Under the pieces are notes generated by a model, which saw nothing but the letters and a program-made list of their open reading frames with translations, was not told the DNA's origin and did not search any database. Position numbers and translations under genes: made by a program. A stretch of DNA of 64,000 bases from NCBI RefSeq assembly GCF_018350175.1, contig NC_058368.1, forward strand, positions 6,014,001 to 6,078,000, written 5' to 3'. Below, piece after piece: positions 1 to 64,000 of the stretch. Origin of the DNA: Felis catus. Its lineage: Eukaryota. How positions within the stretch are numbered: position 1 is the stretch's first letter; the number at the start of each line of letters is the position of its first letter.

Positions 1-1870
1 CTTATATAATATCCTTAATGATTATAGGACCATTCAGGCTCTATATCTCTTCTAGAATAAGTTTTGGTATATTGTATTTTCCTATGGGTTTATGCATTTC
101 ACTTAAATGCTAAAACAAGATCACAAAACTTTCATAAGATCCTCTCTTTAATCTCTGGTGCATTTATAATTATATCAAATTTTCAATTTTTAAACAAATA
201 CACATGTTTGTGCCTTTCCTTTTCTTCCTTGATTAATCTTACCAAACTTTCATTTATTAGTCTCTTTCTAAGAAGCAAGCTTTGCCCATTTTGATCTTCT
301 CCACTGTTTTTCTTTCATTAATTTCTACTCTTTTTTTTTTTTAATTTGAGAGAGGTGGGGAGGGACAGAGGGGGAGAGAGAAAGATACTCTTAAGCAGGC
401 TCTATGTTCACTGCGGAGCCCAATGCAGGGCTCGATCCCATGATCCTGGGATCATGACCTGAGTCAAAATCAAGAGTTGGACACTCAATCAACTGAGCCA
501 CCCAGGCACCCCATTAATTTCTACTCTTATCTCTATTATTTCCTTATGTTTGATTTCTTTGAGTTTATTCTTTTGTACTGTAGCTATTTTCTTAGACTGG
601 ATTCTTAGCTCTTTTTTTTTTTGCATTTATTTCTTTTGTAATGAAAATGTCTATAAATTTAGTTATAACACAGGAGATTTGATGCTTTCTCATAAGTACT
701 AAAATCTAAGTATTTTCCAATTTCCGTTATGATTGCCTCCTTGACCCATGATTTACAGGTACGTTTTATTTCTAACACATAAGGTTCCTAGTTATCTTAT
801 TATTGAATTCTGACTTAATAGCATTGTGGTCAGAGCAGGTGGCCTGTGGGATACCAGCCTCTTAAAATCTGTTGATTCTGTCTTATGACAGAATATATTG
901 ACATATATTCCTAACTGTGCTTGAAGATTATGTATACATCACTTTTTGGTATACTACACCAAAAAGTTCTGTTCTATACATGCCATTATTTCAAGGTTGT
1001 TATTGTGCTTTTCAAGTATTCTACCTCCATATGGACTTTCTTCTCCATTTGATCAGTTCCTGAAAGCAAACATTAAAACATCACAGTATGATGTGGGGTT
1101 TGTAAGTTTCTTGTAGATGTATAAGTTTCCTCTTTTCTCCATGAATTAAAACTTTTATTGTGCAATGGCTCTTTTCTTTTTCTTCAATGAGACTTTACCT
1201 CAACGCTTTTTGCCTCAAAACCTATTTCATCTAATAGTGATACCGTCTCTTCTGGACTTCTTTTACTATTTTCTGTGTTTATTTTTTCATCCTTTGATTT
1301 TAATCTTTGTGAGCACTTGTGTTTTGTGAATTTCTTATAAACATATAGCTGGATAATTTTATAACCTTCTCTTTTTAACTTCTTAAATCCATTTGCTTTA
1401 ATTATAATTGATGATATATTTTTCTTTATTCTACTACCTGACTATGTGCATTCTGTTTCTCCCTCTTTTTGCCTCTTTTTTCTATTCTTTTAGTTACCTT
1501 TGAGGGCTTTTTCCTTCTGCTCAAATAATCTTTCCCCTTGATATGGCTGGAAGTTGTATCCTCTATGTCTAATCTTTTAGATATTAAAGTAAATTTTTAC
1601 ACAAATAATCCAGAATTTAAGGTTTCTAGCCAATTGGTATTTTCATCCTCATTCTGAACAATACAAACACAATTCCGATTATCACACTCTCAATGACTCT
1701 GATGTTTCCTATTATTTACTTCTAGCTTCAGATCCAGGAAACCCAGTGAATCCAAGGGATGGACTTCCAACAATTCTGAAAACCTGTCAGCCATTATCTT
1801 TTGGACCGTTGCCTTTTCTTTTCTGTTTTATCTCCTTCTAATTAATCAGAGGTTTTTTTCTTTATTTTCC
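1..1870 (-). mobile_element. Old degenerate L1 fragments (L1M-type)
   Basis: T-rich sequence with L1 ORF2 antisense phrases (e.g. ttaatagcattgtggtcagag, ttctgtttctatacatgccatt-like). Confidence 0.55.
331..512 (-). mobile_element. Carnivore SINE (SINEC)
   Basis: tRNA-like head, polyT on + strand, TSD cattaatttctactctt. Confidence 0.9.
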
Positions 1871-3449
1871 ATGATGACATTAAATTCTCTTCTTAAAATC
1901 TCTTCACCCCACAGGCCAGGTGAATTCAGAGATCATATCTGCCTGAGTCAGCTTGAGTTCTCACAGGGAACGTCTCCCCTCCCCTCTGTGCCAAAGTCAA
2001 GGCAAGCACATTTCTCTATTGCCCCTACAGCATGGAGGGTTTTACTTTTCATTCTACCCAAACTAAGATTGTAATTCTCAGCTTTATGCAAGAATCCCCT
2101 ACCCAGTTCTCCACATAGGGGTGTCCCCCGGGCTTTATCCCTGTCTCTTGTACTCACTGAGCTCAACAAAATGGAAGCTTATGGTCTCCATGGTTTGGCA
2201 GAAACCCTTGGGGGAAAAGTGTATATTGGCACACGATTACCTTCCAAGATTCTTAGGAAGATTCTTCCAAGATTCTCAGTTCATTCTTGGCTTCAATCTG
2301 GTTTTCTTACTTTTATGCCCAATCAAATAAGCACTGGGGTGTGTGTGTGTGTGTGTGTGTGTGCGTGTGTGTGTATGCGCAGGTGCGTGCATGTGCGTGC
2401 ACATATGTGTGTATCTGAATTGTTTAGCAGGAGCAGAGTGAAAACTTAGAAAATATAATCTATAAAATTGCCAGAAAAAAGTCCAAGAATGATTTTTGTC
2501 CCCCCCCCCCTTACTTCTCTCCTACTCCAAAAAAAATACTGTTTTCTATGTAAGTAGTACTTTTTTGAGAGAAAGGAAGAGGTAAAGAAAGTCACACAAA
2601 CAAATAATGTAGAGGTTATAAAAACAAAACACTTTATGGTACATCACTGGCTCCTATGTCAACCCCATAACCCTAACCCAACCCAAAAGAGAAACACATC
2701 AGCAACAGTTAAGTTCCTCTGTCCAGTGGGTTAATGCAACCATGACAAAAGAACAAAGTGCATCTGGTAGGAAAAAGAGCTAATGTTGGAATTACTGCTT
2801 TTCAAGAAGCTTGGACAATAGCTCTAGAACAAATCTGCTTCTCTTCCCAAGAAATCTCTCTATGCTGCAGAGTGACGTGTGTCTAGATGGCTAGGAACTT
2901 TTTTTTTTACCTTGAGATGATTATGACTTATCTAGGGAACCAGTTTACCCAACATGTCAAGTGCAGCTGTGTTCATGACTATAGCCACTCTTACCCACAG
3001 ATGGCCTAGACTACGTTCTCCTTACAGAGAACAAGAAGGAGGAAACCCAGGAGGGACAACACAGAAGCATGAGGGAGGTGGTCAGATGCCACCTGATGGG
3101 AAGGAAATACCCATTGCAGGGAGTCTCTGTGTAAGTTTCCTCTAAAACAGCCAGTGAATAAAGCAATGTAGTTCTACAAAGAGACCAGAGACTGTGTTTT
3201 TAAATTTGGGTCTCACATGAACCCACTTAATGGTACCAAAAAAATCACTTACTCTCTGTGCGAGTCACTTTGTTTATAGAATGGGAACATCTCAGAATTG
3301 CCATAAGATTAAAACAAGACAGGTGTAAATTTTTCGAATTTTTGCTGAACGTCTGTAGAAATTATAGAAGGGATGGAATTAATCTAACAACTAGGAAAGA
3401 AGAAAATATGCCCAGGGAAATTAAAGAAAAAGATAATAAAAGTATAGAA

Positions 3450-3651
3450 TAGCGGTCAGCAAACTATGGCCCACAGGCCTAATCCAAGCCCTGCCTCTTT
3501 TTATAAATAAAGTTTTATTGGAGCACGGCCGCACCTATTTGTTTACATGTTGCCTGTGGCTATTTCTGATGCCACAACAGAGACTGCCTGGCCCCCAAAG
3601 CTGAGAATATTTACTATGAGTCCTTTCACAGTAAAACTTTGCAGGTGCTAG
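3450..3651 (+). mobile_element. MER58A-like hAT-Charlie DNA transposon
   Basis: ggtcagcaaactatggcccac...aataaagttttattgga...aatatttactat consensus phrases. Confidence 0.75.
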
Positions 3652-3759
3652 TCTATACTATAAAGAGAAGGATGGATGGTGAGTAGGGTAGGCCTTTGTT
3701 TTCCTTAAAATTTCTCATTCAGAATAAAAGTTCCTTAAATGCACACCAACGTGACTAAC

Positions 3760-3833
3760 CTGGAAGAAATCAGAACCATGTCTGCAGGAAGGAATTGTCC
3801 ATTTGAGGCCTTCACAATGTCACCCACCTTGAC
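3760..3833 (-). CDS. ATP8A2-like exon 7 (74 nt), actuator domain start
   Basis: tttcccggtttaaaag|GTC ... AG|gttagt. Encodes VKVGDIVKASNGQFLPADMVLISS. Confidence 0.93.
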
Positions 3834-4002
3834 CTTTTAAACCGGGAAAGAAACAACCGAAGCATAAATTCTAAAAGCACAGATAGAGGCAAAACATGTC
3901 AAATATTCTTAAGAAAAATTCTGATACGAAAATCCTGAAGCCATGCTAAGAAACTTCGGCTACATTAGAACAATTTTATTTTTTCAGGGATTCATTCCTC
4001 TA

Positions 4003-4236
4003 AAGTAGTTGCTCTTAACCAGAGTCTCTTTTGCCCTCCCCCTCCACCAGGGACCTTTGGCGATGTCTGGAGACATTTTTGGTTGTCACGATGTTGGGGT
4101 TTTAGGGGGTCGTGCTATTGGCATCAAGTGCCCGGAGGCCGGGGATACTGCTAAACATTTGGCAATGCACAGGACAGCCCCTACAACAAATAATTTTCTG
4201 GCCCAAAATGTAAGCTCTGCCAAGGCTGAGAAATCC
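4003..4236 (+). mobile_element. MER20-like hAT DNA transposon
   Basis: tgtctggagacatttttggttgtcac...gcacaggacagcccc...gcccaaaatgt consensus phrases. Confidence 0.8.
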
Positions 4237-4757
4237 AAACAGACCTACTGGTACTAGTATTTTTCCCATGATACGCTGTTCATACACCATCACGCTGTAA
4301 CTGCTTGCCTAATGATGTGTTTTTCTCTGCTGGTCTGTGAACTTTATGTGGAACAGGGAATGAATGAGTGAATGAATGAATGAACAAATAAATAAATATT
4401 TGTTGGCTGAATGTATAAATGAATTCCAACTTGTAAGTAAGACAGAGATGTAAATACTAGGAACAATACAGAGGGAAAACAATATGAATTCTTGATGCCT
4501 CTGCTCTGAGAGAAGCACCCCGCCCACCCGCTGGAGCCTCACTCCTCTCCTCTTGTCATTCTCCCCTGACATTCTGCCATCAGGAATGGAGTGGCTCTGT
4601 CAGTGGCTTTGTTCTCTTCGTCTCAATGAGAGGAGCAAAATGCAATCATGACTGTTTTATCTCTCTTAGGGAAAGAAATACTGATACCTAGAAATCAAAA
4701 CATTCTTATAATTAGCCTTCAAAGGAATTTTACACTGGTCAGCAATTAATTCCTATT

Positions 4758-4976
4758 ATTTTTAAGTTTATTTATTTTGGGAGAGAGAGAGAGACAGCAC
4801 GCACAGGTGCAAGCCAGGGAGGGGCAGAGAGAGAGAGAGGGAGAGACAGAATCTCAAGCAGGCACCTCACTGTCAGCACAGAGCCTGACCTGGGGCCGGA
4901 TCTCACGAACCATGAGATCATGACCTGAGCGAAATCAAGAGTCGGATGCTTAACCAACTGAGCCACCCAGGCGCCT
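4758..4976 (-). mobile_element. SINEC
   Basis: Reverse SINEC head (gagccacccaggcgcc), (AG)n, TSD cagcaattaatt. Confidence 0.9.
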
Positions 4977-5356
4977 CAGCAATTAATTATTGATGAGGAC
5001 AGAGTCGGTATCTAGCCTGACTAAAAATAAAAGTATGCCTTGTATTTATATCCCAAGGAAAATATATTCACGGAAACATCCCCTGAGGTAGTCTCCATAC
5101 AAAGGCTGCCTTCTACCCTGAGCAACAGTCTGTGAAGCATCATCTTTAGATATTCCAGGAAATGACACAGAAGTAACCCAGAGGCACATTAGGAAGCACG
5201 TAGACTTGCAACCACTTAGACTTCAATTCAAATCCTAGTTTCACCACTTGTGGGCTGTGTGACCTTGAGCAAAATATACTTAATTCTCTTTGATCCTCTA
5301 CTTCCTTCATCATGTTTCATAGATAAAAATCTGTAACTTTAAATATGGTAAGCGCC

Positions 5357-5589
5357 AGGAATGCTTGTGTGGCTCAGTCAGTTAAGCGTCCGACTTCGGC
5401 TCAGGTCATGATCTCGCGGTCCGTGAGTTCGAGCCCCACGTCGGGCTCTGTGCTGACAGCTCAGAGCCTGGAGCCTGCTTCGGATTCTGTGTCTCCCTCT
5501 CTCTCTGCCCCTCCCTCACTGATGCTCTGTCTCTCTCTCCTTCAAAAATAAATAAAACATAAAAAATAATAATAATAAATAAATATATA
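5357..5589 (+). mobile_element. SINEC_Fc
   Basis: gtggctcagtcagttaagcgtccgacttcggctcaggtcatgatctc, A-rich tail. Confidence 0.9.
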
Positions 5590-5634
5590 TGGTAGGCGCT
5601 TCTTACTAAGTTAAAAGTTCAAATACGTTCTTAC

Positions 5635-5675
5635 CTCTTTCCACATAATCACTTTCCATTCATTCTCTCTGAACA
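5635..5675 (-). CDS. ATP8A2-like exon 6 (41 nt)
   Basis: gtttttcag|TG ... GAG|gtaaga. Encodes VFRENEWKVIMWKE. Confidence 0.92.
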
Positions 5676-6061
5676 CTGAAAAACATATAGCTATATATTA
5701 ACTGTAACGATTGTATTAGGTAAAGTCCAAAATAATAAAAGATACTTTTCCAAAAATCTAAATGTGTTTCATTACAAGGTACTGTCTTTATTAATTTAAC
5801 CTTGACATAAAGTGGAAAAATATGTGAACTGTGTTCACATACACTGCACCAAAATAGAGCAATATGTATAATATAATGTAACATAAGTATAGACAGATGA
5901 CAGGTAGAAGCTACGTTAAGTTACTTCCACTCCTGAAAAAGTTCGCTGCTACATGCTAAAATACTGGCTGATAGCCCAAAAAATAACCTATATTTCTAAT
6001 CAATTATCAAGATAGCACATATCAAAACTAGGACTGGGAGAGACTATGTAACACCCAGATC

Positions 6062-6246
6062 TTTTTTTTTTTCTTCTAATGTTTATTTTTGAGAGGGAGA
6101 GAGAGAGGGAGACACAGAATCTGAAGCAGGCTCCAGGCTCTGAGCTGTCAGCACACAGCCCAACGCGGGGCTCAAACTCCTGAACCATGAGATCATGACC
6201 TGAGTGGAAGTCAGACATTTAACCGACTGAGCCACCCAGGTGCCCC
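6062..6246 (-). mobile_element. SINEC_Fc
   Basis: Reverse SINEC, TSD ccagatctttt. Confidence 0.9.
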
Positions 6247-6500
6247 TCCAGATCTTTTCTATTGACATAAGAATTGCTCATATCCCAAATATTCCAACTT
6301 CCCATCTCTTTTCTTTTCTTTTATCCTAATTAACATAATTGATGATTCTTACATATGGCAACAGTTTCCTTCTGGTTGCTGTTTGTGTCTGTATTCCTTT
6401 AAATAATAGAACGTTATGAAACACAGTATGTGTATCTATTTGGTCAATTTGGGTATTTTCTTACAGTGAGAAGAGATAAAAGCTCAGTCTAATATCTTAC

Positions 6501-6546
6501 CTATTGTGTTCTTTGTGTTGACTAATCTGTCTGCCATGTGTCGTTT
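6501..6546 (-). CDS. ATP8A2-like exon 5 (46 nt)
   Basis: ttctgtaacag|AAA ... G|gtaaga. Encodes KRHMADRLVNTKNTI. Confidence 0.92.
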
Positions 6547-7433
6547 CTGTTACAGAAAAAAATCCATTACATCGGAAGTTCAGAGTGAATAATTCACATT
6601 ATAATACAAGTCACAGTAGGTTTAAGAAAGAACAGAGGCAGCAAACCTGTCAGTCTCTTCTTTGTTTTGCCCTTATCTGACTCTCCTAAATGAGAGGTCA
6701 TCTAAGGGAGGGGCTAAGTGTGGCCTCGGAGACGGCTTGCCTTGGTTAACATCCCAGCTCTGCCTCTTACTAATGCAGGCTTCGCAGGTCACTAACCTGT
6801 CCGTGGCTCCATTTAAGTGAACACATGCAAACACACACGCACGCACACACACGCACATCCACGCACATTTTACAGGGCCTCCTACATAATGAATGCTACT
6901 GAAAATGTTAGCACATTATAGGTTGCTTTCAATGACTATATTTATAGTTAAACACATAAGTAGCAATCGTGGATTTCGCTCCAATTTAGCCCAAGGCTTT
7001 AAATCAAGTTTGAGAAATTCTTTCATATTATAAACCAATCAAAAGACCAGCAACCAAACAGATTTTCCTGATGTCCTATCTTAATAAGATATGAAGGAAT
7101 TCAGCACAAGAATATGAATAACAAATAGTTAGCAATTTTGGAAAATGAGCATGAGGATTGTGAGTGAGGAGGAAGGGGCCTCTGCTGGAGTGGCCCAGCT
7201 GTCTTTATGAGGTAGGGTCAGAGCAAACAGAAAGCAATCTTAAATGTCTCCCTTCTTTTCCTTCACAGGTAAAACCTGCAGGCTCTCGTGAAATTATAGC
7301 TATGACAAGGTTAAAGGAGAAACGAAGTCACTGCACAATTCCTGACCTCTTAGGATCTTCACCTCTGGTAGCATTATATCCCCAAAGATACTAACATAGT
7401 TCTTATGACCACTATTAAGTCCTTCTGGTTTCT

Positions 7434-7435
<2 letters not shown>

Positions 7436-7484
<49 letters not shown>
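7436..7484. repeat. (CA)n microsatellite
   Basis: Perfect CA run. Confidence 0.95.
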
Positions 7485-7486
<2 letters not shown>

Positions 7487-7503
7487 TAAAATTTGAAACC
7501 TTA

Positions 7504-7739
7504 GGGGTGCCTGGGTGGCGCAGTCGGTTAAGCGTCCGACTTCAGCCAGGTCATGATCTCGCGGTCCGTGAGTTCAGCCCCGTGTCGGGCTCTGGGCTGA
7601 TGGCTCAGAGCCTGGAGCCTGTTTCTAATTCTGTGTCTCCCTCTCTTTCTGCCCCTCCCCCGTTCATGCTCTGTCTCTCTCTGTCCCAAAAATAAATAAA
7701 CGTTGAAAAAAAAATTAAAAAAAAAAAAAAGAAAGAAAA
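7504..7739 (+). mobile_element. Young SINEC_Fc (first of tandem pair)
   Basis: ggggtgcctgggtggcgcagtcggttaagcgtccgacttcagccagg. Confidence 0.93.
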
Positions 7740-7964
7740 GGGGCGCCTGGGTGGCTCAGTCGGTTAAGCGTCCGACTTCAGCCAGGTCACGATCTCGCGG
7801 TCCGTGAGTTCGAGCCCCGCGTCAGGCTCTGGGCTGATGGCTCGGAGCCTGGAGCCTGTTTCCGATTCTGTGTCTCCCTCTCTCTCTGCCCCTCCCCCAT
7901 TCATGCTCTGTCTCTCTCTGTCCCAAAAATAAATAAACGTTGAAAAAAAAAATTTCTTTTTAAG
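7740..7964 (+). mobile_element. Young SINEC_Fc (second of tandem pair)
   Basis: Near-consensus copy with CpGs intact. Confidence 0.93.
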
Positions 7965-8121
7965 AATTTGAAACCTTAGAGTTTAATTCACATTTCACAT
8001 CAACTACAGGTTTAAAGAATTATACCAGTTGCAAAACACGCAGCTAGGAAAAAGAGCGAGAAATACACCTCATGTACTCAAGGCAAGAGTTTTGAGAACA
8101 TCTCACTAACAGTAAACTTAC

Positions 8122-8220
8122 ATAATCTTCTACAATCTCTTTGATGCCTGAAACGGTAAGTATAATCATCAAGGGCAAGAGAGTTGTATATTTTCCCGTT
8201 GGAGACACATCTGGAATTTG
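8122..8220 (-). CDS. ATP8A2-like exon 4 (99 nt), TM1-TM2 loop and TM2
   Basis: ttttcgcag|CAA ... TAT|gtaagt. Encodes [33 protein letters not shown]. Confidence 0.95.
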
Positions 8221-9828
8221 CTGCGAAAACAGAGTTACACTATGAATTCTATGATACATTTTTCTTGTATTTTGCTTAACGCTAAAAGCCAGGCTACTCG
8301 TGGCATACCCAGGACATGAAAACAACATGCGCTGTTAAATAAAAAGGGGAAAGAGACTCTTAGCACATCGAAACCATCCCTCGAGCATGGCGTGCAACGC
8401 TACATCATGGGAAAGCCACCAGTGCGCCTACTTAACGCTTCAGTCATATGTCACCTTCCCAAGAGAATACTGTTAGTACGTTTTGAATTCAGAGGCTTGG
8501 ACTGTATTCTGAAGCTGACTGTATTTGAAGCTTTCAAAACTTAATTGTCTAAGATAGCATCCTTTCCAAACAGTTAAAGCCAGAAGGTCAGTTATCGTAA
8601 CCGAATCTTGCTTCTTCTTGAGGCGGAAGGGAAATTTTTTGGAGGCCTGGGAGAATAACATTGCTTGGGTACAAATTACCTGTGGAGAGGGCTCCGGGGC
8701 CATGCCCCACTGTTTAAAGATAGGAGAAATAAAGCGACAAGCAGACTGGCAGTTTTCTGATGGACGCAAGGGTAGATGAGGTTGTAAAGGAGATCCTTTA
8801 ACAGATTTAGAACAGCTCTCAGGCCTGTATTTCTAGACTTGGGTCTAGAGAGTGGATACTCTCTATGCTGCCTTATTTCCTGCTTGTTATTTCTTTGTGC
8901 AGCCAAAGAGTATCTATTCTGAAGCGCTCAATAATTCTCGTGGTTACTTTAAAAGCAGTCAGACACAGGAAGAAAGGGAGAGGTTCTAGGATCGCTGAGG
9001 CTATCAATGAAACCTGCCTTCCAAATAACTTGCCTCTGCCTGACTTCTCCATCTCTCTGCAGTGCACCCCAAGCCCGTCGTGTTGCTCCCAGGCCCCCCT
9101 CTCTCTTTTCCTCAGTTAAAGCCTCGCCGGAGCTGGTCACTTCACTGTAGCTCCTGACTGGCACTGCCTTCTCACTACAGTCCAAGCTTCTGAATGTAGC
9201 TCACGAAGCTTCTCATTACCTGGCCTCGGCCAACATCTTTAGCTTCTTCTCTACACTCCAGACAAAATTTTTACCATTTCCAGAACATTTCACATGCTAG
9301 AGAAAATTTTAACACTTTGAATTTTCACAATGCAAAACATATAAGACCTTCTTGGAGAAAAGCCTACCTCTTTCCCTCCCCCACTGGGTCCCCGGTTCTC
9401 ACAAAAGGCGACCAGTGTTTCCGGTTGCTGTGCCTTTGCTCACACGGTCTTCTGTGCCCCAAAGGTCTTCTCTTCTTCCACTGACCTCGACTTACTGTTG
9501 AGCTCCTCATTCTCTAGTCTTTGGCTCAAATGTCTTCTTTTTCAGTACTTTTCCTGAACCACTCGCCCTCAAGCCCAGAGTAGGCCGTGTTCCCCTAGCA
9601 CTTTGTAAATATTTCTTAAAGCACTTGTATGTTAAGACTACCCCCTCTCCAAAGGGAGAACTACATCTGACAATTCATCCTTGAATTACTAATTTCATGC
9701 CCAGGTTTTGGTACACACTATGTGATCTCTATAAATTTTTGCTAATGCCAATCTTCTGTTTAAGGTCAATTCAACAGATTCATTAAATTCTTATCTCAAA
9801 GCTTGGCCGTTTTGAAGGCACTGTTTCT

Positions 9829-10050
9829 TTTCTTTTTTTCTTTCTTTCCACGTTTTTATTTATTTTTGAGAGACAGAGACAAAGCATGAGTGGGGGAGGG
9901 ACAGAGAGAGAGGAAGACACAGAATCTGAAGCAGGCTCCAGGCTCTGAGCCGTCAGCACAGAGCCAAATGCAGGGCTCAAACTTACCCACTGTGAGATCA
10001 TGATCTGAGCTGAAGTGGGACAGCTAACCTACTAGCCACCCAGGTGCCCC
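9829..10050 (-). mobile_element. SINEC_Fc
   Basis: TSD ttgaaggcactgtttct. Confidence 0.9.
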
Positions 10051-10429
10051 TTGAAGGCACTGTTTCTATTCTCAAGGAATTTGCAGTTTGCCAGGAGAAA
10101 TAAAACCAATTATAATGCATAGCACAGATTACTGCTACAGAAGATAAGGGAGGGAGAAGTCAGCATGGGACACGGCATTTAGTGGAGTTTGGAGGAGGGT
10201 GGTTTTGAGTTGTGCCTTTAAGAGAATGGGTGGGGTACAGCCAGATGAGTGCCTTCTGGGTTAGAGAATAGAATGAACCAAGGCCTAAAGAGAGGAAGGA
10301 AACTGAAGAATTGTGAGGAGACTTGCCTCTCAGATTGTGTTGGGTTGTAGGGTTCATGACAAAAACAAGGTTGAAGAAACAGGAATAAACCAGATTATGG
10401 AAGGCCTTGAATTTAAGTGTTTTGAAAAG

Positions 10430-11775
10430 ATGTCATTCCTAAAAGAAAACACAGAGGGAAAGCTTCCAGACGTTGGTCTTGGCAAAGATTTCTTGGATAG
10501 GACGCCAAAAGCACAGGCAACAAAAGCAAAAAACAGACAAGTGGGACTACATCAAACTAAAATTCTTCTGCACAACAAGGGGAACCATCAAAAAAATGCA
10601 AAGGCAGACTACAAAATAGGAGAAAATATTTGAAAACCCTCCATCTGGTAAGGATATAGAAGGAACTCCAATTCAACAGGAAAAAAAAAAAAATAATAAT
10701 CCAATCACAATGGGCAAAAGACTTGAATAGACATTTCTCCAAAGACAACATACAAATGGCCAAGAGGTACATGAAAAGGTGCTCAATGTCACTAGTCACC
10801 AGGCAAATGAAATTCACAACCACAATGAGGTATCACCTCACACATGTTAGGATGGCTATTAATTAAACACAGAAAATAACAAGTGTTGGTGAGGACGTGA
10901 AAAAATTGGAATCCTTGTATACTTCTGTTGGGAATATAAAATGGTGCTGCTGTTACAGAAAATAATACGGAACTTTTTCAAAGAAATTAAAATAGAACTA
11001 CCATATGCTTCAGCCATCCCACTTCTGGGTATTTATCCAAAAGTTGAAACCAGGATCTTGGAGAGATAGCAGCACTCCCACATTCAGCTCAGAATTATTC
11101 ACAATAGCCAAGATATGGGAACAACATCAATGTCTGTCGATGGATGAGTGGATAAAGAAAATGTGGCATCTATACAATGGGATATTATTCAGATTTTAAA
11201 AAGAAGGAAATTCTGGGACACCTGGGTGGCTCAGTTGGTTAAGCAGCCAACTTTGGCTCAGGTCATGATCTCGCGGTTTGTGAGTTCAAACCCCGCATTG
11301 GGCTCTGTGCTAACAGCTCGGAGCCTGGAGCCTGCTTCGGATTCTGTGTCTCCCTCTTTCTCTGCCCCTCCCCTGCTCACGCTCTGTGTCTGTCTCTCAA
11401 AAATAAATAAATGTTAAAAAAAATTATAAAAAGAAGGAAGTTCTGCCACATGTAACAACATGGATGAATCTTGAAGGCATTATAATGAAGTAAGCTATAG
11501 AAAGACAAATACTGCATGAATCCACTTATGTGAGATATCTAATGTAGTCAGATTCATGGAGTCAGAGTAAAATGGTGGTGTCAAGGTCTAGAGAGAGGGA
11601 GAGATAAGGAGTTGTTATTCAATGAGCATAAAGTCTAAGTTATGCAAGATTAAGAAGTCCTAGAAATCTGCTGTACAACAGATGTCTATGGTTAACACTG
11701 GTATATCATACACTTAAAATTGTTAAGGGGGTAGATCTCACATTAAGTGTTCTTACTGAAATATTAAAAAAAGAA
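10430..11775 (+). mobile_element. 5'-truncated L1 (ORF2 end and 3'UTR) interrupted by a SINE
   Basis: L1 ORF2 C-terminal phrases (FLDRTPKAQATKAK; agacatttctccaaagac) and A-rich end. Confidence 0.85.
11215..11428 (+). mobile_element. SINEC_Fc inside L1
   Basis: SINEC head, TSD aaaaagaaggaa. Confidence 0.9.
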
Positions 11776-12157
11776 GAGAAAAGAAAATTAGGTATTTCAA
11801 ACTAGCATTTGGACTTTCTTTAAACTCTTTCTTTTAATACAATAAAATTATCCTCTCATGGAGGTGGCATACATTATAAAAGTTAGTCCAATAATATCTC
11901 ATTAATGATCTAAATCAGGAAGAACTGTGGGCCAATTCATCTACTGGGCACCAACATCCCCCAAATGAGAATTTTTCATCCCCCAAATGAGGATTTGGAT
12001 GTCTTACTGAGTAACTTAAATATTGTAAGAAGAGAGTTCTCTTCTTGCCGTGTTTCAATTTATTCTGTACGTTCAATTTTTATTTCAGCTAAATGAGCTT
12101 TTTACATTTTTCTTTTTTAAAAAAAGCATAATCCAGTAATGTGTTCAGGAATATTAC

Positions 12158-12257
12158 CTGCAATATAGTAATGAACAGGAAGAAAGCATTAGCAGCTTTG
12201 CTAAACTGCAGACACAGATATCGAGGGAGGAATGACCATATGCTGTACTTGGCTGTG
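12158..12257 (-). CDS. ATP8A2-like exon 3 (100 nt), STAKY motif and TM1
   Basis: cag|C ... CAG|gtaata. Encodes [34 protein letters not shown]. Confidence 0.93.
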
Positions 12258-12731
12258 CTGTAGGCAAAAAGAAAATTACCACTGTCAGTTCACACTCTGA
12301 ACTCTAAAAACACCAAAGGAAAACCCAGAAGTGGATAAAATATTATTATAAAACACTGACTCTTTTCTGAAGATTTTTTTGTCGTTTTTGAACACTCATT
12401 GTTACCTGAAAACAATGTCAGGACAAAGAAAGAATTTTCTCCATCTCAGGAACTAAGAACTACGAACACAATAGACAAGCAGGAGGTATTCCACATTTTC
12501 TAATGGCCTGTAATTCTTATAACAGAACTCCTAATCAGCATCTGTCTCATAGTTCAAGGATAACAAGAGCCAGCAATGTTTCTCCCTTCTCTCCCTCCCA
12601 GGAGCTTTATCATTAAAAGTTATCTTAAATCCATCTACCCCCAAATGCCTAGGCCATGTCACGGACAAAGAAAACCATCACGGGTGTGTTTCTTTTTTTC
12701 TAATTAATCTACTACATTTAAACATCAGAAA

Positions 12732-12859
12732 GGGGCGCCTGGGTAGCTCAGTCAATTAAGCCTCTGACTCTTGATTTCAGCTCAGGTCACGATCTCACAG
12801 TTCCTGAGATCAAGCCCGGCGTAATGCTCTGCACTGACAGTGTGGAGCCTGCTTGAAAT

Positions 12860-12910
<51 letters not shown>

Positions 12911-12987
12911 CTCCTCTGCTTGCATTCTCTCCCCCCCCACCCCCGCTTTCTCTCTCTCTCAAAATAAATAAATAAACTTTTAAAAAT
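12732..12987 (+). mobile_element. SINEC with long (CT)n
   Basis: ggggcgcctgggtagctcagtc head. Confidence 0.9.
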
Positions 12988-15372
12988 AACCAGAAAGACC
13001 AGGAGTTTGGGGAAGATGGCAGAATAGGAGAAACCTGAATTCACCTGGTCCCACAAACACACAGAGATAACAGCTCCATCACACAGAAGAGGCCACACCA
13101 AAAAGGGCAGGAAAGGCAGAGCTGCATTTGGGAACCAAATCCCCAGCACAACTAACCGCAAACGGGAGAGACAGCACAAGTCCAAAAAGCAAAAGGATGT
13201 GACCCCACACAGGGCACCCCCAGCCCTGGGGACCCACACTGATGAGTCCCCATAAAATCTGGCTTGAAGGCCAGTGGGGCTTCAATCCAAAAACTTTAAA
13301 ATTCATCAGGCTTAACTGTGGGAGAGCCAGAGAGCAAGGGAAAGCGGAGTCCCTGCCCTTAAAGGGCCAGCATACTAAACAATCCAGCCCAAGGCCCAAT
13401 ACAGAAGCAGCAGTTTGAAAAGCACATGGGGTATACATGAAGATTTACTGACTAATCTTAAAACATGTGCCTGGAGGGGCAGGAATCTGCATGAGATTTT
13501 TCCAGGAACAAGAGTGCTGGCAGAAGCCATTTCTCTTTCCTTCCCCCGGGCTAGATAGCCAGATGCTTGTGGGAGCCAGCAACACTCTTCATCCACCTTT
13601 CTAGCATCAGGTGCCCCGGCCCAGCATTCCCCTGTGGACCCTCCCCATCCGGCCTGCCTGATTCTTCAACAGGCATCCCAGCAAAGCAGCTGCTGCCCAA
13701 CAGACCCTGCGAGCAGCTCCCACAGGGACCAGCACCGCTCCAAAGGGACTCCTGCCCTGAAGAGAGGGAGACATAACCCCACATAACAACATGCCCACAG
13801 TTTCTGCAGCCAGGCGTCTTGGCTGGCTCTGCAGAAAGCAAGCCCTGCCCTAGGGTGCATGTGCAGCTATGGCAGAAAGGCTAACTGCAGACAGGTTGGC
13901 TGACTGCTGGCCCTGCCCACCAACAAGCCCACAGTAGCCACAGACATGCCTCTCCACAGTGCAGGGAGCAAACCCCATCCAGTGCACCAACAGAAGAAAA
14001 AATGGGTCACTGCAGCTGTCTGAAGTAAGAATAACTGAGGCCCAGCCATAAGTGGAGGGTGCAAGACAGCCCACACGGGAGACACCCCTGGAGGATGTTG
14101 TTCTGGGGACCAACGGAGATTGCACTATAGGCACCACTCCTATTAAAGACCGCTACATTCAAGTCCAGGAGATGTAGCCAACCTGCCTTATACATAGAAA
14201 TAGACACAGAGTCACAAAATCAGGAGACAGAAGAATATGTCACAAATGAAAGAACAAGACAAAATCATAGGAAAAGACCAAAATGAAACAAAAATAATAT
14301 GCTTGATAAAAAAATCAAAGTAATGGTCCTAAAGATACTCAGAGAATTTGAGAGAAGAGTGGATGAACTCAGTGAGAACTTCAAAAAAAGAGACAGAAAA
14401 TGTGAAAAACTAGTGAAAGCTGAAGAATTCAGTAACAGAAATTAAAAATACAGTAGAGGAAACCACAAGCTGATTAGAGGATGCAGAAGAACAGATTAGT
14501 GATCAGGAAGATAGGGTAATGGAAATCAACCCAGCTGAACAGCAAAAAGAAAAACCAATAATAAAAAACGGAAATAGGTTAAGGGAACTCTGCGACATCA
14601 TCAATAACATTCAAATATAGAGATTTCAGAAAAAGAAGGGGGCAAAAAACTTATTTGAAGAAATAATAGCTGAAAACTTCTCTAATCTAGGGAAGGAAAC
14701 AGACACCCAGATACAGAATGCAGAGAGAGTTCCTAACCAGATGAACCCAAGGACGTCCATACCAAGACATATAATAATTAAAATGGCAAAAAAGTAATGA
14801 TAAAGAGAATTTTTTTAAAAGCAAGAGACAAGCAGAGAGTTACATAAGAAGAAAGCCCCATAAATCTATCATGTGATTTTTCAGCAGAAACTACAGGCCA
14901 AAGGGTAGCATGATAGATTCAAAGTGCCAAAAGAAAAAAAAAAAAAAACCTACAACTAAGAATATTCTATCCAACAAGTTTACCATTCAGAATAGAAAAA
15001 GAGATAAGGAATTTCCCAGACAAACAAAAGTTGAAGGAGTTCATCACCACTAAACCAACCTTACAAGAAATGTTTAAGGAAATTCTTTAAATGGAAAGAA
15101 AAGGTCATAATAAGAAGAAAATTATAAGAGGAAAAATTTTCACAGATAAAAGCAAACATATAGTAAAGGTGGTAGATAACTCACTTATATATGAGTATGA
15201 CAGCCAAAAGACAAAGGCAGTAAAATCAGTTATCTACAGAAAATTGGTTAAGAGATATACAAAATAAAATGATGTCAAATATGACATTATATACATAAAA
15301 CATAAAGGGGTGTAAAAATGTACAAATATAAAAATATAAAATGTACAAATACAAAAATACCAAAAAAATGCT

Positions 15373-15449
15373 TTTATTTTGTTTTTAATTTTAATGTTTA
15401 TTTTTGAGAGGGAGACAAAGACAGAGACAAAGCTCAAGAAGGGGAGGGG

Positions 15450-15493
<44 letters not shown>

Positions 15494-15626
15494 CAGAATC
15501 TAAAGCAGGATCCAGGCTCTGAGCTGTCAGCACAGAGCCCAACGTGGGGCTCAAACCCACAAGCTGTGAGATCATGACCTTAATTGAAGTCAGATGCCTA
15601 ACCAACTGAGCCACCCAAGCACCCCC
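15373..15626 (-). mobile_element. SINEC_Fc inside L1
   Basis: Reverse SINEC with (AG)n. Confidence 0.9.
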
Positions 15627-17191
15627 AAATTTAGTGCTTTTAGAATGTGTTTGAACTTAAGTAACTATGAACATAGACTACAACATACATAAGATGTCAT
15701 ATATTTGATCCTGGTGGTGACCACAGATCAAAAACCTACAGCAGATACACAACAAATAAAGAGAAGGAAATCCAAGTATAACACTAAGGAAAGCCATCAA
15801 ACCACAAGGAAAGAGAGCAAGAAAAGAATAAAGGAACAGAGAACAACTACGACACCAACCAGAAACAACAACATGTCAATAAGTAAATATCTACCAATAA
15901 TTAAATGTGAATGTACTAAATGCTCAAATCAAAATATATAGGGTAGCTGAATAAATAAAAACAAGCAAGACTCATTTATAAGCTTCCCTACAAGAAACTC
16001 ACTTTAGACCTAGAGGCACATACACACGGAAAATGAAAGGATGGAAAAACATATACTATGCAAATGGAAGCCAAAAAAAAAAAAAAAAAGCTGGGGTGGC
16101 AATACTTAAATCAGACTAAATAGACTTTAAAACAAAGACTATCGCAAGAGACAAATAAGGACACTACATAATGATAAAGGGATTAATCCACCAAGAGAAT
16201 ATAACAATTGTAAATATCTATGAACCCAACATAGAAGCACCTAAACACAAAAAGCAAACATTAGCAGTAATAAAGGAAGAAACTGACAGTAATACGGTAA
16301 TAGAAGGGGACTTTAATACTCCACTTACATCAATTAATAGATTGTCCAGAGAGAAAATCAACAAGGAAACAGTGTCTGTGAACCAGATCAGACTAGATGG
16401 ACCTAACAGATATAAACAAAACATTCCATCCAAAACAACAGAATACACACTATTTTCAAGTACATGTAGAACATTCTCTAGACTAGATGACATACCAGGG
16501 CACAAAACAAGTCTCAATAAATTTAGGAACATTCAAATAATCTCAAGCATCTTTTCTGACCAAAATGGTATGAAACTAGAAATCAATTACAAAAAAAAAA
16601 AAAAAAAAAGAGCTGGAAAAAACACAAACCCATAGAGGCTAAACAGTATGCCCCTAAACAACCAATGGATCAGTGAGGATGACCTCAGTTTGGCTTGTCT
16701 GGCATTTTCCTCCTGCTCAGAGTGAGGTGATTTGTTGGGATGGAACACAGAGGTAAAGTGGACTTCTCGTCACATCATGTCAGGGTCCCCATCATCAACA
16801 CCATTTATTGCTGCTAATGAAAAACTCAAGAAATACATGGAGACAAATGAATTGAAAACACAATTTTCCAAAATCTTTGGGACACCGCAAAGCCTGTTCT
16901 AAGCAGGACGTTTATAGTGACTCAGGCCCACCTCAAGAAATAAGAAAAAATTCCAAACAACCTAACCTTACACCTAAAGGAGCTAGAAAAGCAAGAACAA
17001 ACTAAGTCCAGAGCTAGCAGAAAGAAGTAAACATAAAGATTAGAGTGGAAATGAATAAAATGAGACTAAAATAATAAAGATAAATGAAATCAAGAGCTAG
17101 TTCTTTAAAAAGATAAAGTTGATAAAGTATAACCAGACTCATCAAGAAAAAGAGAAAATGACTCAAATAAAATCTGAAATGAAGGAGAAGA

Positions 17192-17420
17192 GGGGTGCCT
17201 GGGTGGCTCAGTCCATTAAGTGACCAACTTTGGCTCAGGTCATGATCTCACAGTTCGTGGGTTCAAGACCCACATCGGGCTCTGTGCTAACAGCTCACAG
17301 CCAAGAGCCTGCTTCAGATTCTGTGTCCCCCTCTCTCTCTGCCCCTCCACCATTTGCACTCTGTCCCTCTCTCTCTCAAAACATGAATAAACATTAAAAA
17401 AATTTAAAAAGGAAAAAGAA
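17192..17420 (+). mobile_element. SINEC_Fc inside L1
   Basis: ggggtgcctgggtggctcagtc head. Confidence 0.9.
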
Positions 17421-18047
17421 AGGGGAAAAACCAACACCACATAAATACAAATCATTATAAGAGACTATTATGAGAAATTATATGCCAAAAATTGGACAAC
17501 CTAGAAGAAATTCCTAGAAACATACAATCTTCAAAACCTGAATCAGGAAGAAATAGAAGATCTGAGCACACAGATTGCCAATATTGAAATTGAATTAGTA
17601 ACCAAAAAACTCCAAACAAACAGAGGTCCAGGACCAGATAGCTTTACAGATGAATTCTGCCAAACTTTTAAAAAAGAGTTAATACATATTCTTCTCAAAC
17701 TATTCCAAAAAATAAAAGATGAAGGAAAAGTTCCCAATTCATTCTACAAAGCCAGCATTGCCCTAATACCAAAACCAGACAAAAACACTACCCAAAAGAG
17801 AAAACAACAGGCCAATATCTCTGATATGAATAGACTCAAAAATCCTCAACAAAATATTACCAAACTAAAACCAACAATACATTAGAAAAACGATTTACCA
17901 CAATCAAGTAAAATTTATTCCAGGGATGTAAGGGTGGTTCGATATGTACAAATCAATCAATGTGATACATCACATCAACAAGAGAAAGGATAAAAATCAT
18001 ATCATCTCAATAGATGCAGAAAAAGCAATTGACAAAATATAACATCC

Positions 18048-18273
18048 ATTTTTTTTTTAATTTTTTTTTTCAACGTTTATTTATTTTGGGGACAGAGAGA
18101 GACAGAGCATGAATGGGGGAGGGGCAGAGAGAGAGGGAGACACAGAATAGGAAACAGGGTCCAGGCTCTGAGCCATCAGCCCAGAGCCCGACGCGGGGCT
18201 CGAACTCACAGACCGCGAGATGGTGACCTGGCTGAAGTCGGACGCTTAACCGACTGCGCCACCCAGGCGCCCC
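18048..18273 (-). mobile_element. Young SINEC_Fc inside L1
   Basis: TSD atataacatccatttt. Confidence 0.92.
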
Positions 18274-19073
18274 ATATAACATCCATTTTTGATAAAAACT
18301 CTCAATAAAACAGGTTTAGAGGAAACATACCTCAACATATTAAAGGCCTTATATGAAAAACCCACAGCTAAAATTATACTCAATGGTGAAAAACTAAGAG
18401 CTTTTCTTCTAAGATCAGAAACAAGAAAAGGATGTCCACTCTCACTAGTTTTATTCAACAGATCACTGGAAGTCCTAACCACAGCAATCAGACAAGAAAA
18501 AGAAATAAAAAGCATCCAAATTGGTAAGGAAGAAGTAAAACTGTCACTATTTGCAGATGACACTATATTTGAAGAACCCTTAAAACTCCACCAAATGACT
18601 ATGAGTAATGATAATTTAATAAAGTTGCAGGATACAAAATTACTATACATAAATCTGTTGTGTTTCTATACACTAATAACAAAGCTATAGGAAGAGAAAT
18701 CAAGAAAAAAAAATCTCATTTACAATTGCACCAAAAATAATAAAATATCTAAAAGTAAACTTAACCAAGGAGGTGAAAGACTTGTACTTTGAAAACTGTA
18801 AAATATTGATGAAAGAAATTGAAGATGACATAAATGGCAAGATATTTCATGATCATGGATTAGAAGAATCAATACTGTTAAAATGTCCATACTACACAAA
18901 GCAATCTATGCATTTAGTGTAATTCCTATAAAAACACTAACATTTTCACAGAACTAGAACAAATAGTCCTCAAATTTGTATGAAATCACAAAAGACCCCA
19001 AATAGCTAAGGCAATCTTGAGAAGGAAGAACAAAACCAGACATATCACCCTCCCAGATTTCAGGATGTACTAC

Positions 19074-19166
19074 AAAGCTATAGTAATCCAAACATTATGG
19101 TACTAAAGCTATAGTAATCCAAACATTATGGTACTAAAGCTTTAGTAATCCAAACATTATGGTACT
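19074..19166 (+). repeat. 31-bp tandem triplication within L1 ORF2
   Basis: aaagctatagtaatccaaacattatggtact x3, one substitution in copy 3. Confidence 0.95.
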
Positions 19167-20564
19167 GGCACAAAAACAGACACTCAGGCCAACTGAACAG
19201 AATAGACAGCCCAGAGGTAAACACACACCTATTTGGTCACTTAATCTATGACACGGGAGGCAAGAATATAGAAAGGGTAAAAGACAATCCCTTCAATAAA
19301 TGGTACTGGGAAACTGGAAAGCTACATGCAAAAGAATGAAACTGGACCAATTTCTTACATCATACACAAAAATAAAATCAAAATGGATTAAATACCTAAA
19401 TGTAAGACTTGAAACCATAAAACTCCTAAAAGAAATGTCCATTTGGCATTGGACGTAGAAATATTTTTCTAGATATGTCTTCTCTGGCAATGGAAACAAA
19501 AGCGAAATTAAACCATTGGGACTACACCAAAATTAAAAGCTTTTGCACAGTGAAGGAAACCATCAACAAAATGAATAGGCAACCTACTGAGTGGGAGAAG
19601 ATATTTGCAAATGACATATCCAGTAAGGTGTTAACATCCTATGTATATAAACTTATTCAAATATAAACATATTCCCCTCAACCCCCCTCCCCAAATTAGT
19701 GTGATTAAAAATGGGCAGAGGACCTGAATAGGCATTTTTCCAAGGAAGACATATAGATGGCCAACAGACAGATGAAAAGATGCTCAACATCACTAATTAT
19801 CACGGGAATGCAAATTAAAACCACAATAAAATATCACTTTACACCTGTCAGAATGACTAAAATGAAAAATCACAGTAACAAGGATGTGGAGGAAAAGGAA
19901 CCCTCATGCAACTGTTGGTGAGAATGCAGATTGGTACAGCCACTATGGAAAATAGTACGGAGATTTCATGAAAAATTAAAAATATATTTACCATATGAGC
20001 TAGTAATTCATTACTGGGTATCTACCCAAAGAAAACAAAAACAAATTCACAGGTCTATATGCACCCCTATGTTTATTGCAGCATTATTTACAATAGGCAA
20101 GATATAGAAGGAACCCAAGTGTCCGTCCATAGATGAACGGGTAAAGAAGGTATGGTATACATCAAAATGGAAGGACCTAGAGGGTATAATGCTAAGTGAA
20201 ATAAGTCAGCCAGAGAAAGACAAATAGTATATTATTTCAGTCATATGTGAATATAAGAAACCAATAAAGAAAAAAGAGGCAAACAAAAAACCAGAAACTT
20301 AAATACAGAATAACTGGTAGTAGCCAGAAGGGAGATGAGTGGGGGGATGGGTGAAATAAAGGGGATTAAGAGCACACTTACCCTGATGAGCACTGAGTAA
20401 TGTATACAATTGCTGAATCACTATATTATACACCTGAAAACTAATATAACACTGTATGTTAAGTATACTTCAATAAAAAAAAAAAGCCTAATGCTAAATT
20501 CCCAATGTAGGATAATGGTGGAGAACTCAGCAGCTCTGTGAGGTTCCACTGCAAAGCATTTACC

Positions 20565-20792
20565 TTGGGAATGCAAACTGGTGCAGCCACTCTGGAGAAC
20601 AGTATGGAAGTTCCTGAAAAAGTTAAAAAGAGAACTACCCTATGACCCAGCAATTGTACTACCAGGTATTTATCCAAAGGATACAAAGAGTAGTGATTCA
20701 AAGAGGCACATGCACCACCATGGTTATAGCTGTCAACAATAGCCAAACTGTGGAAAGAGCCCAAATGTCCATCAACTGATGAATGGATAAAG

Positions 20793-20826
<34 letters not shown>

Positions 20827-21256
20827 ATGTGCGCACATGTGTATTTAATGGAATGTTACTCAGCCATCAAAAAGAATGAAATCTTGCCATTTGCAAGATG
20901 TGGATGGAGCTAGAATGTATCATGCTAAGCGAAATAAGTCAGTCAGAGAAAGACATGACTTCACTCACATATGGAATTTAAGAAACGAAACAGATGAACA
21001 TAGGGGAAGTGTAGGAAAAAGAAAATAAGATGAAAACGAGAGGGAGGCAAATCACAAGAGACTCTTAACTGTAGAGAACAAACAGGGTTGCTGGAGAGGT
21101 GATGGGTGGGGGGGGACGGGCTAAATGGGTGATGGGCATTAAGGAGGGCACTTGTTGGGATGAACACTGGGTGTTAAATGTAAGTGATGAATCGCTAAAT
21201 TCTACTCCTGAAACCAATACTACACTATATGTTAACCAACATGAATTTAAATAAAA
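20565..21256 (+). mobile_element. 5'-truncated carnivore L1 3' end with (TG)n
   Basis: tgggaatgcaaactggtgcagccactctgg...aattctactcctgaaaccaat 3'UTR phrases. Confidence 0.85.
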
Positions 21257-21560
21257 CCTTGGGGGGAAGAAAGGAAAGCACTTTTACCTCCTAGGTATTG
21301 CTAAAGGGCACTCTCGATTGGCAGTGGGCTGCATGGTACTGCTATGAACAGGAAGAACAAGTGAGAGCAGAGGCCAATTCAGAAACAGAAACCTTGAGGG
21401 TGAGATGAAGACACAGCCTATTCTTGGTAGTGAACTTGAGAATTCAAAGTTTTTCAGGGTTTGAGACAACTGTTACACCCTGAAGTATCTACACTAAGTG
21501 TATTTTGCAGGTGAGGACGACATCCTCCTTCCTCTCCTCCCAGCTACACACACTTCTCAC

Positions 21561-21705
21561 CTGATGGAGTTTTTGCAGAAGTTGTTCCTAATGGGCTCAT
21601 TGAGGTAAATGGTGCGGACTTTGGACGCGTCTGATCCTTGAAGAGAGTGTTGGCAGCCCATCTTTTCCTCCACCTTCTGACAGATTAAAGAGAAATCAAC
21701 AGGTC
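21561..21705 (-). CDS. ATP8A2-like exon 2 (145 nt); first ATG at 21661-21659
   Basis: Acceptor ctttgtcttcttgttgtag|G and donor AG|gtgag. Encodes GPVDFSLICQKVEEKMGCQHS...RTIYLNEP...KNSI. ATG is in strong Kozak context (AAGATGG). Confidence 0.88.
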
Positions 21706-22129
21706 CTACAACAAGAAGACAAAGGAATGTTACCCAGAAGTGCAACTGAAATCAGGCTCCAGGGAACGCATCAAGTGCATTGCATGTTGGACCTCTGTTG
21801 AGTCCCCAGGGAGGAGACTGTTTTCCTAGCCTCCAGTTCTTCACCTGTCCCATTTCTCCAGGGACCAGACATCCAAGACCTCCCCTGTCACCCTGCATTG
21901 GCGAGGCGGTTCTGGTTCCCTCATGGCTACCACATCCCCATTCCCTCCCCAGCCCTGGAGGCTCTGGGTGGGCACTGACATTCAGCCCGGGCAGGAGACT
22001 GGGGAAGATGCAGTGAGATAGGGCCCAGCAGCTGGCCTCAGAAAAAGAATGGGCGAGGGGAGAAGGTGAATAGGGCTGGGGGAAGCGGAGGGGAGAGTGT
22101 CTTGGCTCAAGAGCAGTAGCTCCATGACC

Positions 22130-22751
22130 AGAGGGCAGCCCCCTGACCAAGATGGCCTTAACATTCCCCCCAGCTTGACTAAATTGGAAATAGATGCCTT
22201 CTTGTCTCTAGTCCTGAATTCCCTTTCCTTTTTACTAACGTGAAGCATTTACTTTGGAAAAGGTGATTGTATGTTGTTATTCTACTCCCTTTGAAATGTA
22301 TAGAAATGCCCTGAAAAGCCCCTTGCCAGCTTTAAGATCCATGGGGAAGCTTTTCTCAAGGACCTGGGAGATCCCTGAAATGTAATCATCAAAGAAGTTC
22401 TCCATTCCATGGTAGGGTAGGAACCTAACTTCAGGGGGTGCCTTGCTCGAAGTGTAAAATTCTCACATGTCATGAAGATAAGAGAAAATGTAGTTATTCT
22501 TTGGGTAAAGCCAGTTAGCAGACACAGGTGGCCAACAATCCTCCTCCTTCCCCACCCCAGCTTTTTAAAACTCCCCCACCTTTGTTTCAGCCAAGGTGAG
22601 CTCAGTCTCTCTCCCCTATTGAAATAGCCTTGAATAGTCTTCCTGGCCCCATTAACTTCACCCAGGTAACATATATTTTGATATCTCCTACCCCCAAAAT
22701 AAGTGAGATTTTTGACCAAGGGGCCAAGGAAAGTCTCATTTGTTTCTGACA
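22130..22751 (+). mobile_element. ERV1-class (MER4-group-like) LTR fragment
   Basis: ttctcaaggacctggga...tgaaatgtaatcatcaa...gggtaggaacctaacttc phrases, ends ...ttctgaca. Confidence 0.55.
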
Positions 22752-25068
22752 AGAAATAGAGGCTAGTGTGCCCTCAACAGTAAGAAGCATTTTTATGTCT
22801 GAGTCCATGTACCCAGTTTTTCTCAGACTTGCCCAAGGTCCTGTAGTGCAGGATTAATAGCGATATTCAAGTCCTTGAGTTACGAACTTTCTCACCATCA
22901 CTGTATGTTTGGTAAGAGAGCTATTTCTCTTCACGCGTTTCCCTAACAACGCATCCATGTGTGAGGGTGAAGAAACAAAAAGTGAGTTACAGTTTACTAA
23001 GGGGCTGCTGATGAAAATAAATAAAGCTCTAAACACCTGACTAGACATGTATGATCTTCAAGGCTATCAACAGGCTTCAAGGAGGAGCCTGTTGACCTGC
23101 TGCTACCTGACAGAAGGGTGCTGGTGACCAAGTGTCCCCAGTTGAAAGGCCTGAGCCTTTAATGTCCCGGCTCACACACTAGGTGCCTCTCACCACACCA
23201 ACATGTCTCTTCAGCAAATAACTGGTCTCTTAGAGTGGCCCCATTAAATTGTATAATAGTAAAAAGTGAGCCAACATAGAATCTATGAAAACGTAATGCA
23301 GCCCTTTGCCCATAAAAATGACAAAGCCTAAGGAACAAAAGACAAAGGAAATTCTTGTTTGCACATCAAAAGAATTAAGTTACAAAACACACAGAAAATA
23401 CATTTCCTGTAAAAGAAATTAAATATGGCCATTATGAAACAAGAGGTCAAAAATAGAAATACTAAATTATTTTTTGAAGTGATAATGCAACTGCAGAAGA
23501 ATTTTTAATGTGACCTGAAAGAGCTCAGAAAAGAAATGAAAGAGAAATATCTTAAGAAAAAGGAAAGCCACCTTAGAAGGAACTAAGGTAACAGAGAGCT
23601 GAAAAGAGGCATGTCCTGCACAGACTATGAAAACTAAGTAAAATGAAATGAAAAAGAGCACAGATGATAAAGAACTGAAGAAAAATTATAGATGTGGGAC
23701 AAAGGATCCAACGTATGCATATTTCTTGTCCTTAAGAAATTTAAAACATGAAACAAAAACACTGAAAGTCGTAGTAGAATAGATCTTTCTTTAATGAGAA
23801 CAAAACAACTAAGAAAAATCTAACACAAATTCCAAGACACTTCCTGGTTAAGTTTATTGGACTTTAAGAATAATGAAAAAAAAAATCATTATTAGACCAG
23901 CAACTTGTTTATGAAGTTTGGAAAGAGAGGGACTATTGGGGCCCCACGTAGAAGTCATCACTGAGGCAGGAGACCAGATGTCCTATCAAGAAATGAATGA
24001 AAAGCTGGTAAACAAGATGTAGAAAGCAGTGATTTACCTGGATACAAAAACAAGGGTTTAGGTAATCATAGGCCATCTTATTGTGACCGAACTTTCTGTT
24101 GACACAGCTTAAAATGGTGACTTTTTTTTTTTAAGGCTTTTTAAATTCACTACTCAAGCGAGTAGCTATTATCAAGCCAAATTTTCATCAAAAACAAAAT
24201 TCAAGAGAATTAAGTAAAAAATTCAAAAAGCACCTTCCTCCTGAAGAAATGTGCCAATTAACACCAAAATTAACAGTGGGGAAACAGGGGTTATGTAAGG
24301 CAAGGCTCGGGTCATGCCCAAGACAGAGACTCTGAGAGAACGTCATAGTCACAGAAACTCATCTCAAGGTCAGGGTGAAGTTGAAAGAATGTTGTCCCAT
24401 TATCCATTCAACCACTCCCACAGGGCCTTGGTATAATTCTGACAAAGGAGAGAGAGAAAGAGAGAGATAGAGAGAGATGGGAGGGAGGGAGCTTTCTAGC
24501 AGAATAACCCAAATTGGCATCATCAGAGTTGGCCAAGAGATCTCAAGTACTGTCAGTTTAAGATGGTTCAGAATTAGTAGTGCTGCAAAGTAAAAGCAGA
24601 TAAAAACACATACAAAGAGAGGGAGAGAGAGAGAAATAGGGCAAAAGCAGTATGTTGGCAGATGATGGCTATGACTTTTTCACAGAGGCAAGAAAACCAA
24701 GACATCTCAAACAAAGTAGGTCAAGAATATTACAGTTGGATTTATAGTGAAAATGCAGAAAAATAAAGACAAGGAGGAAATCTTAAAAGCGGCCAGAGAA
24801 AAATAAGAGGAAGGAATGTTTCCCCCAAATTTTATGAAACTGCATTATGACACCAAAACCAAAGTCATTACAAGAAAAAAATAGTACAAATTCAAATCCA
24901 TTATAAGCATGAATATAAAAATCCTTAGCAAAAAATCAAATCTACCAATATGCAACATGATTACACATCATGACTTTTATGCACTGAATTGCATCTTCAC
25001 ACCAAAAAATGATCCGTTGATGTCCTAACCCCCAGTACCTCAGAATGTGACTTTATTTCAAAATAAGT

Positions 25069-25665
25069 TGTCTTGGTCTGCTCAGGCTGCTCTAACAAAA
25101 TACCACAGACCAGGTAGCTCATAAACAAATTTATTTCTCATGGTTTTTCTTTTTTTTTTTTTTAATTTTTTTTAACGTTTATTTATTTTTGAGACAGAGA
25201 GAGACAGAGCATGAACGGGGGAGGGGCAGAGAGAGAGGGAGACACAGAATTGGAAGCAGGCTCCAGGCTCTGAGCCATCAGCCCAGAGCCTGACGCGGGG
25301 CTCGAACTCACAGACCGCGAGATCGTGACCTTAGCTGAAGTCGGAGGCTTAACCGACTGAGCCACCCAGGCGCCCCTATTTCTCACGGTTTTGAAGGCTG
25401 GGAAGTCCGAGCTCAAGGTGCCAGCATGGTGGTTTTGGTGAGGGCCACCTTCCTGGTTCGTGAATTCTCATTGTGTCCTCACATAGTGGCAGGGGCTAAG
25501 GACCTCTCTGGGCCCTCTTTTATAAGGCATCGATCCCATTCGTGAGGGCTCCTTCGTGCTTAAGCACCTCCCAAAGGCTCTACCTGCTAACACCCTCACC
25601 ATTGGTGCTTAGGATTTCAACACATGGATTGGGGGGAGGGGGCCACAAACATTCAGACCACAGCG
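25069..25665 (-). mobile_element. MLT1A/MST-like MaLR LTR nested in the previous LTR
   Basis: tgtcttggtctgctcaggctgctctaacaaaataccacagac...aaacattcagaccacagc, TSD taagt/taagg. Confidence 0.8.
25148..25376 (-). mobile_element. SINEC_Fc nested in the inner LTR
   Basis: TSD tatttctca(t/c)ggtttt. Confidence 0.92.
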
Positions 25666-26057
25666 TAAGGTCCTTGCGGCGTTACCCAAATTGAGATAAT
25701 GTCATAGGGTGGACCCTAAGCCAGTATGACTAGTATCCTTATGAAAAGGGGAACTCCGGTCACAGAGACAGACACACACATAAAGAGAAGACAACGTGAA
25801 GAGACAGGAAAATGCCACACGAACATGGAGGTACCAAGTGGAGTCGTGCTGCTGCAAACCGGGGAACACCCGGAGCTACGAGAAGCTGAAGAGGCAAAGG
25901 ATGACCCTTCTCCTATGTATTTCAAGTGGAGAGTAGCCCTGCTGACCTTGATCTTACACTTCTGTACTTGAGAATTCTGACACCATAGATTCCCGTTGTT
26001 CTAACTAAGTCACCCAGTTTGTGGCACTTTCCCTATGACGAGCCTAGGAAACTGATA

Positions 26058-26520
26058 ATGACCTAGTGGGGTTTATTCCAAGAAAGGAAGTTTGATTCAT
26101 CATTTGAACATAAAATGATGTAATTTATCATCTGAAAGACTAAAGGGAAAAAAAACAAACCCTACGGTATCTCAACAGATACAGAAAAGGCATTTGACAA
26201 AGTTCAACATCAAATGATCAAAACTCTCAGCAGGCCAAGAAAATCGGGGAAGTTCTTCAACCTAATGAAGGATGTCTATGAAAAACATGCAGCAACTATC
26301 AGACTTAATTGTGGAAAACCAAATGCTTTCTTTCTAAGACTGGTAATGATGCAAGACTGCCCTTCCTCACCGCACACATACAGTATTGTACTGGAGGCTT
26401 TATTCAGTGCAAAAAGGCAAGAAAAGTAAAATTCAAAGAGAAAGGAAAGAAATAGAAGTCTATTGGCAAACTACATGAGGGCCTACGAAAAATACTCTCA
26501 AAGTATCTATTTTCAAAACT
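26058..26520 (+). mobile_element. Old L1 ORF2 RT fragment (continues from ~24830)
   Basis: ORF 26214-26429 resembles L1 RT (MIKTLS...FFNLMKDVYEK...SIVLEAL). Confidence 0.75.
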
Positions 26521-27169
26521 GTTCTAGTGTAACATGTAAAAAAAAAAAACCTTGGAAATTAAGACTCCCATCTTCATAAAGAGAAAAATAAAAAACATAT
26601 GACTAAACTGAAAACCAATGACTCTTCTTAGATCCATCAGAGAACTGAGGTCACAGGGAAAATTGCCGGCCCCAAATCTAAAGAGATAGGTGAATACAGA
26701 GAACCAGAATTTATCTCTGCAGCCAGCAACTGGCAGAAACATGTAGAGGGTCATTGATTAATTGCAGAAGGCTTAACCATGCCCCAGATTTGAGATAAGT
26801 CCTAGAAGGGGACCTTAAGGAATACCACTAGACTCTCAGGGTGACGATCAAAGAAAAGTCCCCTCATGCTTCCAGTAAGGGAAGGGGAAAAGGGACCATT
26901 GTAAAATATGCTCAGCACACTGTGTTCTCCTCAACAAGGGCTTGTCCTCAAGGAAAAGTGTTTTACCAGAGCCTCATCAACATGGGAGAAGGGAAATACC
27001 TAACTTTAGCTCTTTCTAGTCTTCCTGTCTTACTTAAAAGAAAAACACCCTAAAAAGCACTTGTGAAGAACAAAACCAAATCAAAGCATTATCACAGCTG
27101 GAAGAAGTGGCTAAGAACCTATTTAAGAAGGAGTCTCTAGAGAAACCAAAATACACAGTGAATCTACAG

Positions 27170-29108
27170 CTGCATACGGAACAGTTTCCAGCGGTAGGGA
27201 GGGGGAGGCTAAAAACTAGTTTAGCAAACTCCTACACATAAAGTGAACGAAAAAAAAACCCACATCGGAGTGGGTGGGAAAGGCTGACACTACCTTCCTA
27301 TAAACCCCACTCTAGGTATGACAACCCACAATCAGGAGGGAACTCGAAAAACCTGAGCTTCTCCCTGGGGCATGAAGGGTTTGAACCCTACATGTGGCAC
27401 CTCGACTTTTACCTGCACCTTAGAAAGGAGCCCCCAAAACATCTAGTAGGGCTTGCATCGCTGAGACTCACAAGGCTATGGTGAACTGAGAAAATTGTTC
27501 TTAAAAGGTCTCACATGGGGCGCCTGGGTGGTGCAGTCGGTTAAGCGTCCGACTTCAGCCAGGTCACGATCTCGTGAGTTCGAGCCCCGCGTCAGGCTCT
27601 GGGCTGATGGCTCAGAGCCTGGAGCCTGTTTCTGATTCTGTGTCTCCCTCTCTCTCTGCCCCTCCCCCGTTCATGCTCTGTCTCTCTCTGTCCCAAAAAT
27701 AAATAAATGTTGAAAAAAAAAATAAAAAAAATAATAAAAAAAAAAGGTCTCACATGTGCAAACACCCACCCCAGGGCCGAGCACAGAGGCGGCCAACTAA
27801 AAAGTGCCTAAGCTTTCTGTTAAAGACATTTATTTTCTCATGTTAACGCACTGGCCTACGGGGCTGACATCTACATTAACGCACATCTGGGGGTCTGCTG
27901 AAATTCTCTCCAAATACGGAGGCCCGTGGGCACAATCTCTGCTCTCCCCCTTTGCCTCACTCCAGCCCTCTGCTATCTCCTAGAGTGGAGCCTGTACCCC
28001 CGCCTGGTGACTTCATTTTTACAGCTGGAGGGCTATGCTCATGAGTCCCACTGGACCGTAACCAATGGAGAAAGAGTTCGCACCCAATTTGCACCCCCAA
28101 TGTCACAACAGAGAGACAACAGACTGAGGAGCCCAGGCTCTCTGTGAAGCAGGCCAACTTATCTTCACAGGTGTGATCTGAGTGGCAGGGTTCTAATCAA
28201 ACACATATCTAAAGACTCAGTCATCCTCTCCAGAGACCTTGGAGGGTGGGTTCTGTGTTTGTACTCTGCCACCCTCAGAGCACCAATATTTCCCAGAGGG
28301 GAGCTTTCACACACAGCTGGTACCCCAGTTTGCACATCGGTGCCCCAGTTTTTGTGACTGCCACTTCAGGGGATGCTGCTTGACTTCCTGGCTCTGGTGG
28401 CCAGTGGGGGTTGCATTCCTGGGTCTCATGGGATGGGACTGTAACGATCAGAGAGCTGGTTCTTGGCCAGCACCACTCTCAGGGCGTGTCACAGGCAGCA
28501 CACGGAAACACATGCCCGGTCGTTCTGTGGAAAAGGCCCATCTGCTGGTCCTGGAGCTTCAGCCTGAGGGCAAGCTACTGGTTTGGCACACAAGGGGCCT
28601 GATGAAGTACTCTGCAGATACAGAAGCTGGTGGATGCTGTCTGTGTGCTCTCCCTCTGCCTCACTCCGGGTTGCCAGTATCTGCCAGAAAGGAGCTGGTA
28701 CCCTCGCCTGGCACCTCAATTTTTGTGACTGCTTCCCAGGGGACACTCTAGGTTGCCTGGCTCCGGTGACCAGCAGGACTCATGCTTGTGGGTCCCATAA
28801 GGCTATAACCAACAGAGAAAGAGTTCTTAACCAACTACCATCCCCAGGGCAGGGCAGAGTGGCAACAGTCTGCGAAACAGGCCTGTTAGCTTTATAGCTG
28901 CAGCCTGGGGGACAGCCTTCTAATTAAGCACATGTCTCAGGGCTAACTGGAATCCTCTCCAGAGACCTCAGACAGGGGCACTATCTTTGCAGCTGCTACC
29001 CAGGGGACGCTTCTAGATTGCCTGAGTCTGGTGGCCAGGGGAGCTTACACTCATGGTCCTGAAGGACTACACATATTTGTATACATTAAAAACTGCCACC
29101 TGAGGGTC
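27170..29108 (+). mobile_element. L1 5'UTR-like region with ~350-370 bp degenerate monomers
   Basis: Recurring motif gtcccat..gactgtaacca..gagaaagagttctt at ~27480, 28060, 28440, 28805 and partially 29055. Confidence 0.5.
27517..27745 (+). mobile_element. Young SINEC_Fc
   Basis: TSD aaaaggtctcacat. Confidence 0.92.
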
Positions 29109-29634
29109 TATCTACCAAGCAGGAAATAAAGACACTAACTTTAAAAGATGTCTGCACACCCATGTTCACTGCAGCATTTTTCACAATAGGCAATATATGG
29201 AAACAACCTAAGAGTCCATTGGTGAATGAATAATAAAGAAAATGTGGTGTATATATACACAATTAAACATTATTCAGCCATAACAAAGAGGAAAGTCTTG
29301 CCATTGGCAATGACATGGATGGACTTGAGGGCAGTACGCTAACTGAATTAAGACAGAGAAAGACAAATACCGTATGATCTCACCTACATGTGGGAATCAA
29401 AAACAAAAACAAAAGCAAACAAACAAGCTTGTTCAATAAGAAGATTGATGATGGCCGGAGGTGGCAATGGGAGATGGGCAAATTTTTAAAGAAGGTCAAA
29501 AGGTACAAACTTCTGGTTACAAAATAAGTAAATCCTGGGGATGTAACAAGCAACATGGTGACTATAGTTAATAATACTGTATTGCATATTTGAAAGCTGC
29601 TAAGAGCAAATCTTGAAAGTTCTCATGGCAAGAC

Positions 29635-29860
29635 TGGGTGCCTGGGTCGCTCAGTTGGTTAAGCGTCTGACTCGGCTCAGAGCATGATGTCACGGTTCAT
29701 GGGTTCGAGCCCCGCATCGGGCTCTATGCTGACAGCTCAGAGTCTGGAGCCTGCTTTGGATTCTGTGTCTCCCTCTCTCTCTGCCACTCCTCGGCTCATG
29801 CTCGGTCTGTCTCTGTCTCTCAACAATAAATAAACGTTAAAAAAAAAAAGTTAAAAAAAA
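29635..29860 (+). mobile_element. SINEC_Fc
   Basis: TSD aaagttctcatg(g/a)caaga. Confidence 0.9.
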
Positions 29861-30103
29861 GTTCTCATGACAAGAAAAAAAAATTTATAACTATGCATGA
29901 AGACAGATGCTAACTAGATTTGTGGGTGATCACTTCGCAATATATACAAATATTGAATCATTATGTTGTACACCTGAAACTAACGTTATATGTCACCTAT
30001 ATCTCAATTTAAAAAAAAAAACACTTAAACATAGAATTACCATAGGATCTGGGAATTCCACTTTTAGATATATACCCAAAAGAATTAAAAGTAGGGACTC
30101 AAA

Positions 30104-30322
30104 GGGTGCCTGGGTGGCTCAGTCGGTTGAGCACCCGACTTCAGCTCAAGTCATGATCTCATGGTTTGTGGATTCAAGCCCCGCGTCGGGCTCTGTGCTG
30201 ACAGTTAAGAGCCTGGAGCCTGCTTCAGATTCTGTTTCCCCCATCTCTCTCTGCCCCTCGCCTGCTCATGCTCTGTCTCTGTCTCTCAAAAGTGAATAAA
30301 GATTTTTTTTAAAAATTTTTTA
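30104..30322 (+). mobile_element. SINEC_Fc
   Basis: TSD aagtagggactcaaa. Confidence 0.9.
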
Positions 30323-31477
30323 AGTAGGGACTCAAACAGAAACTTGCACACCAGTGTTCACAGCAGTGTTATTCACAATGGCCCAAAGGTGGAAACAATC
30401 CAAATGTCCGTCAACAAATGACCTGATAAACAAAATGTGGTATGCACATATAATGGAATATTACTCAGCCTTTAAAAAGAATGAAATTCTGATACATCCT
30501 ACATGGATGAAACTTGTAAATATTATGCCAAGTGAAACAAGGCAAACACAAAAGGACAAATACTATGATTCCACTTATATGAGGTACCTAGAGTAGTCAA
30601 ATTCATTGAGACAGCAAAAACTAGACTGGAGGTTACTGGGGACTGGGGGAAAGGGAAAAGGAGAGTTATTGTTGAATGGGTATGGGGCTTCTGTCTGGGA
30701 TGATGAAAAAGTTCTTGAAATACACAGTGGTGATAGCTGCATGATTTTGTGAATGTATTTAACACTACTGAATTGTAAACTTAAAAGTTATTTGATGTAA
30801 GAGACTTTTAAAGATTGAAAATAAACTAAGGGTTGTTAGAGGGAAGTGGGTGTGGGATGGGCTAGATGGGTGATGGGCATTAAGGAGGGCACATGTTACA
30901 ATGAGCACTAGGTTTTGTATGTAAGTGATGAATCACTGAATTCTACTCCTGAAACCAATGCTGCACTGTATGTTAACTAACCAGAATTTAAGTAAAAATT
31001 TGAAAAGAAAAAACACAAAACAACAAGTGGTTTGAATGGTAGATTTTCTGTGTCTTTAACCACAATAAAATAATAGGCGATAGATATTATAAAACTATTA
31101 TAATTAAACAGTGACTAGGAACAGAATAAGCCAGGAAAAGTGATCATCTATACTGGAGAATAATGAGTGGCATTATTAAGTCTTCAGGAAAATAAAGGCC
31201 ATTCTGTAAATTATACTGGACTAATTGGTTAACAGTATGGGAGGAAATTATGTCTCTAATTTCCATCACTTACAAAAATACATTTCAGACAGGCTAAATT
31301 GTCTAAGTATGAAAAGCAAAATTTCAAATATTTAAAAGAAAGAATGAAATCTGTATGAGATCAGGGTATGGGAAAGATTACTTCAAAAACGTTCAAAAGC
31401 ACGGACCATAAAGGAAAATACTAATTAATCTGACTTCACGAAAACAAAGAATCTTTTGTGCATTAAAATAGTAAAAC

Positions 31478-31650
31478 AGGCACCTGGGTGGCTTTGTTGG
31501 TTAAACGTCTGACTTTTGATTTCAGCTCAGGTCAAGATCTCCAGGTTCATGGGATTAAGCCCCACCTTGGGTTCAGAATAAATAAACATTTAAAAATAAT
31601 AAAAATATATATATATTTTAAAAAAGAAAAAATAATAAAACATTAAAAAA
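31478..31650 (+). mobile_element. Internally deleted SINEC
   Basis: Head present, CT-rich middle missing, A-rich tail. Confidence 0.8.
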
Positions 31651-31992
31651 TTTTAAAAACAAACCACATACCACTAGAGTATATTTTAATGCATATAACT
31701 GACACAGGTTTTCTACCCAGATGTTTTAAATGATTCCCACAAATCAATTAAAAAATATATAAAAACATAAGGAAAATGTATGAATTGGCAATTAATTTAG
31801 AGAAAGATAAAAGCAAAATATATATATGACGATAGCTCAAATTCAATCAGGCTAAAGCTAAAAACCAAAGAGCATGACAAGGGTGGGTGAGGGCATGGGG
31901 CATTAGAAACCCGGAGGGGACAGGTGGGAGTATAAATTAATAAAAGCATTTTAGAGAGTAAGTGAAGACTGCAGGTGTCCCACAATCCAGTA

Positions 31993-32465
31993 GAGTAGTC
32001 GCCCCACATCCATGGGCGATGGGTTCCAAGACCCCCAGTGGATGCTTGAAACCACAGAGAGTACCAAGTCTTACAACCACGATGTTATTTGCTATGCATA
32101 CACACCCATAGAAGTTTAATTTGTAAGTGAGGCAGGGTAAGAGATTAACAGCAATCATGACAAAATAGACCAATTAGACCAACATACTGTAACACAAGTT
32201 ATGTGGATGTGGTCTCCCTCTCTCTCTCTCTCTCAAAATATCTGAAAGTACTGTACTGACCTTCTTCTTGTGATGATGTGAGATGTTAAAATGCCCACAT
32301 GATGAGACAAAGCAAGGTGAATGATGTGGGCATCATGACCTAATGTCAGGCTACCAGTGACCTTCTGACCATGCGTCAGAGGAGGGTCCTCTGCTTCTGG
32401 ACTGTGGTCGACCACAGATGACTGAAACCATGGAAAGCAAAACCACAGTTAAGAGGGCACCACTG
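31993..32465 (-). mobile_element. MER44-like TcMar-Tigger element
   Basis: gttccaagacccccagtggatg...actgaaaccatggaaagcaaaaccac, degenerate TIRs flanked by TA at 31991 and 32466. Confidence 0.8.
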
Positions 32466-32852
32466 TATTCCCATTTCTAAATATAACTTTTAAAAAATAA
32501 CTCATATGTGTATACAAGAAGATGTGAACAAGGATGTGTATTTCAGCACCATTTGTAACAGTGAAAAAAATACAGAAACATCTCAATGCTTATGAATAAA
32601 GAGTTAAGTAAAACCCATCTTAATCATATGATGAAATATTGTGGAGACATTTAAAAGAGTGCTACCAATAGATGATAAGATGATTGATATACTAGGTAGA
32701 GCTCAAAAATCTAAGAGTGATGTGAAAATGATATACACATTACTCTACTAAATCATTTATGTAAACTTTTAAGAAATATAACTACAATATTGTGTCTTGC
32801 TTATGGATCTATGCTTTGTAAATATATATTTGTAAATGCATGTATGTAAATG

Positions 32853-32883
32853 TGTTTTTATTTTTCAAAATGTTTATTTATTT

Positions 32884-32924
<41 letters not shown>

Positions 32925-33043
32925 CCCAAGCAGACTCTGCACTGTTGGTGCACACAATCTGACATGGGGCTCAATCCCGTGAGCTCATGACCTGAGCTGA
33001 AATTGAGTTGGACGCTTAACCAAATGAGCCATCCAGGTGCCCC
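32853..33043 (-). mobile_element. SINEC
   Basis: Reverse head, (AG)n. Confidence 0.88.
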
Positions 33044-33635
33044 TGTAAATGTACCTTTAAATGACTAAAACCACACATAACATATTCAGAATAGTAATTA
33101 CCTGCAGCAGGGGCCAAGGGAGGAAAACAGGAGGGCTGAGCCTAGAGGCAATGGTTAAAGGTGATTTTTGCTTTGTTTTATGTTCAATTATTTATTTCTA
33201 AAAAAAAAAAGAAATTAAATAAAAAATTAAAAACATAAAAAATAAAACGTTAGAGGTTGTGGTGACAGTCTGTGTGTTTGTTGAATTTTATACACGTGCA
33301 CAGACACACATCACACAGACTGACTGCAGTGGCATCCACCAAACAGTGACGGTCCAAATTACTGGGATATTTTTAAGCAGTAGGTAAATCACATAGGAAT
33401 CTGTCATCTCACTTTATCTTTCTCTGGCCACTTAGGGTCGAGGACACTGATCCCAGCCTCTCACACCTGTCCCACAAGATTTCAAGGGCAAGAATCTGCG
33501 ATGAAAGAGAAGGACGGACTCCCTGGGTGGGCCTGGGACATTTGAGAATGGACCCAAGTTCAGTTACTGGAAGAGTTGTCCAGCTGCTGCTTAAACGGAC
33601 AACACACTGAAACAAAGGACTTCCTAGTTACTCAC

Positions 33636-33711
33636 CAGTCAGGCTACGGACTCCACTTTTGACTGGAAAACTGACCTTTTTAGGGTTAATATCCTGAATG
33701 TCTTCCCTCAG
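33636..33711 (-). CDS. Candidate exon 1 (ATP8A2 exon-1 homologue); in-frame segment LREDIQDINPKKVSFPVKSGVRSLT+G starting at a CTG, may be 5'UTR only
   Basis: Strong donor CTG|gtgagt at 33635. Phase 1 matches the exon-2 acceptor. KVSFPVKSGVRSLTG aligns with remembered ATP8A2 KMSLPRRSRIRSSVG. No ATG; in-frame TGA at 33729-33727. Confidence 0.5.
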
Positions 33712-33729
33712 CCCAAACAGCTCTAATCA

Positions 33730-33900
33730 GGACAGTGGCCACTGGGCTTGGCCTGGAGTGAGCTGAAACCCTCCCAGCTTGCCTCTGGGAGTTCTGACAG
33801 TTGAGGGCTCAGCACCGCCCTCCGCACTGCGCTTCTGAGATGGGGCTGCCCACATTCCCCGTCCTTCCACGCTCACCAAGTGTGCTTTCCTTGCCCTCTG
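33730..33900 (-). promoter_or_regulatory. Candidate proximal promoter of the flippase gene
   Basis: Unique, locally GC-rich sequence just upstream of exon 1, with a MYB-type site TGACAGTTG (33795-33803) and a GC box CCGCCC (33815-33820). Confidence 0.35.
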
Positions 33901-34124
33901 AAGTACCTCCCAGGCTTCAACTCAGCCTAGAAGAAGGATAAGAGAGACTTTCCAAGCTTCAGAGCTAATTCGCTTTTCCTCCGAATGGTGAAAAAAAAGT
34001 ATGTAATGTGCCTTACTAACAGGTGAACACATGAAGATAAGACCAGACCTCACTGGAAACAATGTGAACCTAATGTAGATTTGATAACTGATGATTTCTG
34101 CCAATAGCGTCATAGAGTAAGTCA

Positions 34125-34245
34125 TCGGCTCTCAACCTTTAGAGTCTCAGGAACCCTTCAGACTCAAACAATAGCAAAGAACCCAAGGAGTTTTCATCTA
34201 TGTGGCATATATCTACTGATATTTACCATATTAGAAATTGCACTG
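34125..34245 (+). mobile_element. hAT-type DNA transposon fragment
   Basis: gtctcaggaaccctt...atatctactgatatttaccatattagaaatt phrase. Confidence 0.5.
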
Positions 34246-34933
34246 GTACAAACATTCCTGAAAACAATCCAGCACTGCTTACCGAAACTAAATACATAAG
34301 CCCAAACCTCTGCCATCTACTCTAGGATCAATATACCAAACACACACACACACACACACTACAGGGCAAATTCATAAGAAGATACATACAAGACATACAA
34401 GTTCATAGAGGCAGGAACAGTTGGGAATAACCTAAGTGTGAGTAGAGGAAAAAAATAAGCTATGGCATGTGAATGCAATAAAGTAATATGCACCAGTCAG
34501 AAGCATGTTATATAAAGTAACATGAATAGGTCCTGAAAACCTAATAGTTTATCAGTTAGCCAAATGAGATTTATAGCACAATATCCTTTACATAAAATTG
34601 TAAAACTCATACAAAATAAGTATTATATGCTTTTCAAGGAAATATATTCAAAAGAGGGACGACTAGGGCGGGGGAAAGCATTAAATACATGAGGGAGTGA
34701 GGAGTATGGAAATGCCGGAAGGCAGGCAGAGAAAAATCGCTAAGGTAAAATGAAAGAACAAAGAGGTAGCCTTTCTGGGCCAATGATTTCGTATTACTAA
34801 TAAGGAATATGATCAATGAATGACTCCATTCTGAGCACCTGAGATCCTTAAAAAACAAAGCACTTACTTTACATGAGCAGAAACACTGTTGAGACTTCAG
34901 TTAGATTAAATGTTTCTTTAAATGTGAAAACCA

Positions 34934-35121
34934 GGGGCACCTGGGTGGCTCAGTTGGTTAAGCATCCAACTCTTGATTTCAGTTCAGGTCATGATCTCCC
35001 AGTCATGAGATCAAGCCCTGAATCAGGCTCTGTAGTGAGCATGGAGCCTGCTTAAGATTCTCTCTCTTTCCCTCTCTCTCTCTCAAAAACATACATACAT
35101 ACATACATACATACATACATA
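34934..35121 (+). mobile_element. SINEC with (TACA)n tail
   Basis: ggggcacctgggtggctcagttggttaagc head. Confidence 0.9.
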
Positions 35122-36181
35122 AAACTATTCATAGGGCATATATAGTAAGTATCCCACAGGAATTCGTGAGTGAGCTGACCTTAAAAGAAACAGTCCGTTC
35201 TCCTGAATAAGGTTAAACACTATATAATATGAAAGGACAGTTCAAAGAAATGCTGAAAAAAATAAAATTTCTCTGTTGAACAAATATACTATCACGTTTT
35301 TCTAAGTTAGGCTGTCCTGGTATTCAGCAGAGTAATTCTAAATTGCATTTCGGGCAAAGTTGTAAGTGCAAGTGAACTACTTTTTAATTAAATATGTGTG
35401 AATCTGAAATTCTACACTGATATTTTGTGACATTTTTACAGGATGCAAGATGCTTAAGTACACACAGAAAACTTACAAAACACATCACTTCCGTAACTTC
35501 TTTTGATTTTTCTCTGTATTATGCTTTTCCATTATGATATTCCCATAGGTATGTATCCTATATTACATATCTTATAACATACTGTTTGGGAGGCTCTGGA
35601 ATTACCCGGTTTCCTAAGGAAGAAACCAGAGCAGACCACAGGGAAGCTATACGCTCTCGTTCAATCACCACGTATTTTGAGCACCTCTTATATGTGATCC
35701 GTTGTTTTAGACACGATCATAGAGTGATCTACAGGACAGCTTCAGTGGAGAGCCCCACGACGGGCGCAAGGAAAGCTTTCCCAGGCCACTTCCAGCAGCC
35801 CCATGCCATCACCAGCAGACAACGTGGACTCTGCAAACCTTTTGTTCTTTTCCAAGCCAGCTCCCACCTCCAATCACATGACTAGATAATGCTCATGAGC
35901 ATACGTAACACATACAAACATGAAATCGTGGCTGCTCAACTCATGATCCTCCAAGCTGTGATATTTCTAGGGCACTACCCACAAAAAGACCCAAAATCTT
36001 GAAATAAACACATTAACGCATCCAACTTACATTTCACTATGGAAATATAACATATAGGTAAAAACGTATGGGCATACTCATTAAGCTCTTCAGATAATGA
36101 GAATTTCTAATATGCAAAAAAAAAAAACAACACCTCACACTTTATGTGAGTTGATATAAACAAAAGTGATTACTGAAATAT

Positions 36182-36360
36182 GGGACGCCGGGGTGGCTCA
36201 GTGGGTTGAGCATCTGACTCCTGATTTCGGCTCAGGTCATGATCCCAGGGACATGGAATCAGGCCCCATGTCAGGGTTCCACATTGGGCATGGAGCCTAC
36301 TTGAGATTCTTTCTCTCTCCCTCTGCCCTTCTCTGCTCCCCTGCCTCAATTTTTTTTTAA
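36182..36360 (+). mobile_element. Older SINEC
   Basis: TSD aaaagtgatt(a/g)ctgaaata. Confidence 0.88.
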
Positions 36361-37014
36361 AAAGTGATTGCTGAAATAGTCAAAGTCAATGATTATAAGA
36401 ACACTGAGGTTTTCTGCTGTTCATAAGATTACATGACTAAAATAACAGAAAAAAGAGAATGAGCAAATCATAAGTATATCCTGAGTCCTCTGGGCTATGG
36501 GGTGGCCAAGTGCTGAGGGGCTTCTCCTTCCTGCTGGACAGCTGTTATCACCTCCTAAAGTGGAACAGGCACCCCCCCACACACACTCCACAAAAAACAG
36601 GTGATACCAGGTTACCTTGTAGTATAGACTTTGCTAAAGTCTTAGTACTAAATTAGAACAGAGCAGGGAGCAACTTGGAATTCAATATCAGACATCATTG
36701 CTCAAGTGTATGAGCAAATGGTCCCCAAGCCATAGCTTCACATAAGGCTAGCCTGGAAGTCTCTCTCCTTAGCCCTGACCTATAGCATCACTGATGAGAA
36801 TACTTATCTCCTGGAGAGGAGGGTACTTGGGTCCTGTCTTTGATCCTCAAGTCATGGGCCCTGATCCCTTCTCTGGACCAGCCAGGAAAAGCAAAATGGG
36901 GGAAAAAAAAAAAAAGCAAGAGACAGTCACTAGTTCAGCAGAAGTGACCTGCCCATGGCCAAGGTAACTACAGGAGCCAACTGTCTCTTCAACTTCTAGT
37001 CAATTCTCCAAATA

Positions 37015-37530
37015 CTGTCCGAGTTGTCTTCCCTGGATTCTGTGGAAATAAATGAAGACCAACCAAATGAGAACAGGCAAAGTCCATTTCTTCTGAGCTT
37101 GCTCTAGCAAGGCAGACACCCACCATCACTCGCACTTTGGCAGGGCTGAAAAGCAGGCAGAAAAGTGATAAATTTTCACAGTGGAGGAGAGGGATGGCTC
37201 TAGGTGTGCCCCAACTCAAGGCTGTTGACATGGGGATGTGTAGGCGGGCTTCCAAAAAGTAGGCATCCTATGCAATTGTTAGGCGTGCACATTTGGCTTT
37301 TCCCCAGTTGGTCCTAAAGTGGAAGCGGACACAAAAATTGCAGCTCTCGGTTATGAATCAAAGCCTGATCATCCGGGGGCCAACTGATACAGTAGTTCCT
37401 GTTTGGCTTCCAGGGCTGTTACTGGTCTGCCTTCCTACAAGTATGACTTGTAGATATTGGGCTGGCTTCCTGGGCTAGTTGCTGCAGATAGTGGTCAGGT
37501 TTCTACTGTTAAATTAGGTCTGGCCATCAT
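37015..37530 (-). mobile_element. ERV LTR-like element
   Basis: General LTR-like composition and phrases; family not determined. Confidence 0.35.
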
Positions 37531-37539
37531 GTTTGCATA

Positions 37540-38020
37540 TTCCGCCTCTCAAGTCAAAATTCTCTGGCTCCCCATGGCCTACGGGATCAAGAATAGAGTC
37601 TTTAACAGAATACATCCGACCCTTCACCAACTGGCCCCTTATCTGGTCTTCTGTCCTGTCCCTCCGTCCTTTCACGTGAGGATCAAGACACTGAACCGTC
37701 CTCAGCACATGGAGCCCCTTCACACCGGACTCCTCCACAGGTACAGACCACCTAATACTGCCCTCCCTTGGCAAACCCTCGCTCGGATGTCCCCTCTTCT
37801 CTGCAGCCTTCCCTGATCTTCCCACTGTTCGCTGTGGCCCTCTCCACTCTGCCCCTACCTCTACGTCAGCACTGCCAGCTGGTTATGATTTCTTAGTACA
37901 TGTGTCTGATCACCAGGCCAGACACTGACTTCCCCCAGGGCTGAGACTGTCTCATGCTTTGTGTTTGGATCTAGCAAGAAGGAGTGCAGTATGAGTTTGC
38001 TCAGTTAATGAACAAATAAG
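37540..38020 (+). mobile_element. L2 3' fragment
   Basis: tggctccccatggcctacgggatcaag...cttcaccaactggcccc...gagactgtctcatgctttgtgt phrases. Confidence 0.6.
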
Positions 38021-38744
38021 CACATTGTATTGATAAGTATCTTGTATGGCTTATTGATAAGTATCTTATTGATAAGTATCTTGTATGGCTCACGAGAAGG
38101 TGAGAGCAAACAAAGGATGGATTCCTCTGTAAGGCCGTCTGCCACTGATGGACAGAATATACGGCTCTTTCACACACACACGAAGTGGTTTATTCTTCAT
38201 CCTTCCCTTCCTGTGCCTCATCATTCCCAGGGGAATTACATACATGTGAATATATGGTTTTAATCTCTTCCTACCACCACATTTAGGTTATCAGAGTATC
38301 AGTTGGTGAAGTGATGTCAGCCCTTCATGTGCCATGACAGCTTGCTTCTGAGTCACTATCCTCGTCTCAAATGTGGAAGGTTTGCTTCCCTGGATGAACC
38401 TGAAGGGGAACATCTTTTGAGTTCATTGCACTTGGAAACCAGCACTTTGAAACAGTTAGCTTCCATCCCCTAAGTCTGTATTTTTCAAGTGGAACATCAC
38501 TTATAGCAAATCCTGTAACCGGACGAAGTGTAACGTAAGCCCAGGTGGCGGAAGGCAACCTCTTGAACACACTGAGGGAGAGATAAAGCGGCTCGACCCC
38601 ATATGCTCCTCCACACCACACCCAGCTTCGAGCCCCTTATCAGCTCTCAATAGGATGCCACGACCACATGATGGGTTACAGTGGAGAGAAACTGACTGCG
38701 AGGCAGGCCGCCCTCCTAGACTGTCCACCAGGAGACTTAATGCC

Positions 38745-39143
38745 CATTCTCATATTAGTTCGGTAGGACCGCCCCAACAAAATGCCACAGACTACATGAC
38801 TACATGATATAAATGTTATTTTCTCACAGTCCTGGAGGCTAGGAGTCCAAGGTGGTTTCTCCTGAGACCTCTCTCCTTGCCTTGCAGACGGCCACCTTCT
38901 TGCTGTGTTCTCACGTGGTCTTTCCTCTGTGGACACACATGCTGGTGGCTCTCTGTGGATTCTAATCTCTTCTGACAAAGGATACCAGTCACAGTGGAGT
39001 AAGGCCCACTCTAAAGGCCTCATTTTAACATAATTACTTCTTGAAAGGCCCTATTTCCGATTATAGACACATTCTGAGGTACTAGGGATTGGGACTTCAT
39101 TATACAAATGGGGGGGGGGAGGACATAATTCAACCCCTAACAA
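38745..39143 (-). mobile_element. MLT1A/B-like MaLR LTR
   Basis: tattagtt...ttctcacagtcctggaggctagg...acattctgaggtactagggatt...aattcaacccctaaca. Confidence 0.8.
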
Positions 39144-39719
39144 TGTCAAGGGGTCAGGTGTCTCTGATGCTTTAGCAGCCAAGGAGCTTAGTACCAATCA
39201 AGGTGCTCATTTTCTGAATCAGGGGCATTTTAAGAGAATCCCCTGACACAAAGAATAGGGAGCTTGCACCTCCAGCCTCTGGGTCCCCAGGCATTGTCAC
39301 CATCTCTTCTCCAAGGTACCTGGTGGGTAACTGTAGGATATCCTAAGGACTGATCACATTGTCCTCCCTAAGATAAAGCTTGGCTTACTCATCTGTGGTG
39401 CCCTGGTTACCATCACAGCTCCTGGCATCTCAAAAAATTACTTACAAATGTACTTTCTTTGCCAACCATGAAAGTGAAGAAAACTGGGGAGGGTGGGAGA
39501 ACCAGAAGAGGGTGCCACAAGGGAATCAGAGAGGGTGGGCCAGAAAACACTCTACCGTCCCTTCACTTTTGCAGTGACCTCCCTGTATACACAGAAGCGT
39601 TCACTTCCAAGTCACAGCAAGACGCAAGGCAATTTCCAATTTGAAATTGTGCATGGAAAACAACAAAAATGCTAGCTTTCTTAGGATGCTCTCACACTTA
39701 TTTAAAACTCATGAGGCTA

Positions 39720-39960
39720 GGGGCGCCTGGGTGGCGCAGTCGGTTAAGCGTCCGACTTCAGCCAGGTCACGATCTCGCGGTCCGGGAGTTCGAGCCCCGC
39801 GTCGGGCTCTGGGCTGATGGCTCAGAGCCTGGAGCCTGTTTCCGATTCTGTGTCTCCCTCTCTCTCTCTGCCCCTCCCCCGTTCATGCTCTGTCTCTCTC
39901 CGTCCCAAAAATAAATAAACGTTGAAAAAAAAATTTTTTTTTTAAATAGAAAAAAAAAAA
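39720..39960 (+). mobile_element. Young SINEC_Fc
   Basis: TSD aaaactcatgaggct. Confidence 0.93.
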
Positions 39961-40379
39961 ACTCATGAGGCTCAAGGTTTAGTGTCTATGTGTTTGACCA
40001 CAAAGAGGTAGGAACACAGCGCGCTCGCCTTACAGGGAAAACCAGCAGTATACTTGCACTGGACGAACCTAACTGTCAGTCTTAGGACACAAAGTGGTCC
40101 ATGTCAGCTCTTTAGAAGTGAAACTTGGAGAAAGATCTGACCAAGAGAAGGTGAAACCACTTAAGGGCAATGGGGGGTCACCTGGGTTGTGAGACCTGAT
40201 GTGAATAATGGAGAATGAAGACAGACGAATGGGCTGGTAAACTCTGAACTGAAATTCTACCTTTCTGGTGAGGACTGGCCATTGTTATGTAGGGAAATTT
40301 GCCTTCAGTTCACTTCCTGGTATTCTCTAGTCTGTACTTTTACTTTAAGCATGCTTTTTCCAGCCTCCCCTTTGAAGAC

Positions 40380-40813
40380 TGCTATGGATTGAACTATGTC
40401 CTTCAAAAAGATATGTTGGTGGCCTATGGCTGGTATCTGAGAGCATGGCCTTATGTGGACATAGGGTCTTTGCAGATGTAATCAAGTTAAGATGATGTCA
40501 TTATGTGGATCCTAACCCAACAGAACTGGTATCCTTATAAGAGGGGAAATGCCATATAAAGTCAGAAACACAAAGAGAATGCCATGTGATGATGGACAGG
40601 AAGACTGAAGTGACATATCTACCAGCAAGGGAACACCAAGAAATGACAGCCACTGCCAGAAACCAGGAAGAGGCAGGATAGGATTCTATTCAGAATCTCA
40701 GATGGAGCCCAGGTCTATGGACACCTTGATCTCACTTGCATCCTCCAGAGCTGTGAGAACACATTTCTGTTGTTTGAAGCCATCTGGTTTGTTGTGCTCC
40801 AAGAAACTGACAC
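40380..40813 (+). mobile_element. MLT1B/C-like MaLR LTR
   Basis: tgctatggattgaac...atagggtctttgcagatgtaatcaagttaagatga...tttctgttgtttgaagcca. Confidence 0.8.
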
Positions 40814-40899
40814 AAAACTTCAGGACACAACAGCTCTAAGGAACTGATATGAAGACAAACGTCCTGGAAGCAATGTCTATACCGGCCAACCTTACTTCA

Positions 40900-42045
40900 T
40901 CAACTCCCATGAACCATTCAACTTAATGAAATTTGGCTGCCACCACTCCACGGAAACTGCTTGCAAAGATCACCAATGTCCTACTTGTCAGAAGCTCTGA
41001 TAGAACCTTCTCAGAATCCATGTCGCTTCTTGGCAGCATCCTCTTCTTCTGCCCATCTCCTAAATATCAATGGTCAGCATAACTCTGTCCTGGTTCCCTT
41101 TCTTTCTCATTTGAAGCCCTCCTACTGCTAGAGTCCATCCATTCTTCAATCACCCAGGTGATCACCCAGGTGATCATCATAACCATGAGAGAAGCCCAAA
41201 TTCAAATAACCCTAAATGTCTTCCACCTTACATTTTCTATTAAGTCGAGAAATGGTTTCTACAATCTATCCTGCTGCCAGAAACCGAACATCGTTCAGCT
41301 TACTCTCTTACTCTCCACACATCTAACTTATAAACAATTTCCTCTTAAATACCTTCCCATTAGCCATTGCCAAAAGGCTACTGTAAGCCACTTGTTCCTC
41401 TCCTGCACTGTTGCAAGACCCTCCTACCTCTAGTTATGCTCTATACCACAATGCTTCTTTCTTTCCAAAATGCAAATACGATGCCACTCTGCTTAAAACC
41501 ACTACTGCCCTTGGGGCACCTTGGTGGCTCAGCCGGTTGAGCATCCAACTTTGGCCCAGGTCATGATCTTGCGGTTTGTGGGTTTGAGCCCCGTGTCGGG
41601 CTCTGTGCTGACAGCCCGGAGCCTGGAGCCTGCTTCAGATTCTGTGTCTCCCTCTCTCTCTGTCCCTCCCCTGCTCGTGCTCTGTCTCTCTCTGTCTCTC
41701 AATAATAAATGTTTAAAAAAAGTTAAAAAACAAACAAACAACAACAACAAAAACACTACTGCCCTCAAAATGGAGTCCAAGCTCCTTAACAAGAGTGTTC
41801 TATGACCTGACCCCTGGTTACTACCTGATCTTGCCTCTCACCCTCCATGTTCCAATTAGATTAAACACTGAACAACTTTCGGGTCCGTACACACTCAATT
41901 CACCTCCTTGCCTATAAACTGTGGCATGTGATACCTCACAGACCGTAATTCCCATAAGGACAAGAACCGTGTCTAATTCAACCTTCTATCTCCAATGCCA
42001 GGCAGTGTGCCTGAAAACTGGCAGGTGTTCAACACTTGTTCAAAA
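40900..42045 (+). mobile_element. L2 fragments interrupted by a SINE
   Basis: caccactccacggaaactgct...gtccaagctccttaac...ggcagtgtgcctgaaaactggcaggtgttcaac phrases. Confidence 0.6.
41513..41752 (+). mobile_element. SINEC_Fc
   Basis: TSD actactgccct. Confidence 0.9.
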
Positions 42046-42485
42046 TGGGAACGTACTTGTACATGTTCCGCCTCAGAGCCTTCTCAGAAGCTGAAGTGGA
42101 AGGCCACTGGTCTGTTCAAACTCTACCTAGAAACATGGGAGAAATGCTGTTTCCTCTGCTCCCCAGACCCTGCCACCATGCCCCCGCTAAGGGCAAACCT
42201 TTACCACTGGCAGAAAGCAGACTTCTATCCTTCAAACAAGTAGTTCAAGAAGACATGTGGAACATTCCCGGTGGAATGGAGTTCCCACTGACCACAGTAG
42301 TGACCCTGAGAACAAACACACTGTTACAGTGGCTGTTCCTCACTCCATCACTGTCTCCTTATCCCCACCCCTCACTCACGCTTTGTAAGGTGTTACCCAA
42401 TGGTTCAGCAGTTGAATCTGCAATACTTTGGAAAAAAAATCCACATTTGGAGCTCTGTTAAGATTTGCAGCTTAAAATAAATTCA

Positions 42486-42695
42486 GGGGCGCCTGGGTGG
42501 CTCAGTCCGTTGAGCGTCCAACTTCAGCTCAGGTCATGATCTCACAGCTCATGGGTTTGAGCCCCGCGTCGGGCTCTGTGCTGATGGCTCAGAGCTTGGA
42601 GCCTGCTTCGGATTCTGCATCTCCATCTCTCTCTGTCCCTCTGCCACTCACACTCTGTCTCTCTCTCAAATCTAAATAAACATGTTTAAAAAATT
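42486..42695 (+). mobile_element. SINEC_Fc
   Basis: ggggcgcctgggtggctcagtcc head. Confidence 0.9.
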
Positions 42696-43169
42696 AAATT
42701 CAAATGTTCAGAAACTTTAAAAATGCACTCCTGGGTAACTTGAGTTAAATGAGAAAATAAATAAGAAATTATAAACTGTTTAGGATAATCATTAGCGAAT
42801 GAAACGTCCTTGGTATCCAAACCTGTGGGCTGCAGCTACAGCAATCTTTAGGTCTCAACAGTTCACCACTGTAAGTAGTGGGTAGAGAAATCTTTATTGA
42901 TAGAGTAGGATCTGAGCTGGTTTTCCCAAAATAAATACATTATCAAAGCCCTTACCCCCCAAAATCCTCCTCACTGGTTTACTGGGGCCAGAGTAAGGAC
43001 CTCCAACACTGAATCTAGGAAGAAGAATCTAGAGATTGTGTTGACATTTGATGGTCTGAAATTAAAATCATAATGACATCAATAAAGACTCTATGATGCA
43101 TAATGATGCACCTTTCCACTGACTACATGTAAGAACTACTCAATAGTGATTAACAGTATGTACTTGGAA

Positions 43170-43470
43170 ATAACACATCCCTGAGTCCAAATCCCAGCCC
43201 AGCCACTGATTTTGCAGCCTTGGGCAAGTTTTCATCATTTTTTTCTGAAACCCAATTTCCTCATCTATATGCTGAAGATAAGCTATTGCTATGAGTTGTT
43301 ACAAATATTAAGATTGAATATGTATAGCATTCAGCCCAGTTTCTGATACATATACATTGATTAAATAATATTTATTGTTATTACATCTCATTTCATCTCT
43401 CCAGAAAGGTTAAGTAAATTGCCTAAAGAGGGAGAGCTGGAATTGGAGCCAGGCTCCTGAATCAGTCTTG
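43170..43470. mobile_element. MIR fragments
   Basis: aaatcccagcccagccact...ccttgggcaagtt...tttcctcatctat core. Confidence 0.6.
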
Positions 43471-43954
43471 ACTTCATGGGTTTTTTTATACGTTATGATT
43501 TCTAAACCCAGTACAATACAAATTTGCTCACAATGCTAAACATATACAGCCAAGTTTTTTTCCTTTTGTTTCTTTTCACTTGGCTCGCCTTATAACCACA
43601 CACAGATTATGAAGCTTATCCAATTCTCACAGTGCATGGAGAGCCAGAGCGAGCAATTAACTTCAACATTCTGGAGCCAACACTGACACTGATAGGCTAA
43701 TGTTGACCTTGTGACCTTGATAGGCACATTATCGGTTTATATTCCTATCCCTGACAAACAACACCAAACTGATTTTGGTTCCCGGCAAAACCTGGATAGA
43801 TAGGCTGGAGCCACCCTACTCAAGGTCACTAACTCATTCTCTGTATCATCAAACACAAAGTCAAGAATGACACAGACGGAAAATAGGACAAAACCAGTAT
43901 CAATGAACTCCAGGTTGTATGGATTCAGAGATCTATCAGTTCTCTGAATCAATG

Positions 43955-44450
43955 CTAAGTATTCGTTTCCTGTGGCTGCAGTAACAAATTACCACAAACC
44001 TCGTAGCTTAAAACAACAGAAATGTATTCTCCCACAGCTCTCGAGGCCAGAAATCCAAAATTAGTTTTAGTGAACCAAAAATCAAGGTGTCCACATGGCA
44101 CCTTGCTCCCCCTGGAGGCTCTAAGGAAGAATCTTGTCCCTTCCAGCTTCTGATTGCCAACATTCCTTGGCTTGTGGCCATACCACTCCAATCTCTGCTT
44201 TTGTCTTCACATGGCCTTCTTCTCTTTTTCCTGTGTCCAATCTCCCTCTGCCTCCCTCTTAAAGGACACCTGTGATTGTATTTAGGACCCACGCATCTGA
44301 TCCAGGATAACCTCTCCCATCTCGAGAGCCTTTTTGTTTTTTAATCACAGCTGCGAACTCTTTTCTAAATGAGGTAACTAACATTCACAGGTTCCAGGCA
44401 TTAGGATGTGGCTATCTTAGGGAGTGGGGTGCATTTTTCAGCCTACCGCA
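43955..44450 (-). mobile_element. MLT1C/D-like MaLR LTR
   Basis: tttcctgtggctgcagtaacaaattaccacaaac...gcttaaaacaacagaaat...cattcacaggttccagg. Confidence 0.82.
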
Positions 44451-44919
44451 ATGGGCTTGTACTTCCTAAAATGCAGCATCTAAGTAATCCATCAGTCTTG
44501 CTTCTAAGATGTAAAATGGGCCCGCCTAATCACAAATCTACATTCTTTCCCAAGATTTAACAGGAAATACCTGAAGACTCAACCATGATCCCTAAAAGAG
44601 TTGAACATTTGCTCCTATGGTTCTTCATGCAACAGTGCTGGGTGTCTGGTGAGTTGCCCCTGTGCAACCATTTAATACTTGCCCGATGAGTCTTCTCATA
44701 CATACACCATTGATTGCCTTCGTTTCCTCTAGCACGATAATTGGTGGAAATAATACATTATAGGGAATATACAGCCTTAAGAAGAAATGTTTTTGCAATG
44801 CGTAGCTTAAAAACAAAACAAAACAAAAAACAAAAAACAGAGCAAATCTCGTAAAGGGCCTCTGGGAAAGTAAAGCTGTCCCCTGTACAGCCTTCCAGAA
44901 GCTGACCCTCCAAATAGGG

Positions 44920-45900
44920 AGACAAAGCGGGAACACAAGCACCGACAACACAAGCTGCCACGGAACGGACGCAGGGCTCGCTTTTCCCAGTGGCCGGTGA
45001 TGCGGGAAGCCATCCTCTCTGCTTCTCGCTCTTCCCCCAGCCCCGGCCACGAACAACCCCGTGAGAGAAGTGCTGGCACTCGCCCCACTCACAGATGAAG
45101 TGGGTGCCAGGAGGCCAGGTCGTCAGCCAGTCACCGGACTTGAAGTGACCCAGCCGGCGCTGCCGTGTCCCCAGAGCGCCCAGCCACTACCTCTCTCGCG
45201 CCCGCGTTTCTCTGCAGAGGGCTCGCAGGGGGCCCCGGTGCGCTAGTTCGGACGAAGTGCGGGACAGGGATGTCGCGGGCGGCCGGGTCCGCAACCTGGC
45301 GTCACACCACACGGCCGGCTCGGGGAACTGCGCCCAGCGCGCGCTCCAGCCGGACTCGGGGCCGCGCCCGCCACCGACGCACCCGCGGTTCGGCGGCCTT
45401 TGAGCCTCGGCTAGGAGGCCACGCGAGCGCGCGAGCGCGCGCACGCGCACACGCTCACGCTCACGCAAAGGCGCGCACGCGCACACCCGTCAAGGGCTAG
45501 ACCCTGAACTGCCGGAGCTTTGGAGGTGGGCCTCCTGGGCCGCCGTTGTCCGCTCGGCCGGGCGACACCGACGGTCGCGCGTGTCTTAGCCCTATGCTCC
45601 CACATGTGAGCCGCGCTCTGGGTGTGCTGACGCTCCGTCCTCGGATCACCGCTTGCAAACCGCAGAAGAGGGCGGAAGCGTCAGGTTTCTGTCCCCTGCG
45701 CCTTTTTTTCTCACCCGCCCACCGCCGACCGGACCTTCGCGCCGCCGACTTCTCCAGAGCTTCGCCCGGTCTGAGGTTCGGGGTGCGTGCTGTCTCTGCA
45801 GCCCGCCGAGCCACGGGCCTGAGGACAGCTTGTGCTGCACCATGGGCACCTCTGGCCCTGGCTGCAACGCGGGGGATCCCAGCCTTCGGACTGGAAACCT
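44920..45900. promoter_or_regulatory. CpG island / probable promoter
   Basis: About 1 kb, very GC- and CpG-rich against an AT-rich, CpG-depleted background. Two GCGCACGCGC NRF1-type motifs (45439-45448, 45473-45482) and a GCGGAAG ETS-like motif. Confidence 0.85.
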
Positions 45901-46954
45901 GGCAAGAAACAATACGACAGAAAAAAGATCTCGAAACTTAAGCCGGCTCAGAAAAGGTGGTTGTTTGGTGGTCATAAGGGTCTAATAGTCTTGGGGATGG
46001 TGGAGTATGAGAGTTCTTGGGGTGTCCGGTGTAGCTGGTAAGAATGTCAGGCCGCGAACTCTGGTGAGCAAGAAATATCGAGCCTCTTAATATTCTGGAT
46101 CTCAGTTAATTTCTGACTCCTCGGAACCACAGCCAGTCACCGTTTCCTGCTCCCATCTAATCGGCTGGTTACAAAATAAAAATTACCCCAGTCCTTCTTG
46201 GGGTTACCAGGGATTAGACCAAATTCTGACCTGGTGGGGAAATTCATGGTTTAGTTGCCTACCAAAAGACACATTGCCAGTAGGTGACAGGATTCACACC
46301 CAGTATTCCTGGACTCCAGAGGTTGTACTCTCAACCAAGATACTAGATCTCTTTCTGAGATGTTTAGCCTCAGCCCTGTTTGAAACCAGGTTGGATCACA
46401 GTGCTCTGAAGCATAAAGGACCCTGGACCAGAAGTCAGAAGGTGACCTAAAACAAGACTCTATAGTTCTCTGATCTTCAGTTTCCTCTGGATGAAATGGG
46501 GTTAACGTCCAAGGTCCAGGAATTCTGGGGAGGGTAACTGTTCGTTTGAAGGCCACCCTCCAGCTCATCCTAATGATGGCTCCTGGCCGACAGATTGTCA
46601 AGCATAGGTGCAGCAGCTCCAAGGTGAAGTGGCCTCATTGATGCAAAGCTAGATTCTATACCACTCAACTGGTACACAAGGACAGGTGAGAAATGCTAAT
46701 GGTGCGAAGGAGGCAAAGGAGGGAGCTACCCACTCCCTCCACTCCCTCTCCACCTCCCCTCAAACAGACATAGACAACGTAACTGTGCCACATGGGAAGA
46801 GAGGTTGACTCTTGAGACGATGAGTCTAGTCAAAATGCTACTGATCATTTCAGAGAGAACCCTCACATCATATCTGATTGAGTACCAGCTCCTCCTGGAA
46901 TTAGCAGCAGTCCAGCTGAATTTACATTTCACTTTCCAAAACAAATGTAACCAA

Positions 46955-46988
46955 AAGAAGAAGAAGAAGAAGAAGAAGAAGAAGAAAG
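46955..46988. repeat. (AAG)n microsatellite
   Basis: Perfect trinucleotide run. Confidence 0.95.
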
Positions 46989-47842
46989 AGCAGGACCTTA
47001 CAGGCACTGCTTAGGCACATTGACTGACTTCCTTGAAGCTAGAGGCCAGTGACCCACAAAAGTGTAGACGTGGGCAAGCTTTAAGTGAAATCTGTAGCTA
47101 TTCTCTCCCTCTCTGTGGGGGCCTTAGTTGGCAAGTCAGAACAGATTCCTGAAGAGGGTTCTGGTTGTGTGAAAACTGATTTGCAGACAAAGGCTTGCAC
47201 TCCCCTGAGGTAAGAGGGAGTTTTCTTAAATTTAAGATATAATCAAAATGGTTCCTATTGTAACAGACCCTTGGATGCAAATGAACAGCTTTGCTCAGTC
47301 ACTCAAATGGCAGGCTCATCTAGGCATAAAATCAATCGCTGTGTTATTTATGTATATGTTCATGTGAAATTTTACGTTTCATTCCAAATAGGAAATAGAG
47401 ATTTTAAATTGCTTCAGTTTGGACATTTTCACCTAAAATCCAAAGTATGCAGAAGGGAAATTCCATTTAAAGGCAATTTGAATGAATGGATGGATGGATG
47501 GATGGATGGACGGACGAATGAATGTAGTTGCCCCAATCTTATAGAAACCCTGCCTCTTTTCATTTCTGGGCCCTTTTATAGGCTCCAGGGAATAGGAATT
47601 CACCTAGCCTACCCCCCAGAACTCTCGGGTAATGGAAATTTAGGCTGAGTTCTCGACAGATCATGCTGACCCATTCTGATCTTTCAACTCACTGGAGATA
47701 GGGATTTCACAGTCTACTCCATAAACCACCTCCGTGTTTAATAACCCTCATCTTTGGAATTGTTTTCCTGGTTCTAATCCAGTCCCTCCTCCAACAATTT
47801 AGCATTACGGAACCTTAGATCTAGAAAATAACCTTAAAGGTT

Positions 47843-48327
47843 GTTGTATTAGTTTTCCAACAAATTTAATGGATTAAAACACACAATTTATTATTTTCCA
47901 GTTCTGTACATTAGAATTCCAACAGAAGTCAAAAACTCAACACAAGTCATAAAAGTCAAAGTGATAGCAGGGATGCGTTCCTTTTTGGAGGCTATGTATG
48001 GAGGCAGGGTGCTCTTTTCTTGCCTCTTCTACCTTTCAGAAGGTATTCCTTGCTCTATAGCCCCCTTCCTCTTTCTTCAAAGCCAGAAATGTTGTGCCTC
48101 TCTGCCTGTTATTCACATCACCCTTTGTGACGTCAGCCAGGAAACATTATCTGGTTTTAAGGACATGTGATTAGATTGTTCCCTCTATAATTCAGAATAA
48201 TCTCCCCATTTTAAGGTCCTTACCTTCTTCACATGTATAAAATGCCTTCTGCCATGCAAGATAACACTCAAAGGTTCTATGAATTAGGACATAGACATTG
48301 TTGGGGGTCATTATTCTACTTACCACA
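47843..48327 (-). mobile_element. MLT1D/E-like MaLR LTR
   Basis: tgtattagtttt...tttaaggac..gtgattagat...aataatctcccc...ttattctacttaccaca. Confidence 0.7.
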
Positions 48328-48831
48328 GTCATCACTTCTAATTCTTTTCTATAAGAAGGAATTCCCTGATGGATGCTCCTCTAATCTAAATACTTCCACA
48401 GATGGGTAGGTTATTACTTCACCAGGCTGCAAAGAGTAATAATGTTGACCAACCCTAAATGTCAGAATATTCTTATGTTCAGTCCTTGTAGTTCCCATGC
48501 ATAGTTGTCTTAAGAAGCACAGGAGAAAACCTAAACCAGTATCCCCACTTATACAATCCACCATATGAAGTTCTTAAAATAACAGAAGACAGCCAGAAGT
48601 TTTCCCTTTTATTCATTAGTTGAACAAATTGAATACCTATTGTATGTGGGTGCTATTCTAGGCACCCACAGTGATTAATCAGCCAGCCAAAGTCTCCAAT
48701 CACATAATGCATTTCTTCTAGTAAAGGAAACAGATGGATAATCCAATAGACAACCTTAGCATCACCTTGAATACCACCCAAGGGTATCAAAATAATTTTT
48801 GAAAGAATTTGATATATATTAAAAAACATCA

Positions 48832-50892
48832 TCTGTTTAGCCGACCTGATACTCTATATGGAAAACCCAAAAGATTCCACCAAAAAACTTCTAGAACTGA
48901 TCCATGAATTGAGGAAAGTCACAGGATATAAAATCAATGCACAGAAATAGGTTGCATTCCTATACACCAACAATGAAGCAACAGAGAATCAAGGAATTGA
49001 CCCCATTTACAATTGCACCAAAAAACATAAAATACCTAGGAATAAACCTAACCAAAGAGGTGAAAAATCTATACACTGAAAACTATAGAAAGCCTATGAA
49101 AGAAATTGAAGAAGACACCACACAAAAAGGAAAATATTCCATGCTAATGGATTGGAAGAACAAATATTGTTAAAATGCCAATACTGCTCAAAGCAATCTA
49201 CGTATCAATGCAATCCCTATCAAAATAGCACCAGCATTCTTCACAGAGCTAGAACAATCCTAAAATTTGTACAAAACTAGAAAAGACCCCAAATAGCCAA
49301 AGCAATCCTGAAAAAGAAAACCAAAGCGGGAGGCATCACAATCCCAGACTTCAAGCTGTATTACAAAGCTGTAATCATCAAGACAGTACGGTACTGGCAC
49401 AAAAACGGACAGGCAGATCAATGAAACAGAATAGAGAACCCAGAAATAGACCCACAAATGTATGGTCAACTAATCTTTGACAAAGAGTAGGAAAGAATAC
49501 CCAATGGAATAAAAACAGTCTCTTCAGCAAATGGTGCTGGGAAAACTGGACAGTGACAGGCATAAAAATGAACCTGGACCACTTTCTTAACACCATACAC
49601 AAAAATAAACTCAAAATGGACGAAAGACCTAAATGTAAGACAGGAAGTTATCAAAATCCTAGGGGAGAAAGCTGGCAAAAACCTCTTTGGCCTTGGCCAC
49701 AGCAACTTCTTACTCAACACGTCTCTGGAGGCAAAGGAAACAAAAGCAAAAATGAACTTTGGGACATCATCAAAATAAGCTTCTGCACAGCAAAAGAAAC
49801 AATCAGCAAAACTAAAAAGCAACCGACGGAATGGGAGAAGATATTTGCAAATGACATATCAGATAAAGGGTTGGTATCCAAAATCTATAAAGAATTTATC
49901 AAGCTCAACACCCCAAAAACAAATAATCCAATGAAGAAATGGGCAAAAGACATGAATAGACACTTTTCCAAAGAAGACGTCCAGATGGCTAACAGACACA
50001 TGAAGAAAGGCTCAACATTACTCATCATCAGGGAAATACAAATTAAAACCACAGTGAGATACCACCTCATTCCAGTCAGAATGGCTAAAATTAAAAACTC
50101 CGGCAACAACAGATGTTGGCAAGGATGTGGAGAAAGAGGATCTCTTTTGCACTGCTGGTGGGAATGCAAACCGGTGTAGCCACTCTGGAAAACATTATGG
50201 AGGTCCTTCAGAAAGTTAAAAATAGGACTACCCTATGACCCAGCCATTGCACCACTAGGTATTTATCCAAGGGATACAGGTGTGCTGATTCATAGGGTCA
50301 CATGCACCCCAATGTTGATAGCACTATTGACAACAGCCAAAATATGGAAAGAGCCCAAATATCCATCGACAGATGAATGGATAAAGAAGATGTGGCATAT
50401 ATATAATGAAGTATTACTCGGCAATCAAAAAAAATGAAATCTTACCATTTGCAACTATGTGGATGGAACTAGAGGATATGAATTAACATCCTCTAATATA
50501 AAATTAGTCATCATAAAATAATGAGTAATTTTCCATTAGCAAAATTTGTTAGAGAAAGACAAATGTATGATGTCACTCATGTAGAATCTAAGATGCAAAA
50601 CGGATGAACATAAGGGAAGGGAAGCAAAAAGAATATAAAAACAAGGAGAGGGGCAAAACATAAGAGACTCTTAAATACAGAGAATAAACTGAGGATTGCT
50701 GGAGGGGTTGTGCGTGGGGAGATGGGCTAAATGGGTAAGGGGCATTAAGGAAGACACTTGTTGAAATGAGCACTGGGTGTTATACATAGGGGCTGAATCA
50801 CTGGAATCTGCCCCTGAAATCATTACTGTACTATATGCTAACTTGGATGTAAATTAAAAAATAAATAAATAAAATTTTTTTAAAAAATAAAT
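48832..50892 (+). mobile_element. 5'-truncated young carnivore/felid L1 (~2.05 kb)
   Basis: Well-preserved ORF2 C-terminus ([36 protein letters not shown] region), 3'UTR and A-rich tail. Confidence 0.93.
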
Positions 50893-51339
50893 AATATTGT
50901 GTTCATTAAAAAAATGTTTTAATATGGCTAATTAAGTAACATGAAATATGAAAAATGTAAACTCTCAGTGATCCTAACAGTAAGCAGCTAAAAACAACAA
51001 CAAAAAACAATGTCCACAGCCATACAAAACAATTCATTAGTAACTATTCCAGGTACTGAGGTATCAAGTCCTTTGTCTGAAAGCAGGCAACTAAAAAAAA
51101 GAATCAAACATTTATCCTAGTTTTTGTGTACAAAAGCAGCAGCCCTAGTTGATTAAAGAAAATGTTTTACACAAAATGTGGAAAATATTAAAATTAATTA
51201 GAATGTCAGCTTTTTACAACATGTAATGAATGATCTCACTCAAGCACAGGTCATCAATGAAGGAAACCATTAGATGAAAGTGTGATGGGAACTTCATGGT
51301 GGAAAGATCGGCTGTCACCACCTGATCCATCAAGCCATA

Positions 51340-51855
51340 ACTGTGATTAATCGTGCTTCCAAAGATGGCCCCAATGACATCGCCCATCCCTTTTCCTAAT
51401 GTGACCTGTGACCACCCCATCAAGAGCTAGAGTCTCTTCCCAGTCATTTTGATTTAGACTGGTCTTATGGCTTGTTCTGACCAATGGAATGAGGTGGAAG
51501 TCATGCTATGTGTCTTCCAAGGCTGGGCCTTCAGACACCTGCAACTTCTGGCTTTATCACTTCGAACACACCCTCTTCAAAGCCAGTTGTCTCATAAGAC
51601 AACCCAGAGACCATTGTGCCATAAGGAAGCCCAAACTAGCTATGTGAAAAGAGAGGCTACATGGATGAAAGCTGACGAGCCAGACATGAAACCTTGTTGC
51701 ACATACGACCCCAGCGCAGCCACGAGCTGAATGCTGTAGAATGAATGATCCCAGCCAATGTTGTATGGATGGTCAGGAAAAACTGCCCAGCCAAGCCCTG
51801 CCCAAACCATTATATGTGGAATTGTAAGCAAATAAAAGGGTTATTGTTTTAAGCC
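51340..51855 (+). mobile_element. MLT1H-like MaLR LTR followed by (CAA)n at 51855-51898
   Basis: aaagatggccccaatga...tgaccaatggaatgaggtggaagt...gggttattgttttaagcca. Confidence 0.7.
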
Positions 51856-51899
<44 letters not shown>

Positions 51900-52591
51900 A
51901 AACTGTCTAGCAATTATGGTGGGGCAGGTAAAACTGGTTAGACCTTTATACATGTATTTTATATATTAGAATTGTTTACATGTTTAATAATGGAAGAACA
52001 CCAAAAGCTTTACAGAGCCACAGTCCTCTGAAGGTCTCACTCTAGCCCTGAGGGAGAAATAGTTGTAAGTGAAGCAGAACAGTTTCAATTAGAGTAATCA
52101 AAGATGGCTTCCTGGAAAAAAGTAGAGCCTTCCAAGATGACCTTCCAAGATTTTAATAAGCAAAGACTAGGCAGGGGACATTCTGTAGATTCCTACTGAC
52201 ACCATGGAGCAAGATGAGAGGGAGAATTGGGGCAGATAAGCCTTTTAGTCTGGGCACATGGCTGAAGATAGGGTGTAATCAGGATGTTTTATTCTAGTGG
52301 TTAAATAGAAGTCTTCTTAAAGGCACAGAGAAGACTAGGAATTCAGTTGCAGTGGAATAGCACACCTCTGGCATCTCCTCATACTACCTGCAAAGATTCT
52401 GTAAAGCAAGAAAGAACCAGAAGTCAGACATAGAGGATAAGCAAGGCACTTGGAAAGTTGGACTCCCCAGTCCAAAGATATTTTCTCACATAATCAGTGG
52501 CACATTGGAATGGGGAATTCTGACTCTGTAATGCCCAAAAGGAAGGTTAACTCGAGCCAACAGATGGTCTCTTCAGAAATAACATGAAGGT

Positions 52592-52776
52592 GGGACACTG
52601 GGGTGGCTCAGTCGGTTGAGCACACAACTCTTGATCTCTGCTCAGGTCATGATCTCAAGGTTCATGAGTTCAAGCCCCACATCGGGCTCAACACCAACAG
52701 TGCAGAGCCTGCTTGGGATTCTCTCTCTCTGCGCCTCTTTCTGCGCCTCTTTCCCCGGCTCTCATTCCCCAGCTTG

Positions 52777-52808
<32 letters not shown>

Positions 52809-52831
52809 ATAAATAAATAACTTAAAAAAAA
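52592..52831 (+). mobile_element. SINEC
   Basis: gtggctcagtcggttgagc head, (CT)n, A tail. Confidence 0.88.
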
Positions 52832-54199
52832 GACGTTCATTGGACTGAGTTATCTGATGACACAACTTCTCCATTGTTGGGAAAGTGATGCATTTTGTAA
52901 TTAACATTTGAGGTCTCTCCTTCAGTTTGGCATTCTTCTTAGAATGCTTTGTTGCCAAATGATTGTTTAAGTTTGTATATTTGTTTTAGGCATGTTTGCC
53001 TTTAAGATTCAGAAGGATTCGGACTTTTGTTTGGCTACAGATTAACGTCAGTCATAGGTCTGAAGACCTTCTGAATGATTGCTGGAAGTGTTTCTGGCAT
53101 TGTTTTGTATCCTGTGATGATAATCTTGCTCTCAGTGTTTCCTGTTTTTAAATTTTGTTGGGTCTCTAAGGGGTATGCTCACTTGAAATTCCAAATCCCA
53201 ATATAAGTGAGCAGGGTCTAAAATGAGAACAAAAAGGTAGTGTAGTGCTAGCATCTGACATAGCAGTCATAGCAGTATAACATTGGTGTCTTATTCTTTC
53301 TTGGTTCTCTGCAAAGTTCTGGAAAACTCTGATTGCTCCCTTCTGTTACTACGTCTATCACGCCAGGGAACTTGGGCACAATGAGTAGCAAAGACCAGTG
53401 GTTCCCATTCCTGTGGGGAAAAGTGTAATCTTGCTGGGGCAACCACCTAGGACTCGGTTTCTTTCCTTATTTGTACAGAGGTTTGGCTGTTTAAAGATGT
53501 AACATGATTGAGACAATTCGAGTGAACCAAGCCCTGCTCACTTAATGTCTACAAATACCACGGAAAATATTCCAAATGTCAAAGTGTACTCTCATAGAGA
53601 AAGTTGTTTCTTGGAGACAGCTCCAAAGTTGACAGGTCTCAGATATGACCTCTACAATGTCAGATCCTTACTGACATTGTAGCTTTACACAGTGGGTGGG
53701 AGCTGAGAAAACTTGTTTGCAAGCATATGTGAGATACTCCAAGGAGTTTCATAGAAAGAAGCGGAAGGCTTCTTTGAGAAGAGCTGGAGATCATGCTAGT
53801 GAAAGTGAGGGCTGTAAAAAATGGTTTACTGCTGTTAATTTTATCTGATCTGTCATTGTTCACTACTTCTCTTACCCAAAAGATGTCACGGCTGGTGGAT
53901 TCATGGGTTCTTCTTCTTCATCATCATCATCATCATCATCATTATCACCACCAACATTTTAATTCATTGTTCATTTAGTATGAAAGAGAAAAATCCAAAA
54001 CTCCAAAGGATTTTCATATGGTCATATGAAAGGTCAGAGAACTAGAGTGAAGATCTACGGATTCCTTTTCTGAGAATACAGAATCATTATCCAGCTCCAG
54101 TGTTCATGAGGCCAAGCTTCATTAAACTATGCCATAAAGCTACAGTATTAAAGTAAATTACAGTAAACTATGCCATAAAGCTACAGTATTAAAGCCACC

Positions 54200-54410
54200 C
54201 GACTGGGTGGCTCAGTCGGTGAAGCATCTGACTTTGGCTCAGGTCATGATCTCGGGGTCTGTGGGTCCAAGCCCGGCATCGGGCTCTGTGCTGACAGCTC
54301 AAAGCCCGAAGCCTGCTTTGGATTCTGTGCCTCCCTCTCTCTCTGTCCCTCCCCCACTTGTGCTGTCTCTCTCACTCTCAAAAATAAATAAACATAAAAA
54401 TTTTTTAAAA
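54200..54410 (+). mobile_element. SINEC_Fc
   Basis: Head and tail present. Preceded by a 31-bp direct duplication taaactatgccataaagctacagtattaaag (54123, 54164). Confidence 0.88.
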
Positions 54411-54619
54411 AGCTGGTGGAGAAATATATAATGTTCTGTGGAACATTACGCTCTATTTAGACCTCTCTTTCAAGTAGGGGGGAGGAGGTGGTGTATTGGG
54501 TATATTATTAAATGCATTGTGTTAAATAATTGGCCCTGTTCAGGGGAAATGGTTAAGGTATATTCTTATCTCCAGCCATTCATAAAAATTAATTCCAGAT
54601 GGATTAAATATGTAAATAC

Positions 54620-55375
54620 ATCCATTCACTAAATACATATGCATTAAGACATTACCATGTTCAAGGAGGTAGTAAGTCGGACAAGAATCTCAGTTCTCAT
54701 GGAGGCTACATTCTAGTGCAGAGTGACAGACAGTAAGCACTTTAGTAGGGATATGTATTATGGAGAAAAACAAAGCAAGCAATGGGAATAGAGAATGGGA
54801 GTTTGCAATTTCAAATAGGATGCTTAGGGACGGCAACACTACAAAGATGACATCTGGGTAAAGACTTAAGTAAGGTGAAAAAGTTGCCATGCGGTAATGG
54901 AAGGCGGACGTTCCAGGCAGAGGTAGCATTTAATAGAAAGCCCTAAAATGGGAGTACACTTGTTTCAGAAATAGCAAGGAGTGGCTGATGTGACTGAGCA
55001 CAGGAGAGAATAATGGGAAATGAGGCCAGAGCGGTAGCCAGAGATGGAAAGTTGATAGCCATTATAAGAACCTTGGCCTTTTCAAGTCAGATAGGAAGTA
55101 GCATGGTCTGATTTTAATTTTAATGGAATCTATTTTTTGTTTTGAAAACAGAGTCAATGGAGGCAAAGTCAGGGGCAGGGAGCCGTGTTAGGAGGCTATT
55201 GAAGTTCTCCAGCTGAAAAGAGAGCAATGGCTGGGACCAGGACGGTAGTAGTGAAGGCAGTGAGAAAGGGTTGTTTCTGAATATACGGAAGGCGGAAGGC
55301 AGAGCCAAAAGGATTTGCTGATGGGTCGGATGTGCAGTCCGAAGAAAAAGAGGAGTCAAGGATGATAAGGCAGGT
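54620..55375 (-). mobile_element. L2 fragment
   Basis: ctcatggaggctacattctagt...ggaggctattgaagttctccag...ggagtcaaggatga L2 antisense phrases. Confidence 0.75.
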
Positions 55376-55705
55376 AAACTCAAAAATGGCCCCCAGGCAC
55401 TATTGCCTCCTGGTAACCGGGGCCTTTTGGAATCCCCTCCTCTTGAGTGTGGGCTGGACCCAGTGTCTGCTTCTAACCCATAGAAGGCGACAAAGATGAT
55501 GGGATGTCGCTTCCATGAGTAGGTTACATAATAATGTGACTTCTGTCTTATTAGCCGACTCTCTCACCTTCTCAGCCTGCATGCTTTCATGAAACAAGTT
55601 GCCATGTTGGGGAGGCCATGTGGCAAGGGACTGAGGGCGGCCTCTGGCCAATAGCCAGCTGGGAATGGAGGCCCCGAGTCCAACAGCTATAAAGAGAAAT
55701 ACTGT
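55376..55705 (+). mobile_element. MLT1F/G-like MaLR LTR fragment
   Basis: aaaatggccccca...cccctcctcttgagtgtgggctggacc...gtggcaaggga ctgagggcggcctctggcca phrases. Confidence 0.7.
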
Positions 55706-56071
55706 CAGATTTTATTTCTTTAGGGAAAAAAATGCATAAACAAAGTTTTAAAAAATTCATCCAGAAATAGGAATTTTGTAACACATATAATCAACAAAGA
55801 AGTAATATCAGTAGGACATATTTGCAGTATTACATTTTAATATTTTAACTTCATAATATATCTAAAGTAATGAGAAAAATATTATAACCCAATAAATACA
55901 AGCTCAATGAATATATGCAAATGCCTAACAATACAAGCAGGCAATTCACAGGGAGAAAATATGACCTATAAATACATTAAAAGATGCTTAGCCTCACTAA
56001 TTTAAAAAAAAATGCTAATTCAAACAAAAAAAATACCATTTTTTCCTGCTTACAACTCTATAAAGTAGGTA

Positions 56072-56728
56072 CAGGCATACCTCCTTTTATTGCACTTTGT
56101 AGATATTACATCTATAAATTGAAGGTTTGTGGCAATCCTGCATCAAGTAAGTATGTCAGCATCATTTTTTTCCAGCAGCATTTGCATGTTTTGTCTCTAT
56201 GTCACATTTCGGTAATTCTTGCAATATTTCAAACTTTTTCATTAATTATATTTGTTATAATAATCTGTGATCAGTGATTACAACTTACTGAAAGATGATG
56301 GTTACCATTTTTTAGCAATAAGGTATTTTTTTTTAATTTTTTTTTTCAACGTTTATTTATTTTGGGGACAGAGAGAGACAGAGCATGAACGGGGGAGGGG
56401 CAGAGAGAGAGGGAGACACAGAATCGGAAACAGGCTCCAGGCTCTGAGCCATCATCAGCCCAGAGCCCGACGCGGGGCTCGAACTCCCGGACCGCGAGAT
56501 CGTGACCTGGCTGAAGTCGGACGCTTAACCGACTGCGCCACCCAGGCGCCCCAGCAATAAGGTATTTTTAATTAAGGTATGTACATTATTTTTTTAGACA
56601 TAATGCACCGTGAAACAAACAAACAAAAAAATCATTTGACTCATTGCAATATTATTCTGTTTGCAAAATTAGCTTTATTGTAGTGGTCTGGAACTGAACC
56701 CACAATATCTCCCTCTGAGATATGCCTG
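56072..56728 (+). mobile_element. Tigger1-derived non-autonomous element (Tigger1a_Car-like)
   Basis: TIRs caggcatacctc / gagatatgcctg flanked by TA, aaattgaaggtttgtggcaa core. Confidence 0.85.
56325..56552 (-). mobile_element. Young SINEC_Fc inside Tigger
   Basis: TSD agcaataaggtatttt. Confidence 0.93.
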
Positions 56729-56734
56729 TACTAA

Positions 56735-56880
56735 TATCATCCCCATTTTATAGATGAAGAAACTGAGGCACCAAGAGGCTAAGTAACTTGCTCAAGGTCA
56801 CACAGTTAATCAGTTGCAAAACCAGAATTTGAAACCCTATGTCTGTCTCCAGAGCTAATAGTCCTAACCACCGTACTATC
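56735..56880 (-). mobile_element. MIR
   Basis: ccccattttatagatgaagaaactgaggca...taagtaacttgctcaaggtcacacag. Confidence 0.85.
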
Positions 56881-56911
56881 GTGGGGTGTAAGGCAAGCCC
56901 CCATCATCTCC

Positions 56912-56955
<44 letters not shown>

Positions 56956-57624
56956 TCATATACGGGACCATCTTTTGTAATTTCTTTAAAGACGACTTTA
57001 TTATTTATTTGAACCTAATTTTCCTTGGACATGTTACATGATTTATTCTTTTAGGTCACATCCAGAGAAGGTAAACCCAGAATCCTGTGGGAGAAAACAC
57101 CAAACAGACTGACATACATATAATGGGAGACCCAGAAGAAGAAGAGAATTAGAATGAGGCATAAAAAATATTTAAAGATATAATAAAATTTTTCCAAAAT
57201 TTTATTAAAGTTCATAGATCCAAGAATTTCACTGAACTCCAAACAAAATAAATTCAAACAAAACTACCTAGGTACATTGTAGTCAAACTGCTGGCAATCA
57301 AAGATAGAGAAAATGTGTTGAAAGAAGCAAAAGAAAGAAGATATCACAAACATACATTTTTTTTCTCATCAGAAACAACGTAGGACCAGAAGTCAAAGGC
57401 AGGGAATCTCTAAAGGGCTGAAAGGGAAATGTTATCAATCCAGAATGTTATATACAGAGAAAACATACTTCAGAAATAGAGGAGAAATAAAATATTTTCA
57501 GACAACTAAATGTAGTGGGGATCCTAGATAGTGTTAAAAGGCAAGAAAAAAAAGGCATAGATATCAAAAAGAAAAACTTTATTTACGTATGACATCATTG
57601 GTACACAGAATACAATTAAGAATC

Positions 57625-57865
57625 TTTTTTTTTTTAATTTCTTTATTTTTTTTAATTTTTTTTAACGTTTATTTATTTTTGGGACAGAGAGAGACAGAGC
57701 ATGAACGGGGGAGGGGCAGAGAGAGAGGGAGACACAGAATCGGAAGCAGGCTCCAGGCTCTGAGCTGTCAGCACAGAGCCCGACGCGGGCTTGAACTCAC
57801 GCACCGCGAGATCGTGACCTGAGCCGAAGTCGGACGCCCAACAGACTGAGCCACCCAGGCGCCCC
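57625..57865 (-). mobile_element. Young SINEC_Fc
   Basis: TSD aagaatcttttt. Confidence 0.92.
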
Positions 57866-57948
57866 AAGAATCTTTTTAAAAAGCTACTAGAATAAGTGAG
57901 TTTAGCAAAATCAGAGAATATAAGTTCAAAATACAAAAATCAACTATA

Positions 57949-58149
57949 TTTCTTTCTTTTAATGTTTATTTTTTGAGAGACAGCATGAGTGAGGGAAGGG
58001 TGGAGAGAGAGGAAGACCCAGAATCTGAAGCAGGCTCCAGGCTCTGAGCTGTCAAAACAGAGTCCAACACAGGGCTCAAACTTGGGAATGGCGAGATCGT
58101 GACCTGAGCTGAAGCCGGACACTTAACCGACTGAGCCACCCAGGCTCCC
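57949..58149 (-). mobile_element. SINEC_Fc
   Basis: TSD aatcaactatatttct. Confidence 0.9.
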
Positions 58150-58472
58150 TGGAATCAACTATATTTCTATATGCTAGTAATGAAGAGCTGGCAATAAAAA
58201 TTTGTACAAAAATAACATTTACAATAACTTCAAACAACCTGAAAAACTTAGGCATAAATTTAACAAAATATACAAAATACACTAAAAAAAAATACAGATC
58301 ATTGCCAAAGTTAAAGAAAACCTAAACAAATGGACATGTGTACAATATTGATAGCTTGGAAGATTCAATATTTAAGATGTCATTTCTCCCCAAATTGATC
58401 TATAGATTCGGTGCATTCCCAACCCAAATGCCAACATTCTTAGGGTTTTTTTTTTGTGGGGGGCGGGGGTTG

Positions 58473-58575
58473 TTTTTAAATTTTTATTTAAGTAATCTCT
58501 ACACCCAGCGTAAGGCTTGAACTCACAACCCGGAGATCAAGTGTCAGATGCTCTTCTGACTGAGCCAGCCAGGAA
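58473..58575 (-). mobile_element. Short carnivore SINE (tRNA-like short form)
   Basis: gtaatctctacacccagcgtaaggcttgaactcacaacccggagatcaag...actgagccagccagg. Confidence 0.75.
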
Positions 58576-59116
58576 CATCACTCCCCAGCATTCTTTTACT
58601 TAGAAATTAACAAGCAGATAATAAAATTTATAGGAAGACACAGAGGAGCTAAAATAGTCAAAGAGTGTGGAATGTCATAAGAATAGCTATATAGAACAAT
58701 GCAGTAGAATAGGAAACTTAGCAATAGACCCCCACATGCACATACTCAACTGATGTTCACGCACCACAGAGCTCGGTGGAGAGGATAAGTCTTTTCAATA
58801 CATGCTGCTGGAACAAGTGAGTATCCATATTCGAAACCAAACAAAAACAAATTAATCTGGATTCTTACCTTCCACCACACCAAAAAACAAGCCAAAAATG
58901 GATCACAGATTTAAACAGCTAAAGAAGACAAAGAAAGAGGAGGGGGTGAGGGAAGGAAGATGAATTACAGGAGGAGGAGGAGGAAAGAAATCTGTGATCT
59001 TGCATTAGGCAAAGACTCTTAGGGAAGACACAAAAAGCATGAATGACAAAAAACAAACACTGATAATTTGGACTTCATCAAAACTAAAAACATTCTCCTT
59101 CAAAGATGCCATTAAG

Positions 59117-59256
59117 GGGGCACTCACTTTTGAATGTCCCCTCTCTGTAAAAAGAGTTTTCTTACTATTCTTCCTCTCTAATCTTATGCTCTAATAAACT
59201 TTTGCCTGCTGCTCAAAAAAAAAAAAAAAAAAAAACAAAAACAAAAACAAAAAACC
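59117..59256 (+). mobile_element. Short polyadenylated retro-insertion (LTR R-region-like)
   Basis: 98-nt body, AATAAA at 59193, polyA from 59215, 10-bp TSD tgccattaag. Confidence 0.75.
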
Positions 59257-60358
59257 TGCCATTAAGAAAATGAAAAGGCAAGTTAAACACTTGGAGGGGA
59301 AAACATCTATAATGTGTATATATCTATATATAGTATGTATGTATATCTATACATATATTGTGTAGATAACTACATAGATACACTTACGTAGATAGATATG
59401 GATCACAAATGACTGATATTCATAATACATGGAGAACTCTTACAACTCAATAATAACAAGATAAACCAATGGGGGCAGTGGAGATTATATACAATTACAT
59501 AGGTAATTATAGATAGATAGATAGATAGATAGGACTAAAGAAGATGTATAAAGAGACAAGTACGGAAAAAGATCGTCAACATCATTAATCATCATGGAAA
59601 CTCAAATCAAAACTACCCTGAGGTACCATTTCACATCCACACCACTGGCTAAAATCAAAGAGCCTGACAGCAGTGGGGTGGGGAGAACGTAGGGCAACTG
59701 GAACTCTCATACGAGGCTGGCTTCCCGGGCACCAGGCTCAGAAGAGCTCCACACCTGAAGAGCTCCATTCCGCTGTCACTGTCCTGAAGTTCTTGATAAT
59801 AATTGTACCTTCGAGCGAGTGTTCTGTAAGTCCAATGCAACATGGGAAAATGCATGTGAGCGGAGGAGACACTCGTAATACACCTGTTTGTTCCTTGATG
59901 CTTCCTTCACACCTGGTGTTTCCAGTGTCCCATGAGCACAGACTTCTGATGGACGCAATGCATGGGAGTTCAGCAAGACTCCAAGCAAATAAAAAAGAAT
60001 CATGCTGTTCCTCAGAAAATTAAAAATAGGATTATCATATGATCCAACAATCCCATTTCTGAGCTTATACCCAGAATCAAATGAAAGCAGAGACTTTGCA
60101 GCCCCATGTTCATAGCAGCAGTGTTTGCGATAGCTAAAATATGGAAGAAACTCAAGCATCAGTGGATGAAGGGATAAACAAGATGTGGCATGTATATACA
60201 ATGGAATATTATTCGGACAGTACAACATAGATGAACCTTGAAGACATTATGCTAAGTGAAATAGCCAGTTGCAAAAGGACTTTAAAATGCTGTAAAAAAA
60301 ATACTGTATGATCCCACTCATTTGAAGTACATAATACAGGTAAATTCACAGAGACAGA

Positions 60359-60562
60359 GGGGTGCCTGGGTGGCTCAGTTGGTTAAGTGTCAGACTTTAG
60401 CTCAGGTCACGGTTTGTGAGTTCGAGCCCCACCTCAGGCTCTTTGTGGATGGCTCTTGGAGCCTGGAGCCTGCTTCCAATTCTGTGTCTCCCTCTCTCTC
60501 TGTCCCTCCCCTGCTCATGCTCTGTCTCCCTCTCTCTCAAAAATAAATGAACGTTAAAAAAA
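60359..60562 (+). mobile_element. SINEC_Fc
   Basis: TSD aaattca(c/t)agagacaga. Confidence 0.9.
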
Positions 60563-60634
60563 ATTCATAGAGACAGAAAGTAGAATGGAGGTTGCCAAGG
60601 GGGCTGGGGGGAGGGGAAATGGAGAGTTTGTGTT

Positions 60635-60860
60635 GTTTTTTTTTTTTAATTTTTTTTTAACATTTATTTATTTTTGGGACAGAGAGAGACAGAGCATGAA
60701 CGGGGGAGGGGCAGAGAGAGAGGGAGACACAGAATCGGAAACAGGCTCCAGGCTCTGAGCCATCAGCCCAGAGCCCGACGCGGGGCTCGAACTCCCGGAC
60801 CAAGAGATCGTGACCTGGCTGAAGTCGGACGCTTAACCGACTGCGCCACCCAGGCGCCCC
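60635..60860 (-). mobile_element. Young SINEC_Fc
   Basis: TSD gagagtttgtgtt. Confidence 0.93.
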
Positions 60861-61079
60861 GAGAGTTTGTGTTTAATAAGGATAGAGTTTCAGTTTTGCA
60901 AGATGAAAAGAGTTCTGTGGGTGATGGTTGCACAAATGGTTTAAGTGCACTTAGTGCCACTGAATGTACACTTAGAAATGGTTGATGATTACATGTATTT
61001 TACCACAGTTTTTAAAAAAGTAATTATATCTATGACTGAGGAAGGGGGGCGGGCAAGCACTGACAGCCATAGAATATAA

Positions 61080-61217
61080 TAGAGTTGCCAGATAAAATGC
61101 AGTCTGTCCCGTGCAATATTTGGGATGTACTTGTACTAAAGAAATGATTTGCTGTTTGTCTGACACCTAGATTTAATTGTTCATCTCGTATTTTTATTTG
61201 CTACTTCCGGCAATCCT
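61080..61217. mobile_element. MER53-like hAT MITE
   Basis: Inverted ends agagttgccaga / tccggcaatcct, gcaatatttggga core. Confidence 0.7.
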
Positions 61218-61639
61218 CCTCAAGGGGCTAGCCACACTTTGCATTTGAACCAGAACTTGCTTTGAATGAAGAAAGGTGGCGATCCAAGAAACACGAAACC
61301 ATTTCCTTTTTTCGCTTGCGTTACCCACTGTGTTAGCCAACTATTTATGCTATGAATGAAGCCGTAAGCCATAAAAGGAACAAAAAAGCTCAGGCAACCT
61401 CTAGTTCCTCTTCCTCTCAACTCTTCCTTACTCACCAGGAAGCCCAAGGTAGAGTTACCACAAAGTGCACGTGTGGAGAAGAGAAACAGAAACAGCTGAG
61501 CTCGTTTTGTGCAGTGTTTCAACTGTTTTCAGAAGAGCGGAATAGATATGTGAGCTATGAAATCCAAACTGTGTAATTTTAGGGAGTCCACATGCAAGCC
61601 AAAAGCTCTTGTATGGGCACCTAAAACTTGCTGGTTTGT

Positions 61640-62200
61640 ATTCTTTTATGAGACCATCGGTCAGGTACAGATGTAAGTGGAGCCAGAGGAGAGGCTCAGG
61701 ACAAAACCGAGTTAATTATGCTTACAGGTCCTAGAGACGGGAGCCACATAAGGCCAAATGGGAAGGACACCAGGGTGGACAAGAGGCAGAAAACAGGAGC
61801 GAAGGGCGGGAGAGCAGGGGGCGTGTGTGCTTGTAATGTTGGTGGGGGTGGGACCAGGAGCCACGTACCTAGGCCATGACCCTTATTGGTGTTTCCTTGG
61901 AGAAGTCAAGACAGGACAAGAGAACAATGTAGGATAGACTACGGAATAATTTCTGTGGGCTTTAGACTTGAGGGGTGATCCCTAGTTGCCTGGTACCTGG
62001 CACGATTAAGTCAGAGGAATATTGCCTGCTGGACGTGCATGGGCCAGATAGAGGAGACAGCTCTGGATTGGTCAGCTTGTATATATCAGAGGCATGCTCA
62101 GTCTGTGTTCCTTGCTATCTCTAAGAATTGCCTAGCCCAGTAGGGCATTCTCTGCCCAGTCGGAAAGGGTTTTTAAGATCAAAATATCATAATTTACAGG
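61640..62200 (-). mobile_element. ERVL-type LTR-like element (MER73/74/77 group-like)
   Basis: ttattatgcttacaggtcctagaga-like and ccttattggtgtttcc phrases; family uncertain. Confidence 0.45.
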
Positions 62201-64000
62201 GGGAAACACACACACACACGCACACACACACACACACACACACACTACTGCTTTTTTAATATCATATTAAGGGAAGTTTGGGGTGATAATAGTGGAGATT
62301 TTTAGAGTAGGGCATAAGTTGCCCTAAACAGCATAGAAAAAATTACAAGAGTAGAGAGGAGGAACAGAAGTGGAATACCAGTCTCCAGAGGCTGGCCCAT
62401 AACTGCATTTCCCATTTACACGGCATTAGCCAAGAAAGACAGGTCTGAAATTTTGGGTTTTTCAAACAATATCCTGGGAAAATTGTATAGTTTGTCAGAA
62501 AGATGCTCAGATCAAGGTGGCGGGTCTGGCAGTTATATTGTTGGAGGGTATGGAATGAAATTATTGAAGTATATATAAAAACTAGTGGTTCTGTGTGTAA
62601 CCAAGGGGAAATAGTGGTTTGGTGGTCATGGTCTGAGATGCAAAGTGGGAGACTGTGGTAGGAAGCCGGAGGTGGGGAGTCGGAGAAGGCAGTGGGGGCA
62701 GGGGTGTCGAAGCATTGACTAACAGGAAGCAGTCGCCTCCCGGGGAAAACAATAATCTCCATTAATTTTTAGAATGGCCCAGATACTAGTAACTTCTACC
62801 AGATTTCTCTTCAGGCACAGGAATATAGGGAGGCGCATTTGAGCAGAGAGCAGGGAATATACGAGGATCACGGGCTAAGCGGACAGTGAGCCCAGAAACG
62901 TAAGAGAATCCCTAATATCAAAAGAAGAAAAGCGAAACGCCTTGCGTCCTCTTTGTGTCTTAGGAGAGGCGGTCTGTGGGCATTGTTTGGGTGGAGATCT
63001 TAGCATCCAGGGTGAAGGATCTCTCCCACAGGGAGCGAAGTCATCTCCAGTGGTGAGTCTTGGGCAGATACCATGTCATTTGGGATGACATGTTCTCCAG
63101 CGGTGAGCTCCTGGGCCAGGGATGTGGGACTGGGGTGTTCTTCTCAAGCGGGTACTTACTGGAGGTGATGTGGGTCTCAGCGTTTGCCACCTTTGGTTGG
63201 AACAAATGTTTACTGGAGTGTAACCAAGTGAAAGCACCCAGACGGGCTGTAGTTGCCAGAACGGTGTGCAGCTGGACTCTTAACAGGGTTTTCCGTTTTG
63301 TTTTTGTTTTTGTGGAAGTTTAGATTCAAATGGGTCCCAAATCACATGACAGCGGCCTGGCCCAGGGGGCGGTCTACAGTTGATGGATCCTGGAAGAGTA
63401 TAAATCGGCTAGCTAGGAGGGAGCATTCTCTTCCCAGCCAGAAACGCTTTTGAAATGTCCAAACGTTGCAATGCAAAGAGAAATTTCCACATATATCTTA
63501 ACCCCGTTGGCACTGCATAATATAAGGTTGAAATAGCAGTAAACTTTATGTTAATAATTAAGAGCATGAATAGCAAATAAAAACCACTGTGACAAGTCAA
63601 GAGAGAGATTGCAGAAGAAAAGAGCTTTGTATTTCCTGCTTTTTGAACAGTGAACCACACGTTTTTAATTTGTACTGGGTCCAGCAAATTATGCAGCTGC
63701 CTCTGGCTTATACATTTCTGGGAGGAATGTAAACGGTATGACCATTCTGGAAAACAGTTTTGTGGTTTCTTGTAAAGGCAGCCACGCATTTACCGTGTGA
63801 CCTGGGGAGGGAAGCCGATTGAGCTAACTCGGTCACATTTGCACCCTACTGAAGAAAGTGAAAGAGATCGTATGATTGGGAGCCCTACCAGAACCACATA
63901 GAATGGAGGAAGAGTAATTCCCCCAGAAGAATGGAGAAAGGAATGCTGAGCAAGCCAAAATTAATGGAGGCAGAAAATGGATAAAGGGAGGAGGAGGGTG

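Follow-up and report, generated by a model that had tools for sequence, protein, structure and literature searches.

P4-ATPases are encoded by 14 genes in humans and by 15 in the mouse, which has, as human does not, the extra, lineage-restricted ATP8B5 (FetA); for class 1a, the available text of PMC4937031, from which these counts are taken, lists ATP8A1 and ATP8A2 only. Structures have been solved for ATP8A1 (6k7g and related entries). A further relative of ATP8A2 is the human ATP8A2P1 (ATP8A2-psi), a transcribed pseudogene; it is an intron-containing, ATP8A2-derived copy (PMC3974860, PMC4344757) that, as far as the available parts of these papers go, extends over 67 kb on chromosome 10 (PMC3974860).

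The DNA analysed here (‘the window’) is a stretch of 64,000 nucleotides of the Felis catus contig NC_058368.1 (C1 below). It very probably holds the 5' end of an intact third class-1a P4-ATPase gene, an inverted tandem duplicate of ATP8A2 that is likely to encode a flippase. RefSeq already contains a prediction of the gene, under the name ‘phospholipid-transporting ATPase IB-like’ for the cat protein, and the new part is the characterisation of the gene rather than its detection. A sequence-only reading of the window had suspected a poorly characterised third ATP8A member, and a search of a limited set of papers found none naming or describing the gene. ATP8B5 is a precedent for an extra member of the family that some mammals have and human has not; it is of class 1b and did not arise from this duplication. 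Like ATP8A2P1, which may derive from ATP8A2 directly or from this gene, it is a copy of ATP8A2 with introns; ATP8A2P1, in contrast, lies away from ATP8A2 and RNF6.

Structure of the gene

The gene lies on the minus strand of the window, with AG acceptors and GT donors at six exons (Table 1). Seven GT-AG exons had been proposed from sequence alone; the six of 145/100/99/46/41/74 nt stand, their translation matching residues 1-153 of the predicted RefSeq isoforms P0010, P0011 and P0013 with 100% identity, whereas the seventh, a 76-nt ‘exon 1’, does not. Exact spliced mapping recovers the three isoforms codon for codon. The coding part of the 145-nt exon corresponds to their residues 1-33 with 100% identity, and its 44-nt leader is open in frame. 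The proposal that the exon sizes are those of ATP8A2 was compared, among the proposed exons, for that of 145 nt, and it agrees: cat ATP8A2 has a homologous exon of the same length, with a Met at the same position.

Table 1. Features of the third ATP8A gene and its upstream region (window positions)
Feature	Positions	Strand	Remarks
CpG island	44801-46100	.	GC 0.63, CpG o/e 0.94; the ATG exon lies 23 kb downstream of it
76-nt ‘exon 1’ of the earlier note	33711-33636	minus	unsupported as exon
Exon, 145 nt	21705-21561	minus	AG/GT; 5' leader of 44 nt, coding part of 101 nt (residues 1-33 and 2 nt more)
Start codon	21661-21659	minus	inside the 145-nt exon; MGCQHS...
Exon, 100 nt	12257-12158	minus	residues 34-67; TM1; last residue is the first Q of the QQ motif
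Exon, 99 nt	8220-8122	minus	residues 68-100; contains S91 (A119S relative to ATP8A1/ATP8A2)
Exon, 46 nt	6546-6501	minus	KRHMADRLVNTKNTI plus 1 nt
Exon, 41 nt	5675-5635	minus	residues 116-129
Exon, 74 nt	3833-3760	minus	VKVGDIVKASNGQFLPADMVLISS plus 2 nt

DGET is encoded by the following exon, 3.8 kb past the window start. Both this exon and that encoding DKTGT, which the sequence-only reading had expected in the adjacent sequence, are intact just outside the window. The exact spliced alignment of P0013 comprises 35 coding exons, each bounded by AG and GT, with 3324 nt and 1107 codons, an unbroken frame and a stop codon at the end; the coding region runs on the minus strand of C1 from 6,035,661 to 5,843,019, a distance of 193 kb. 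The claim of an intact gene thus extends to the complete coding region. Isoforms X4 and X6 contain one extra in-frame exon of 111 nt. Isoform X3 (P0013) is predicted without this 111-nt exon, which bears K873 and N874, and X4 without a 123-nt exon, so that not all predicted isoforms can be working pumps.

Four Pfam domains exceed their cut-offs in P0013, namely PhoLip_ATPase_N, PhoLip_ATPase_C, Cation_ATPase and E1-E2_ATPase (by accession, PF16209 at 83.5, PF16212 at 190.2, PF13246 at 59.3 and PF00122 at 34.3 bits); PF00702, at 22.6 bits, falls below its cut-off of 26.4. The two PhoLip_ATPase domains flank E1-E2_ATPase and Cation_ATPase/HAD, the domain set of a P4-ATPase and that of ATP8A2. 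Among solved structures, the 99-nt exon has its best match in a phospholipid-transporting ATPase (6k7g_A, E 1.3e-9). When sequencing runs were searched with a 184-nt exon, 19 were found to hold it, none of them on record as RNA.

At the 5' end, the 76-nt stretch is stop-free in frame, yet it has no ATG, the DNA around it is CpG-poor (o/e 0.33), and none of 17 N-terminally extended orthologue models aligns to it. Forty codons ahead of the ATG have a chance of about 15% of being free of stops ((61/64)^40). A candidate for the promoter and a non-coding first exon is the CpG island further upstream. The first exon of a seal orthologue model (P0056) aligns at 45033-44890 on the minus strand, with 71% identity (E 5e-13); at this site the cat sequence has no Met, and its homologous donor is GC rather than GT. 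Two further upstream extensions, one at 21981-21877 used by canid, badger and puma models and the other at 32324-32259, where the upstream exon of a stoat model aligns and the cat has a stop, look specific to individual predictions, and neither was adopted. Compared with that of ATP8A2, the N-terminus of the paralogue is short and different (MG[C/W]xxS). Among non-coding RNAs, the only match in the whole window is a single tRNA-like element at 60364-60440 (Rfam).

Relation to ATP8A2 and age of the duplication

The true cat ATP8A2 is a separate gene on the plus strand of C1 (5,259,576-5,623,156), of which exon L004 is 100% identical to the ‘ATPase IB’ of felids, primates, bats and whales, and cat ATP8A1 is found on another chromosome (contig C11). 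The paralogue and ATP8A2 are thus neighbours on one chromosome, placed tail to tail about 220 kb apart, and the coding region of the paralogue is the more compact of the two (193 kb, that of ATP8A2 being at least 364 kb). A minus-strand open reading frame of 594 aa, located 13 kb beyond the window end, encodes a zf-RING_2 domain at its C-terminus; this RING-H2 E3 ligase neighbour is probably RNF6.

Over residues 16-153, the part encoded in the window, BLASTP finds 97 of 138 positions (70.3%) identical to the ATP8A2 of a felid (Prionailurus), and the same value for that of Pongo, against a hand count of 98/139 (about 70%) in the sequence-only reading and well short of the more than 90% expected if the gene were ATP8A2 or ATP8A1. 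Overall, the paralogue is 62-65% identical to ATP8A2 and 55% identical to ATP8A1. The cat protein shares 82% identity with its orthologues in the dog lineage, 76% with that of sheep and 74% with that of elephant; its closest representative in 50%-identity clusters is the sea-lion paralogue P0047 (84%), other vertebrate ATP8A proteins being inside clusters.

That the window exons are simply the cat ATP8A2 orthologue, and the 70% identity the result of comparison with an inaccurate human sequence, might be argued from the plain name ‘ATPase IB’ that the paralogue bears in RefSeq/UniProt for some species. The probability of this is close to nil, given the plus-strand gene at C1 5.26-5.62 Mb and the BLASTP identity to felid ATP8A2; moreover, the rabbit, elephant and degu rows called ‘ATPase IB’ fall within the paralogue clade, and the camel rows of that name, outside the tree sampling, bear its clade-wide substitutions. 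The gene in the window is neither grouped with the ATP8A2 of other species nor situated at its locus, which agrees with the original view that it is the orthologue of neither ATP8A1 nor ATP8A2.

Twelve exons were compared with those of cat ATP8A2. All 12 have homologous AG/GT boundaries in the same phase, and 11 have the same size; this identifies the paralogue as a genomic duplicate that retained its introns, as had been supposed, and not as a retrocopy. Such a duplication in the placental stem lineage would have produced an inverted tandem copy, now located between ATP8A2 and the probable RNF6 gene.

In the main tree (55 rows, LG+G4), the 25 paralogue rows form a clade (SH-aLRT 100) whose sister group is eutherian ATP8A2; support for the joint node is 100, and marsupial ATP8A2 lies outside it (98). 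Branching within the clade matches the species tree for Afrotheria, Euarchontoglires and Laurasiatheria. A quick tree of 29 rows (LG+C20+F+G4) has the same topology, and in both trees ATP8A1 is an outgroup that branches off before ATP8A2 and the paralogue separate. Nested within ATP8A2 in the broad sense, and with QQ in M1 and K873/N874 kept, the paralogue belongs to class 1a. The AU test, applied to a group chosen after inspection of the tree, rejects an all-mammalian ATP8A2 clade without the paralogue (p=0.0033). These trees date the duplication to the stem of the eutherians, later than the separation of marsupials and earlier than that of Afrotheria from Boreoeutheria; the gene from the window sits in a clade of its own, separate from eutherian ATP8A2, and the duplication is old, as the sequence-only reading had held. 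Odd rows from Leptobrachium (P0088) and Pelusios (P0089 and P0093), considered as signs of an older duplication, are placed by the tree with the ordinary ATP8A2 of frogs and turtles.

Copies that are inverted neighbours have an arrangement that permits gene conversion, and the paralogue and ATP8A2 are such neighbours. A therian or still earlier duplication might therefore have been masked by conversion between the two, or by loss in marsupials combined with a misled tree. This is an improbable history: the same well-supported nesting is obtained under two substitution models, the AU test rejects the earlier-origin topology, no non-eutherian row of the 55-row tree groups with the paralogue, and long-branch attraction would draw a fast clade outward rather than into the mammals. 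An origin on the eutherian stem is accordingly preferred.

The stem branch of the paralogue measures 0.43-0.45 in the two trees. The path between a carnivore and a primate, summed by hand from the 55-row tree, is 0.455 for the paralogue against 0.066 for ATP8A2, from which the paralogue is estimated to evolve about 7 times faster; a high substitution rate of this kind would fit partial relaxation of constraint too.

Conservation of catalytic and lipid-pathway residues

Constraint was assessed in 72 rows of the paralogue with a length of 900 aa or more, all of them automatic gene predictions, which include several isoforms and partial models and so do not amount to 72 species. The P-type motifs are present throughout or nearly so: DKTGT (as SDKTGTLT) and GDGAND (as GDGANDV) in 72/72 rows, and LTGDK in 69/72, of which 52 have exactly LTGDKQETA and 17 vary after LTGDK. 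The motifs that, in the available text of PMC4937031, define P4-ATPases are also found, with DGET in the A domain and, in M4, PISL instead of PEGL. LDGETNLK is kept in 66 rows (the other 6 being 5 gaps and 1 aberrant row), and the PISL core in 64, with conservative variants in 3 (PVSL twice, PISV once); the full HNLIPISLLVT occurs in 62. The C-terminal GYAFS is exact in only 48 of the 72. Among 508 columns invariant in ATP8A1 and ATP8A2, 379 are conserved in 90% or more of the paralogue rows, and the ancestral residue fills 85% of cells at such columns.

The lipid-pathway positions Q95, Q96, I115, E123, N302, I364, L367, K873 and N874 are kept, with Q95 in every row (72/72), Q96 in all but one (71/72), and each of K873 and N874 in 65/72 (the rest being 5 gaps and 2 aberrant rows). 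Catalytic and lipid-pathway residues are thus common to the paralogue and ATP8A1, and QQ, I115, E123, N302, PISL and K873/N874 are shared with ATP8A2, as are DKTGT, DGET, TGDK and GDGAND. Unlike in ATP8A2, two substitutions are fixed: N359H in M4 (67/67 residue-bearing rows) and A119S in M2 (71/71), alongside 26 more clade-wide changes at ATP8A-invariant columns. In the accessible parts of PMC4937031, N359 is important for lipid affinity and A119 is the counterpart of a selectivity residue of Dnf1. Given the two clade-wide substitutions, the lipid affinity or selectivity of the paralogue probably differs from that of ATP8A2.

An unprocessed pseudogene or a decaying cat gene, intact by chance or through generous prediction and encoding no working pump, would account for the fast evolution seen in both trees, for isoform models that skip exons (that with K873 included) and for the seeming absence of the gene from the annotation of several orders, which implies that its loss is clearly tolerated. 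It would have to be reconciled with the exact mapping of 35/35 coding exons with canonical splicing and no stop over 3324 nt, with DKTGT and GDGAND unchanged in 72 rows across 8 orders, and with the ancestral residues in 85% of the cells at ATP8A-invariant columns. These orders have evolved separately for roughly 100 My, and decay is judged unlikely.

As an intact gene, the paralogue would be expected, from its conserved residues, to encode an ATP-driven flippase working like ATP8A1 and ATP8A2. Its cycle would pass through an aspartyl-phosphate at DKTGT, followed by DGET-mediated dephosphorylation, and would move aminophospholipid from the outer or luminal to the cytosolic leaflet; a CDC50 subunit is a probable partner, and autoregulation by the C-terminal GYAFS segment is probable as well.

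Distribution among mammals

Annotated orthologues occur in 8 eutherian orders, and no anthropoid, muroid, bat, horse or whale is found among 79 mammalian paralogue rows. The lack of anthropoids is consistent with the suggestion of the sequence-only reading that human may have lost the gene or have it as a pseudogene. A tentative reading, possible though on balance doubtful, is that ancestral placentals had three class-1a flippases, the third of which was neofunctionalised via N359H/A119S, lipid-entry changes that would give it a lipid preference or affinity different from that of ATP8A1 and ATP8A2, and was selectively kept in some lineages and independently lost in several others. Retention would then apply to carnivores, ungulates, lagomorphs, many rodents, strepsirrhines and afrotherians, and loss to anthropoids (human included) and muroid rodents, and perhaps also to bats, horses and whales. 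On that view, both standard models of flippase biology would be without the third pump.

A third class-1a flippase gene conserved in dog, cat, pig, cattle, sheep, rabbit and others means that phenotypes of ATP8A1 or ATP8A2 loss may be buffered or different in species with the paralogue. The natural N359H/A119S pair offers a ready test of the control of M2 and M4 over lipid affinity, and the locus a clean example of eutherian-stem gene birth followed by apparently repeated lineage-specific loss. Database orthology by name (‘IB’ versus ‘IB-like’) is already confused: rows of the paralogue from rabbit, elephant, degu and camel are called plain ‘ATPase IB’, and one stoat record of it bears the name ‘RNF6 isoform X2’.

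Exon structure and genomic context of the paralogue

Six of the seven exons proposed for the window by a sequence-only reading were upheld: their sizes and AG/GT boundaries stand, and all six are 100% identical (by tblastn against the window) to residues 1-153 of the cat RefSeq isoforms of a predicted 'phospholipid-transporting ATPase IB-like' protein, so that they belong to a gene that had already been predicted. The frame from the ATG in the 145-nt exon reads MGCQHSLQGSDASKVRTIYLNEP. A genome search located the rest of the paralogue farther downstream, also on the minus strand of the contig that holds the window, and an exact exon walk against P0013 (cat isoform X3) reproduced that protein codon for codon from 35 coding exons (3324 nt), each with flanking AG and GT. 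Over the stretch compared, isoforms X4 and X6 fit the genome just as well, and both add an in-frame 111-nt exon; the cat genome therefore contains 36 intact coding exons. A check for downstream stops and frameshifts, which included the DGET exon (3.8 kb beyond the start of the window) and the DKTGT exon, found none, in keeping with the earlier claim that the gene is intact. The 111-nt exon, omitted from X3, carries the M5 residues K873 and N874; X4 omits a 123-nt exon and X6 omits four exons of the N domain, and not every one of these three isoforms would be a working pump.

Coordinates of the paralogue, its neighbours and other elements (C1, contig NC_058368.1; L031, DNA past the end of the window)
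Feature	Position	Strand	Remark
Exon, 145 nt	window 21705-21561	minus	AG acceptor, GT donor, on the reverse complement
ATG in 145-nt exon	window 21661	minus
First six codons	window 21661-21644	minus
Exon, 100 nt	window 12257-12158	minus	AG acceptor, GT donor
Exon, 99 nt	window 8220-8122	minus	AG acceptor, GT donor
Exon, 46 nt	window 6546-6501	minus	AG acceptor, GT donor
Exon, 41 nt	window 5675-5635	minus	AG acceptor, GT donor
Exon, 74 nt	window 3833-3760	minus	AG acceptor, GT donor
P0013 coding span	C1, ATG 6,035,661 to stop 5,843,019	minus	exact exon walk
DKTGT exon	C1 5,984,235-5,984,147	minus	exon walk
Skipped exon, 111 nt	C1 5,935,277-5,935,167	minus	outside window
Skipped exon, 123 nt	C1 5,909,557-5,909,435	minus	outside window
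Second ATP8A-type gene	C1 5,259,576 to at least 5,623,156	plus
594-aa RING ORF	L031 3179-4960 = C1 6,091,179-6,092,960	minus	same strand as paralogue
Unsupported 76-nt 'exon 1'	window 33711-33636	minus
CpG island	window 44801-46100		GC 0.63, o/e 0.94
Elephant-seal first-exon match	window 45033-44890	minus	71%, E 5e-13
Stoat upstream-exon match	window 32324-32259	minus	68%
Second CpG island	about C1 6,099,401-6,100,700
Tandem copies	window 7503-7951		237-nt unit, 94% alike
(AC)24 microsatellite	window 7437-7484
Rfam tRNA match	window 60364-60440	plus	35.2 bits (gathering score 29)
232-aa open frame	window 49481-50179	plus

The suggestion that this gene is neither ATP8A1 nor the orthologue of ATP8A2 was confirmed by the existence of separate cat loci for both. 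One exon of a second ATP8A-type gene on the same contig is 100% identical to 'ATPase IB' of felids, primates, bats, whales and others, and this gene is the true cat ATP8A2; ATP8A1 is a locus on another contig (C11), one exon of which matches 'ATPase IA' proteins at 100% identity. ATP8A2 and the paralogue lie on chromosome A1 in convergent orientation, and about 220 kb separates their 3' ends. At 13 kb beyond the end of the window, on the upstream side of the paralogue, a 594-aa open reading frame encodes a RING-H2 finger at its C-terminus (zf-RING_2, 45.4 bits); the Atlas clusters closest to it consist of chordate RING E3 ligases 667-748 aa in length. Because of these relatives, and because the stoat record of the paralogue is misnamed 'E3 ubiquitin-protein ligase RNF6 isoform X2', this frame is probably RNF6. 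A second CpG island is found about 7 kb upstream of it.

Origin and distribution of the duplicate

Over its full length the cat paralogue is 62-65% identical to ATP8A2 (several species) and 55% identical to ATP8A1; the corresponding values for its jaguar, golden jackal, sheep and elephant orthologues are 93%, 82%, 76% and 74%. Within the window's part of the protein, from RTIYLN to LISS, it matches felid ATP8A2 and orang-utan ATP8A2 at 97/138 residues (70.3%), almost exactly the figure (about 98/139, or 70%) estimated previously. Intron positions were compared at L004 (a locus with one exon of cat ATP8A2) and at 12 further cat ATP8A2 exons, the boundaries of the paralogue being projected through a pairwise protein alignment; one of these 13 loci was unmappable because P0013 lacks that exon. 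Homologous AG and GT dinucleotides in the same phase were found at 12/12 mapped exons, as would be expected of the genomic duplicate with retained introns that had been proposed, and exon size is the same in 11 (the remaining pair measures 128 vs 125 nt). The 145-nt exon is also 145 nt long in cat ATP8A2, both copies beginning GACCTGTT, and the start methionine of the paralogue is homologous to that of 'MSRATS' in ATP8A2.

A tree of 55 rows (23 from the paralogue, two mouse-lemur fragments, three doubtful non-mammalian rows, 19 from ATP8A2 and, as outgroup, eight from ATP8A1) was made under LG+G4 with a quick search. Its 25 mammalian paralogue rows are all united in a single clade (SH-aLRT 100) whose stem is long (0.43); eutherian ATP8A2 is the sister of that clade (joint node 100), which agrees with the description of the gene as an old duplicate of ATP8A2, and marsupial ATP8A2 falls outside the two (support 98). 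The doubtful rows, from frog and turtle, were placed among ordinary ATP8A2, and the division of the paralogue rows into Afrotheria, Euarchontoglires and Laurasiatheria agrees with the species tree. The topology was unchanged (supports 100, 100 and 96) when a subset of 29 rows was analyzed under the site-heterogeneous model LG+C20+F+G4, and an AU test, for a group chosen after the tree had been inspected, rejected the best of the trees that unite all mammalian ATP8A2 to the exclusion of the paralogue (delta lnL 45.7, p=0.0033). Gene conversion between neighbouring copies could in theory give an older duplicate a younger appearance; the reading favoured by both trees and the AU test is that the duplication dates to the eutherian stem. 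Branch lengths summed by hand in the 55-row tree give a carnivore-primate path of 0.455 in the paralogue vs 0.066 in ATP8A2, and the substitution rate of the paralogue is high.

A word-indexed protein search, for which the query was the stop-free frame that surrounds the 100-nt exon, yielded 154 matches from 188 candidates. The 120 matches listed include 80 mammalian rows: one Logan ORF (P0005) together with 79 database proteins. The majority of these proteins carry the name 'phospholipid-transporting ATPase IB-like', and three are Felis catus RefSeq isoforms. These 79 represent Carnivora, Artiodactyla (pigs, ruminants and camelids), non-muroid Rodentia, Lagomorpha, loris, hedgehog, elephant, tenrec and golden mole; a mouse lemur paralogue was added from a separate protein search. 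As judged from annotation, the matches listed contain no paralogue row from any anthropoid, muroid, bat, perissodactyl, cetacean, xenarthran or marsupial, although the same database holds ATP8A2 rows for many of these groups. A human pseudogene, ATP8A2P1, is placed on chromosome 10 in the literature (PMC3974860). In rabbit, elephant, degu and camel the paralogue bears the plain name 'ATPase IB'; such mixed naming (inconsistent rows are P0029, P0057, P0060, P0071, P0073-P0075 and P0083) invites errors of orthology. Literature searches found no paper on the paralogue, so that 'poorly characterised', as it had been called, is apt: database predictions of the gene exist, but on the evidence of these searches it has been neither named nor studied.

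Conserved motifs and predicted function

The paralogue is assigned the full P4-ATPase domain set (Pfam). Motifs were counted in the 72 of 79 paralogue rows that are at least 900 aa long: SDKTGTLT and GDGANDV are present in all 72, LTGDK in 69, LDGETNLK in 66 (with five gaps and one aberrant row), an unchanged PISL core in 64 and the C-terminal GYAFS in 48. At 508 columns that are invariant in 19 ATP8A1/ATP8A2 rows, the residue is retained by at least 90% of paralogue rows in 379 columns, and by 85% of entries when each cell is counted. The paralogue is a genuine third member of class 1a among the P4-ATPases of placental mammals, intact and conserved.

Residues of the ATP8A2 lipid pathway named in a review were placed with an offset of 11, verified by the identity of each named residue. 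The paralogue retains Q95, Q96, I115, E123, N302, I364, L367, K873 and N874; N359 is replaced by His (67/67 rows bearing a residue) and A119 by Ser (71/71), the former being H330 in cat numbering and the latter falling within the window as S91, in the 99-nt exon. The review describes N359 as important for lipid affinity and gives A119 as equivalent to a selectivity residue of Dnf1 (PMC4937031). We infer that the product would be a working ATP8A-type flippase with altered substrate handling; its catalytic cycle, CDC50 partnership and substrate are all predictions from sequence.

The first six codons of the paralogue specify MGCxxS in felids and sciurids (squirrel, marmot and ground squirrel) and MGWxxS in most other orders; beaver, hedgehog and chinchilla lack the Gly. 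The form MGCxxS fits the consensus for N-myristoylation and palmitoylation, whereas MGWxxS, with Trp at position 3, does not, and lineage-specific lipid anchoring through the N-terminus is possible.

The upstream region and other elements of the window

The seventh proposed exon, the 76-nt 'exon 1', is not supported: it is stop-free in frame but lacks an ATG, and of 17 orthologue models with sequence before the initiating methionine, none aligns to it. The DNA around it is CpG-poor, and the chance of 40 open codons upstream of an ATG is about 15% by our own arithmetic. The sole CpG island of the window lies farther upstream, and the first exon of an elephant-seal model of the paralogue aligns inside it. 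Because the cat sequence there has no methionine, and reads GC in place of GT at the homologous donor, only candidate non-coding status is given to this segment, and the island is a candidate for the promoter and non-coding first exon of the paralogue. The upstream exon of a stoat model (SLTLLCLLAQTFYHLPSSQEEG) also aligns to the window, with an in-frame stop in the cat.

Two tandem copies of a 237-nt unit, the start of which resembles what we take to be a carnivore tRNA-derived SINE, occupy part of the intron that separates the 99-nt exon from the 46-nt exon, with an (AC)24 microsatellite nearby. The Rfam tRNA match most probably represents the tRNA-like head of a SINE, and the 232-aa open frame resembles, by eye, what is presumably the C-terminal part of LINE-1 ORF2.

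Follow-up and report, generated by a model that had tools for sequence, protein, structure and literature searches.

The window, that is, the whole 64,000-nucleotide stretch of cat DNA analysed here (positions 6014001-6078000 of its contig), holds the 5' part of the annotated cat gene 'phospholipid-transporting ATPase IB-like', a paralogue of ATP8A2, together with a single CpG island and a series of upstream segments that related species use as exons (Table 1). The exon-2 peptide finds the cat IB-like models with 100% identity from its Met onward, and alignment of these models to the window gives 100% identity for exons 2, 4 and 5, 94% for exon 6 and 92% for exon 3 (the match overruns exon ends). 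The Pfam families precomputed for the cat models are PF16209, PF00122, PF13246 and PF16212, and over their first 140 residues the models are 65-68% identical to ATP8A2 proteins. Between the two cat paralogues, exon 2 agrees in length, in the 44-nt offset of its ATG and in its phase-1 entry, which bears out the identification of the gene as an ATP8A2 paralogue in an initial annotation of the window made from its letters. Both the gene and its start in exon 2 are already annotated.

Table 1. Positions of the features discussed, counted from the first letter of the window.
Feature	Position	Strand	Remarks
CpG island, the only one of the window	44850..45950	.	GC 0.667; CpG observed/expected 0.95
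Best candidate homologue of ATP8A2 exon 1	45715..45784	-	70 nt; ends G/GTGAGA; phase 1
Upstream exons of seal models (three models)	45.9-44.9 kb, incl. 44890-45033 and 45483-45901	-	placed by tblastn
ATG-started uORF	33727..33855	-	42 codons; in frame with 33636-33729; ends at the TGA directly before it
Stretch singled out by the initial annotation	33636..33729	-	TGA, 30 sense codons plus one base, CTG, GTGAGT donor
Upstream exon of stoat model	32259-32324	-	placed by tblastn
Upstream exon of dog isoform X1 (39-aa extension)	31670..31735	-	82% identity over 22 aa
Upstream exon of raccoon dog model	22632-22739	-	placed by tblastn
Species-specific extensions (puma, lynx, fox, raccoon dog, badger)	21850..21981	-	just upstream of exon 2
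Exon 2	21561..21705	-	145 nt; acceptor AG at 21707-21706 behind a pyrimidine tract; annotated ATG at 21661-21659
Exon 3	12158..12257	-	100 nt; same gene
Exons 4 to 7	near 8223, 6546, 5676 and 3836	-	same gene; cat model maps to exons 2-7

On the chromosome, the two paralogues stand tail to tail, about 0.3 Mb apart. On the contig that also contains the window, ATP8A2 proper occupies the plus strand (exon 1 at 5168840, exon 2 at 5259576), and the exons of the IB-like gene run along the minus strand from 6059715 down to below 5941631. Among the best 120 of 812 matches, models of the IB-like paralogue come from carnivores, ruminants, camelids, a pig relative, lagomorphs and several rodents, and furthermore from strepsirrhine primates, xenarthrans, afrotherians and eulipotyphlans. 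ATP8A2P1 was considered as a syntenic human pseudogene and set aside, since it lies on chromosome 10 according to a table in PMC3974860. A stoat model of the IB-like gene bears the name RNF6 isoform X2, which suggests that the neighbouring RNF6 was merged into it by annotation.

The N-terminus of ATP8A2 itself provides the background against which the window has to be read. According to the available part of PMC11750469, the long form of human ATP8A2 carries 40 residues before the canonical Met and a Met at position 13, and the human and felid long-form models likewise show 40 residues ahead of the canonical Met and Met13. The initial annotation had given this difference between the long and short forms correctly, as it had the 76 coding nucleotides of ATP8A2 exon 1, the distance from ATG to donor in cat ATP8A2 being 76 nt. 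According to the same part of PMC11750469, the extension raises expression in transfected cells, neither ATPase activity nor localisation depends on it, and it is missing from mouse ATP8A2; its loss is therefore tolerated.

Within exon 2 of the paralogue, the sequence on the two sides of the annotated ATG has fared differently. The 44 nt before it (21662-21705) are the same as in ATP8A2 at 29 of 44 positions (66%), as against 17 of 45 (38%) in the next 45 nt. The differences in the 14 pre-ATG codons fall 5, 6 and 4 times on codon positions 1, 2 and 3, a split that carries no coding signature. Purines predominate in the segment, and it takes in the start context, which is GAAAAG ATG G, with A at -3 and G at +4. 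At the protein level, the residues before the Met are recognisably alike across orders and stand open in frame in extended models of many orders, and four felid models differ at three of the 15 pre-Met residues. The better preservation of these 44 nt could reflect coding or some other constraint; it is read here as a constraint on the RNA, probably on splicing or start context, and not on a protein.

From the start onward, the felid models read Met-Gly-Cys-x-x-Ser (window positions 21644-21661, minus strand), which would fit the N-myristoylation consensus with an adjoining palmitoylated Cys, an arrangement known from G-alpha-i and Src-family kinases. The models of most other carnivores and ungulates start Met-Gly-Trp, a combination that the PROSITE pattern presumably disfavours, and a few species are without the Gly.

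The initial annotation had drawn attention to positions 33636-33729 on the minus strand, which it took to be the homologue of ATP8A2 exon 1 with a CTG at the place of the ancestral start codon. Its description of the letters is accurate throughout. The open frame that follows the TGA at 33729-33727 ends at 33636, with the GT of the donor directly after it at 33635-33634, and the CTG at 33711-33709 lies 76 nt from this donor and 40 codons ahead of the exon-2 ATG. If 33636 is assumed to be spliced to 21705, the frame stays open from the TGA through to the exon-2 ATG, and between 33726 and that ATG the assumed leader contains no other ATG in any frame. The last base of this phase-1 donor exon, a G, completes a Gly codon with exon 2, as does that of site 45715, and position 13 of the stretch is Val, as the initial annotation had stated, where the ATP8A2 long form has Met. 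Matching eight of nine consensus positions, the donor is a good one, and an acceptor-like site with a pyrimidine tract at 33927 would bound a 291-nt cassette (33926-33636); if entered in phase 1, this cassette meets a stop at once. The uORF that precedes the stretch matters only if transcripts include 33727-33855. The stretch is single copy in the cat genome and lies outside any CpG island, CpG observed/expected being 0.27-0.30 at 33.5-34.0 kb.

An open frame of 31 codons has a chance of about 0.23 under uniform codons, and 1106 of the 3717 GT sites on the minus strand of the window are preceded by 25 open codons in the phase in question. On the same strand, the region upstream of exon 2 has twelve donor-like sites that match at least eight of nine consensus positions. 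The 45-codon leader contains 11 in-frame near-cognate codons, three of which, including that at 33711, are CTG. In a favourable start context, position -3 is a purine and position +4 is G; around the 33711 CTG, these two positions read G and A.

Exon 1 of the cat's own ATP8A2 (76 nt, ATG to donor) served as the reference for the homology tests. Without gaps, the stretch is identical to it at 22 of 76 positions, a value equalled by 17% of the 76-mers of the window. In a donor-anchored gapped DNA alignment of the 76-nt exon to all 3717 minus-strand GT sites, site 33636 scores -16 and ranks 893rd, and 24% of shuffles equal that score. At the DNA level, the likeness is thus that expected by chance, and with a better candidate within an island 12 kb away, the claim that 33636-33729 is the exon-1 homologue is not supported.

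The initial annotation had also pointed to similarity of sequence, and here the peptide stands apart from the DNA. Ungapped peptide likeness to ATP8A2 exon 1 places the stretch 6th among 722 open upstream GT sites (z about 2.8), a gapped peptide scan places it 14th of 1402, both within the top 1%, and among the 30 sites with a GTRAG donor its peptide ranks best, at -1.5 with the next at -14.3. SINE-derived and other unrelated sites reach equal or better peptide scores, and the ungapped right-aligned scan misses site 45715, whose exon is two codons shorter. Of the four residues that the stretch has in common with the felid ATP8A2 peptide, three are Ser, encoded by AGY here and by TCN there, that is, by different codon families. 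Given twelve strong donor-like sites upstream of exon 2, and given that about 30% of GT sites are open in the phase required, we estimate at roughly 3% the probability that one of the twelve carries a top-1% peptide score by chance; such a likeness is unusual, not compelling, and the resemblance of the peptide to ATP8A2 is most likely a coincidence. The single database match of the 30-aa peptide, to an 864-aa tandem-repeat translation (E 5e-5) unrelated to flippases, was dismissed as spurious; the library searched holds one representative per 50% cluster and could hide N-terminal variants of orthologues.

A likelier counterpart of ATP8A2 exon 1 lies about 12 kb further upstream, at 45784-45715, within the CpG island that is the probable promoter and first exon of the gene. 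In the donor-anchored DNA alignment, site 45715 ranks first of the 3717 GT sites with a score of 8 (mean -20, sd 5.7), which none of 2000 mononucleotide shuffles and one of 3000 dinucleotide shuffles equalled, and it also heads the 74 GT sites that the island contains. Across 1200 island positions it is again the best locus, an anchor shifted by 3 nt (45712) scoring 10 and the next distinct locus 2; under a best-of-island null, a score of 8 was reached by 3 of 60 shuffles and a score of 10 by none of 60, so that with the whole island as search space the homology is only moderately significant. The best blastn match of ATP8A2 exon 1 is this same locus (66% over 79 nt, E 0.33), and the gapped peptide scan ranks site 45715 3rd of 1402. 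In the alignment, 47 of 76 columns are identical, comparable to the 29 of 44 found in the pre-ATG part of exon 2. The candidate furthermore has in common with cat ATP8A2 exon 1 the GTGAGA donor, the phase, the final G and the location in a CpG island.

At this locus, ACC stands in place of the ancestral ATG and AAG in place of Met13. Together, these changes suggest that the paralogue has lost the 40-residue extension known from ATP8A2. One of the two readings offered by the initial annotation, that the start had been lost and the region was decaying as 5'UTR, is thereby right in that the paralogue has lost the ancestral Met1, and misplaced in that the loss is seen in this other exon and not at 33636-33729. 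On the assumption that 45715 is spliced to 21705, an uninterrupted frame runs from 45937 as far as the exon-2 AUG and contains neither an in-frame AUG nor a stop; it covers 74 codons of the island exon, and no ATG occurs from 45937 to the donor. An in-frame CTG inside 45784-45715 has G at both -3 and +4, and an out-of-frame ATG lies upstream within the island. The island exon would be the one used in the cat.

Eighty stored IB-like models reach into the N-terminal region; since a species contributes several isoforms, they are not independent of one another. Of these, 53 begin at the exon-2 Met or just past it, and the remaining 27 extend further upstream; the six cat isoforms examined start at the exon-2 Met or further downstream. 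In 26 of the 27 extended models (those with at least five residues upstream of exon 2), no extension resembles the 33.6 kb peptide, the best local BLOSUM62 score of 22 being noise, and the extensions vary from species to species. Placed in the cat by tblastn, none of the upstream exons of the extended models falls at 33636-33729. The upstream exons of northern elephant seal and of dog isoform X1 had been considered as orthologues of the 33.6 kb stretch and were rejected when tblastn placed them at 45033-44890 and 31735-31670. The seal models read the island in two other frames, with donors about 210 to 825 nt further on than 45715, and a sifaka model has a junction peptide in common with one of them that maps to the island. 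The cat lacks a start codon in the counterparts of upstream exons that were read (31.7 kb; 44.9-45.0 kb); at 31670-31735, specifically, the donor is good, an ATG is missing and a stop codon lies further upstream. This pattern suggests that the 5' leader is highly variable, with a number of first or second exons. As far as is known, non-AUG starts are seldom, if at all, annotated by the pipeline behind the 'isoform X' models; the silence of the models therefore says little about CUG initiation and cannot by itself exclude it. In one UniParc orthologue model, P0059 (1185 aa), four residues are missing at the position of the exon-2 start, no Met stands there, and the frame is open to the 5' end; in some lineage the start may thus lie upstream of exon 2.

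Taken together, the data favour one reading, held here with fair confidence: positions 33636-33729 are a chance open frame in intron 1, neither a homologue of ATP8A2 exon 1 nor translated. The stretch would be an open frame of unremarkable length beside a strong donor-like site, of which the first intron has a dozen; it is most likely intron-1 sequence, and at most a non-coding leader exon. The identity of the gene, the correspondence of exon 2, the DNA statistics and the points at which the models start are shown; that the stretch goes untranslated, and that the cat uses the island exon, is inferred. Translation would most likely start at the exon-2 AUG, the equivalent of the canonical Met of the ATP8A2 short form, and the true counterpart of ATP8A2 exon 1 would sit in the CpG-island promoter region with both ancestral Met codons lost.

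A rival account, in which the stretch is a genuine alternative non-coding leader (as a first exon or as the 291-nt cassette) spliced to exon 2 with the AUG start kept, can draw on the quality of the donor and the acceptor-like site, on the single-copy status of the stretch and on the many upstream exons, from 45.9 to 21.9 kb, that carnivore models use. It is nevertheless unlikely, for no stored model of any species uses the stretch, equally good donor-like sites number twelve within the same 42 kb, neither a CpG island nor any other promoter sign is present there, and the phase-1 cassette meets an immediate stop and carries an ATG-started uORF. Most improbable of all is the proposal put forward with the stretch, namely that it is an exon-1 homologue and that a flippase form longer by 40 residues, kept by selection, is initiated from its CUG at 33711. 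The open frame from CTG to ATG, the 76-nt spacing, the G at -3, the peptide score and the well-kept pre-ATG part of exon 2 all suit it. Against it stand the DNA comparison and the far better homologue elsewhere, and it fits poorly with the Ser codons, with a CTG that is only one among 11 near-cognate codons, is followed by A at +4 and precedes an AUG in optimal context, with the absence of codon-position bias in the pre-ATG differences and with the variation among felids in the pre-Met residues. Furthermore, most non-AUG extensions seen by ribosome profiling show no sign of selection, according to the available part of 10.1101/2022.05.02.490320.

An N-terminal extension could instead begin at a near-cognate codon within the CpG-island exon, spliced from 45715 to 21705. 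The 74 open codons, the phase-1 donor ending in G as in ATP8A2, the well-placed CTG, the kept pre-ATG part of exon 2 and model P0059, open upstream and without the exon-2 Met, would agree with such a start. GC-rich leaders are, however, often open by chance, the seal models read the island in other frames and with other donors, the ancestral start is now ACC, which is not near-cognate, and the out-of-frame ATG lies upstream; this origin of an extension is accordingly judged very improbable. That an AUG-less, N-terminally extended form is still made by either route, from a near-cognate start in the island exon (45937-45715) or, less likely, from the 33711 CTG, receives hardly more credence, even if it would account for the stronger preservation of the 44 nt ahead of the AUG relative to the next 45 nt. 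The preferred reading, a chance open frame in intron 1 with translation from exon 2, would accommodate the same contrast through constraint on the RNA.

If a CUG-started extension were real, the gene duplicate would offer a case in which a start codon was replaced by a near-cognate one, and a little-studied flippase paralogue would have two N-terminal forms. The useful remainder of the present analysis is a better-placed candidate for the ancestral first exon, in the CpG island and with its ATG changed to ACC. Additionally, it provides a practical lesson: where a short peptide likeness stands beside a good donor, the DNA of the paralogue is worth checking before homology is called.

Among known systems, ATP8A2 with its long and short N-terminal forms comes closest to the paralogue. 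The architecture of exon 2 (145 nt, ATG at offset 44, phase-1 entry) and a CpG-island first exon ending G/GTGAGA are common to both. Unlike ATP8A2, the paralogue has no ATG at either of the ancestral upstream Met positions, its models start at the exon-2 Met, its N-terminal tail after that Met is very different (17 of 45 nt identical), and its intron 1 spans about 24 kb as against about 90 kb. The mouse ATP8A2 gene, as described in the available part of PMC11750469, offers a close parallel to the cat paralogue, having lost the in-frame upstream AUG and using the canonical Met; that case concerns an orthologue in one lineage, whereas the present one concerns a separate paralogue found in many placental orders. 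With the conserved non-AUG-started extensions catalogued by Ivanov et al. 2011 (PMC3105428, available in part), the 33.6 kb stretch has in common an open upstream frame, an in-frame CUG and no intervening AUG. The available part of 10.1101/2022.05.02.490320 reports that most of the non-AUG extensions seen by ribosome profiling are without phylogenetic support. The stretch differs from the catalogued extensions in that the context of its CUG is only partly favourable, with A at +4, the main AUG stands in optimal context and the exon as such is unsupported.
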